Assembly (NCBI GenBank): GCA_024653225.1
Contig: JANLGA010000003.1
Coordinates: forward strand, 1-34,063
DNA length: 34,063 bases
Direction of reading: 5' to 3'
DNA from: Bacillota bacterium
Lineage (GTDB): Bacteria > Bacillota > Sulfobacillia > JABLXB01
In this document: piece after piece, positions 1 to 34,063 of the stretch
How the letters are laid out: each line of letters begins with the position of its first letter
Position numbering within the stretch: the first letter of the stretch is position 1
Notes under the pieces: model-generated
What the model was told of the DNA's origin: nothing
Databases searched by the model: none
Seen by the model: the letters and a program-made list of their open reading frames with translations, nothing else
Translations under genes and position numbers: made by a program

Positions 1-145
1 TGAGCCCGCACCCTCGCAGGGTGTTCTCGAACGCCTCCCCCCATCGCTCGAGAGGGTGCACCGAGGTGATCAACGGCTTCAGCGCCACCCTCCCGTCCGC
101 GATGAGGGGAGGCGTTCGAGAACACCCTGCGAGGGTGCGGGCTCA
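1..145. repeat. 40-bp perfect inverted repeat (1-40 / 106-145) around a 65-nt spacer; MITE-like or giant-hairpin element, left arm cut by the window edge
   Basis: TGAGCCCGCACCCTCGCAGGGTGTTCTCGAACGCCTCCCC at 1-40 is the exact reverse complement of 106-145. Each arm contains CACCCT-CGC-AGGGTG. The spacer has a 7-bp stem, GAGGGTG 52-58 / CACCCTC 86-92. Confidence 0.9.
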
Positions 146-280
146 AGGCGGTGGTGTCCCCGGGGTGCTCGTCTCGCGGGACGGCCGCCGACTGAGCGGT
201 CCGGCAGGAATAGAGGGGAGACCGGTTGAAAACCCCGATTGCCGCGAATCGCGCGTGTGGGACGGTCGGGTGACCCGGCG

Positions 281-748
281 GTGACACTCGAGAAGTACCT
301 TCTACCGGGCCATATCGCCGTGAATGTCCAGGCGGATGACTGGGAGGAAGCGATCCGCGCGGTCGGCGGGTTGCTGGTGGACAGCGGCAGCGTGGAGCCC
401 CGCTTCGTGGACGCGATGGTGCGCGTCACCAAGGAGCTCGGCCCGTACGCGGTGATCGCGCCCGGCATAGCGTTGCCCCATGCCAGGCCCGAGGACGGGG
501 TGAAGAGGGGGTCACTGGCGGTACTGCGGCTCGCGAAGCCGGTTCCTTTCGGGAATAGCGTCAATGACCCTGTGGACGTCGTGATAGCATTGGCCCCGGT
601 TGACTCCTCGTCGCACATAGCCGCCCTGGCCGAAATCTGCGACTTTCTCAGGGACGAGGAGAACCTGGCGGCCCTTCGCTCGGCCGGAAGCTGCGACGAG
701 GTCGCACGCCTTCTCCTGTCGGGCGGAGCACCGGGCGAGAGGAGGTGA
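281..748 (+). CDS. PTS EIIA component, L-ascorbate family (UlaC/SgaA-like), set 1
   Basis: DDWEEAIRAVGGLLV...GPYAVIAPGIALPHARPEDGV has the EIIA-2 fold signature with the phosphorylatable His. GTG 281 gives a UlaC-like length of about 155 aa. The track ORF starts upstream at 239 in the same frame. Confidence 0.9.
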   Translation: MTLEKYLLPGHIAVNVQADDWEEAIRAVGGLLVDSGSVEPRFVDAMVRVTKELGPYAVIAPGIALPHARPEDGVKRGSLAVLRLAKPVPFGNSVNDPVDVVIALAPVDSSSHIAALAEICDFLRDEENLAALRSAGSCDEVARLLLSGGAPGERR

Positions 749-749
749 G

Positions 750-1094
750 GTGAACCGGCAACACCGGACTGCCACAGGCGGAGAGGAGGTGCGCAACATC
801 AGGAAGATAACCTGCGTCTGCGGCATGGGCTTGGGGAGCGGCCTCCTGATCAAAATGACGGTGCAGAAGGCGCTCGACAAGCTCGGTGTGAAAGGGATGG
901 CGGTAAATGTGGAAGTCGGGGATGTCAGCACGGCCCGGGCATTCGGGTCGGACCTGGTCTTGGCCTCACCCGAGTTCGGGCCTCGCCTGGAGGGAGGGCC
1001 TTCCCCCGTCGTGGTAGTCAACAACCTTCTGAGCGTTGACGAAGTCCAGACAAAGCTGGCGCCACACGTGAGAGATTGGTTTCCGAATCTCTGA
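750..1094 (+). CDS. PTS EIIB component, L-ascorbate family (UlaB/SgaB-like), set 1
   Basis: ITCVCGMGLGSGLLIK is the active-site Cys loop. GGAGG at 741-745 precedes GTG 750, which lies 1 nt after the EIIA stop. An alternative in-frame GTG is at 789. Confidence 0.85.
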   Translation: MNRQHRTATGGEEVRNIRKITCVCGMGLGSGLLIKMTVQKALDKLGVKGMAVNVEVGDVSTARAFGSDLVLASPEFGPRLEGGPSPVVVVNNLLSVDEVQTKLAPHVRDWFPNL

Positions 1095-1112
1095 CCTGGA
1101 GGAGGTGCCCAA

Positions 1113-2387
1113 GTGACAGGCGTTCTCAAGGTCCTGGTTGACATCCTGAGTGTTCCTTCCGTTCTGGTCGGGTTGATAGCGTTGCTCGGGCTGGTGGCGC
1201 AGAGGAAGCCGGTAGAGGTAGTCATAAGCGGTGCGCTGAAGACGACGTTGGGGTTCATCATACTGGGGTCGGGCGCCGGGGTCGTGATCAACGCGATCGT
1301 CCCGCTCGGCGACATACTGCAGCACGGTTTCAACATCAAGGGTGTGATAGCCGTCAACGAAGTGGTCATAGCCGTGGCCCAGAAGCAGTTCGGAACCGAA
1401 ATGGCCCTGACCATGGTCGCCGGATTCATCGCCAACATACTATTAGCGCTAGTGCTGCCGTGGAAATACATATTCCTGTCGGGCCATCACACCCTGTTCA
1501 TGGCGACCGTCGCCGTCGCGGTGCTCGGCGCCGGCGCCGGGTTCACCGGTATCCCCCTCATCCTCGCAGGCGCGCTGGTCATCGGGTTCTCGAGCATCTT
1601 CTTCCCGGCGATCTCGGCCCCCTTCATGAGGAAGATCACCGGGGGCGACGACTTCGTGATGGGCCACTGGGGCACGACCGGATACTGCCTGTCCGGTCTC
1701 ATCGGGAAGTACGTGGGCAACCCCGAGGACAGCACGGAGAACATCAAGCTCCCGTCGTGGGCGAACTTCATGCGCGAACCGCTGATCGCCATGGGGATCG
1801 TGATGTCCGTCGTCTACATCATCGCGGTACTCAAAGCCGGTCCCGAGTTCGTGGCGACCAAGAGCGGCGGCCAGTGGCCCCTGCTTTACGCCGTCATGCA
1901 GGGGTTGCTCTTTGCCGGCGGAATAGGCGTGATTCTCCTCGGCGTCCGCATGATCCTCGCGGAGATCGTGCCGGCGTTCAGGGGATTCGCCGAGAGGATA
2001 GTCCCCAAGTCCAAGCCGGCGCTCGACTGCCCGGTGGTTTTCCCGTACGCGCCCAACGCCCTTCTGATCGGGTACCTGTTCAGCACCTTGGGCGGCATCG
2101 TGGCGATGTTCGTTCAAGTCGCGGCGGGTTGGACGGTCATGGTGCCGAGCATGATAATCCACTTCTTCTGCGGCGGCTCGGCGGGCATATTCGGGAACGC
2201 GACGGGCGGGAAGAAAGGCGCGATGGTCGGGGCTTTCGCCCACGGCATCTTGGTGACGCTGCTTTCGGGGTTCCTGTACCCGTTGATGGGTTCCCTGGGG
2301 TTCGCGAACACGACTTTCGGGGACTCGGACTTCAGCATCATGGGTATCCTGCTGGGCTTCCTCGCGAAGCTCGCGGGCGGAAAGTAG
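1113..2387 (+). CDS. PTS EIIC permease, L-ascorbate family (UlaA/SgaT-like), set 1
   Basis: 424-aa polytopic protein. LKTTLGFIILGSGAG, GVRMILAEIVPAFRGF and ALDCPVVFPYAPNA resemble UlaA. GGAGGAGG RBS precedes GTG 1113. Confidence 0.93.
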   Translation: MTGVLKVLVDILSVPSVLVGLIALLGLVAQRKPVEVVISGALKTTLGFIILGSGAGVVINAIVPLGDILQHGFNIKGVIAVNEVVIAVAQKQFGTEMALTMVAGFIANILLALVLPWKYIFLSGHHTLFMATVAVAVLGAGAGFTGIPLILAGALVIGFSSIFFPAISAPFMRKITGGDDFVMGHWGTTGYCLSGLIGKYVGNPEDSTENIKLPSWANFMREPLIAMGIVMSVVYIIAVLKAGPEFVATKSGGQWPLLYAVMQGLLFAGGIGVILLGVRMILAEIVPAFRGFAERIVPKSKPALDCPVVFPYAPNALLIGYLFSTLGGIVAMFVQVAAGWTVMVPSMIIHFFCGGSAGIFGNATGGKKGAMVGAFAHGILVTLLSGFLYPLMGSLGFANTTFGDSDFSIMGILLGFLAKLAGGK

Positions 2388-2490
2388 CGGTCGACACGGC
2401 CGGGGCGGCCGCTTAGTTTCAATAGGTGGGGAGGGGACCGCGATCCTCTCCCCGTTCATCAGCATCAGGTCAGGCGCCTAAGCTGGACTC

Positions 2491-4014
2491 GTGGACCGGG
2501 AGGAGAGAAGCGACGGGCGCGGTCGCCGGTCGCGGAAGCGGATGCAGCCAAGGAAGCCGTCTATCGTCGTGGTAGGTGGGGGAGTAACGGGCGCGGCCAT
2601 AGCCAGGGAACTGACCAGGTACCGGGTGTCCGTGACAGTGGTCGAGAGAGAGGACGATCTCGCGCGCGGTGCCAGCGGGGCGTGCGGCGGAGTCATTCAT
2701 TCAGGGTTCGACCCCGCGCCCGGGACCCTGAAGGCCTCACTCAACGTCATCGGGAACTCCCTCTATCCCAAGTTGGCGGACGAGCTCGGCTTCGCGTACC
2801 GAAGGACGGGAACCCTGATCCTGGCTTTCGATCCGGACGGCGTGACGCGGCTGGAGGAGATAAGGGGGCGCGCCGCCCGGAACGGCGTCGAGTTGGAGAC
2901 CTGGACAAGGGACAGGGTGATCGCTCTCGAACCCAACGCGAATCCCGGCGTGCTCCAAGCGGTGTTCGCCCCCTCGGCCGGCGCCGTCTTCCCGCCGGAA
3001 GTGGTACTCGCACTGGCGCGGAGCGCCGCACTTAACGGGGCGAGATTCGAATTGGAGACCGAGGTGACGGGCATAGCCGTCAACCGCGGCGCCGTCGCCG
3101 GTGTGGAGACCACACGCGGCTTCATCCCCGCGGACATCGTCGTGAATGCCGCCGGCGTTGACGCGGCGGCGGTGGCGGCCGCCGCGGGAGACCACACCTT
3201 CAGCGTGAGGCCCCGAAAGGGCCAGCAGGTGATACTCGACAAGAGGTACGGCTCCATCGTCGCCCGGCACATCATGACGCTTCCCACGAGGATGGGCAAG
3301 GGAATCGGTGTCGCCCCCACCGTGGGCGGGAACATACACCTCGGATCCACGGCGGAGGACGGGGTGGAGCCCCACGACGTGACCACGACCTCAGCCGGAC
3401 TGGATTGGATATTCGAGAACGCGAAGAAGCTCGTGCCGTGCATTGAGCGCGATTGGATGATCGCCTCGTTCGCGGGCGTGAGGGCGATCTCCGACACCGA
3501 CGACTTCATCGTGAGGGAGAGTCCGGCGGTGGAGCGACTGTTCAACGTCGCGGGTATCCAGTCACCGGGGCTCTCCGCGGCACCGGCGATAGCCTCGCAC
3601 CTGGTGGGGGTGATGGTGAAGGCGGGTGTGCCACTGGAGCCCGAACCGGGTTTCAGGGCATTCCTCGACCCGCCGATCGTCACTTCGCGAATGAGCACCT
3701 CGGAATGGGCGCGCTTGGTCGCCGGGGATCCGTCCTTCGGCAGGATAGTCTGCCGCTGCGAGGGTGTCACGGAGGGCGAGATCGTCCGCGCAATCGAGGG
3801 CCCGCTCGGCGCGCGCAGCATAGAAGGGGTCAAGCGCAGGACGCGCGCCGGCATGGGGCGTTGCCAGGGGGGATTCTGCGGGCCGAGGGTCGCCGCGATC
3901 CTGTCGCGGAGGCTCGGCGTCCCCCTGTGGAAGGTGCGACGGCGGGGGGCGGGCTCCGAGCTCGGCGTCGGACCCGCGAAATGTTGCCTCCGCGGGGGTG
4001 TGGGCGCCCGATGA
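2491..4014 (+). CDS. GlpA-like FAD-dependent dehydrogenase with C-terminal BFD-like [2Fe-2S] domain
   Basis: IVVVGGGVTGAAIAREL is the dinucleotide fold. The C-terminal CRCEGVTEGEI...RAGMGRCQGGFCGPRV is a BFD-like Cys motif. An alternative in-frame ATG is at 2542. Confidence 0.9.
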   Translation: MDREERSDGRGRRSRKRMQPRKPSIVVVGGGVTGAAIARELTRYRVSVTVVEREDDLARGASGACGGVIHSGFDPAPGTLKASLNVIGNSLYPKLADELGFAYRRTGTLILAFDPDGVTRLEEIRGRAARNGVELETWTRDRVIALEPNANPGVLQAVFAPSAGAVFPPEVVLALARSAALNGARFELETEVTGIAVNRGAVAGVETTRGFIPADIVVNAAGVDAAAVAAAAGDHTFSVRPRKGQQVILDKRYGSIVARHIMTLPTRMGKGIGVAPTVGGNIHLGSTAEDGVEPHDVTTTSAGLDWIFENAKKLVPCIERDWMIASFAGVRAISDTDDFIVRESPAVERLFNVAGIQSPGLSAAPAIASHLVGVMVKAGVPLEPEPGFRAFLDPPIVTSRMSTSEWARLVAGDPSFGRIVCRCEGVTEGEIVRAIEGPLGARSIEGVKRRTRAGMGRCQGGFCGPRVAAILSRRLGVPLWKVRRRGAGSELGVGPAKCCLRGGVGAR

Positions 4015-5315
4015 GGCGCTCGAGGGCGGACGTGGTGGTGATCGGGGCGGGTCCGGCGGGACTCGCCGCGGCCTCCGCTGCGCGGGAGGTCGGGGCGCGG
4101 CGTGTGGTCGTGTTGGAGAGGGACGAGCGGGCCGGGGGAATCCTTCCGCAGTGCGTCCACACGGGGTTCGGCCTCCGGCGGTACGGTCGCGACCTGGCGG
4201 GGCCGGAGTATGCGGGGCTCGAGCTGGCCCGGGCGTTGAAGTCCGGCGCGGAAGTCAGGTTGGATTGTTGTGCGCTCAGGCTGGAACCGGGGGGCGGGGT
4301 CCGCCGGCCGAACGCGGTCGTCGCGGTTTCGCCGGCCGGCCTGGAGGAGATCCGGGCGCCGTCGGTGGTACTGGCGATGGGATGCAGGGAGCGGCCCGCG
4401 GGGTCGCTGGGGATACCGGGGAGCCGGGTGGCGGGCGTGATGACAGCCGGCACCGCCCAGCGGCTCATCAACATCGCGGGGATAATGCCCGGCAGGAAGG
4501 CCGTCGTCCTCGGGTCGGGGGACGTGGGGCTCATCGTCGCGCGGCGCTTGGCCCTGGAGGGGGCGACCGTCGCCGGTGTCTTCGAGGCGGTGGCGTGGGC
4601 GGGCGGCCTGCCGAGGAACGTCTCCCAGTGCTTGTGCGACTTCGGGATCCCGCTGTTCCTCGGCCATACGGTCGCCGAAGTGCACGGACGCGCCCGCTTG
4701 GAGGGCGTGACTGTGTGCGAGGTGGGGCGCGACATGAGACCCGTCCGCTCCACGGCGAGGGAGATAGCCTGCGACACGCTGCTCCTCTCGGTCGGGCTGA
4801 TCCCCGAGAACGAGCTGTCGCGGGAAGCCGGCGTGCCGATTTCCCCCGCGACCGGAGGGCCGTTGGTGGACGAGTGCGGGGCCTCACTTACGCCGGGGGT
4901 GTATGCGTGCGGGAACGCCGTGTACGTGCACGACTTCGTGGATGACGTGACGACCGAAGGGGAAATCGCCGGGGCGGCGGCGGCCCGGTTCGCGCTGGGC
5001 GAGAGCGGCGACAGGCGGCGAGACGGGTGCAAGATGTTCTTCAGGGAGGGGCGGAACGTTCGTTTCGTTTCCCCCGCATTCGTTCGCTTGGGCCGCGGGC
5101 GCGCGTGGCCCTCGCTCGCGCTGAGGTCCCGGCGCCCCGCCGCGAACGTGACCCCGGTGTTCAGGTGGGAGGGCGGACAATGCAGTGGCCCCGACCTGGA
5201 GTTCGTGAATCCCGGCGAAACGATTCGCTTGAATCTGCCGGTGGAGGTGCGGGGGCTGATCGAGAGCGATACCCGGCGGGACGTCACCGTCGAGGTCTCA
5301 TTGGAGTCGCAGTAG
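4011..5315 (+). CDS. NAD(P)/FAD-dependent (pyridine nucleotide-disulfide type) oxidoreductase, partner of the GlpA-like protein
   Basis: ADVVVIGAGPAGLAAA and AVVLGSGDVGLIVARRL are two Rossmann motifs. ATG 4011 overlaps the upstream stop (ATGA). The track ORF extension back to 3453 lies inside the previous gene and is rejected. Confidence 0.88.
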   Translation: MRRSRADVVVIGAGPAGLAAASAAREVGARRVVVLERDERAGGILPQCVHTGFGLRRYGRDLAGPEYAGLELARALKSGAEVRLDCCALRLEPGGGVRRPNAVVAVSPAGLEEIRAPSVVLAMGCRERPAGSLGIPGSRVAGVMTAGTAQRLINIAGIMPGRKAVVLGSGDVGLIVARRLALEGATVAGVFEAVAWAGGLPRNVSQCLCDFGIPLFLGHTVAEVHGRARLEGVTVCEVGRDMRPVRSTAREIACDTLLLSVGLIPENELSREAGVPISPATGGPLVDECGASLTPGVYACGNAVYVHDFVDDVTTEGEIAGAAAARFALGESGDRRRDGCKMFFREGRNVRFVSPAFVRLGRGRAWPSLALRSRRPAANVTPVFRWEGGQCSGPDLEFVNPGETIRLNLPVEVRGLIESDTRRDVTVEVSLESQ

Positions 5316-5319
5316 GCAG

Positions 5320-5715
5320 ATGACGGATCGGAAATGGGGGTTTCCTTTGGCGGACTTGGTGTGCGTGATCTGCCCCGGGGGCTGCCGGTTATCGGCGGGA
5401 GATGCGATCGGCGGGCGGGGGGTCGCGGGCGCCCGCTGTCCGCGAGGGATGGAGTTCGCCCGAAGCGAGATGGGGGCGCCCTCGCGGGTGTTCACCGGCA
5501 CCGTCCGCGTCTCGGGGGGAGCCTTGCCGGTAGTTCCCGTGAGGACGAACAAGCCGATCGGCCGCGGTCTACTGAGCGAATGTTCGAGGGTCCTGGCGGG
5601 TTTGACGGTATCGGCCCCCGTTGGCACTGGTCAGGTGTTGCTGCCCGATGTGCTCGGGACGGGCGCCGACGTCATCGCCACGTGCAGCGTAGAGGCCGCA
5701 CGTAGGGGGTGTTGA
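5320..5715 (+). CDS. DUF1667 domain protein, third member of the GlpA-like trio
   Basis: LVCVICPGGCRL...GARCPRGMEFA...TGTVRV...LPVVPVRTNKPI...DVIATC matches the DUF1667 pattern. It starts 5 nt after the previous stop. Confidence 0.85.
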   Translation: MTDRKWGFPLADLVCVICPGGCRLSAGDAIGGRGVAGARCPRGMEFARSEMGAPSRVFTGTVRVSGGALPVVPVRTNKPIGRGLLSECSRVLAGLTVSAPVGTGQVLLPDVLGTGADVIATCSVEAARRGC

Positions 5716-5718
5716 TTG

Positions 5719-6771
5719 ATGGAGCGGATGAGGGCGTTGCTGCTGAACGCGAGGGAGGACATGACGGCGGCCTCGGTCGAGAAGCCGGAACCCGCCGGCG
5801 GCGAGGTGCTGATGAGAGTGCTCGCCGCCGGGATCTGCGGGTCGGACGTGTCCAGGTACGGCAAGATAGGCCCGTACAAGCCCCCGTTGATCATGGGACA
5901 CGAAGTCTTCGGAAGGGTCGAGGGAAAGGGGGCCGGAGTGGAGGATGTCACCGTAGGCGAGACCGGCGTACTGGTTCCGCTCGTTCCGTGCGGGAAGTGC
6001 CCGAGCTGCCGGACGGGTAGGTACTCACTGTGCGACGACTACGACCTCTTCGGGGCGAGGAGGGACGGGGGCTTCGCCGGGTACATCCGCTGTCCGCGCG
6101 ACAACTTCTTCCGGGTTGAGGGAGATCTTCCCGCCGAGGAGGCGGTGTTCGTCGAGCCGGTCGCAACGGCCGCCCACGCCCTGATGAACGTGGGCGTCCG
6201 AGCCGGGGACACCGTCGCCTTTTTCGGCGGCGGCGTGATGGGCATGCTCGGGGCACAGGTCGCGGCGACCATGGGGGCATCCAGCGTATTCCTGGTGGAC
6301 ATTTCCGGGGACAAGATTCGCCTGGCGAAGAAGGTGACGGGGGCCGAGACGATTGACGCATCGCTGGTTGACCCCGTGAAACAGATCCTCGACATGACGG
6401 GTGGTATGGGAGTGGACGTGGCGGTGGAGGCCTCGGGCGCCACTGCCGCGCAGGAGCAGGTCCTTCTCGTTCCAAAGAAGGGCGGCCGAGTGGTGTACCT
6501 GGGCATATCGTACCTTCCACCGGTCATGCAGGCCCGGTCCTTCCAGAACATAGCCAGGCGCGAGCTGGTAGTGACGGGGTCGTGGATGTCGCACTCCCAT
6601 CCGTTTCCCGGAAGGGAATGGGCGTTCGCGTTGCAGGTAATCAAGGAAAGGCGGGTGAGAGTCGCCGAGATGGTCACGCACCGGATCTCCCTCGACGACG
6701 GACCCGCCATGTTTCGCGCCTTGAATGCCGGCTCAATCGTGGCGGGCAAGGTGCTGCTGTTTCCGGACTGA
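5719..6771 (+). CDS. Zn-dependent MDR alcohol/polyol(-phosphate) dehydrogenase 1
   Basis: AAGICGSDV and GHEVFG supply the catalytic Zn ligands. CGKCPSCRTGRYSLC is the structural Zn site and FFGGGVMG the Rossmann motif. The GGGGG RBS precedes ATG 5719. Confidence 0.9.
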   Translation: MERMRALLLNAREDMTAASVEKPEPAGGEVLMRVLAAGICGSDVSRYGKIGPYKPPLIMGHEVFGRVEGKGAGVEDVTVGETGVLVPLVPCGKCPSCRTGRYSLCDDYDLFGARRDGGFAGYIRCPRDNFFRVEGDLPAEEAVFVEPVATAAHALMNVGVRAGDTVAFFGGGVMGMLGAQVAATMGASSVFLVDISGDKIRLAKKVTGAETIDASLVDPVKQILDMTGGMGVDVAVEASGATAAQEQVLLVPKKGGRVVYLGISYLPPVMQARSFQNIARRELVVTGSWMSHSHPFPGREWAFALQVIKERRVRVAEMVTHRISLDDGPAMFRALNAGSIVAGKVLLFPD

Positions 6772-6784
6772 GGGGGGATGACGC

Positions 6785-7804
6785 GTGGGACGGCGGGGCA
6801 AGACGCGAGTCGCGATCGTGGGTTGTGGGCCGATCGCCCACAGGGCATACTTGCCTTTCCTCGTGGGAAGGGATGACGTGGATATCGTGGCCGTGTGGAG
6901 CAGGAGAGAGGAGACCCTCCGCAAGGTCTCGGCCCTCTACGGCATATCGGCGTGCACGACGGAGTTCGAGAAGGTGTTGGAGAAGCGTCCCGACTGCGCG
7001 TTCGTACTGACGACGTGCGAGACGCACCCGAAGTACGCCATCCCGCTTATCGAGTCCGGCTCGGATGTGCTTTGCGAGAAACCGATGGCGTGGACCATCC
7101 GGGATTCGGAGATGATGGTCGAAGCCGCCGCCAAGAGCGGGAGGATCCTCATGATAGGGTTCAACCGGCGGTATTCCGTGCCGTACGCCAGGGCGAAGCG
7201 GTTCTTCGAATCGGGCGTCGTCGAGACGTGCGTGGTAGAGCGGGTGAAGACCACGGGGAGGCCCAGGTGTGTAGCCGAGGACATCGTGCACAACCTCGAC
7301 CTGCTGCGGTGGTATTGCGGTGAGCCCCTCAGGGTGTGGGCCGCCGCGGCGGGGAAGGGGACCGGCGTGCCCGCGCCCGCGCGGCATAGTGATACCAGGC
7401 CCTTCTCGGTGGAAACCGGGGGCCCGGCGGACTTCGAGACCTCCCTGGTCGCCGCCGTCTCGTTCGATTCGGGCGCCCTGGGTGTGGCCGCCGTGTGCTT
7501 TTCCGCGGGGCGGTGGCACGAGAGGACGAGCATCTCGGGGGGTGGCCGGACCGCTGTGATCGAGGCGCCCGACTCGCTCCGACTGATCACCGCGGGCGAG
7601 GATGACGTGGCCGTGAACCTGACCGGTTCGACCGACAGTTGGGCGTCGCCGGCGGAGCTCAAGGGGTTCAAGGCGCAGGTGGAAGAGTTCCTGGAATGCC
7701 ACCTCAGTCGGAGGACCCCGTTGACCAACGGGGCCGACGCGCTGAAATCAATGAGACTGCTGGACCGCGTGTGTCGCGAGGCGGGCATCCCCGCTCTTGA
7801 GTGA
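6785..7804 (+). CDS. Gfo/Idh/MocA family oxidoreductase
   Basis: RVAIVGCGPIAHRAYLP is the N-terminal Rossmann fold and LCEKPMA the family motif. AGGGGGG RBS at 6771-6777 precedes GTG 6785. Confidence 0.9.
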   Translation: MGRRGKTRVAIVGCGPIAHRAYLPFLVGRDDVDIVAVWSRREETLRKVSALYGISACTTEFEKVLEKRPDCAFVLTTCETHPKYAIPLIESGSDVLCEKPMAWTIRDSEMMVEAAAKSGRILMIGFNRRYSVPYARAKRFFESGVVETCVVERVKTTGRPRCVAEDIVHNLDLLRWYCGEPLRVWAAAAGKGTGVPAPARHSDTRPFSVETGGPADFETSLVAAVSFDSGALGVAAVCFSAGRWHERTSISGGGRTAVIEAPDSLRLITAGEDDVAVNLTGSTDSWASPAELKGFKAQVEEFLECHLSRRTPLTNGADALKSMRLLDRVCREAGIPALE

Positions 7805-7910
7805 CGGAAGTCGGTGCGATCGAGCGCCCGGCCATGGAGGAATTCCGGGGTTGTCTATTGAAGTAGTATCTCAAACGAATGGTTATGGGTGAACGTTTGT
7901 GCACGGACCG

Positions 7911-8987
7911 ATGAAAGCCGCGCTACTGACTGCGCCGAACAAGATGGAGGTTGTGCGGGTCCCTTTCCCGGAGTGTGAGCCGGGTGGCATCGTGGTCCGC
8001 GTGCAGGCGTGCGCGATCTGCGGTTCGGACGTGCGCACGTACTTGCAGGGCGGCGAGACGAACGTCCCAAGGGAGTGGCTTGCGGGGGCGGGGCTGGAAT
8101 CGGGGCGGCTGATGGGCCACGAGTTCTCGGGCGTCATAGAATCGGTGGGCGAGCGGTGCACCGAGTTCGCCCGGGGCGAGCGGGTCGCGGTCTCACCGTC
8201 GCTGCCCTGCGGTCGCTGTCACAGTTGCCTCGCCGGCAGGGAGAACATCTGCGAGGACTTTCGGGGGCTGGGGCAGCACTTGCCGGGGGCGTACGCGGAG
8301 TTCGTGGCGGTGCCCGAGGCCGCGTTGCGGGCGGGAAACGTTCACCGGCTGCCGGATTCACTGTCGCCGGACGAAGGGGCCCTCATTGACCCGCTCGCGA
8401 GCGTGTTGAACGGACAGGAGAAGGCGGACATCCGCCCGGGCGAGTCGGTCCTGGTGATCGGGGCCGGGCCGATAGGATGCATGCACGCGGCGCTTGCGAG
8501 GTTGAGCGGGGCGGTTCCGGTGATCCTCGCACAGCGATCCGCACCGAGACTCGAGTTGGCACGGCGTCTGGAGTGTGCGGACGCTTATATAGACACCGGG
8601 CGCGAGGACCTCTGTTCCGCGGTCTTGGGGCTCACGGGCGGGCGCGGCTGCGACGTCGTCATCGTCGCCTGCCCGTCGCGACAAGCCCAGGAACAGTCGC
8701 TCGCCCTGGTCGGAAGGGGGGGTAGGATCGTAATGTTCGGGGGTCTTCCGAGAAGCGACGCGCTGATCACCGTCAACGGCAACGACATCCATTACAGGGA
8801 AATCACCATTCACGGGGCGTTCGCGATAAGGCCGTCCCACTTCGCGACCTCGCTGAAGCTCATTGCCTCGGGCCGCGTCCCCGCGAGAAAGTACGTCACG
8901 AATGCGTTTCCCCTCGACGGTATCGGCGAAGCGTTCAGCGCGGAAGTCCTCAAGAGATCACTGAAGGTAGTCATACATCCGTCATAG
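7911..8987 (+). CDS. Zn-dependent MDR alcohol/polyol(-phosphate) dehydrogenase 2
   Basis: ACAICGSDV, GHEFSG, CGRCHSCLAGRENIC and VIGAGPIG. MKAALL is a typical MDR N-terminus. The track ORF starts at GTG 7899. Confidence 0.9.
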   Translation: MKAALLTAPNKMEVVRVPFPECEPGGIVVRVQACAICGSDVRTYLQGGETNVPREWLAGAGLESGRLMGHEFSGVIESVGERCTEFARGERVAVSPSLPCGRCHSCLAGRENICEDFRGLGQHLPGAYAEFVAVPEAALRAGNVHRLPDSLSPDEGALIDPLASVLNGQEKADIRPGESVLVIGAGPIGCMHAALARLSGAVPVILAQRSAPRLELARRLECADAYIDTGREDLCSAVLGLTGGRGCDVVIVACPSRQAQEQSLALVGRGGRIVMFGGLPRSDALITVNGNDIHYREITIHGAFAIRPSHFATSLKLIASGRVPARKYVTNAFPLDGIGEAFSAEVLKRSLKVVIHPS

Positions 8988-9065
8988 GCGCGATAGCAGG
9001 TGCGTTCGGCGGCCCGACGAGTCGGGCGCCGACGGGTACGCATCACAAAGAAGGGGGTTTGTTAA

Positions 9066-10346
9066 GTGGGTTTTCTAGATTTCATCGTCAATGAAGTACT
9101 AAGCAAACCCGCCATAGTGATCGGCCTAGTTGCACTGGTCGGGCTGCTCGCCCAGAAGAAGAACGTCGCCCAGGTCGTAACGGGGACCGTCAAGACCACC
9201 CTCGGGTTCCTGATCCTGGGTTCGGGCGCGGGCATCCTGGTCAACGCCCTTCTGCCCCTCGGCGACTTGCTGAAGTGCGTGATAGGCGTGCCGGGTATCA
9301 TCCCGACCAACGAGGTCGTCATCGGGTTCGCGATCAAGGAATACGGCGCCCTGGGCGCGGGGGTCATGGCGCTCGCGTTCGTCGTCAACATCCTGATAGC
9401 GCGGTTCACGCCGCTTAAGTTCATCCACCTGTCGGGGCACATCACGTTCTTCACATCGTATCTCGTAGTCGCTATCCTCGCGACGTACTTGGGTCTCACG
9501 GGTGCCCCGGTGGTCATAGTGGGCGCAATAGTCGTGGGGTTCTACATGGCCTTCACCCCCTGGCTCATCCACGGCTTCACGAAGGGGGTCGTCGGTGACG
9601 ACCCGATAGCCCTCGGCCACTCGTCGTCGGCGAGCGCGCTGTTCGCGTCCTTGCTCGGCAAGTGGTTCGGCAACAAGGAGAAGTCCATTGACGAGCTCAG
9701 CGTTCCCCCGTCCCTCGCGTTCGTGCGCGACATGACCATCATGATGGCGCTGAGCATGTTCATCATCTTCCTGGTGATAGCGCTCCTGGCCGGCCCGGCG
9801 AACGTGAAGGAGATCACGAAGAGCAGCAGCTGGTTCATGTGGACGCTCATGTCCTCGCTGAACTTCGCGGCGGGCACATCCGTCATGTTGATGGGCGTGC
9901 GGATGACCATTGCCGAGATCGTCCCCGCGTTCAAGGGCATCTCGACGAAGATAGTCCCGAACGCCATACCGGCCCTTGACTGCCCCGTAATGTTCCCGTA
10001 CTCGCCGAACGCCGTCGTTCCGGGGTTCGTGATGAGCGTGCTCGGCGGGTTCGTGGCGATGGCGGTCCTGTACGCGTTCGGCTATCCCTACGTCATCATC
10101 CCGGGCATAATCCCCCACTTCTTCTGCGGCGCCACCGCCGCGGTCTACGGGAACGCCTGGGGAGGCAGGCGCGGAGCGCTGCTCGGCGCCTTCTTCAGCG
10201 GCTTCGCGCTTCAGGGTCTCGGCATCGGCCTGTTGATACCGGCCACTGGTGCCCTCGCGCAGACCGGATCGACCTTCCCGGACCCCGATATGGGGTTCTT
10301 CTGGGCCATATTCGGATACGCGATCAAGGTGATCAGCGGGCACTGA
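9066..10346 (+). CDS. PTS EIIC permease, L-ascorbate family (UlaA/SgaT-like), set 2
   Basis: 426-aa paralogue of 1113-2387 with VKTTLGFLILGSGAG, GVRMTIAEIVPAFKGI and ALDCPVMFPYSPNA. AAGGGGG RBS precedes GTG 9066. Confidence 0.93.
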   Translation: MGFLDFIVNEVLSKPAIVIGLVALVGLLAQKKNVAQVVTGTVKTTLGFLILGSGAGILVNALLPLGDLLKCVIGVPGIIPTNEVVIGFAIKEYGALGAGVMALAFVVNILIARFTPLKFIHLSGHITFFTSYLVVAILATYLGLTGAPVVIVGAIVVGFYMAFTPWLIHGFTKGVVGDDPIALGHSSSASALFASLLGKWFGNKEKSIDELSVPPSLAFVRDMTIMMALSMFIIFLVIALLAGPANVKEITKSSSWFMWTLMSSLNFAAGTSVMLMGVRMTIAEIVPAFKGISTKIVPNAIPALDCPVMFPYSPNAVVPGFVMSVLGGFVAMAVLYAFGYPYVIIPGIIPHFFCGATAAVYGNAWGGRRGALLGAFFSGFALQGLGIGLLIPATGALAQTGSTFPDPDMGFFWAIFGYAIKVISGH

Positions 10347-10380
10347 CGGTGATTCCGGCAGGCGTTTGATGCAGTTCGGC

Positions 10381-10423
10381 GCGGGGGAGCCGGAGAGGCC
10401 AGGGGTCTCCCGGCTCCCCCCGC
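10381..10423 (+). terminator. GC-rich hairpin after EIIC-2, a possible terminator or attenuator without a U-tract
   Basis: GGGGGAGCCGG at 10383-10393 pairs with CCGGCTCCCCC at 10410-10420, an 11-bp perfect stem that extends further with one bulge. It lies 35 nt after the stop at 10346. No T-run follows. Confidence 0.4.
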
Positions 10424-10472
10424 GTAGGTTGTCCGCGCGACGGCGGCGCGGAAGCAGCGGAGGTGTGAACCT

Positions 10473-11171
10473 GTGGTCACGAAGGCCGAGATGGCGAAGT
10501 GCATAGAGGTCACCTTGCTGAAGCCGGGGGCCGGGGCGGAGGAGATAGACCAGTTCTGTAAGGAGGCTCGACTCGGGGGATTTCTCGGCGCGGTCGTGCT
10601 GCCCGAATACGTCGCCCGGGCCGTTTCCCTACTGAAGGGGAGCGATGTCAAGGTCGCCACGGTCGTCGGCTTTCCGGATGGTCGAGGAACACCGGAGGAC
10701 AAGGCGCGCGACGCCTCGGCCGCCGCTCGCGACGGCGCGCAGCAACTGCATGTCGTCGTTGACCACTCGTCTGTCAAGGCCGGGGACTACGGGCGGGTCG
10801 CCGCCGAAATGGAGGCGGTTAAGAGGGCTTCAGCCGCGGCGGCGTCCGAGAAGGGCAATCCGGCGCCCGAGATAGTCGCGGTACTAGAGACCTGTCTTCT
10901 GTCGGGACCGGAGAGAGTGGAAGCTTGCAAGGCCGCGCTCCAAGGCGGAGCCGTCTCCGTCCAGGCGGGGACGGGGGCGGGCCCCAGGGGGGCCATGGCT
11001 GGGGAGATCATGGCTCTCAAGAAGGCCGCGGGGGCGTCGGTCCCGGTGAGGGCGGCGGGGGGCATAACCGGCTCGACGACGGCGCGCGCGTTCATTGACG
11101 CCGGCGCCAGTGTGCTGTGGAGCGAGAAGGGGATGGCGATCCTCAAGGAAGTGGAGCTGAAGTACTTCTAG
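10473..11171 (+). CDS. DeoC/LacD-fold aldolase-like protein lacking the class I aldolase catalytic residues
   Basis: Overall DeoC pattern is present (VATVVGFPDG, VLETC, RAAGGI, IDAGAS). The Schiff-base Lys motif is VSVQAGTG instead of DFVKTSTG. GGAGG at 10459-10463 precedes GTG 10473. Confidence 0.8.
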   Translation: MVTKAEMAKCIEVTLLKPGAGAEEIDQFCKEARLGGFLGAVVLPEYVARAVSLLKGSDVKVATVVGFPDGRGTPEDKARDASAAARDGAQQLHVVVDHSSVKAGDYGRVAAEMEAVKRASAAAASEKGNPAPEIVAVLETCLLSGPERVEACKAALQGGAVSVQAGTGAGPRGAMAGEIMALKKAAGASVPVRAAGGITGSTTARAFIDAGASVLWSEKGMAILKEVELKYF

Positions 11172-11182
11172 GAGACGGGGCC

Positions 11183-11491
11183 TTGCGGAGGGTATTCAGA
11201 GTCGAGAGGGAAGCAACCGGGACGCTTCTCTACCAACCCGATGAACTGCACGTGACCGAGCGGGGCGTGGCTTTGGTGCGCCCACACCTCTTCGGAGGGT
11301 CCGTGGAGGCACTCGGCGCCGGGGACATAGAGTCGGTGACCGCGACCCGGGGGCCCAGGTGGTGGGGCGTGTGCATCAGGTCCAGGTCGGGGCCCGGTAG
11401 GAGCCTGGTCATCAACGGCCTGGCCGAGAACGACGCGCTGGAGATAGTGAGCGCCGTGCGCCGGCTTCTCGGCGGTGCTGCTGGGGCTTAG
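11183..11491 (+). CDS. Small hypothetical protein, possibly a bacterial PH-like domain
   Basis: GGAG at 11171-11174 precedes TTG 11183, just after the upstream stop. The alternating beta-like pattern LHVTERGVALV...IESVTA...SLVINGL...ALEIVSAVRRLL suggests a PH-like fold. Function is not established. Confidence 0.5.
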   Translation: MRRVFRVEREATGTLLYQPDELHVTERGVALVRPHLFGGSVEALGAGDIESVTATRGPRWWGVCIRSRSGPGRSLVINGLAENDALEIVSAVRRLLGGAAGA

Positions 11492-11519
11492 GCTGCGTAG
11501 GGCTCGAATTGGAGGCGTG

Positions 11520-13974
11520 ATGGCTGTGACAGGAGAAGAGGCAATCGGCAGGCGGGAGAGGATCGCGCGCCTCAGGGACTGCATGCTGGAGCGCATGCCG
11601 GAAATATCGGCCGAGCGGGCGAGACTGCTGACCGAATCGTACAAGGAGACCGACGGGGCCCCGATGGTCATCCGCAGGGCCAAGGCGCTGGAGAAGATCC
11701 TGTCGAACATCAGCGTCCTCATACTCCCCGACGAGCTGATCGTGGGAAGCCAGGGGGCGCACCCCAGGACGGCGCAGATCTTTCCGGAGTACTGCGTCAG
11801 CTGGCTCAAGCGCGAGCTCGACGGCGACCCGTACAATTTCTGGGAGAGGCCGGGAGACAGGTTCTCCATCAGCCGGGAGACGATCCGCCAGTTGAAGGAG
11901 ATAATCCCGTACTGGGAGGGCAGGACGAACGAAGACAGGGTCATGTCTCTTCTCCCCGAGAGCGTGAAGAGGGCGCGCGAGATAGACGCCATTCACTGGG
12001 GTGGCCACGTGGCGGCCGGAGACGGCCACCTGATCGTGGACTACGAAGCGGTGATAAATGAGGGTCTGGACGGCATCCGCGCGCGGGCCGAGCGCGCGCT
12101 GGAAGGCCTCGACCTCACTGACCCGGAAGACCTGAGAAAACGACCGTTCCTCACGGCGGTCCCCATCGCCCTGAAGGCCGCCGTCGAGTTCGCCCGGCGC
12201 TACGCCGCCGAGGCGCGGCGCATGGCGGACCGCGAGATGGACCCGCGGAGGAAGAGGGAGCTCCAGGAGATCGCCTCGACCTGCGAGCGCGTGCCGGCTT
12301 CCCCCGCCACGACGTTCCGCGAGGCGCTGCAGTCGGTGTGGTTCACCCAGCTCATCCTCCAGATCGAGAGCAATGGTCACTCGGTTTCCCTCGGGCGTTT
12401 CGACCAATACATGTATCCGTTCTATAGGCGGGACGTCGAGCGGGGGATCCTGACCTACGAGCGGGCGCTCGAACTGGTCCAGTGCTTCTACGTCAAGCTG
12501 TTCTCAGTCGTGAAGCTGAGGGGCTGGAACCACACCCGGTATGTCGCGGGGCACCCGGTGTTCCAGAACATCACGATAGGCGGCCAAACCGCGAGAGGCG
12601 ACGACGCGGTCAACGAGGTGACGTACATCTGCCTCGACGCGATGGCCGAAACTAAGCTCACACAGCCGTCTCTGTCCGCGAGGTGGTGGCCCGGGTCGCC
12701 GGCAAGGTACAGGAAGCGGTGCGCCGAGGTGATACGCCTGGGGCTCGGGCAGCCCGCGCTGTTCAACGACGAGGTGATCGTACCGTCGCTCGTGGCGAGG
12801 GGAGTGACCCTGGAGGACGCCTCGAACTACGCCGCGGTGGGCTGCGTCGAGATAGGCGTGCCGGCCAAGTGGGGTTACTGCCCGAGCGGTCGCTGTCATT
12901 TCAACATGGGCAAGGTGCTCGAACTGGCGCTCAACAACGGGAGGGATCGCCGGACCGGGATACAGCTCTGCCCGGGCAACGGTGACCTGGCCTCGTTCAA
13001 GAGTTTCGACGAAGTGATGGAGGCGTGGCGGATTCAGGCCGAGTACTACCTGAAGCAACACATCATTTTCGACAACCTTAACGAGCTGACCAAGGAGGAG
13101 CTCGTGGCCGACGTGTTCTGCTCGGCGCTTCTCCAGGACTGCATCGGGCGCGGCAAGACGATTCACCAGGGGGGCGCGGTGTACGACTTCATTGCCGGCC
13201 AGCAGTGCGGCACGGCCAACGTGGCCGATTCCCTGGCCGCGATCAAGAAACTCGTGTTCGAGGAGCGGGTGATTACCGGGACCGAGCTCGCGCGGGCGCT
13301 TGAGACGAATTTCGAGGGGCCGGACGGCGAGCGCGTCCGGCAACTGTTGCTGAACAAGGCGCCGAAGTTCGGTAACGACGATGACTATGTTGACCTGATA
13401 GCGCGCGACGCGTTCGGGTTCTACGTCGAGAAGGTCAACACGTACAAGACGGTCAAGTACGGCCGCGGGCCGACGGGTGGCATGTGGCAGGCCTCGACTT
13501 CCACGGTCTCCGCGAACGTTCCGTCGGGGCTCGCGGTGGGGGCCACCCCGGACGGGAGGAAGGCGGGGGATCCACTTGCCGAGGGATGTTCCCCGGCCCA
13601 GGGCCGGGGAACATCCCTCGGCCCAGGGTCGCGACCGGAGCGGCCCGCCGGCCGCGGTGAGGTCCGTCGCCAAGCTCCCCAACATAATGGTCTCGGGGGG
13701 CCAGCTCCTGAACCAGAAGCTCTCCCCTTCGTTGCTTTCGACCGACGAAGGACTGGAGAAAATGATCGACGTCGTGAGGGGTTTCTTCGGACTCAAGGGT
13801 TGGCACATCCAATTCAACGTGGTCTCCGCGGACACGCTGAGGGATGCGATGAACAACCCGTCGAAGTATAGGGACCTGATCGTTAGGGTGGCGGGGTACA
13901 GCGCCAGGTTCGTTGACCTGGACCCTAAGGTGCAGAGAGACATCATTTCCCGGACCGAACAAGCGGGATTCTGA
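11520..13974 (+). pseudogene. Glycyl radical enzyme (PFL2/glycerol dehydratase-like family), interrupted by a 25-nt insertion that shifts the frame
   Basis: The N-terminal part is in the frame of ORF 11475-13871, including the Cys loop AAVGCVEIG (Cys codon 12843-12845) and GATPDGRKAGDPLAEGCSPAQG. The C-terminal part is in the frame of ORF 13477-13974: GRDRSGPPAAVRSVAKL...HIQFNVVS...LIVRVAGYSARF (Gly codon 13894-13896). As encoded, the first ORF runs out of frame to 13871. Confidence 0.92.
13581..13628. repeat. Quasi-palindromic insertion inside the GRE gene: 19-bp perfect hairpin arms plus a 9-bp direct repeat
   Basis: GAGGGATGTTCCCCGGCCC at 13581-13599 and GGGCCGGGGAACATCCCTC at 13601-13619 are exact reverse complements around A13600. 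GGCCCAGGG occurs at 13595-13603 and again at 13620-13628, 25 nt apart. Confidence 0.9.
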
Positions 13975-13983
13975 GGAGGACTC

Positions 13984-14457
13984 GTGGATCTACTCGACGT
14001 ACTCACTGAGGAAAGCATAGCACTAGACGTGGAAGCGGACGACTGGCGCGATTCGATTAGACAAGTGGGCCGAGTGCTGGTGGAAACCGGGGCGATTGAG
14101 CCGCGCTACATTGACGCGATGATCCGCACGGTGGAACAGATAGGTCCGTACCTGGTGCTGGCCCCGGGCGTGGCGATGAACCACGCCCGCCCGGAGGACG
14201 GCGTGAACAGGGTGTGCCTCGGGCTCGTCCGGCTGCGCACCCCCGTCAACTACGGGAGCGCCCACAATGACCCGGTGGATATCGTGATAGCCCTCGGGGC
14301 GGTCGACCACGAGGCCCATCTGAAGCTGCTCAGGGACCTGGCGTGCTTCCTGTCGGACGAAGAGAACATCCGACGGGTCAGGCGGGCAAGCACCAAGCAG
14401 GAGGTGATCGCGGCGTTCAGGCGGTGCGCGGAGCGCGCCGCCGGCGGCCAGTCGTGA
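13984..14457 (+). CDS. PTS EIIA component, L-ascorbate family, set 2
   Basis: DDWRDSIRQVGRVLV...GPYLVLAPGVAMNHARPEDGV is a paralogue of 281-748. GAGGAGG RBS precedes GTG 13984. Confidence 0.9.
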   Translation: MDLLDVLTEESIALDVEADDWRDSIRQVGRVLVETGAIEPRYIDAMIRTVEQIGPYLVLAPGVAMNHARPEDGVNRVCLGLVRLRTPVNYGSAHNDPVDIVIALGAVDHEAHLKLLRDLACFLSDEENIRRVRRASTKQEVIAAFRRCAERAAGGQS

Positions 14458-14514
14458 CCCTGCACCGAGAAGTCCACAATATGTCATACATCCGTCCCGG
14501 GAGGGAAGCCAAGA

Positions 14515-14811
14515 ATGCCGAAGGAGCTTCGAATCGCCACGATTTGTGGAATGGGGTTCGGTACAAGCCTGATTCTCAAGTACGGCGTGGACGATGTCCT
14601 GGCGGAGGCCGGGATAACGGGTTGCACAGTGGAGGCGTGCGACCTCGGTTCCGCGAAGGCGTCGCACACCGACCTGATTGTGGCCGCGGACGACATGAGG
14701 GCGTTGCTGGACGGAGCGAAGCAGCGGGTGGTCTACCTTCACAGCATGACGAACAAGAAGGAAATGAGGGAGAAGGTGCTTCCCGTCGTTAGAGAGCTCC
14801 TCGGTTCGTGA
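14515..14811 (+). CDS. PTS EIIB component, L-ascorbate family, set 2
   Basis: RIATICGMGFGTSLILK is the Cys loop. GGGAGGGAAG RBS precedes ATG 14515. Confidence 0.88.
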   Translation: MPKELRIATICGMGFGTSLILKYGVDDVLAEAGITGCTVEACDLGSAKASHTDLIVAADDMRALLDGAKQRVVYLHSMTNKKEMREKVLPVVRELLGS

Positions 14812-14845
14812 CGGCCGGATCGTCGAGAAGTTAGGGGGCCTGGAG

Positions 14846-15760
14846 GTGGCGTTCAGCCGGGTACAAGGCGTCGTATTCAATATCCAGCGCTATTCGATCC
14901 ATGACGGCCCCGGCATCAGGACACTCGTCTTCGTCAAAGGCTGTCCGCTGCGGTGCGGTTGGTGCTGCAATCCGGAGTCGCAGCGGCGGGAACCGGAACT
15001 GGGATACATGCGGTCCCGATGCATCGGCTGCCGCCGATGCATTGATTCTTGTGGTCGGGGGGCGCTGGTGTTCGAGGGCGACGGTTTGCGCATCTTGCGC
15101 GAACGGTGTGACGCGTGCGGCAGGTGCGCCGTCGCGTGTGCGGCGGGGGCGCTGGAGGTGTTCGGGCGCACGGTGACCGTGGAGGAAGTCATGGACGAGG
15201 TGCGCCGGGACACGCCTTTTTACGGTAGCGGGGGAGGACTGACCGTCTCCGGGGGCGAGCCGTTCTCGCAGCCCGATTTCACGGCAGCGCTGCTGGCCGC
15301 CGCGAAGGAAGAGGGATTGACGACGGCGGTCGAGACGTCCGGCTGCGCGCCGTGGGAGGCGATATCGCCCGCGTTGGGGTCGCTCGGCCTCGTGCTGTAC
15401 GACTTGAAGCACGCCGACCCGGACAGGCACCGGGAGGGCACCGGAGCGTCGAACGAGCTGATCCTGGAGAACCTGGGGAAGCTCGCGGCGGGCGGCCGCG
15501 CGAGGATCAGGCTCAGGGTCCCGCTCATCCCACGGTTCAACGCCGACCCGAACAGCCTGGCGGCGATGGCGAGGGTCGCCAGGGACATGGGAATGACCGA
15601 GGTTGACCTCCTGCCTTACCACCTGCTGGGAACCTCGAAGTACAAGTCCCTGGACCGTGAGTATCCTTGGGCGGGAGTCGAGCGCCTGACCGACCGCGAG
15701 ATCGAGGAGATGAGGCGTCCGTTCGAGTCGGCGGGATTGGGAACGCGGATAGGCGGGTGA
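14846..15760 (+). CDS. Glycyl radical enzyme activating protein (radical SAM) with an extra ferredoxin-like cluster insert
   Basis: SIHDGPGIRTLVFVKGCPLRCGWCCNPES contains the CX3CX2C motif. CIGCRRCIDSC and CDACGRCAVAC are auxiliary 4Fe-4S motifs typical of dehydratase-type GRE activases. Confidence 0.93.
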   Translation: MAFSRVQGVVFNIQRYSIHDGPGIRTLVFVKGCPLRCGWCCNPESQRREPELGYMRSRCIGCRRCIDSCGRGALVFEGDGLRILRERCDACGRCAVACAAGALEVFGRTVTVEEVMDEVRRDTPFYGSGGGLTVSGGEPFSQPDFTAALLAAAKEEGLTTAVETSGCAPWEAISPALGSLGLVLYDLKHADPDRHREGTGASNELILENLGKLAAGGRARIRLRVPLIPRFNADPNSLAAMARVARDMGMTEVDLLPYHLLGTSKYKSLDREYPWAGVERLTDREIEEMRRPFESAGLGTRIGG

Positions 15761-15795
15761 GCGGCCCGCTCCTTCACGTCAGGGAGGGATTGGCG

Positions 15796-16491
15796 TTGTT
15801 GACTAGGGCCGAGTTGAGAAAGATGATCGATCACACGGCGCTCAAGCCGTGGGTGGGCAGGGACGAGGTGCTCAAACTGTGCGGTGAGGCCAGGGAGAGG
15901 GACTTCGCCACCGTGTTCATCAACAGCTGCTGGGTCCCGCTGGCGGTGCGGGAATTGCGGGGCTCGCCCGTCAAGGTGGGCACCACCATCGGGTTTCCCC
16001 TCGGGGCCTGCATGACTTCCGTAAAGGTGTTTGAGGCGGTGGAGGCGGTCAGGGCGGGCGCCGGCGAGGTTGATATGGTGATGAACATCGGCGCCCTCAA
16101 GGACGGCGACTCGGAGTCGGCGCTGAACGACATGAGGGCGGTCGTCGAGGCCGCAAGGGCCGAGGCCGCCCGGGCGGGCGTTGAAGTAGTGGTGAAGGTA
16201 ATAATCGAGACCTGCTACCTCGACGACGCCCACAAGGTGTTGGCGTCCAAACTTGTCGTGCAGGCGGGCGCCGATTTCGTCAAGACCTCGACGGGTTTCG
16301 GCTCCGGGGGAGCGACGGTGGAAGACGTGCGCCTGATATCATCGGTCGTGGCGGGCAGGGCCCGCGTCAAGGCCGCGGGCGGCATCCAGACGCTTTCCCA
16401 GGCGAAGGCGCTCATCGAGGCGGGGGCGTCGAGGCTGGGAACCAGCAGGGGAGTGGCGCTCGACGACGAAATGGGGGCGACCACGGCGTGA
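15796..16491 (+). CDS. deoC: Deoxyribose-phosphate aldolase (canonical DeoC)
   Basis: IDHTALKP, GEVDMVMN, KVIIETC, ADFVKTSTGF and RVKAAGGI show all catalytic residues. AGGGAGGGA RBS precedes TTG 15796. Other in-frame starts include GTG 15757, and the track ORF starts at 15667 inside the activase gene. Confidence 0.92.
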   Translation: MLTRAELRKMIDHTALKPWVGRDEVLKLCGEARERDFATVFINSCWVPLAVRELRGSPVKVGTTIGFPLGACMTSVKVFEAVEAVRAGAGEVDMVMNIGALKDGDSESALNDMRAVVEAARAEAARAGVEVVVKVIIETCYLDDAHKVLASKLVVQAGADFVKTSTGFGSGGATVEDVRLISSVVAGRARVKAAGGIQTLSQAKALIEAGASRLGTSRGVALDDEMGATTA

Positions 16492-17339
16492 CTGGGCTCT
16501 CGGCGGGCGACCTGGAACGACTGAAGACGATCGCGGCGAGGATACGGCGCAAGTCCCTAGTGTTGATTTTCAACAGGGGATCCGGTCACCCCGGGGGTTC
16601 GCTCTCGTGCGCCGACATCCTGGCGGTCCTCTACGGGGGATACATGTACGTGGACCCGGCTCGACCCGATATGAGAGGAAGGGACCATTTCGTCCTGTGC
16701 AAGGGGCACGCCTCGATGGCGCTGTACGCCGCCTTGTCGGAGGCGGGATTCCTTCCTGATGACATCACTTCACTGCCCCCGGACCACCAGTATCTGCAAG
16801 GCCATCCCGACCGGTGGAAGACCCCCGGGGTCGAGATGTCCACCGGTTCCCTCGGCCAGGGATTGTCGGTCGCCCTGGGTATGGCGCTCGCGGCCCGGCT
16901 CGACGGCTGCGGCGGTCGCGTTTTCGCGCTCCTGGGGGACGGCGAGCTCGATGAGGGTCAGGTCTGGGAGGCGGCCATGGCCGCAGCGAACTACCGGGTT
17001 GACAACCTTGTCGCGATCGTTGACAGGAACGGGCTGCAGATCATGGGGAGGACCGGTGAAGTCATGGAGACCGAGCCGCTCTCCGCGAAGTGGTCGGCGT
17101 TCGGATGGAACGTCGTGGAAGTAGACGGAAACGACCCGGGAGCGGTGTGGGAGGCGCTCGACCTCGCGAGGAGCGTGACGGGGAGGCCCTCCGTCCTTCT
17201 GGCGAAAACGGTGAAGGGCAAGGGTGTGTCCTTCATGGAGGGGCGACCCGAGTGGCACGCGAAGGCCATATCCGCTTCGGAGCTGGAGAGGGCGCTGGCG
17301 GAACTCGAATCACGGGAGAAAGGGGGCGGATGCGAATGA
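16488..17339 (+). CDS. Transketolase, N-terminal (TPP-binding) subunit
   Basis: GSGHPGGSLSCADILAVLY, FVLCKGHASMALYA and LGDGELDEGQVWEA. The GTGA start overlaps the deoC stop. Confidence 0.93.
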   Translation: MTGLSAGDLERLKTIAARIRRKSLVLIFNRGSGHPGGSLSCADILAVLYGGYMYVDPARPDMRGRDHFVLCKGHASMALYAALSEAGFLPDDITSLPPDHQYLQGHPDRWKTPGVEMSTGSLGQGLSVALGMALAARLDGCGGRVFALLGDGELDEGQVWEAAMAAANYRVDNLVAIVDRNGLQIMGRTGEVMETEPLSAKWSAFGWNVVEVDGNDPGAVWEALDLARSVTGRPSVLLAKTVKGKGVSFMEGRPEWHAKAISASELERALAELESREKGGGCE

Positions 17340-18301
17340 CGAAGACAGCCGCTCCCCGCGACATCGTGGGCAAGACACTCATCGAACTGGGCCGGGAATA
17401 CCCCGAGCTCGTCGTGCTCGATGCGGACGTGGGTTCCTCGACGCGGTCGGCCGAGTTCGCCGCGGCATTCCCCTCCCGCTTCTTTCAGATGGGTATCGCC
17501 GAAGCCAACATGGCCGGAGTGGCCGCGGGGCTCGCCGCGTCGGGCAAGATTCCCGTGATGGTCGGGTTCGCCGTGTTCGTGACCGCCAAAGCATTCGAAC
17601 AGGTCAGGCAGTCGGTAGCGTGGGCGAACCTGAACGTCAAGATAATCGGCTCACATGCCGGACTCACAGTCGGACTCGATGGTGCGTCTCACCAGGCAGT
17701 CGAGGACGTGGCCATCATGAGGAGCCTCCCGAACATGTGCGTGTTGGACCCGGCGGACGCGGCCGAGACGGAAAGCGCCATCCGGGCGGCGGTCGTGCAC
17801 CGGGGCCCGGTGTACGTGAGGGTCGGGCGGCTGAAGTCGCCCGTGATATACGAAACACCCCCGCGGCTGACCCCCGGAAAGGCCGTCGTGCTGCGGGAAG
17901 GGAAGGACGCGACGATCATCGCCTGCGGCATCATGGTGGCCCGGGCCCTTGAAGCAGCGTCCCTCCTGGATGGGGACGGCATTTCTGTCGGGGTCGTGGA
18001 CATGGCGTCGGTCAAGCCGCTCGACGGAGACTGCGTGGTGGATTGCGCGGGCCGGACGGGCGCCATAGTGACGGCGGAAAACGCTTCGATCGTGGGCGGG
18101 CTGGGCAGCGCCGTGGCCGAGGTGCTGGCCGAGAAGGTTCCGGTTCCCATGGAGCGAATTGGAATACCGGATGTCTTCGGCACGTCGTCGGACCCGGAAA
18201 GGCTCATGGAACGGTACGGAATGACCGCGGAACACGTGCGGTCCGCCGTCACCCGGGTAATGGCGCGGAAGCGTGCTCAGAGGGGAAGGGACAATGGGTA
18301 G
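17336..18301 (+). CDS. Transketolase, C-terminal (pyrimidine-binding) subunit
   Basis: FFQMGIAEANMAGVAAGLA and GSHAGLTVGLDGASHQAVEDVAIMR. The ATGA start overlaps the N-terminal subunit stop. The track extension back to 17090 is rejected. Confidence 0.93.
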   Translation: MTKTAAPRDIVGKTLIELGREYPELVVLDADVGSSTRSAEFAAAFPSRFFQMGIAEANMAGVAAGLAASGKIPVMVGFAVFVTAKAFEQVRQSVAWANLNVKIIGSHAGLTVGLDGASHQAVEDVAIMRSLPNMCVLDPADAAETESAIRAAVVHRGPVYVRVGRLKSPVIYETPPRLTPGKAVVLREGKDATIIACGIMVARALEAASLLDGDGISVGVVDMASVKPLDGDCVVDCAGRTGAIVTAENASIVGGLGSAVAEVLAEKVPVPMERIGIPDVFGTSSDPERLMERYGMTAEHVRSAVTRVMARKRAQRGRDNG

Positions 18302-19229
18302 CAGGGACGCCGGACTCCTGGCGAAGATCGCTGCGTGGTATTACGAGGACGGCCTGACGCAAGAGGAAATAGCCCGCAGGAGCAGGGTATCCAGGCCGAG
18401 CGTTTCGAGGTTGTTGTCCCAGGCGCGAGAGATGGGAATAGTACAGGTCAAGGTGGCGTATCCGCTTTCCCAGGCAAAGGAGCTCGAACGCAGGCTTGAG
18501 AAGACCTTCGGCCTGAAGGAGGCCATAGTCGCCGACACATCCGGCTCGGGGTCGTTGCCCCTGGTACGCACGCTCGGAGCGGCCGCCGCAGAGTACCTCG
18601 AACGCGTCCTGGACGAGAACGACGTTCTCGGCGTATCCTGGGGGAACACGCTGTACCACGTGATCCAGTCGCTGGAACCGCGGCCCATGGAGCGCCTCAC
18701 GATCGTGCAGCTATGCGGCGGACTGGCCCCGGTGTGGGAGGCGACGGACTCGGCGGACCTAGTGCGGAAGATGGCCGCCGTGTACGGCGCCAGGGCCTAC
18801 CTCTTGCAGGGACCGCTGCTGCTGGGGTCGGAAGAGGAGTACAGGTACCTGGCGTCCAATCCCGCGATCGCCCTCACGCTCGACAAGATGAAGGACGTCA
18901 ACGTGGCGGTGGTGGGCATCGGGGCGCTCGAGGACTCGGTGTTCATGAGGAACAACATGCTCTCCCCGGAACAGGTTGAAGCCCTGCGTGCGACCGGCGC
19001 TGTCGGCGACATCTGCTCCCGGTTCATCGGACCGGACGGCCGGGAGGTGGACGCGACCTTCATTGGGCCGATGCTGGCGATACGGATGGAGGAACTGTGC
19101 CGCGTGGAGCATGTGGTGGCGGTGGCGGGCGGCCCGCGCAAGATCGCCGCACTGAGGGCCGCCTTGCTCACTGGGGCGATTGACGTTGTGATCACCGACA
19201 CGGATACAGCGGCCGGCATAGTAGCCTGA
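18294..19229 (+). CDS. SorC/DeoR(Bsu)-type sugar-binding transcriptional regulator
   Basis: N-terminal HTH LTQEEIARRSRVSRPSVSRLL followed by a sugar-phosphate-binding domain (VLGVSWGNT, NVAVVGIG, VAGGPRK). ATG 18294 overlaps the transketolase stop by 8 nt. Confidence 0.88.
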   Translation: MGSRDAGLLAKIAAWYYEDGLTQEEIARRSRVSRPSVSRLLSQAREMGIVQVKVAYPLSQAKELERRLEKTFGLKEAIVADTSGSGSLPLVRTLGAAAAEYLERVLDENDVLGVSWGNTLYHVIQSLEPRPMERLTIVQLCGGLAPVWEATDSADLVRKMAAVYGARAYLLQGPLLLGSEEEYRYLASNPAIALTLDKMKDVNVAVVGIGALEDSVFMRNNMLSPEQVEALRATGAVGDICSRFIGPDGREVDATFIGPMLAIRMEELCRVEHVVAVAGGPRKIAALRAALLTGAIDVVITDTDTAAGIVA

Positions 19230-19272
19230 GGGAGACCCGGCGAGGGCCGGCCCGCGTGGAGGAGTGTCCGAT

Positions 19273-19926
19273 ATGCCCGAGAGAGCGTCGAGAGTGAGTC
19301 CCGCGGTCGCGCTCGGCCGCGAGGTAGTGGAGAGGGAAGCGCGGGCGCTTCTGGACATGGCGGAGAAGATCGGACCCGAGTTCGAGCGGGCGGTCACCCT
19401 GTTGAGTGAATGCGAGGGCAAGGTGGTCGTCACCGGGATGGGGAAATCGGGCCTGATCTGCAGGAAGATCGCCGCGACACTCTCGAGCCTGGGCACCCCG
19501 GCCCTTTTCTTGCACGCCGGCGATGCGCTGCACGGCGACTCGGGCGTCCTGGCGGAGGAAGACGTGGTATTGGCGGTCTCTCACAGCGGGGAGACCGCGG
19601 AATTGTTGGCGCTCCTGCCCCTCATACGGAGTGCCGGCTCCAAGATCATAAGCATTTCGGGAAACCTCGACTGTTCACTCGCGCGCTCCGCGGATGTCGC
19701 CCTGTGCACGGGGGTGGGCACGGAAGCGGACCCGAGGGGTTTGGCGCCCACCAGCAGCAGCACCGCGACGCTCGCCCTCGGCGACGCGCTGGCCCTGTGC
19801 GTGGCGGAGGCGGACGGATTCACGGCCGACGACTTCCACGCCTTTCACCCGGGCGGGTCGCTCGGGAAGGCGTTGTCGCGTGGCCGCGATAACGCGGGAC
19901 GACCCGGCGCCGGGGCCGGGTCGTGA
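19273..19926 (+). CDS. SIS-domain sugar-phosphate isomerase, KpsF/GutQ-like but without the CBS pair
   Basis: VVVTGMGKSGLICRKIAATLSSLGTPA, SHSGET, LAPTSSSTATLALGDAL and FHPGGSLGK. The protein ends where KpsF CBS domains would begin. An alternative in-frame GTG is at 19264. Confidence 0.88.
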   Translation: MPERASRVSPAVALGREVVEREARALLDMAEKIGPEFERAVTLLSECEGKVVVTGMGKSGLICRKIAATLSSLGTPALFLHAGDALHGDSGVLAEEDVVLAVSHSGETAELLALLPLIRSAGSKIISISGNLDCSLARSADVALCTGVGTEADPRGLAPTSSSTATLALGDALALCVAEADGFTADDFHAFHPGGSLGKALSRGRDNAGRPGAGAGS

Positions 19927-19936
19927 GATGGCGGCC

Positions 19937-19966
19937 GGAAAAACGGGCAGGGCCCGGGCCCTGCCG
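19937..19966 (-). terminator. Intrinsic terminator for the cotE genes, possibly bidirectional
   Basis: Perfect 20-nt palindrome GGCAGGGCCCGGGCCCTGCC at 19946-19965. On the minus strand it is followed by GTTTTTCC. It lies between the convergent stops at 19926 (+) and 19988 (-). Confidence 0.6.
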
Positions 19967-19987
19967 GCTCGGGTAGCCGGCGCGTGA

Positions 19988-20575
19988 CTACCCGTTGTAC
20001 CTCGCCGATGCCCGATCGTCGCCCTCCGGCCGAGGCCCGCTCTCGTGGCCCGGCGACCCCGGGTCCGCCTGCGCAGGTGTCTCCGGCCGGAACAACGGGA
20101 CCACGACCCTGAGGCTGGTTTCCCCGGTTATCTCGGCCGCGAGCGTGGCGCCGACCTCGACCTCCACGCCGTCTCCAGCACCCGTTATCGCCGCTCCTCG
20201 GCACTCCGGCCCCTTGACGACGGAGACTGCCACGCCCATGTCGGCGAATTTCTCGGGCCCGACCGGATTGACGGGGATTTCTACCGTCGCCACGACCGGC
20301 TGCTTTGCGATGGCCGTGTCGTCGCCGCGCACGTACCACACGTGCACGTCGAACTGCCCGGTCGCGAGGACCGTGACTCCATTTTGGGACGGGGCTATGT
20401 TGATCTCGCCGACCCTGAAATCCGTTGCCACCGTCCCCAGCACCTTCTTGACCTCCCCGAGGCCGGAGAAACTCACTACGCCGCGGGCCTCTCCCTCGCC
20501 CCGGCCGTACACCGCCCTCGTGATTATCTCCTTGTAATCCTCTCCCGTGGCTCCCCTCGCGCCAATCACGCTCAT
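19988..20575 (-). CDS. cotE: Outer spore coat protein CotE homologue (paralogue 1)
   Basis: YKEIITRAVYGRGE, FDVHVWY and ATLAAEITGETSLRVVV parallel B. subtilis CotE (YREIITKAV, INVWYSY, AEVVGETKVVV). GAAGGTGG RBS precedes ATG 20575. The track ORF extension to 20734 is rejected. Confidence 0.8.
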   Translation of the reverse strand: MSVIGARGATGEDYKEIITRAVYGRGEGEARGVVSFSGLGEVKKVLGTVATDFRVGEINIAPSQNGVTVLATGQFDVHVWYVRGDDTAIAKQPVVATVEIPVNPVGPEKFADMGVAVSVVKGPECRGAAITGAGDGVEVEVGATLAAEITGETSLRVVVPLFRPETPAQADPGSPGHESGPRPEGDDRASARYNG

Positions 20576-20619
20576 ATGCCCACCTTCCCCGGCGTCCTCC
20601 CATCTGCGGTCGGCGCGCG

Positions 20620-21123
20620 TCAGTCCGGCGCGACCTGCACCGCAACCTTCGTCTCGGCTATGACCTCTGCTCGAAGCTCGAAACGGACACCGACCCTCAC
20701 GGCGCCGTCCCCGTGGGGGTCCACGAACGTGCATTCGGGATGCTGAGTCAGGGCCAGCCTGGCTTTCACCTCGTTACCGGCGGGGGGACTGGACATCGTC
20801 ATCGGCAGCAGTTCCGACACCGTCACCCTGTCCTTCAACACGGCCGTGTCCATGCGGTCGTTATACGAGTACCACACGTTGATGTCGAAAGAGCCGCCGA
20901 CCGGCACGCTCAGGTCGTCGCTTGTCGGGAGGATCATTTCCCGAGGCTCCGGCAGGGTCACCCGTGTGATCGCAGTCCCGAGGATCCGGGAGAGCGACTG
21001 GTCTTCCGGGAGCCTGAGTACCCTCGCGTACTGGAAGCACTTGTCGCCGACACCGCACACCGCCTTCGTGATGATTTCCCGGGTCACGTACAGCCCCGGT
21101 CTCCGACCCGCAGTCTCCGGCAA
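20620..21123 (-). CDS. cotE: Outer spore coat protein CotE homologue (paralogue 2)
   Basis: TREIITKAVCG, FDINVWYSYNDRMDTAV and ELRAEVIAETKVAVQV match CotE. GAGGAG RBS sits 9 nt before TTG 21123. Confidence 0.85.
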   Translation of the reverse strand: MPETAGRRPGLYVTREIITKAVCGVGDKCFQYARVLRLPEDQSLSRILGTAITRVTLPEPREMILPTSDDLSVPVGGSFDINVWYSYNDRMDTAVLKDRVTVSELLPMTMSSPPAGNEVKARLALTQHPECTFVDPHGDGAVRVGVRFELRAEVIAETKVAVQVAPD

Positions 21124-21240
21124 GTCCGCTCACTCCTCGAAGAAGGATGACCTTGAATCCTTCGATGTTACAACATAGTATGAGGCCGGCGAAACCGTTG
21201 CGACATGGTGCGGGGGTCGGAAACCGGGCGTTCGAGCGTG

Positions 21241-21249
21241 TGCTATAAT
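21241..21249 (+). promoter_or_regulatory. Extended -10 element (TGCTATAAT) upstream of the MATE gene
   Basis: TGnTATAAT match at 21241-21249, 43 nt before ATG 21292, in the relatively AT-rich divergent intergenic region. No clear -35 element. Confidence 0.4.
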
Positions 21250-21291
21250 GGTGCTGTACACGGGCATAGCGCCGAGATCGAGAGGTAGAGT

Positions 21292-22701
21292 ATGCAACAG
21301 GGTCACGGTATCAGGGATTTCACCACCGGCGACGTCATGGGACACCTCATCAGGTTCTCAATCCCCCTCTTCCTCGGGAACGTCCTGCAGGCACTGTACA
21401 ACACCGTGGACAGCGTGTGGGTCGGAAGATTCTTGGGCCGGGAGGCACTCGGGGCGGTCTCCCTGAGTTTCCCCATAACGTTCACGCTCATTTCCCTCGC
21501 GGTCGGCTTCTCGACGGCTACGACCGTACTCGTCTCCCAGTACTTCGGTGCCGGCGACGTCCGGATGGTGCGGAGGACGGTCTTCACGTCGGTCGCCTTC
21601 ATCGGGTCGATCGGGGTCGCGATGTCGCTCGTCGGGCTCGCCGCGCATCGGCCCATTCTCAGGCTGATTGACACCCCCGGAGACGTCATGGATATGGCCT
21701 CGGGTTACCTGGCTATATATTCGTCCGGGCTCGTGTTCACTTTCCTCTACAATGTGCTCGGCGCGATCTACCGCGGGCTGGGCGACTCCCGTACGCCCGT
21801 GACCGTCCTCGCCTATGCCACGGTCCTGAACATGATACTCGACCCGTTGATGATATTCGGGGTGTTCCCCTTCCCCAGGATGGAAGTGGCGGGGGCCGCG
21901 TGGGCGACGGTCATTTCGCAGGCGCTATCGGTCGTCTTGCTCTTCGCGTTCACGAGGTCCGTCGCGGTCTCCCCCGGCCGCGGGGCACCCGCCGCCGGGA
22001 CGTCGGCGCTTGACTGGTCGCTCGTCCGGCCGTTAGTGAGGATAGGGCTGCCCGCCGGCGCCCAGCAGGCACTAGTGGCGTTGAGCGGGGTGACGGTCTC
22101 GTGGATAGTGAACTCGTTCGGGTCGGCGGTGCTCGCGGCCTACGGCGCGGGGGTGCGACTCGACCAGTTCGCGCTGATGCCTTCCATGTCGATCTCGATG
22201 GCGGTCTCGGCGCTGACCGGCCAGAACATGGGCGCGGGGAGACTCGACAGGGTGAAGGAGACCGTCGCGGCGGCGAGCGGGCTGGCCTCGGCGATAGCCG
22301 CGTGCGTCAGCGCCGTCGCCCTGGGGCTCCCCGGGGTCGTGCTGAGCCTGTTCACAGCGGACCCGGAGGTCATGGCAGTGGGAACGGTATACCTCAGGGT
22401 CGTCGCGCTATCGTATATACCGTTCGCTCTCATGTTCGTCACGAACGGCGTGATCAGGGGGGCCGGCGACACGCTGCCCACCATGCTGAACACCCTCGCA
22501 TCGCTCTGGCTCGTCAGGGTGCCGCTCGCCTGGGCCTTGTCCAGGATTCCCCGACTCGGCAGCACGGGGATATGGGTGGGCATCGCCCTCGGCCAGGTGG
22601 CCGGCATGGCGTTGAGCAGAGCCTACTACGCCACCGGCAGGTGGAAAGGCAAGGCCGTCGCGCAGAGGTTGCCCGGCGAGCCTTCTCCGCCGGACCCATG
22701 A
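21292..22701 (+). CDS. MATE family efflux transporter
   Basis: 469-aa polytopic protein. GHLIRFSIPLFLGNVLQALYNTVDSVWVGRFLG and VSQYFGAGD are typical MATE N-lobe motifs. Confidence 0.92.
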   Translation: MQQGHGIRDFTTGDVMGHLIRFSIPLFLGNVLQALYNTVDSVWVGRFLGREALGAVSLSFPITFTLISLAVGFSTATTVLVSQYFGAGDVRMVRRTVFTSVAFIGSIGVAMSLVGLAAHRPILRLIDTPGDVMDMASGYLAIYSSGLVFTFLYNVLGAIYRGLGDSRTPVTVLAYATVLNMILDPLMIFGVFPFPRMEVAGAAWATVISQALSVVLLFAFTRSVAVSPGRGAPAAGTSALDWSLVRPLVRIGLPAGAQQALVALSGVTVSWIVNSFGSAVLAAYGAGVRLDQFALMPSMSISMAVSALTGQNMGAGRLDRVKETVAAASGLASAIAACVSAVALGLPGVVLSLFTADPEVMAVGTVYLRVVALSYIPFALMFVTNGVIRGAGDTLPTMLNTLASLWLVRVPLAWALSRIPRLGSTGIWVGIALGQVAGMALSRAYYATGRWKGKAVAQRLPGEPSPPDP

Positions 22702-23922
22702 CAGGAGGAACACCGCGGCGGCGATGCCCGCCAGCCCCGCGGCGAGGCAGCCGGCCCGGCCCCCGAGGGCCCCGGTCACCCAGCCGATGTACACCGAACC
22801 CGCCGGACTCGACCCTATGACCACGAGGGCGTAAACGCTCATGACGCGACCGCGGAGGTCGTCCGGGGCCTCGTACTGGAGGAGCGTATTTGCTGTGGCC
22901 ATGAATGCGACGTGCCACCACCCGAGTGCCAGCGCAAGCCCGGCGGAAACGATGAAGGAGGGCGCGAAGCCCATCGCCGCGACGAGTGCCGAGGAGCAGA
23001 ACGCGCCGACCATGAGCGTGGAGAGTCGCGGCTGCCTGCGCCCGGCATACGACATGACGAGCGCACTCACCAGGGCACCGAGACCCAGGACGGACATGAG
23101 GAAGCCGTAACCCCTGACGGTCTCCCCCAGGACCTCCTTGGCCACGATGGGGATGAGGACCTGGTGGTTGAAGGAGAACATGGCGACGAAAAAGAGGGCC
23201 GCCACCGCGAACAGCGCCGTCGGCGTGCGGGCGATGAAAGCGATCCCCTCGGCTATGTCGTCCCGAATGGCCCGCACCAGCGTTCCGCGCCTGGGATTGT
23301 GCGTGGCGAGCTTCGGGGTTATCACGAGCAGCGGGAGGATTATCGCGAGAAAGCTCAGGCCGTTGAGGAAGAAAGCCGCCGCTGGACCGTACGCGCCGAG
23401 GACCAGGCCCGCCGCCGCCGGTCCGGCGATCCTCGCCATGTTGAACATCGCCGCGTTGAGCGAGATGGCGCTCATCAGGTCTTCGCGGTCCACGATCTCG
23501 ATGGTGAACGCCTGCCTGGCGGGGGCGTCGAACCCGGTGGCGGCCCCGGAGATCAGCGATAGCGCGATGATGTGCCAGTAGCGGAGGCGGTCGGAGCCTG
23601 TCATGGCCGCCAGGACGAAGGCCGACAGCATCATGGTGGACTGGGTCATTATGAGGATTTTCCGCTTGGCGAACCGGTCGGCGAGGGAACCGCCGACAAG
23701 CGACAGCACTATCACCGGTGCGTATTGGGCGGCGGTCTGGACCCCGAGGAGGAACGGGGAACCCGTCATCTCCAGGACCAGCCAGGACAATCCCACGTTC
23801 TGCATCCATGTCCCGATGTTCGATATGCACATTCCGACCCAGTAGAGGACATAGTCGCGGTGTCTGAAGGCACCGAGAGCGCTGCGCGCCCGGTGCTCGT
23901 CGGCGATCGGTTCCGTGCCCAA
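22408..23922 (-). CDS. MFS transporter (EntS/MFS_3-like) with a roughly 90-aa C-terminal tail read antisense through the MATE gene
   Basis: FRHRDYVLYWVGMCISNIGTWMQNVGLSWLV and LVGGSLADRFAKRKILI are MFS_3-like. TTG start at 23922. The first in-frame stop is TAG at 22408-22410. Confidence 0.85.
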   Translation of the reverse strand: MGTEPIADEHRARSALGAFRHRDYVLYWVGMCISNIGTWMQNVGLSWLVLEMTGSPFLLGVQTAAQYAPVIVLSLVGGSLADRFAKRKILIMTQSTMMLSAFVLAAMTGSDRLRYWHIIALSLISGAATGFDAPARQAFTIEIVDREDLMSAISLNAAMFNMARIAGPAAAGLVLGAYGPAAAFFLNGLSFLAIILPLLVITPKLATHNPRRGTLVRAIRDDIAEGIAFIARTPTALFAVAALFFVAMFSFNHQVLIPIVAKEVLGETVRGYGFLMSVLGLGALVSALVMSYAGRRQPRLSTLMVGAFCSSALVAAMGFAPSFIVSAGLALALGWWHVAFMATANTLLQYEAPDDLRGRVMSVYALVVIGSSPAGSVYIGWVTGALGGRAGCLAAGLAGIAAAVFLLSWVRRRRLAGQPLRDGLAFPPAGGVVGSAQRHAGHLAEGDAHPYPRAAESGNPGQGPGERHPDEPERCEGVQHGGQRVAGPPDHAVRDEHESERYIR

Positions 23923-24030
23923 GTGCTTTCACGCTTCTCAGACGGTTTTTCAGGTCCGCGCACCGCGGCCCACGTCGTAGTGATTTACGGGCTGTGCCTC
24001 AGTTCTCCTTCCCCGCGGCGGCGGGTGGGC

Positions 24031-25038
24031 TCACAATATCCCCTCGAGGTCGAAATCCGGGGTGAACTCGGTGGCGGCAGATTCGAGACCCTGCCGGTAG
24101 CCGTTTTCCAGGCCGAGAGCTATGAAGTAGTCAACCACCTCGTTGTATTCCCTTTCCGTGAGCGTTCTGTCGATCTCGGGAAACTCCCCTGCCCGGTGTG
24201 TGGGAACATACTGTGCCATGAGGCTCACGTACACGGTCTTCGGCAAGTTTCCCGCGACCCACCGAAGCACTGCCTTGGTGTCATCGGTGTGGCCGGGGAG
24301 GACGAGATGCCGCACGATCAGTCCGCGCTCGATGATCCCGTCTTCGTTGAATACCGGGTCGCCGCACTGCCTGTACATCTCCAGGATGGCGGCGGTCGCG
24401 GCCTTGAAGTATCCGGGGGCCGACGAATACTTCACGGCGAGGGATTCATCACGGTACTTGAGATCGGGAAGGTACACGTCAACTAGGCCTTCCAGCATGC
24501 GAAGGGCCCGGACGTCTTCGTAAGCGTTGGAATTCCACACCACCGGGGGGAGGGGAGCCGAACGGTGTAAGGCGGCCGCCGCCTGCGGCATGTAGTGGCT
24601 CGCCGAAACCATGTTGATGTTGTGCGGACCTTTCGAACTGACACGCCGTATGACGCGTACCAATCCCTGGACGTCGAGGTCCGCACCGCGACCGCCGTGG
24701 CTGATCAGGTGGTTCTGGCAGAACGCGCACCGGAGGCTGCAATTCGAGAAGAACACGGCGCCCGAGCCGGAGGTGCCGCTCACGGGCGGCTCCTCCCAGA
24801 AGTGAAGGGCCGCGCGCGCCAACCGGACCTTCAGGCCGGAGCGGCAGAACCCCGTGGCACCCGAGGTTCGATCCACCAGGCACCGCCGGGGGCACAGCCT
24901 GCACGACTTGAGTATGCTCCATAATCCGTCAATGTCGGGCAAGATCTCACCCTCGCTACGGACGATCGTATGACTATCCCGCGCCGACCGCAATCCCCGC
25001 CCGCCGGACCGGAACACGTGAACCGACGGGCTCGTCAT
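24031..25038 (-). CDS. Radical SAM protein, PflX-type (COG1313, pyruvate formate-lyase activase-related)
   Basis: CRLCPRRCLVDR...GFC, AVFFSNCSLRCAFCQN (CX3CX2C) and LIVRHLVLPGH. Candidate starts are ATG 25038, GTG 25017 and TTG 24993. The track extension to 25269 is rejected. Confidence 0.85.
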   Translation of the reverse strand: MTSPSVHVFRSGGRGLRSARDSHTIVRSEGEILPDIDGLWSILKSCRLCPRRCLVDRTSGATGFCRSGLKVRLARAALHFWEEPPVSGTSGSGAVFFSNCSLRCAFCQNHLISHGGRGADLDVQGLVRVIRRVSSKGPHNINMVSASHYMPQAAAALHRSAPLPPVVWNSNAYEDVRALRMLEGLVDVYLPDLKYRDESLAVKYSSAPGYFKAATAAILEMYRQCGDPVFNEDGIIERGLIVRHLVLPGHTDDTKAVLRWVAGNLPKTVYVSLMAQYVPTHRAGEFPEIDRTLTEREYNEVVDYFIALGLENGYRQGLESAATEFTPDFDLEGIL

Positions 25039-25063
25039 GATGGGGCGGAGGAAAGGTGATACG

Positions 25064-25933
25064 GTGCGAGCATCGGAGTGCGCGAAGACCGCGTGCCACG
25101 AGCCCGGTCCCATCTTCAGGGCGAAAATCGGAGTGCACCGAGCCGCAAGGAGATGCCGCTGGATAGCCGAGGACCTCGCCGACACCCTTCGCGGGATGAT
25201 GGGGGGACAGCCGGCGATTGCACGGAGTCGGTGCATGGACCCCGAATCGTTTCCCCACCTGCTTTTCACTCATGCCTCGCCCCTGGTCCGCGACCCCGCT
25301 GCAGCCTCCGCCGAATTCCAGCACAACAAGGCTCGCAACCTGGAGATCGCGTGCTCCAGGCTGGACGGGACGGTGGTCATGCCGGGGCAGGTGTTCTCCT
25401 ACTGCAGGGCGGCGGGTCCGACGACCGCGTCCGCGGGGTACCTGCCCGCCCTCACATTGCTGGGTGACACCCTCGTGCCGATGACGGGCGGGGGCCTCTG
25501 CCAGCTTTCAAACATGATATTCTGGATAGCCCTCCACCTGGGATTCCGTATTCTGGAGCGGCACAGGCACTCGTTCGACCTCTTCCCCGACTCGAATCGG
25601 ACCCTTCCGTTCGGATGCGGCGCGACCGTGTTCTACAACTACGTAGACCTCAGGGTGAGAAACGAGCTCGAATTCCCGGTGCTCCTGCGATTCCGGGTGG
25701 GGGACGGAGTGCTGGCAGGCAGCGCTTTCGGCCATCGAGCACTCCCGTTCAAGGCGACCATGTTCGAGAGCGATCACGCTTTCTACCGTGCGGAAGGCGG
25801 TCTGAGGCGACGCAACAAGATATGGAGGCGCGTCAGCGACGAGTCCGGCGACCGCGTCGAGCTCATCTGCGAGAACGACTGCCTGGTACTATACGGGTAC
25901 ACCGGCGACACGTGTCGGCAGATCACAGGCTGA
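25064..25933 (+). CDS. VanW family protein
   Basis: QHNKARNLEIACSRLDGTVVMPGQVFSY, GGGLCQLSNMIFWIAL and GATVFYNYVDLRVRN. GGAGGAAAGG RBS precedes GTG 25064. The track ORF starts at ATG 25037. Confidence 0.85.
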   Translation: MRASECAKTACHEPGPIFRAKIGVHRAARRCRWIAEDLADTLRGMMGGQPAIARSRCMDPESFPHLLFTHASPLVRDPAAASAEFQHNKARNLEIACSRLDGTVVMPGQVFSYCRAAGPTTASAGYLPALTLLGDTLVPMTGGGLCQLSNMIFWIALHLGFRILERHRHSFDLFPDSNRTLPFGCGATVFYNYVDLRVRNELEFPVLLRFRVGDGVLAGSAFGHRALPFKATMFESDHAFYRAEGGLRRRNKIWRRVSDESGDRVELICENDCLVLYGYTGDTCRQITG

Positions 25934-28113
25934 ACCTGGAGCTCCCTTCCCTGGGTTTCTCGAAAAGACGCTTCCTCACCGCGGGATCGTCCACCGACGA
26001 GACGAATGCGCGGACGACGGCCGGGTCGAACTGAGTCCCGGCACACGTCGAATGCGTCGGCGACTGAGATCAGACGCGCCCCGAACGGAATGGAGTCGCC
26101 CCGGAGCCCCTTCGGATACCCGTTACCGTCGAACCTCTCGTGATGAGATTCGATCATCGGGGCGGCCGACCTGAGCCTCTCGACCGGCCGCACCATGTCC
26201 GCTCCCCAGACCGGGTGCATCTTCATTACATCCCACTCGTTGGTGTCCAGTGCTCCCCTCTTTGTCAGTATGTCGCGGCTGACCTCGATCTTGCCCACAT
26301 CGTGCAGGAACGCCGCGATCCTGAGCGTCTCCAGGGTGTCGAGGTCCACGCCCATGCGCGAGGAGATCCATTCCGTGTACCGCACGACCCTCTGGGTGTG
26401 CCAGTAAGTGTAGTGGTCCACGCTGTCCACTATCGCGAGCAGGACCTGGGCCGAACCAACGAGGCCCATGGGGTCGCCGCCCGGGCGGACGATGCTCGCG
26501 AAGGCGTTGAAGTAGCGGAGCGCACGGCCGGTGCCGGTCGTCTTGGCGAGGTTCTTGTCGAGGCTCGCCGACCTGTACAGGTCCTCCTTGTTCGTCGCGT
26601 CGTCGGGGAAGACGGCCATCCCCACCGCGACCGTGAGCTTTCCCCCGGGGAGCAGTTCGCGCCCGGGGAAGGGGTAGTTCTCGATTTCCTCGGCGATCCG
26701 GTGCAAGATCTGCCTGCCCGTATTCGCATCGGTGTTCGGCAGTATGAACCCGAAGTCGTCCCCGCCGTAGCGCGAGATCGTCCCGCGCTCGCCGATCACT
26801 TTGGAGGCTATCATCACCACGCTGCGAAGCGCTTCGTCGCCGTGCGTGTGCCCCATGGCGTCGTTGTAGAATTTGAAGTAGTTGATGTCGAGCAGCCCGA
26901 GCACCAGCGGCCTCAGGTGTTGGCGCGCCTCCTTCAATTCCGTCGCCAGTTGCTCGTGGAAATACCGGTAATTGTGCGCCCCCGTGACGGCGTCCGTGTA
27001 GCACATGGCGGTGAGAGCCGCCGACTTCGCGATGTGTTCTTCCAGGGACGCGGCCATCTCATTGAACGCCCTGGCGAACGAGGATACCTCGGCGGGGCCG
27101 TCTTCGCTCAGTTTCTCGAACGCCTTCTTCCGTCTGATCCTGGAGATGCCTTCCTCGAGTTGCTTGAACGGCCGAAGGGCTGCGGCCTGGAGAACATACG
27201 CCAGCACCGCCGTGACTAGGACCGTGCCCCAGGCGGTCTGCAGAGCGGTGCGCCGGACGTAGGATATTGTCGAGTTGTACGCCGTGCGGGTGGTGGAAGT
27301 GTGAATGTAGATGGTCTCCCGGCGCGAGGCGTCCTGGAAACCGGCCCTCGCGACGAGGAGGTCGGTCGGCGTCCTTGCGACGCTGAGTTCACCCGCGGCA
27401 CCCGGGTAGTCCGGAGGCCCGGCCGGAAACATCTCGCTGTAAGCGGGGGAGGCGATGAAGACGTCCCCGCAGGATATCGCGATTGGGCGGCCGACTATGT
27501 CCTCGATCCCCGCCAGCCACCGTTCGTCGAGGAGGCGACCGATGAGCAGGCAGCCATTCGGCGATCCCATTCCGCCGTCCTTCAGTATCGGCGCGCAGGC
27601 TGTCAGGTAGATGCGGTCGGAATGGCGCTGGACCCCGAACGTGCGCTCGCCGCGAAGAGCGGATGCCACCTGCTCGTCCGAAAGGGGGGAGACGTCCAGG
27701 GGCGCGGGAACGCTGTAGCTCGCCGCCATCCTGCCGTCCAGGCCGATCACCGCGACCGCGTCCACTCCGTAATTCTGGGGGAGCCACCTGGTCACGTTCT
27801 GCTCCATCCAGCGCGGGTTGTCCGCCGATATGGCGGCGTACATCTCGTCCCACTCCGCGTAGTCCCGGGCGTACTTGAGGAGCGCGGACGCCTGTTCCAG
27901 TAGCACGGCCTTGGCGCGCGAATTCGCCGAGCGGACCTCGTTGTCCTCGATTCTCAGGAGAACCCCTGTGACGACTTGATTGGTAACGAGGTAATAACTC
28001 AGCAGGGGCAAGAAGGCTGCCACCAGCAACAGTACAACTACCTTGGTGCTCAGCGAACGGAGCCGCGCCACACGGTGTCCCTCCAGTGATCGCCGGACCC
28101 TGGTCCGGGTCAT
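25783..28113 (-). CDS. Membrane sensor with CHASE4-HAMP-GGDEF(GGDDF)-HD-GYP architecture; the HD-GYP C-terminus is frameshifted, with the natural end apparently at 25923
   Basis: TM segment KVVVLLLVAAFLPLL. CHASE4-like YARDYAEWDEMYAAI...YGVDAVAVIGLDGR. A second TM and a HAMP domain. RYGGDDFGFIL is the GGDEF site. HDVGK and HHERFDGNGYPKGL mark HD-GYP. After ADAFD the conserved GTQFDPAVVRAF continues in another frame. Confidence 0.88.
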   Translation of the reverse strand: MTRTRVRRSLEGHRVARLRSLSTKVVVLLLVAAFLPLLSYYLVTNQVVTGVLLRIEDNEVRSANSRAKAVLLEQASALLKYARDYAEWDEMYAAISADNPRWMEQNVTRWLPQNYGVDAVAVIGLDGRMAASYSVPAPLDVSPLSDEQVASALRGERTFGVQRHSDRIYLTACAPILKDGGMGSPNGCLLIGRLLDERWLAGIEDIVGRPIAISCGDVFIASPAYSEMFPAGPPDYPGAAGELSVARTPTDLLVARAGFQDASRRETIYIHTSTTRTAYNSTISYVRRTALQTAWGTVLVTAVLAYVLQAAALRPFKQLEEGISRIRRKKAFEKLSEDGPAEVSSFARAFNEMAASLEEHIAKSAALTAMCYTDAVTGAHNYRYFHEQLATELKEARQHLRPLVLGLLDINYFKFYNDAMGHTHGDEALRSVVMIASKVIGERGTISRYGGDDFGFILPNTDANTGRQILHRIAEEIENYPFPGRELLPGGKLTVAVGMAVFPDDATNKEDLYRSASLDKNLAKTTGTGRALRYFNAFASIVRPGGDPMGLVGSAQVLLAIVDSVDHYTYWHTQRVVRYTEWISSRMGVDLDTLETLRIAAFLHDVGKIEVSRDILTKRGALDTNEWDVMKMHPVWGADMVRPVERLRSAAPMIESHHERFDGNGYPKGLRGDSIPFGARLISVADAFDVCRDSVRPGRRPRIRLVGGRSRGEEASFRETQGRELQVQPVICRHVSPVYPYSTRQSFSQMSSTRSPDSSLTRLHILLRRLRPPSAR

Positions 28114-28144
28114 TCCGACAACAGTCGTGTATGCCAAGAACGAC

Positions 28145-28528
28145 TCATCGCGTATCTTCGACTTCTGCTTCCGCGTTTCCCTGGTCGGGCATCGTGCGCA
28201 GCGCGTCTCCGGCCCGGGTGAGCGACTCTCCCACGCTTCCGCACGGAAGCTCGAGGACCCGGAATGAGCCCCGAACGCCGGGGACGAACCTCCACGGAGC
28301 CAGGGAACGCTCGACGCGAACGACCCTCCAATCACGTGAAATGAACACCGCGTCAATCGGGAAGCGCATGAAACAAGTATGTATGGCACGGCACGGCTCG
28401 AGAACGAGGCCGTGACCGGGCGGCATTTCCTTCTCGAACATGAGACCGCGGAGCCGCCGGATGAACGTCACCGCCAGAGTCGCCGACGAACACAGTTCCG
28501 TGTTCCTGGTGGTATTCACGATCCTCAT
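28145..28528 (-). CDS. DUF192 (COG1430) family protein
   Basis: RRLRGLMF...GHGLVLEPCRAIHTCFMRFPIDAVFI...FRVLELPCGS matches the DUF192 pattern. GGGAGAA RBS precedes ATG 28528. The stop lies 31 nt upstream of the sensor ATG at 28113. Confidence 0.8.
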   Translation of the reverse strand: MRIVNTTRNTELCSSATLAVTFIRRLRGLMFEKEMPPGHGLVLEPCRAIHTCFMRFPIDAVFISRDWRVVRVERSLAPWRFVPGVRGSFRVLELPCGSVGESLTRAGDALRTMPDQGNAEAEVEDTR

Positions 28529-28771
28529 CCGTGGTTCTCCCGAGACCCCCGGGGACATGCCGGAGGATTTGGATTACCCGGGCCGAATAACAGAATGACG
28601 ACCGCGGGCTGGTGCGGCCGTGTTACATGCCCGACACTTCATTCAATCGGAAGACACGAACGGTATGTTAATAGGTTAGATCTTGAATGTCCGCGGACAG
28701 ATTAATTGCAGACTAGCTAATTGTAGATACGCAACGGCGGTGTGAGGCCCGCGGCGACCCGGAGGTGTACC

Positions 28772-29875
28772 GTGTACGGCTTGTTTGCAGGGATCTCGGC
28801 GGTGACTTGGCGGCAGTTCGTAATGATAGCGGTCGGGGGACTGCTCATCTACCTCGCCATTGCGAGGGACTACGAGCCGGTGCTGCTCCTGCCCATCGGG
28901 TTCGGGGCAATACTCGGGAACATCCCGTTTTCCTCCGCCGTGGGACCCTCGGGGCCGCTGACGATCTTGTACAGGGCCGGTATCGCCAACGAGCTCTTCC
29001 CCGTGCTGATATTCATCGGGATCGGCGCGATGATTGATTTCGAACCGCTGCTCGAGAACCCGGCCATGATATTGTTCGGCGGAGCGGCCCAATTCGGGAT
29101 ATTCGCCACGGCGGTACTCGCGGCCATGCTCGGGTTCTCGCTCAAGGAGGCGGCGGCCATCGGCATCATCGGCTCCGCCGACGGTCCGACGACCATCCTC
29201 GTCGCGGCCCGGTTCGCTCCACGGCTGCTGGGTCCGCTCTCCGTCGCGGCCTATTCTTACATGTCGCTTGTGCCCGTGATTCAGCCGCCCGTCATCCGGT
29301 TGCTGACTACGCGGTCCGAGCGTTGTATAAGGATGCCGCACCCCGGGGGGGCGAAGACGCCTAAGATCGTGAAGATACTCTTCCCCATAGCCGTTACCCT
29401 GCTCGCCGGGGCGATTGCGCCGATGAGCGCCGCCCTCGTCGGTCTCCTCATGTTCGGCAATCTGCTTCGGGAGAGCGGCGTGGTCGAGCGTCTTTCCAGG
29501 TCCGCCCAAAACGAGCTGGCAAACGTCGTCACACTGTTCCTCGGGATCACGATCGGCGCGAGCATGGAGGCAAACACGTTTCTCAGCCCTAGAACCCTCT
29601 TGATACTGGCCATGGGCCTGGGAGCGTTCGTCTTCGACACCGCCGGAGGGATCCTGTTCGCCAAGTTCCTCAACTTGTTCCTTCGGCACAAGATCAATCC
29701 GATGATCGGAGCCGCGGGCATCTCGGCGTTCCCGATGTCCGGTCGGGTCGTCGCGAAGATGGCCCTCAGGGAGGACGTGACTAACCACATAATAATGCCC
29801 GCCATGGGCGCCAACGTCGCCGGCCAGATCGGTTCGGTGATCGCCGGCGCGCTGGTGCTCTCGCTGGTCAAGTGA
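28772..29875 (+). CDS. Sodium ion-translocating decarboxylase beta subunit (OadB/GcdB/MmdB family)
   Basis: YEPVLLLPIGFGAILGNIP, IGIIGSADGPTTI, MFGNLLRESGV and NPMIGAAGISAFPMSGRV. GGAGG at 28761-28765 precedes GTG 28772. The track start is GTG 28742. Confidence 0.92.
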   Translation: MYGLFAGISAVTWRQFVMIAVGGLLIYLAIARDYEPVLLLPIGFGAILGNIPFSSAVGPSGPLTILYRAGIANELFPVLIFIGIGAMIDFEPLLENPAMILFGGAAQFGIFATAVLAAMLGFSLKEAAAIGIIGSADGPTTILVAARFAPRLLGPLSVAAYSYMSLVPVIQPPVIRLLTTRSERCIRMPHPGGAKTPKIVKILFPIAVTLLAGAIAPMSAALVGLLMFGNLLRESGVVERLSRSAQNELANVVTLFLGITIGASMEANTFLSPRTLLILAMGLGAFVFDTAGGILFAKFLNLFLRHKINPMIGAAGISAFPMSGRVVAKMALREDVTNHIIMPAMGANVAGQIGSVIAGALVLSLVK

Positions 29876-29900
29876 AGGGGGTAATGGAACCACGGCGGCG

Positions 29901-30035
29901 TTGGAAGACCAGGCCCTGCGCGACTCGGTGATGCTCATGATCAAGGGGATGGCGGGGACCATCCTCACCATGTTGATCCTCACGGGGTTCACGACCCTGC
30001 TGAGGATATTCGGACGGGGACGGGACACGGGTTGA
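29901..30035 (+). CDS. Candidate small membrane peptide, OadG-like (low confidence)
   Basis: An unlisted short ORF encodes ...LRDSVMLMIKGMAGTILTMLILTGFTTLLRIFGRGRDTG, one hydrophobic helix with a GM motif as in decarboxylase gamma subunits. The start is ambiguous (TTG 29901, GTG 29928, ATG 29931) and there is no clear RBS. Confidence 0.3.
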   Translation: MEDQALRDSVMLMIKGMAGTILTMLILTGFTTLLRIFGRGRDTG

Positions 30036-30080
30036 CCGTCCGGCGATAGGACCCGTCCAAGGCGTCTCGACACCCCTCGG

Positions 30081-30086
30081 TATAAT
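30081..30086 (+). promoter_or_regulatory. Consensus -10 hexamer TATAAT upstream of the MCP gene
   Basis: TATAAT at 30081-30086 lies between the small ORF stop (30035) and the MCP start. No convincing -35 element at 17-bp spacing. Confidence 0.25.
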
Positions 30087-30146
30087 GGCCGGACGCAGTT
30101 TGTCCGATATTTAGGTGTGAGGATGGCAGCGCCGGGGGGTGTTGTG

Positions 30147-32018
30147 ATGAAGTTTCGGTTCGCATTCAAGTTGGGAGGGGCGATGGCGGCGCCCCTCATT
30201 CTAGTGCTCATCGTCGGATGGCTGGGAGTCTCGTCGCTTTCCAGGGTCCACGGCTACGTGCACCAGATAGCCTCCGACCAGATGAGGGTAGTTGACCTGA
30301 CCACCCAGATCCAGACCGAGACCGGGCTGTACCGGCAGTGGGAACTCCAGCACATCCTCAGCACCACCATCGGGGAGATGGACGACTACAAGACGAGGGC
30401 GGAATCCTCCGCGAAGTCCATCCGAAAGACGATGGACGAACTCCTCGGGGTCGCGTCCGGCGAGATCGCCGATGCAGCCGCCGGGCTGGCGAAGGCCTGG
30501 CAGGCGTACGAGGCGACACACGCCCCCCTCATTGAACTCAGCTTCACGGACCGCAAGAGCGAGGCCCTGAACTACCTCAGGGGCGAATCGCGCGAGGCCC
30601 TGTACGAGGTGGAGAAGAGTCTCCGGTCGCTGATTTCCCTCGCGCGAGACAAGTGCAAGGAGTGCGAGACGGAAGCGGCCAAGGTGTTCGGGGGTTCGCG
30701 CCGGCTCGTGGTAGTCGCCTCGATACTCGCCTTCCTCATCGGCGTTCTCTCCACGTTCATCCTCACCAGGGCGGTGGTCAGCCCGCTGACAGAGCTGGCC
30801 CGCGCCAGTAGGATGGTGGCTTCGGGGGACCTGACGCACGAGCTCAAGGTCAGGCGCACGAGGGACGAGTCGGAGGAGGTATCCAGGGCGTTCGCGGGGA
30901 TGGTGTCGAGCCTCAAGGAGCTCATCCACCAAGTGTCGGACGGGGAGGAGAAGGTATCGCACGCCAGCACCTTGGTCTCGACTGAGGCGGGGGGTGTATT
31001 GTCGGCGACCGAGCGGATCGCGCAGTCCGCCAGGACGGCGGCGTCCTCCGCCGCGGAGCAGCTCGGGGCGATGCAGAGCGCCACGAGGATAATGTACGAG
31101 CTTCAGAAGGCAATCGAGGATATTGCCGACGGCGCCCAGGAACAGAACGCGGCCGTCGCCGATACTCTGTCGGCGGTCAAGAGCATGAATTCGGCGATAC
31201 GAGAGATGGGGGACGCCGCCGGAGACGTCGCCTCCGCCGTGGAGCGCAGCAAGTCGGCTTCGGATACGGGCGTGGCCGCCGTCGAGCGGGCGCTCAGCGG
31301 CCTCGACGCGATAAAGCAGAGATCGCAGGACGCCACGGAGTCCATGCGCGAATTCGGAGGGTCCCTCGACAGGATCACCCAGATACTCCAGACGATCAGG
31401 GACATCGCCGACCAGACCAACTTGCTGGCACTCAACGCCGCCATCGAGGCGGCCAGGGCCGGTGAGCACGGTCGCGGGTTCGCGGTGGTCGCCGACGAGG
31501 TGAGGAGCCTGGCCGACAGGGCGGCCAAGTCAACGAAGGAGATAGGGGACCTGGTTCAGGAAGTCGAAGCACACGCGGCCGACGCCGAGCGGTGTGTTAG
31601 GAGCACTTTCGAGGAAGCGTCCAGCGGTAGGCAGCTGGGCGACGAGGTGGCCAAAGCGTTGAGCGAGGTTCTGTCCGTGGTCGCGGAAGCGGGGGACAAG
31701 ATCGAGGGCATCCTCCGGGGCATCAGGGCACTGGGCGAGCACGGTGACGCGGTCGGCCGCGCGTCGGAGAGGGTCGCGGCCGTCACGGAAAGGAACAGTG
31801 CGGCGACGGAGGAAATGAGCGCCGCGAGCAAGGAAGTCGTCGCCGCCGTGGACCAGGCGCGGGCACTCGCGGAGAGGAATTCGAGGGTGGTGGAGGAGGT
31901 ATCTTCGAGCGTGGCCCAGATGAAGGCGTCGGTGACGGGTCTCACCGCGGCGGCCGATTCGCTCGGGGAGATCGCCCGGAACCTGCGCGTCTCGGTGGGA
32001 AAGTTCAGGATAGCGTGA
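30147..32018 (+). CDS. Methyl-accepting chemotaxis protein (4-helix-bundle sensor, HAMP, MA domain)
   Basis: N-terminal TM, a second TM plus HAMP ([19 protein letters not shown]), and the signalling hairpin [34 protein letters not shown]. Alternative in-frame starts are GTG 30117 and ATG 30123. Confidence 0.93.
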
Positions 32019-32034
32019 ATGGCGGCATCCCGCG

Positions 32035-32056
32035 GGGCCCCTCGTCAGAGGGGCCC
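32035..32056 (+). terminator. Hairpin after the MCP gene, overlapping the stop of the convergent membrane-protein gene
   Basis: GGGCCCCTC at 32035-32043 and GAGGGGCCC at 32048-32056 form a 9-bp stem with a GTCA loop, followed by TTCCGTTC. It lies 17 nt after the MCP stop. Confidence 0.45.
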
Positions 32057-32686
32057 TTCCGTTCGGGGATACCTCTTGAACACGTCCCTCAGCCGGGCGA
32101 GGGCGAAAACATTGCAGGCGTGCAACATCAGGAAGAGGCCTACACAGAGAAAGGCGACGGCCGCCGCGCCGGGCTCGACGGGAAGGCTCTCGACATCACC
32201 GCGCGACATGCCGCACAGGTCGAGAAGGCGTTTCAGGGCGGAATACTTGGGCAGCATGAGGGCGGAGACGGCTTCCTGGAAAGAGAACCCGTACAGTCTA
32301 GGCACGACCAAGATCCACCCGGTGAACCCGAGAGAGAACAAGAGCAAGGCGAACACGAGATTCGCCGAACGCCATGGGGTCGGGCCGTTCCAGTCGAACG
32401 CCAGCGAGAAGGTGCCGATGAAGAGGAAGTATGAAAGCGCCTCGGAGGCGTGGAACAGTGCGCCGATCAGGAACGCCGAGACGGCCACGTGGCGCAACCT
32501 GCGGCCGAATCCCCCATTGACAAGCGCGGTCGTGGCCGGGCAGAAGTATTTCGCCCACTTCAGGGGCCCGGGCAGGATGCGGCCGGCCAGGTAGAGCACG
32601 GCGCAGGACAGCGCGAGTAGCGCCGTCCTCGCCGACCCTCGGGCGCCTCCCCCAATGTCGAACCCCGATGCCCCGGCCGTGTCCAC
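32045..32686 (-). CDS. Hypothetical polytopic membrane protein
   Basis: 213-aa ORF with at least four hydrophobic segments (LLALSCAVLYLAG, VAVSAFLIGALF, LVFALLLFSLGFTGWILVV, AVAFLCVGLFLMLHA). No family recognised. The GTG start at 32686 is uncertain. Confidence 0.55.
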   Translation of the reverse strand: MDTAGASGFDIGGGARGSARTALLALSCAVLYLAGRILPGPLKWAKYFCPATTALVNGGFGRRLRHVAVSAFLIGALFHASEALSYFLFIGTFSLAFDWNGPTPWRSANLVFALLLFSLGFTGWILVVPRLYGFSFQEAVSALMLPKYSALKRLLDLCGMSRGDVESLPVEPGAAAVAFLCVGLFLMLHACNVFALARLRDVFKRYPRTEGPL

Positions 32687-32850
32687 GCAATCCGCCCCCG
32701 ATGAACAACGTATTCGCCGCAGCGCTTGCCCGTGCGGGCGGCATCGGCGGACCCGAACGCGGCGCGGTAACCCCCGGGTGGCGATCCCACGATATATGTG
32801 CGTAGGGGGGGGAGGCTTCCCCGCGCCGTGTGCGGCGGGGACTGCGTCTT

Positions 32851-34063
32851 ATGAAGTTGCGCAAGAGAAGCCTGATCATTACGGGAATATCGGTCGCCTG
32901 CCTTACCGTCGTTCTGCATTATTCAGCACAGGCCGTATTCTTGAAGAACTTGTCGAGGTTCGAGGATGTTGAGACCGACCGCAGCGTGACCACGGCACTG
33001 AACACTGTAAGCGATCACCTCAGGCACATGAAGGCGGTGGCGGCCCGGTGGGCGGCGGACAGCCGGACGCCCCGGTTCGCGCGGGACGGAGACATCGGCG
33101 GATTAGGGCCGGATCTCCGGGAATCCCTGCTGGATCTCGGCGCGGACTTCGTTCTCGCGTTGGATGATTCCGGCCGATTCTTGTACGGTGGCGCCCTGGA
33201 TCGGGAGACACCGGGCGGCGCCGGGCTTCCGGCCGGCATATTCGACCACCTATCCGCGGACAGCGTCCTGTTGAGGCCGCGCGAGCGGGACGGAGGCGCG
33301 TCGGGCTTTCTCAGCCTTGGGGACGTACCCCTCATGGTCGTCTCGGAGCCCATGCGCAGAGACGGGGACGAGCCGGAAGATGCGGGCTGGTTGGTCGTCG
33401 GGGCGTTTCTCGACGAACCCGTAACGAGACGACTGAGCGAATTCGCGCGCCTGTCTCTTACGGTGTTGCCCCTGTCACACCCGGAAGTCCGCGGAGCCTT
33501 ACTGGCCGAGCCACGGCCGCCGGGCGGGTACGTGCGTTTCGACCGGGGCGACTCGGGTTCCACATTCGCCTGCGCGCTCGTGACGGACCTCTACGGTCAG
33601 CCGTGTTTCGCCCTAGGCATCGAAACACCGAGCGCCGTTGCGCACGTCCGCAGGGCGCTTTTTCTCGTCAGCGCGGTAGTCTTCGCGGCGACCGGGGCGT
33701 TGGGATTGGTCATACTCCTGGTCGTCGAACGGACGATCTTCTCGCCGCTTGGTCGCCTGGTCAAAGGCGTCAAGGGAGTCGGAACCGTGGGAGACCTGTC
33801 ACTGAGGGTACCCGCGGATGCCAACGACGAGGTGTCGAACCTGGGGCGGGAGATAAACAGGATGCTGGACGCTCTCCAGTGGTCCGAGGCCGAGATGAAG
33901 AAGAGTGAGGCGATACTCCGTCGCATCAATGAGAGCGTGTTGGACCTCATCACCCAGGTGGACACGCAATGGGTCTGCCAATTCGCGAGCGCTTCGCACA
34001 AGACGGTTCTCGGCTACGAGGTTTCCGAGCTGGTCGGAAAGCCCATGCTGCAGCTCGTGCACC
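32851..34063 (+). CDS. Membrane sensor protein, CHASE4-like periplasmic domain, HAMP and PAS; 3' partial, running off the window
   Basis: Absent from the ORF track because it has no stop in the window. ATG 32851 gives MKLRKRSLIITGISVACLTVVL (TM). A periplasmic region is followed by a second TM (LFLVSAVVFAATGALGLVILLVV). HAMP is FSPLGRLVKGVKGV...NDEVSNLGREINRMLDAL and the PAS start is NESVLDLITQVD...GYEVSELVGKPMLQLVH. Confidence 0.85.
   Translation, partial: MKLRKRSLIITGISVACLTVVLHYSAQAVFLKNLSRFEDVETDRSVTTALNTVSDHLRHMKAVAARWAADSRTPRFARDGDIGGLGPDLRESLLDLGADFVLALDDSGRFLYGGALDRETPGGAGLPAGIFDHLSADSVLLRPRERDGGASGFLSLGDVPLMVVSEPMRRDGDEPEDAGWLVVGAFLDEPVTRRLSEFARLSLTVLPLSHPEVRGALLAEPRPPGGYVRFDRGDSGSTFACALVTDLYGQPCFALGIETPSAVAHVRRALFLVSAVVFAATGALGLVILLVVERTIFSPLGRLVKGVKGVGTVGDLSLRVPADANDEVSNLGREINRMLDALQWSEAEMKKSEAILRRINESVLDLITQVDTQWVCQFASASHKTVLGYEVSELVGKPMLQLVH

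Follow-up and report, generated by a model that had tools for sequence, protein, structure and literature searches.

A proposed catabolic island for PTS-imported sugar alcohols pairs a glycyl radical enzyme with DeoC in an uncultured Bacillota member

Gene content and layout of the island

The window, the whole 34,063-nt stretch of DNA analysed here, comes from a high-GC, endospore-forming, uncultured member of the Bacillota. The ORF listing and the Pfam and NCBIfam scans place 20 clear genes and one probable 102-aa ORF on the + strand between 239 and 19926, with no credible - strand gene interrupting them, which confirms the co-directional cluster of about 21 genes described by an earlier sequence-only reading. 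We propose that the region is a catabolic island for sugar alcohols imported by PTS. Its upstream half contains the following genes.

239..748 (likely start GTG at 281), + strand: PTS EIIA, set 1 (PF00359 PTS_EIIA_2, E=2.8e-32; 52% identical to EIIA2)
750..1094, + strand: PTS EIIB, set 1 (PF02302 PTS_IIB, E=6.4e-9)
1113..2387, + strand: PTS EIIC of the ascorbate/galactitol family, set 1 (PF03611 EIIC-GAT, E=2.5e-121; NF006919, 510 bits, cut-off 380)
2491..4014, + strand: GlpA-like FAD oxidoreductase with a BFD [2Fe-2S] domain (DAO and Fer2_BFD)
4011..5315, + strand: pyridine-nucleotide-disulfide-type oxidoreductase (Pyr_redox_2, E=2.7e-26; ATGA overlap with the preceding stop)
5320..5715, + strand: DUF1667 protein (PF07892, E=2.9e-26)
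5716..6771, + strand: MDR1, a Zn-dependent dehydrogenase nearest galactitol-1-phosphate 5-dehydrogenase (ADH_N and ADH_zinc_N)
6785..7804, + strand: Gfo/Idh/MocA oxidoreductase (PF01408, E=4.9e-23)
7899..8987, + strand: second Zn-dependent MDR dehydrogenase (domain and NCBIfam matches; 30% identical to MDR1)
9066..10346, + strand: PTS EIIC of the ascorbate/galactitol family, set 2 (EIIC-GAT, E=2.4e-114; 42% identical to EIIC1)

The two MDR genes and the Gfo/Idh/MocA gene (5716-8987) had been recognised before; the trio of GlpA-like, Pyr_redox_2 and DUF1667 genes (2491-5715) and the presence of two complete ascorbate/galactitol-type PTS sets are additions. The GlpA-like protein has type 2 glycerol-3-P oxidase as its top NCBIfam match (255 bits, below the 460-bit cut-off). 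MDR1 scores 222 bits against NF007642, below the cut-off of 550, and its top solved structure is 4A2C, a galactitol-1-P 5-dehydrogenase (211 bits). Both MDR enzymes lie well under the equivalog cut-offs, and their substrate assignments are therefore putative. The closest foreign relatives of EIIC2 are about 50% identical.

The downstream half is built around an oxygen-sensitive glycyl radical enzyme (GRE).

10473..11171, + strand: DeoC-family paralog without catalytic residues (TIGR00126, 138 bits, cut-off 117)
11183..11491, + strand: probable 102-aa gene directly 5' of the GRE gene (GC3 0.81 in frame; called by JGI)
11520..13974, + strand: interrupted GRE, 809 aa once an insertion is removed (PFL-like and Gly_radical domains)
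13602..13626 (approximate), + strand: 25-nt insertion that frameshifts the GRE gene, consisting of the 21 nt before it copied in inverted orientation and CCAG
13984..14457, 9 nt past the GRE stop, + strand: PTS EIIA, set 2 (PTS_EIIA_2, E=3e-32)
14515..14811, + strand: PTS EIIB, set 2 (PTS_IIB, E=1.3e-6)
14846..15760, + strand: GRE activating enzyme with two extra ferredoxin-type cluster motifs (Radical_SAM and Fer4 families; TIGR02494, 344 bits)
15757..16491, + strand: DeoC/DERA, canonical deoxyribose-phosphate aldolase (TIGR00126, 244 bits)
16488..17339, + strand: transketolase N-terminal subunit (Transketolase_N, E=5.7e-49)
17336..18301, + strand: transketolase C-terminal subunit (Transket_pyr and Transketolase_C)
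18294..19229, + strand: SorC-family regulator (Sugar-bind, E=2.9e-62, and HTH matches)
19264..19926, + strand: SIS phosphosugar isomerase of the KdsD/GutQ type, single-domain, without CBS (KdsD residues 15-202, 209 bits)

The order from activase through deoC, both transketolase genes and SorC to the isomerase is as first described, and the overlaps noted then are present: ATGA at 4011 and 17336, GTGA at 16488, and 8 nt (ATGGGTAG) between the transketolase C-terminal subunit and SorC genes at 18294-18301. An additional GTGA at 15757 joins the activase stop to the deoC start. Judging from these overlaps, the complete DeoC is translationally coupled to both activase and transketolase. Tight packing is confined to the stretch from GRE to isomerase, where the junctions are, in order, gaps of 9, 57, 34, -4, -4, -4, -8 and 34 nt; wider gaps elsewhere (103, 94, 78, 126 and 348 nt) make it likely that the region comprises several transcription units. 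The core operon thus reads GRE, EIIA2, EIIB2, activase, DeoC, the two transketolase subunits, SorC and SIS, with EIIC2 just upstream and EIIA2 and EIIB2 lying between the GRE and activase genes.

The canonical DeoC has its catalytic Asp, Lys and Lys. In the paralog, alignments to DERA structures and homologs show His, Gln and Arg in place of the Asp, the Schiff-base Lys and the second Lys; its GC3 of 0.81 is still coding-like, and the homolog search found no close homolog of it. The 102-aa ORF has no Pfam match. The activase carries CPLRCGWC, CIGCRRCIDSC and CDACGRCAVAC, the latter two together with the Fer4 matches bearing out the extra ferredoxin-like clusters claimed for it. The top solved structures for the isomerase are the single-domain phosphosugar isomerases 5UQI, 2XHZ, 3FXA and 3ETN.

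An interrupted enzyme of the YbiW-type clade

In this assembly the GRE gene is not a single ORF and occupies two frames. The boundaries of the 25-nt insertion are uncertain by a few bases because of a flanking CCCAGG repeat, and it creates a perfect 22-nt inverted repeat (arms 13578-13599 and 13601-13622, 100% complementary). JGI gene calls split the gene into 720 and 105 aa, and in an NCBI twin contig the neighbour proteins are identical and the GRE protein is absent. Removal of exactly 25 nt yields an 809-aa GRE that is gap-free and colinear with its homologs, with no other stops. The radical branch may thus be inactive in the sequenced population, its frame being broken by an inverted duplication; since this is the single lesion, any inactivation would be very recent or an artefact. 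Both halves retain coding-type GC3 (0.81-0.87). Further, across 249 conserved columns the GRE deviates at 28 and E. coli YbiW at 24, showing no excess loss.

Every catalytic motif is kept, including the Cys loop VGCVEIG (C442, E444) and the glycine motif RVAGYSA, and the PFL-like domain scores 737 bits. Identities to YbiW (44.5%), C. butyricum glycerol dehydratase (GD; 44.6%) and 1,2-propanediol dehydratase (PD; 9RCO, 45%) are roughly equal, and the predicted model (pLDDT 86, pTM 0.91) superimposes on PD, GD and YbiW with TM 0.93-0.95. Scores of 683-739 bits for YbiW, GD and PD, versus 490-541 bits for the choline, hydroxyproline and isethionate enzymes, separate the GRE from the families whose company had been named as refuting a polyol phosphate substrate. 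The tree places it with the YbiW-type sugar-phosphate clade in 100/100 bootstrap replicates, as a lone deep branch; its nearest relative is 56% identical, and database searches found no ortholog above that value.

The GRE shares the KWGY and SANVP loops with the YbiW clade. Cys454 and His549 replace an Arg and a Lys that are invariant there (YbiW R453 and K550), so that the substrate is probably not YbiW-type. At several positions where the YbiW clade differs, the GRE agrees with glycerol dehydratase. It has the CxE motif, the His164 equivalent and the GHS loop, and lacks the EGWHD loop that includes GD Asp447; an Arg458 unique to this enzyme adjoins the position of Asp447. The GCVE loop of the earlier reading stands, but the 'dehydratase-type' class drawn from it is not established, the enzyme lying outside the GD/PD clade and lacking EGWHD. 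For the same reasons, a role of the GRE as a dehydratase of glycerol or 1,2-propanediol, working on a small diol set free later in the pathway, is highly unlikely: the identities of about 45%, CxE and the His164 equivalent are what such an enzyme would display, yet it groups with GD/PD in 0/100 replicates, and no 1,3-propanediol/propanol dehydrogenase, aldehyde dehydrogenase or microcompartment shell gene lies nearby.

A putative radical route to DeoC and its alternatives

The best reading of the locus, to which we give a probability of roughly 40%, is that a PTS-derived alditol phosphate undergoes radical dehydration to a 2-deoxy-aldose phosphate that DeoC cleaves. From gene content, the ascorbate/galactitol-type PTS would bring in the alditol phosphate. 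The YbiW-clade GRE would then abstract a hydrogen at the free terminal carbinol, with elimination of the adjacent hydroxyl, giving an omega-phospho-2-deoxy-aldose. The coupling of deoC to activase and transketolase suggests that DeoC would split this product into acetaldehyde and glyceraldehyde-3-P or a longer aldose phosphate, which the split transketolase and SIS isomerase may route to the pentose-phosphate pool. The upstream MDR, Gfo and GlpA-like dehydrogenases could form a parallel oxidative branch from alditol-P to ketose-P. The radical branch would generate zero NADH, with acetaldehyde as a possible electron sink, and the two would balance redox, akin to both branches of glycerol fermentation.

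Several observations favour this route. DERA requires a 2-deoxy-aldose phosphate and a complete DERA is present; the junctions from GRE to SIS are short or overlapping, the catalytic motifs are intact, and MDR1 resembles an alditol-phosphate dehydrogenase. Against it count the Cys454 and His549 replacements, the frameshift and the position outside GD/PD. Moreover, YbiW chemistry on an open-chain alditol phosphate would give a 1-deoxy-ketose, which is no DeoC substrate, and transketolase and SIS would be superfluous if DeoC gave glyceraldehyde-3-P. No dehydrogenase dedicated to acetaldehyde, whether aldehyde or alcohol dehydrogenase, is evident in the cluster.

Conservation also counts against it. 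Among 167 loci of related GREs scanned for neighbouring genes, DeoC is present in none and an Asc-type PTS occurs in one; the conserved linkage set as a test by the sequence-only reading thus fails, although with a best relative at 56% identity the comparison includes no true ortholog. The GRE-DeoC link is unique to the present locus. In favour of the route, sugar transporters are abundant at the related loci, 53 have a sugar kinase, and 55 have an FSA/TAL aldolase; the last is absent from the window. Overall, that reading's pathway is partly upheld, by the YbiW-clade placement, the PTS interleaving and the coupled complete DeoC, and loses the linkage and the dehydratase class.

The clade placement and shared loops would also fit a GRE that is a YbiW/PflD-like C-O lyase (isomerase), opening an anhydro-alditol phosphate or stripping an alditol phosphate of its hydroxyl at C1, with a 1-deoxy-ketose phosphate as the product. 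The split transketolase, or an aldolase encoded elsewhere, would take that product, and DeoC would serve another substrate of the regulon, such as deoxyribose-5-P. At about 6 of the 167 loci, split transketolase genes do recur beside a GRE of the clade with no DeoC present, for example in the order FGGY kinase, Fe-ADH, GRE, activase, SDR, the two transketolase subunits and Fe-ADH, with a SorC regulator (locus L011). We consider this explanation unlikely, as the FSA/TAL aldolase is missing, the overlap of deoC with both activase and transketolase argues for a single pathway, and the invariant Arg and Lys are replaced. In addition, we know of no transketolase that cleaves 1-deoxy-ketoses. Nevertheless, YbiW chemistry is the sole chemistry demonstrated in the clade (PMC13450708).

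The lesion and the singleton status of the pairing raise another explanation. GRE and activase would have been inserted into a patchwork of common polyol/pentitol PTS modules, comprising PTS, alditol-phosphate dehydrogenases, transketolase, isomerase and DeoC, and would now be in decay; the proximity of GRE and DeoC would then carry no functional meaning. The neighbouring paralog stripped of every catalytic residue and the intergenic gaps of 78-348 nt that break up the region are in line with it, and PTS-Asc and split transketolase occur functionally independent of a GRE; locus L059 carries a ula-like module apart from its GRE-FSA-activase module. This explanation is, however, unlikely: the GRE keeps all its motifs, a normal level of conserved residues and coding-type GC3, and with one lesion any inactivation is very recent or an artefact. 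The genes of PTS set 2 are also divided around GRE and activase, an arrangement shared with the functional frw/pflDC operon of E. coli, and the activase and deoC genes overlap.

Comparison with known systems

The radical route to DeoC has partial counterparts in four systems. In sugar-phosphate-utilising (SPU) bacterial microcompartments, DERA serves catabolically and generates acetaldehyde from a sugar phosphate, beside a pentose-phosphate isomerase (PMC11585597). The window likewise combines DERA with an isomerase gene; however, the SPU substrate is nucleoside-derived deoxyribose-5-P, SPU loci lack a GRE, and the shell proteins and aldehyde dehydrogenase that they encode are missing from the window.

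The B12-independent glycerol and 1,2-propanediol dehydratases share with the window GRE the Cys loop, the His164 equivalent, the GHS loop, about 45% identity and a TM of 0.93, as well as the proposed conversion of a terminal vicinal diol to an aldehyde and the proposed redox-balancing role. They differ in clade and in the EGWHD/Asp447 loop; the window's presumed substrate is phosphorylated and PTS-derived, with neither microcompartment nor dedicated aldehyde reductase. Polyol-phosphate dehydratase is not among the enzymes listed in a 2026 GRE review.

Firmicute pentitol catabolism (B. methanolicus atlABCD, Listeria monocytogenes, Enterococcus avium) uses a galactitol/ascorbate-class PTS and one or two MDR alditol-phosphate dehydrogenases to form pentose phosphates (PMC6685057). 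The window has the same PTS class and MDR genes, MDR1 being nearest galactitol-1-P 5-dehydrogenase, whereas those pathways are purely NAD-dependent and lack GRE, activase and DeoC.

The closest parallel in design is E. coli anhydroglycolysis (YbiW, PflD), in which the product of radical C-O cleavage of a PTS-derived polyol-like phosphate is split by an aldolase (PMC13450708). YbiW, the sole characterised member of the GRE's clade, takes as its substrate a cyclic polyol phosphate supplied by a PTS (PMC13450708) and proceeds by C2 hydrogen abstraction followed by C1-O cleavage. Both systems place a PFL2-type GRE and its activase between PTS genes with an aldolase nearby; the E. coli order is frwC-frwB-pflD-pflC-frwD, adjoining fsaB and gldA, and the sequence-only reading was correct in placing pflD-pflC within the frw PTS operon. 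The window GRE belongs to the YbiW clade (44.5% identity to YbiW), but R453 and K550 are not kept, its gene is interrupted, the aldolase is DeoC (class I DERA) rather than FSA, and the PTS is of the ascorbate/galactitol rather than the fructose type; the window also adds the split transketolase, the SIS isomerase and alditol-phosphate-type dehydrogenases. The locus would thus follow a known GRE-plus-aldolase design with DeoC as the new aldolase, a pairing that hints at an undescribed oxygen-free breakdown of sugar alcohols.

Organization of the gene cluster

All credible genes at 239-19926 in the ORF listing lie on the + strand of the window, which has a G+C content of about 65%. The sequence-only reading had described a co-directional cluster that sets a glycyl radical enzyme (GRE) among PTS, DeoC and transketolase genes; assigning gene order and identity with Pfam and NCBIfam bears out this description, with additions.

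Genes of the cluster: position in the window, strand and assignment
239-748, +, EIIA1 of the first PTS set (Pfam/NCBIfam)
750-1094, +, EIIB1 (Pfam/NCBIfam)
1113-2387, +, EIIC1, ascorbate/galactitol family (Pfam/NCBIfam)
2491-4014, +, GlpA-like FAD oxidoreductase with a BFD [2Fe-2S] domain
4011-5315, +, Pyr_redox_2 protein
5320-5715, +, DUF1667 protein
5716-6771, +, MDR1, Zn-dependent dehydrogenase nearest to galactitol-1-P 5-dehydrogenase
6785-7804, +, Gfo/Idh/MocA oxidoreductase
7899-8987, +, MDR2, second MDR dehydrogenase
9066-10346, +, EIIC2, second EIIC
10473-11171, +, DeoC-family paralog
11183-11491, +, probable 102-aa gene without a family, coding-type GC3
11520-13974, +, GRE
13984-14457, +, EIIA2
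14515-14811, +, EIIB2
14846-15760, +, radical-SAM activase of the GRE
15757-16491, +, canonical DeoC
16488-17339 and 17336-18301, +, split transketolase (TK-N and TK-C)
18294-19229, +, SorC regulator
19264-19926, +, single-domain SIS isomerase, KdsD/GutQ type

The core operon, GRE through SIS gene, is tightly packed, with successive gaps of 9, 57, 34, -4, -4, -4, -8 and 34 nt; the gaps of 78-348 nt upstream of this stretch suggest several transcription units. Every gene overlap named in the sequence-only reading was found, and one more, a GTGA, lies at the activase/deoC junction. Across the whole window, on both strands, no Rfam family reached its gathering score, and promoter-like and terminator-like matches in 1-20000 were not commoner than in shuffled sequence. 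The 102-aa ORF directly upstream of the GRE (GC3 of 0.81) is also called as a gene by JGI and has no Pfam match. The beginning of the window and the end of its source contig (JGI 3300038743 Ga0417229_000397) are 22 nt apart, and no obvious gene was seen in the first 238 nt of the window.

The cluster carries two full sets of an ascorbate/galactitol-family PTS (EIIA_2, IIB and EIIC-GAT), and EIIC2, EIIA2 and EIIB2 flank the GRE, linking it to genes for sugar uptake and phosphorylation. Its cognate activase is encoded nearby, with a TIGR02494 score of 344 bits. With the galactitol-1-P dehydrogenase model, MDR1 reaches 222 bits (cut-off, 550 bits), and the best matches of MDR2, IolM and Tdh, both fall under their cut-offs. 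The SIS protein aligns to residues 15-202 of KdsD and has no CBS part; solved structures exist for its single-domain relatives. As a marker of the locus, EIIC2 was uninformative: its foreign relatives are about 50% identical and mostly enterobacterial 'ascorbate' EIICs, those of E. coli sitting in a bare LacI-EIIA-EIIB-EIIC unit. One database EIIC (P0252), from a 2088-bp NCBI contig of another sample, clusters with EIIC2 at 90% identity, indicating that a close relative of the host organism exists elsewhere.

The two DeoC-family proteins differ in their active sites. The canonical DeoC scores 244 bits to TIGR00126 (cut-off 117) and keeps the catalytic Asp, the Schiff-base Lys and the second Lys in the motifs EVDMV, FVKTSTG and VKAAGG. 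In the paralog, these three residues are replaced by His, Gln and Arg, although all are kept in 5 of the 5 homologs compared with it; it nevertheless scores 138 against the same cut-off of 117, and its codon bias is still coding-like. From its sequence, it may be a protein that binds sugar phosphates without catalysis, or else a recently arisen pseudo-enzyme. It was dropped as a locus marker, as 5.8 billion proteins hold no close homolog of it (best identity, 37%).

Directly downstream of the cluster, at 19988-21123 on the - strand, are two tandem, divergent paralogs of CotE, an outer spore coat protein, which show that the host, despite its 65% G+C, belongs to the endospore-forming Bacillota. 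Further along are a large CHASE4-HAMP-GGDEF-HD(HD_5) signalling protein (25783-28389, -) and a 4HB-MCP chemoreceptor (30117-32018, +), both of which appear unrelated to the cluster. Four ORFs of 133-511 aa (28676-30211, -; 32019-32594, +; 33015-33563, -; 33597-34001, -) have no Pfam match, and the reality of the 511-aa ORF is uncertain because it runs into the beginning of the chemoreceptor ORF, which is encoded on the opposite strand.

The glycyl radical enzyme and its interrupted frame

The GRE matches PF02901 with 737 bits and PF01228 with 110 bits and has the glycine motif RVAGYSA. Its catalytic loop reads VGC442VE444, in a column that is invariant in 20 homologs; pyruvate formate-lyase was rejected as its identity, there being no Cys-Cys pair. 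Among solved structures, it scores 739-683 bits to ECL_02896/YbiW, glycerol dehydratase (GD) and 1,2-propanediol dehydratase (PD), and 542-482 bits to PflD, CutC, HypD, isethionate lyase and HpsG; choline, hydroxyproline and isethionate lyases were rejected on these structure-sequence bit scores. The identities are 44.5% to YbiW, 44.6% to GD, 45.2% to PD (9RCO) and 40.4% to PflD, and the best relatives in 5.8 billion proteins are 50-56% identical. The GCVE and GDGH170 motifs align with C433, E435 and the general-acid H164 of GD; the reaction of the GRE diol dehydratases, which turn vicinal diols into aldehydes, is at most putative for this enzyme.

The GRE is a member of the YbiW clade. In a 52-sequence neighbour-joining tree, it groups with YbiW, to the exclusion of GD and PD, in 100 of 100 bootstrap replicates, and with GD/PD in 0 of 100; within the clade it is a lone branch, with the database proteins P0009 and P0074 as sisters in 64 of 100. 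It has the KWGY and SANVP loops in common with this clade, carrying KWGYCPSGR where GD has the substrate loop K-T-E-G-W-H-D447. Its sequence is also unusual for the clade: the invariant R453 and K550 of YbiW are Cys454 and His549 in the GRE, an Arg458 is gained beside the position of GD Asp447, and at eight positions where the clade strongly conserves another residue the GRE has that of GD. That the GRE is a dehydratase of free diols would agree with its identity to GD and with the GD-like catalytic motifs, but the tree and the altered substrate loop point elsewhere, and we regard it as highly improbable. The AlphaFold model of the repaired protein (pLDDT of 86 and pTM of 0.91) has TM scores of 0.93-0.95 to PD, GD and YbiW in Foldseek, with none singled out as nearest; being equally like all three, the fold does not tell their functions apart.

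The reading frame of the GRE is interrupted by a shift near 13600, and JGI calls the gene as two ORFs. At the lesion, GCCGAGGGATGTTCCCCGGCCC is followed, after 1 base, by its exact reverse complement, forming inverted arms at 13578-13599 and 13601-13622 (22 nt each, 100% complementary, 1-nt spacer). Judging from this sequence, the lesion looks like a template-switch (quasi-palindrome) inverted duplication. Removal of 25 nt (~13602-13626) yields an 809-aa GRE that aligns without gaps to 19 homologs through SP..G.D..GP.A..SV.KL to RVAGYSA. Both halves have a GC3 of 0.81-0.87, the gene contains no stop codon besides the frameshift, and the protein deviates at 28 of 249 positions conserved across 85% or more of the clade, compared to 24 of 232 for E. 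coli YbiW. The retained GC3, the lack of another stop and the normal loss of conserved residues argue against a long decay, and a long-decayed pseudogene was rejected on the GC3 and conserved-residue counts. The GRE was probably broken very recently; the lesion is a mutation of very recent date or else an artefact of the assembly. A mosaic cluster with the GRE as a decaying passenger would accommodate the broken frame, but it is an unlikely explanation in view of the same coding signals. Further, a 50.8-kb NCBI contig encodes EIIC2, activase, transketolase and DeoC-paralog proteins identical to those of the window, and the database holds no GRE protein from it, which fits a pseudogene annotation on that contig too.

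Neighbourhoods of related enzymes

Relatives of the GRE were sought with a 20-sequence GRE profile on genome contigs and with the GRE itself on metagenome contigs; for orthologs, both searches gave only relatives of at most 56% identity among the matches listed. From the matches listed, 167 loci encoding relatives of 40-56% identity were taken, out of metagenomes and species-representative genomes; the window proteins and seed proteins served as queries against as much as 10 kb of flanking DNA to either side.

Genes in the flanks of 167 loci of GRE relatives, among the matches listed
FSA/TAL-family aldolase, 55 of 167
ROK, FGGY or PfkB sugar kinase, 53 of 167
Ribose-type ABC binding protein, 19 of 167
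Split transketolase, about 6 of 167
Ascorbate-type PTS, 1 of 167
DeoC, 0 of 167

These neighbours mark the clade as one acting on sugars or sugar phosphates, within which a GRE accompanied by an aldolase is a common design. Among the matches listed, the aldolase detected in the sampled loci is always of the FSA/TAL family, and the expectation of a conserved GRE-DeoC linkage in relatives did not hold: in this sample, the link occurs in the window alone. No FSA/TAL gene was found in the window, where DeoC takes its place.

Several loci have distinctive arrangements. In L059 (22-14960, an Erysipelotrichaceae MAG), the sole relative with an ascorbate-type PTS near its GRE among the matches listed, a ula-like PTS/transketolase module (lactamase-fold protein, EIIA, EIIC, FSA, EIIB, DeoR, a TIM-barrel protein resembling sugar-phosphate isomerases/epimerases, a class II aldolase and a split transketolase) is followed by DeoR-GRE-FSA-activase. 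In L011 (7139-18154, a Bacillota MAG), the order is FGGY kinase, Fe-ADH, GRE, activase, SDR, TK-N, TK-C and Fe-ADH, with a divergent SorC regulator; it is a second case of a GRE combined with split transketolase, and it has no aldolase. Two or three paralogous GREs occur in L003 (308-13438), L004 (6476-14840) and L001 (6002-13438), adjoining PfkB/FGGY/ROK kinases, ribulose-phosphate 3-epimerase and ribose-type ABC transporters in L001 and L003, and without sugar kinases in L004; all three look like multi-substrate radical sugar clusters.

A proposed route and its comparison with known systems

Under the proposed mechanism, the PTS would import an alditol phosphate carrying a terminal vicinal diol at its unphosphorylated end; the GRE would take a hydrogen from C1 and remove the C2 hydroxyl, giving a 2-deoxy-aldose phosphate; and DeoC would split this into acetaldehyde and an aldose phosphate, which would be glyceraldehyde-3-P for pentitols, erythrose-4-P for hexitols or a pentose-5-P for heptitols. 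Hexitol or heptitol substrates would give a role to the transketolase and to the arabinose-5-P-isomerase-like SIS protein. The upstream dehydrogenases would form an oxidative branch, and the radical branch, making no NADH, would supply an electron sink, by analogy with glycerol fermentation, which runs two branches. The gene content, the tight core operon, the clade membership and the intact catalytic motifs of the GRE, its activase and DeoC are shown by the sequence; the mechanism as a whole we infer with a probability of roughly 0.4. The interpretation put forward from the sequence alone is reasonable and partly supported, against which stands a locus that is single, non-conserved and interrupted.

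The more specific proposal, in which the GRE acts as an alditol-phosphate 1,2-dehydratase and DeoC then cleaves its 2-deoxy-aldose phosphate (for example, ribitol-5-P or D-arabitol-5-P giving 2-deoxyribose-5-P), is tentative and rather unlikely. If true, it would be a new reaction class in the YbiW clade, a way to make a 2-deoxy sugar phosphate by radical chemistry that does not depend on ribonucleotide reductase, and a branch of anaerobic polyol fermentation that balances redox without forming NADH. Material from plants, algae, lichens and fungi is rich in sugar alcohols. Moreover, this GRE clade is large and essentially uncharacterised, nearly always with sugar transporters, kinases and aldolases as neighbours, and the survey makes the window a concrete, testable candidate within it; its value is limited by being a singleton metagenome locus with a GRE gene that needs repair before expression.

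The placement of PTS genes on both sides of the GRE resembles the E. coli frw operon, which the sequence-only reading had rightly cited; its order is frwC-frwB-pflD-pflC-frwD, and it adjoins fsaB and gldA. To our knowledge, the only characterised GREs acting on sugar phosphates are YbiW and PflD, both with an FSA-type aldolase downstream. They open 1,5-anhydroglucitol-6-P and 1,5-anhydromannitol-6-P to 1-deoxy-fructose-6-P, which an aldolase then cleaves (2026 GRE review, PMC13450708). Similar isomerase chemistry in the window, yielding a 1-deoxy-ketose for the transketolase or for an aldolase encoded elsewhere, would suit the clade membership of the GRE, but the neighbouring aldolase is a DeoC and the clade-invariant Arg and Lys are replaced; we consider it improbable. 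None of the six C-O eliminases in the same review has a sugar phosphate or an alditol phosphate as its substrate (PMC13450708), and no report linking a GRE to deoxyribose, DeoC or polyol phosphates was found in the literature. Other parts of the proposal are known from elsewhere: an established Firmicute route for pentitols combines uptake by a PTS with MDR alditol-phosphate dehydrogenases as the next step (PMC6685057), and in SPU microcompartments DERA works catabolically on a sugar phosphate, making acetaldehyde (PMC11585597). Overall, whereas YbiW and PflD systems have an FSA/TAL-family aldolase for a 1-deoxy-ketose, the window has DeoC in that position; a YbiW-clade GRE hard-wired to a deoxyribose-phosphate aldolase points to a different cleavage chemistry, and the pairing to a new anaerobic sugar-alcohol route.

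What the first reader, a model, noticed from the sequence alone, without database searches (positions are those of the whole stretch)
13581..13628. GRE gene split by a 25-nt hairpin-forming insertion flanked by 9-nt direct repeats
The frame changes just after GATPDGRKAGDPLAEGCSPAQG. Bases 13581-13599 and 13601-13619 are perfect reverse complements. GGCCCAGGG occurs at 13595-13603 and again at 13620-13628. Deleting any one 25-nt register, for example 13604-13628, gives ...AEGCSPAQGRDRSGPPAAVRSVAKL... This is the conserved GRE sequence with no residue lost, and it reconnects the catalytic barrel to the intact glycyl radical domain (RVAGYSA). The inserted bases are an inverted copy of the 16 nt immediately upstream plus a repeat of the junction, which is the classic footprint of an intrastrand template-switch (quasi-palindrome) mutation. 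I see three readings. (a) It is a very recent inactivating mutation in the key enzyme of the cluster. (b) It is an assembly or amplification chimera. (c) It is a programmed event: identical GCC-CAG codons at take-off (13596-13601) and landing (13621-13626) with a hairpin in the gap recall the matched-codon and stem-loop layout of the phage T4 gene 60 translational bypass. There is, however, no stop codon right after the take-off site here.
Basis: partly seen in the sequence, partly recalled or inferred. Interest (0 to 1): 0.7.

Follow-up and report, generated by a model that had tools for sequence, protein, structure and literature searches.

The report
Hairpin insertion breaking an enzyme gene
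A 25-base inverted copy of the neighbouring sequence sits inside an otherwise intact anaerobic sugar-enzyme gene and is most likely a DNA-copying (template-switch) error; a second public assembly of the same strain has a 47-base version at the same spot, so this looks like an unstable mutation, not a programmed decoding signal.

Summary
Window 13578-13599 and 13601-13622 form a perfect 22-nt inverted repeat. It is flanked by a 10-nt direct repeat, CGGCCCAGGG. Removing any of 11 equivalent 25-nt registers restores an 809-aa YbiW/PflD-type glycyl radical enzyme (GRE) that aligns without gaps to solved structures and to 33 homologues.

New finding: the window's proteins occur on two public records. 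A JGI contig is identical to the window over 22 kb except at this site, where it carries a 47-nt insertion. Each allele is reproduced exactly by one "four-point" template switch from the same inferred intact gene. Three switch points are shared and one differs. The return point lies on a natural quasi-palindrome. The 25-nt allele also equals the 47-nt allele minus 22 nt between GGGCCG repeats.

Best reading (about 0.65): a real quasi-palindrome-type template-switch insertion, very recent and unstable, that inactivates the GRE. An amplification, library or curation artefact remains possible (about 0.22), because no reads could be examined. Programmed bypass is not supported:
- there is no stop or rare codon at take-off;
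- the matched codons follow automatically from the switch;
- the two alleles need different recoding events;
- no homologue has a gap.

This is an ordinary kind of event. Interest is low.

The parts
11520..13603 (+). N-terminal, in-frame part of the glycyl radical enzyme gene (PFL-like barrel, Cys loop GCVE at residue 441), up to the last base before the insertion
   Evidence: The ATG at 11520 matches the JGI gene call. Pfam PF02901 covers residues 13-670 of the repaired protein.
13578..13597 (+). Natural quasi-palindrome of the intact gene (GCCG-A-GGGA / TGT / TCCC-CGGC). This segment was copied in inverted form, and its arms provide the CGGC microhomology for the return switch.
   Evidence: DNA fold of the inferred intact sequence; four-point decomposition.
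13578..13622 (.). Perfect 45-nt palindrome created by the insertion (22-nt arms 13578-13599 and 13601-13622, centre A13600)
13604..13628 (+). The 25 inserted bases in one of 11 equivalent registers: CCGGGGAACATCCCTCGGC (reverse complement of 13578-13596) followed by CCAGGG (re-copied junction)
13594..13603 (+). Left copy of the 10-nt direct repeat CGGCCCAGGG
   Evidence: the 9-nt repeat extends 1 nt to the left.
13619..13628 (+). Right copy of the 10-nt direct repeat CGGCCCAGGG. Slippage between the two copies would restore the intact gene.
13629..13974 (+). C-terminal part of the GRE in its original frame (RDRSGPPAAV ... glycyl radical motif RVAGYS at residue 781 ... stop at 13974), now out of frame with the N-terminal part
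   Evidence: Pfam PF01228 covers residues 687-790 of the repaired protein.
13657..13974 (+). 105-aa GTG-initiated ORF (Gly_radical domain only). Both public records annotate it as a separate protein because of the frameshift.
   Evidence: P0121 / P0122.
13604..13871 (+). Out-of-frame read-through tail of the N-terminal ORF (RGTSLGPGSRPERPAGRGEV...PVEV, stop at 13871)
14846..15760 (+). Intact GRE-activating radical-SAM enzyme of the same cluster. It shows the rest of the system is undamaged.
   Evidence: Pfam match; TIGR02494 at 343.9 bits.

Best explanation
The insertion is the footprint of a short-range replication template switch, that is, a quasi-palindrome-type mutation in the organism's DNA.

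Proposed mechanism. Synthesis of the coding-sense strand reached ...GGCCCAGGG (about 13603). The 3' end GGG then re-paired with a nearby CCC on a strand of the same sense. The polymerase copied backwards through the natural quasi-palindrome to about 13578, which produced the reverse complement of the upstream sequence. The new 3' end ...CGGC then re-annealed to the identical CGGC at 13594-13597 of the original template, and normal synthesis resumed. This re-copied CCAGGG and left a 10-nt direct repeat.

The two alleles. If the first jump landed on the CCC at 13597-13599, the product is the 25-nt allele seen in the window. If it landed on the CCC 22 nt further downstream, the product is the 47-nt allele seen in the JGI contig. 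The 25-nt allele could equally have arisen from the 47-nt allele by a 22-nt slippage deletion between GGGCCG repeats.

Consequence. Either allele shifts the frame inside the invariant EGxSPxxG|xDxxGPxA motif and cuts the catalytic barrel off from the glycyl radical domain. The enzyme is therefore almost certainly inactive. The allele is very recent, because nothing else in the cluster is damaged. It is also intrinsically unstable: a perfect palindrome flanked by 10-nt direct repeats can be excised precisely.

What is shown: the sequence anatomy, the exact four-point reconstruction, the frame consequences, the colinearity with homologues, and the existence of two alleles in two records.
What is inferred: the intact ancestor, the in-vivo origin, the order of the alleles, and the loss of activity.
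For: - Exact reconstruction. The two share points 1, 3 and 4 and differ only in point 2 (13596-13599 versus 13618-13621). Microhomologies are GGG and CGGC.
- Predisposing structure. The copied segment is a natural quasi-palindrome of the intact gene. Its arms explain the fixed return point.
- Two records. The window's proteins are found on two public records, an NCBI contig of 50,824 bp and JGI Ga0417229_000397 of 41,934 bp. The JGI contig matches the window over 22,141 bases with 0 mismatches and a single 22-nt gap at this site.
- Not a graph artefact. Neither junction can be produced by a k-mer graph from intact reads, because the overlaps are 3-4 nt. Both junctions lie 19-41 nt apart, so molecules carrying both must have been sequenced (inference).
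- Intact gene restored. Repair restores a gapless 809-aa GRE: PF02901 E = 2e-221 and PF01228 E = 7e-32, TIGR01774 at 861 bits, and colinear with YbiW structures 6xs4 and 8id7 across the junction. All 33 aligned homologues are continuous at this position.
- Nothing else damaged. All other genes of the window are intact. No other long perfect inverted repeat exists in 34 kb, which argues against a chimera-rich data set.
- Known mechanism. Template-switch mutations that create perfect hairpins of tens of bases in one step are established (PMC8794818, PMC7954356, PMC7202029).
Against: - No reads, coverage or library information could be examined, so an in-vitro origin cannot be excluded.
- The intact allele was not found in any collection. 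The ancestor is therefore inferred from protein homology only.
- It is unknown whether the two records come from independent samples or from one read set.
- The first jump rests on only 3 nt of microhomology.
- A null allele dominating the consensus of two assemblies requires that the gene be dispensable in that habitat.
Confidence: 0.65

Rival explanations
1. In-vitro artefact. The inverted insertion arose during whole-genome amplification (phi29 strand displacement), library end-repair or PCR, or during later contig curation or polishing. The organism's gene would then be intact.
For: - Fold-back and inverted chimeras that nucleate at natural inverted repeats are a documented product of library preparation and amplification (PMC10908179, PMC6218980).
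- The return junction lies exactly on a natural inverted repeat, as those models predict.
- The two assemblies disagree at precisely this site and nowhere else, which is what a locally unreliable region looks like.
- The rest of the cluster is perfectly intact.
Against: - Library artefacts are low-frequency, single-junction, read-end events (PMC10908179). Here two junctions 19-41 nt apart occur in one molecule and won the consensus in two assemblies.
- Both records share the same return junction, which is unlikely for independent artefacts.
- A k-mer graph cannot create the junctions from intact reads, because the overlaps are 3-4 nt.
- No other such event is present in 34 kb.
Confidence: 0.22
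2. Phase-variation-like switch. The quasi-palindrome is a hot spot that toggles the GRE between ON (intact) and OFF (+47 or +25) by template switching and by precise excision between the 10-nt direct repeats. The population would then be a mixture of states.
For: - Two different alleles exist at the same site, with three shared switch points.
- Eleven deletion registers restore the intact gene exactly.
- Polymerases slip efficiently across hairpins flanked by direct repeats (PMC4134008, PMC13465473).
Against: - The intact allele has not been observed in any collection.
- There is no evidence of recurrence in relatives; the nearest GRE is only 56% identical.
- The forward event relies on 3-4 nt microhomologies, so it should be rare.
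- Nothing suggests selection for switching.
Confidence: 0.07
3. Programmed translational recoding. Ribosomes hop from GCC-CAG-GG at 13596 to the identical codons at 13621 (as in T4 gene 60), or shift frame, and so make full-length enzyme.
For: - Identical codons lie at the two ends of the gap, with a very stable hairpin between them.
- The 47-nt gap of the JGI allele is close to the 50 nt of gene 60.
Against: - No stop or rare codon follows any candidate take-off codon. CAG, GGC and CGG are all common in this genome.
- Known bypass cassettes are homologous mobile inserts with a nascent-peptide signal, an internal Shine-Dalgarno sequence and AU-rich sequence (10.1101/2022.08.31.505936, PMC5462505). 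This insert is GC-rich and is purely a copy of local coding sequence.
- The matched codons follow automatically from the switch geometry.
- The 25-nt allele needs a +1 shift and the 47-nt allele needs a -1 shift. Either would add 8 or 16 residues inside an invariant motif.
- No homologue carries a gap.
Confidence: 0.02
4. Functional two-piece enzyme. The N-terminal barrel and the separately translated 105-aa glycyl radical domain associate, as GrcA (YfiD) does with damaged pyruvate formate-lyase.
For: - Both records annotate a 105-aa Gly_radical ORF starting at GTG 13657.
- In the 47-nt allele, the upstream stop overlaps this GTG (GTGA), the arrangement seen in translational coupling.
- The C-terminus shows GrcA-like similarity.
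Against: - The conserved residues RDRSGPPAA, which include the invariant G-P, are lost and replaced by out-of-frame sequence.
- No ribosome-binding site lies at a suitable distance before 13657 (sequence).
- In the window allele, the upstream ORF runs 214 nt into the 105-aa ORF.
- The split is unique to this strain.
Confidence: 0.03

Closest known systems
Quasi-palindrome-associated template-switch mutations (the Ripley model; E. coli work from the Lovett laboratory; the four-point TSM model of Loytynoja and colleagues: PMC7202029, PMC8794818, PMC7954356)
   Same: - The new sequence is an exact reverse complement of adjacent sequence.
- It is explained by one departure and one return, with microhomology at both.
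- It nucleates on a natural imperfect inverted repeat.
- It creates a perfect hairpin in a single step.
   Different: - Classic bacterial cases mostly perfect an existing quasi-palindrome by a few bases. Here the event is a net 25 or 47 nt insertion with a duplicated junction, a miniature inverted triplication.
- Two alleles that differ in only one switch point are seen.
- The ancestral DNA is inferred, not observed.
Phage T4 gene 60 translational bypass cassette (and mitochondrial 'byp' elements)
   Same: Matched codons lie at both ends of a non-coding gap of 25 or 47 nt, with a hairpin that includes the take-off codon.
   Different: - There is no stop or hungry codon at take-off.
- There is no nascent-peptide signal, no internal Shine-Dalgarno sequence and no AU-rich 3' part.
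- It is not a mobile cassette but a copy of local sequence.
- It is not conserved in any homologue.
Fold-back or inverted chimeras from library preparation and whole-genome amplification (PDSM model, PMC10908179; MDA palindromes, PMC6218980)
   Same: The strand is joined to its own reverse complement at short inverted repeats, and one junction lies on a natural inverted repeat.
   Different: - Those are low-frequency, single-junction molecules, usually at read ends or kilobases long.
- Here there are two junctions within 41 nt, and they are present in the consensus of two assemblies.
Slipped-strand deletion of hairpins flanked by direct repeats (precise-excision type; in-vitro models PMC4134008, PMC13465473)
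   Same: - The product has exactly this substrate geometry: a palindrome between 10-nt direct repeats.
- The 25-nt allele equals the 47-nt allele minus 22 nt between 6-nt repeats across a hairpin.
   Different: No deletion event was observed directly. The relation between the alleles is inferred.
YbiW / PflD glycyl radical C-O lyases of the 'anhydroglycolysis' pathway (PMC13450708; PDB 8id7, 8yjn, 8id0)
   Same: - The repaired protein aligns end to end with YbiW (E = 1.6e-217).
- It has the Cys-x-Glu loop and the RVAGYS glycine loop.
- It sits with PTS components, aldolases and an activase.
   Different: - Substrate specificity was not tested.
- The aldolases here are DeoC-type (TIGR00126). 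The gene cluster also carries a split transketolase and dehydrogenases.
- The gene is interrupted.

Membership tests
Template-switch (quasi-palindrome) mutation | The novel sequence is an exact reverse complement of nearby sequence | tested here: met
   19-22 nt (window) and 41 nt (JGI allele) are exact reverse complements of the flanking gene sequence.
Template-switch (quasi-palindrome) mutation | The whole change is explained by one four-point switch with microhomology at departure and return | tested here: met
   The reconstruction is exact for both alleles. Microhomologies are GGG and CGGC.
Template-switch (quasi-palindrome) mutation | A pre-existing imperfect inverted repeat lies at the site | tested here: met
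Template-switch (quasi-palindrome) mutation | The ancestral state is documented in a sister or outgroup DNA sequence | tested here: inconclusive
   No intact allele or close relative was found. The ancestor is inferred from gapless protein alignments.
Template-switch (quasi-palindrome) mutation | The change is present in the organism's DNA, not only in a library | not testable with these tools
Gene-60-type programmed translational bypass | Matched take-off and landing codons | tested here: met
   GCC-CAG-GG occurs at 13596 and 13621. This is an automatic consequence of the direct repeat.
Gene-60-type programmed translational bypass | A stop or rare 'hungry' codon immediately 3' of the take-off codon | tested here: not met
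   The following codons CAG, GGC and CGG are common (16.7, 39.1 and 20.2 per 1000), and there is no stop.
Gene-60-type programmed translational bypass | A homologous cassette with internal Shine-Dalgarno and AU-rich gap sequence, conserved among relatives | tested here: not met
   The gap is a GC-rich copy of local coding sequence. No homologue has a gap. The two alleles have different gap lengths.
Gene-60-type programmed translational bypass | A nascent-peptide signal that arrests the ribosome, and measured bypass | not testable with these tools
   This needs a reporter assay or proteomics.
Glycyl radical enzyme, PFL2/glycerol-dehydratase subfamily (YbiW/PflD-like) | PFL-like barrel plus C-terminal Gly_radical domain in one chain | tested here: not met
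   As encoded, the two domains are in different frames. After removing 25 nt, both are present and the protein passes TIGR01774 (861 bits against a cutoff of 678).
Glycyl radical enzyme, PFL2/glycerol-dehydratase subfamily (YbiW/PflD-like) | Catalytic Cys loop (C-x-E) and glycine loop RVxG, plus a cognate activase nearby | tested here: met
   GCVE is at residue 441 and RVAGYS at residue 781. The activase at 14846-15760 matches TIGR02494.
Library or amplification fold-back chimera | A single strand-to-reverse-complement junction at low read frequency | tested here: inconclusive
   Two junctions occur in one molecule, in consensus sequence, in two records. This argues against the artefact, but read frequencies are unknown.

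The most novel reading that the evidence does not exclude
The quasi-palindrome inside the GRE gene is a natural, reversible mutational switch. Template switching inserts 47 or 25 nt (OFF). Precise slippage between the 10-nt direct repeats removes them (ON). The population would then hold a mixture of states of an oxygen-sensitive, costly enzyme. Rare ribosome hopping between the matched codons might add a trickle of activity.
Probability: 0.06. Interest if true: 0.6.

Novelty: new member of a known kind. Interest (0 to 1): 0.22.

Why it matters
This matters mainly for annotation and quality control. The key enzyme of an anhydro-sugar or PTS-linked GRE pathway in this uncultured high-GC Bacillota-like organism should be annotated as one frameshifted gene. 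It should not be read as a truncated "formate C-acetyltransferase" plus a free-standing glycine-radical protein.

It is also a clean natural example of a short template-switch mutation caught in two related states. That is useful for anyone who studies template-switch signatures or palindrome instability in environmental genomes. It also shows that two assemblies can disagree at exactly such sites. It does not open a new mechanism.

Tried and rejected
- Search for the intact allele or other copies. An exact 46-mer common to all alleles gave 0 hits in metagenome contigs, genome contigs and viral contigs.
- Look-ups of the window's own products. These returned "not on record", so the source contig is apparently not indexed. 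Its existence as an NCBI record of 50,824 bp came only.
- Protein search centred on the junction, to catch fragments of an intact allele. It found nothing above 60% identity except the 105-aa fragment itself.
- Literature search for the sample identifiers. No hits.
- Taxonomic placement through OadB. The nearest genomes are 65% identical or less and are Clostridia/Bacillota MAGs, so no close relative is available for comparison.
- Transposon-excision footprint with a 9-bp target duplication. Rejected: the insert is entirely local sequence, and the palindrome centre (13600) does not lie at a duplication boundary.
- Misassembly from intact reads by a k-mer graph. Rejected: forward and reverse strands overlap by only 3-4 nt at the junctions.
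- Frameshifting. Rejected: the two alleles need opposite shifts, no slippery motif is present, and the extra residues would fall in an invariant motif.
- Small intron (bulge-helix-bulge), known RNA family or terminator. Rejected: the hairpin is perfect with no bulges, there are no Rfam hits in the window, and no T-run or terminator lies at the site.
- Short GRE C-terminal proteins on long contigs as a possible natural split family. The example checked (P0206) is a remnant next to an IS110-type transposase and is unrelated to this case.
Full report
**1. The observation**

Bases 13581-13599 and 13601-13619 are exact reverse complements. The perfect arms extend further, to 22 nt (13578-13599 and 13601-13622), around A13600.

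GGCCCAGGG occurs at 13595-13603 and 13620-13628. With the preceding C, the direct repeat is 10 nt long.

This is the only long perfect inverted repeat in the 34-kb window. In 100 first-order Markov simulations of the window, the longest perfect arm was 8-12 nt. The analytic expectation for an arm of 22 nt or more is about 8e-8.

The region folds at -69 kcal/mol as RNA and -40.7 kcal/mol as DNA, with z-scores near -6.7.

**2. The gene that is interrupted**

The ORF that starts at ATG 11520 reads a PFL-like barrel up to ...AEGCSPAQG. It then runs out of frame to a stop at 13871. The frame holding the glycyl radical domain continues from 13629 to 13974.

The repaired protein has 809 residues. The evidence that it is a complete enzyme is as follows:
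- PF02901 matches residues 13-670 (E = 2.4e-221), and PF01228 matches residues 687-790 (E = 7e-32).
- It passes NCBIfam TIGR01774 with 861 bits against a cutoff of 678.
- It aligns end to end, with no gap at the junction, to the solved YbiW-type structures 6xs4 and 8id7.
- The Cys loop GCVE lies at residue 441 and the glycine loop RVAGYS at residue 781.

In an alignment with 33 homologues, the break falls inside the motif EGxSPxxG|xDxxGPxA, between invariant residues. No homologue is split or gapped there.

YbiW and PflD are C-O lyases for 1,5-anhydroglucitol-6-phosphate and 1,5-anhydromannitol-6-phosphate in the "anhydroglycolysis" pathway (PMC13450708). The surrounding genes fit a pathway of that type and are all intact:
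- PTS EIIA, EIIB and EIIC-GAT components, in two sets;
- two DeoC-type aldolases;
- a split transketolase;
- zinc and GFO-type dehydrogenases;
- a SIS protein and a sugar-binding regulator;
- an intact activase.

**3. A second allele in a second public record**

The best database hit to the repaired protein is P0001. It is 720 aa long and 99% identical, but its tail (...SPAQGRSGRDPGPGNIPRPRVATGAARRPR) is not what the window encodes.

P0001 lies on JGI contig Ga0417229_000397 (41,934 bp). That contig matches window 1520-23660 with 0 mismatches and one 22-nt gap, exactly at this site. The JGI contig therefore carries a 47-nt insertion, at L001 12085-12131.

Exact-sequence look-ups show that the window's other proteins occur on two records. 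One is an NCBI contig of 50,824 bp, whose translations start with M and which is presumably the source of the window. The other is the JGI contig.

So there are two separate assemblies of what is evidently the same strain, and they disagree only here.

**4. Anatomy of the two alleles**

Let a = GCCGAGGGATGTTCCCCGG, b = CCCAGGG and c = TCGCGACCGGAGCGG, and let a prime mark the reverse complement.
- The intact gene reads a-b-c.
- The window reads a-b-a'-b-c.
- The JGI contig reads a-b-c'-b'-a'-b-c, a miniature inverted triplication.

- departure after 13600-13603;
- copying of the complementary sense from point 2 back to 13578-13582;
- return at 13594-13598.

The only difference between the alleles is point 2. 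It lies at 13596-13599 for the 25-nt allele and at 13618-13621 for the 47-nt allele. At both places the 3' end GGG can pair with a CCC. The return uses CGGC.

This is exactly the copied segment, and its arms supply the CGGC return homology. That can explain why both alleles return at the same point.

The window allele also equals the JGI allele minus 22 nt. Seven registers give this result, because of a 6-nt repeat GGGCCG across the b/b' hairpin. The two alleles may therefore be parent and derivative. In the 47-nt allele, point 2 lies ahead of the departure point. That allele therefore needs a switch to the other template strand, not a fold-back of the nascent strand.

**5. Real mutation or artefact?**

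Neither junction can be generated by a k-mer graph from intact reads, because the forward and reverse strands share only 3-4 nt there. Molecules that carry both junctions, 19-41 nt apart, must therefore have been sequenced.

Library-preparation chimeras also nucleate at natural inverted repeats. However, they are described as low-frequency, single-junction, read-end events (PMC10908179). Amplification palindromes are much larger (PMC6218980).

Here a two-junction structure won the consensus in two assemblies that share one junction. No other such event exists in 34 kb.

For these reasons I favour a genuine DNA-level template-switch mutation, at about 0.65. This mechanism is established in bacteria and in evolution, and it is known to create perfect hairpins of tens of bases in one step (PMC7202029, PMC8794818, PMC7954356).

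An in-vitro or curation artefact remains at about 0.22. I could not see reads, coverage or library type, and I do not know whether the two records share reads.

**6. Consequences**

Both alleles shift the frame (+25 is 8 codons plus 1 nt; +47 is 16 codons minus 1 nt). Both disconnect the barrel from the radical domain, so the enzyme is almost certainly inactive.

Both records consequently annotate a free-standing 105-aa Gly_radical protein from GTG 13657. This is an annotation by-product of the frameshift.

The product is a perfect palindrome between 10-nt direct repeats. This is the classical substrate for slippage deletion, and polymerases slip on such templates even in vitro (PMC4134008, PMC13465473). 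Eleven deletion registers would restore the intact gene. The allele should therefore be unstable and revertible.

**7. Programmed recoding**

The matched codons are a geometric by-product of the switch returning upstream of its departure point. The features that define the gene 60 cassette are absent. Those features are a stop or hungry codon after take-off, a nascent-peptide signal, an internal Shine-Dalgarno sequence, an AU-rich gap, and a conserved mobile cassette (PMC5462505, 10.1101/2022.08.31.505936).

Here:
- The codons that follow (CAG, GGC, CGG) are common.
- The gap is a GC-rich local copy.
- The two alleles would need different events.
- Frameshifting would add 8 or 16 residues inside an invariant motif.
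- No homologue has a gap.
- There is no Rfam family in the window and no terminator at the site.

I put recoding at about 0.02, a functional two-piece enzyme at about 0.03, and a reversible phase-variation-like switch at about 0.07.

**8. Verdict**

The template-switch interpretation is supported, and the bypass idea is not.

The feature is a new instance of a well-known kind of mutation. It is interesting mainly as a clean two-allele example and as an annotation warning.

Read mapping to the three alternative sequences would settle whether the event arose in vivo or in vitro.

Noticed in passing
window 230-19926: Large sugar-utilisation cluster built around the GRE. It holds two PTS sets (EIIA 230-745, EIIB 621-1091, EIIC-GAT 1095-2387; EIIC-GAT 9066-10346, EIIA 13984-14457, EIIB 14515-14811). 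It also has a GlpA-like flavoprotein trio, three dehydrogenases, two DeoC-type aldolases (10473-11171, 15667-16491), a split transketolase, a SIS protein and a Sugar-bind regulator. It resembles the YbiW/PflD 'anhydroglycolysis' layout, but with DeoC-type instead of FSA-type aldolases. The substrate is unknown.
   Followed up: partly
window 14846-15760 (L001 13571-14263): The JGI gene call for the GRE activase is N-terminally truncated (230 aa). The full 304-aa ORF, from GTG 14846, contains the CPLRCGWCCN radical-SAM cluster motif and matches TIGR02494 end to end. This is an annotation error in the public record.
   Followed up: partly
window 11183-11491 (L001 9664-9972): A 102-aa ORF lies directly upstream of the GRE start and abuts it. 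It has no Pfam hit and weaker GC3 bias (0.72) than its neighbours. It could be spurious, or it could be a small GRE-associated subunit.
   Followed up: no
window 19988-21129 (-): Two adjacent CotE (spore-coat) paralogues. Together with 65% G+C and nearest OadB relatives at 65% identity or less in Clostridia/Bacillota MAGs, they point to a deep-branching, high-GC, spore-forming Bacillota-like lineage with no close sequenced relative.
   Followed up: partly
P0128 (NCBI, 2,088-bp contig): An EIIC-GAT protein clustered at 90% identity or more with the window's 9066-10346 product exists on a short NCBI contig. A related strain or species has therefore been sampled, but its GRE region is not in the databases.
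   Followed up: no
L002 4001-4672 (ENA PETT22-1 scaffold_69) and cluster P0206: A 223-aa GRE C-terminal fragment (PFL-like end plus Gly_radical) recurs in 103 member sequences and sits next to an IS110-type transposase (Transposase_20). It is a transposon-truncated GRE remnant that is widespread in ENA metagenome assemblies. Several other short C-terminal GRE proteins lie on long contigs (P0130, P0133, P0144, P0155).
   Followed up: partly
window 25786-28467 (-) and 32806-34062 (+): Two CHASE4-HAMP signalling proteins lie here. One has GGDEF plus HD-GYP-type HD domains. The other runs off the window end. A methyl-accepting chemotaxis protein (30036-32018) and an OadB Na+-pump subunit (28727-29875) lie between them.
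   Followed up: no
window 24034-25269 (-) / 25025-25933 (+): A radical-SAM ORF and a VanW-like ORF on opposite strands overlap by about 245 nt as stop-to-stop frames. The true starts were not resolved.
   Followed up: no
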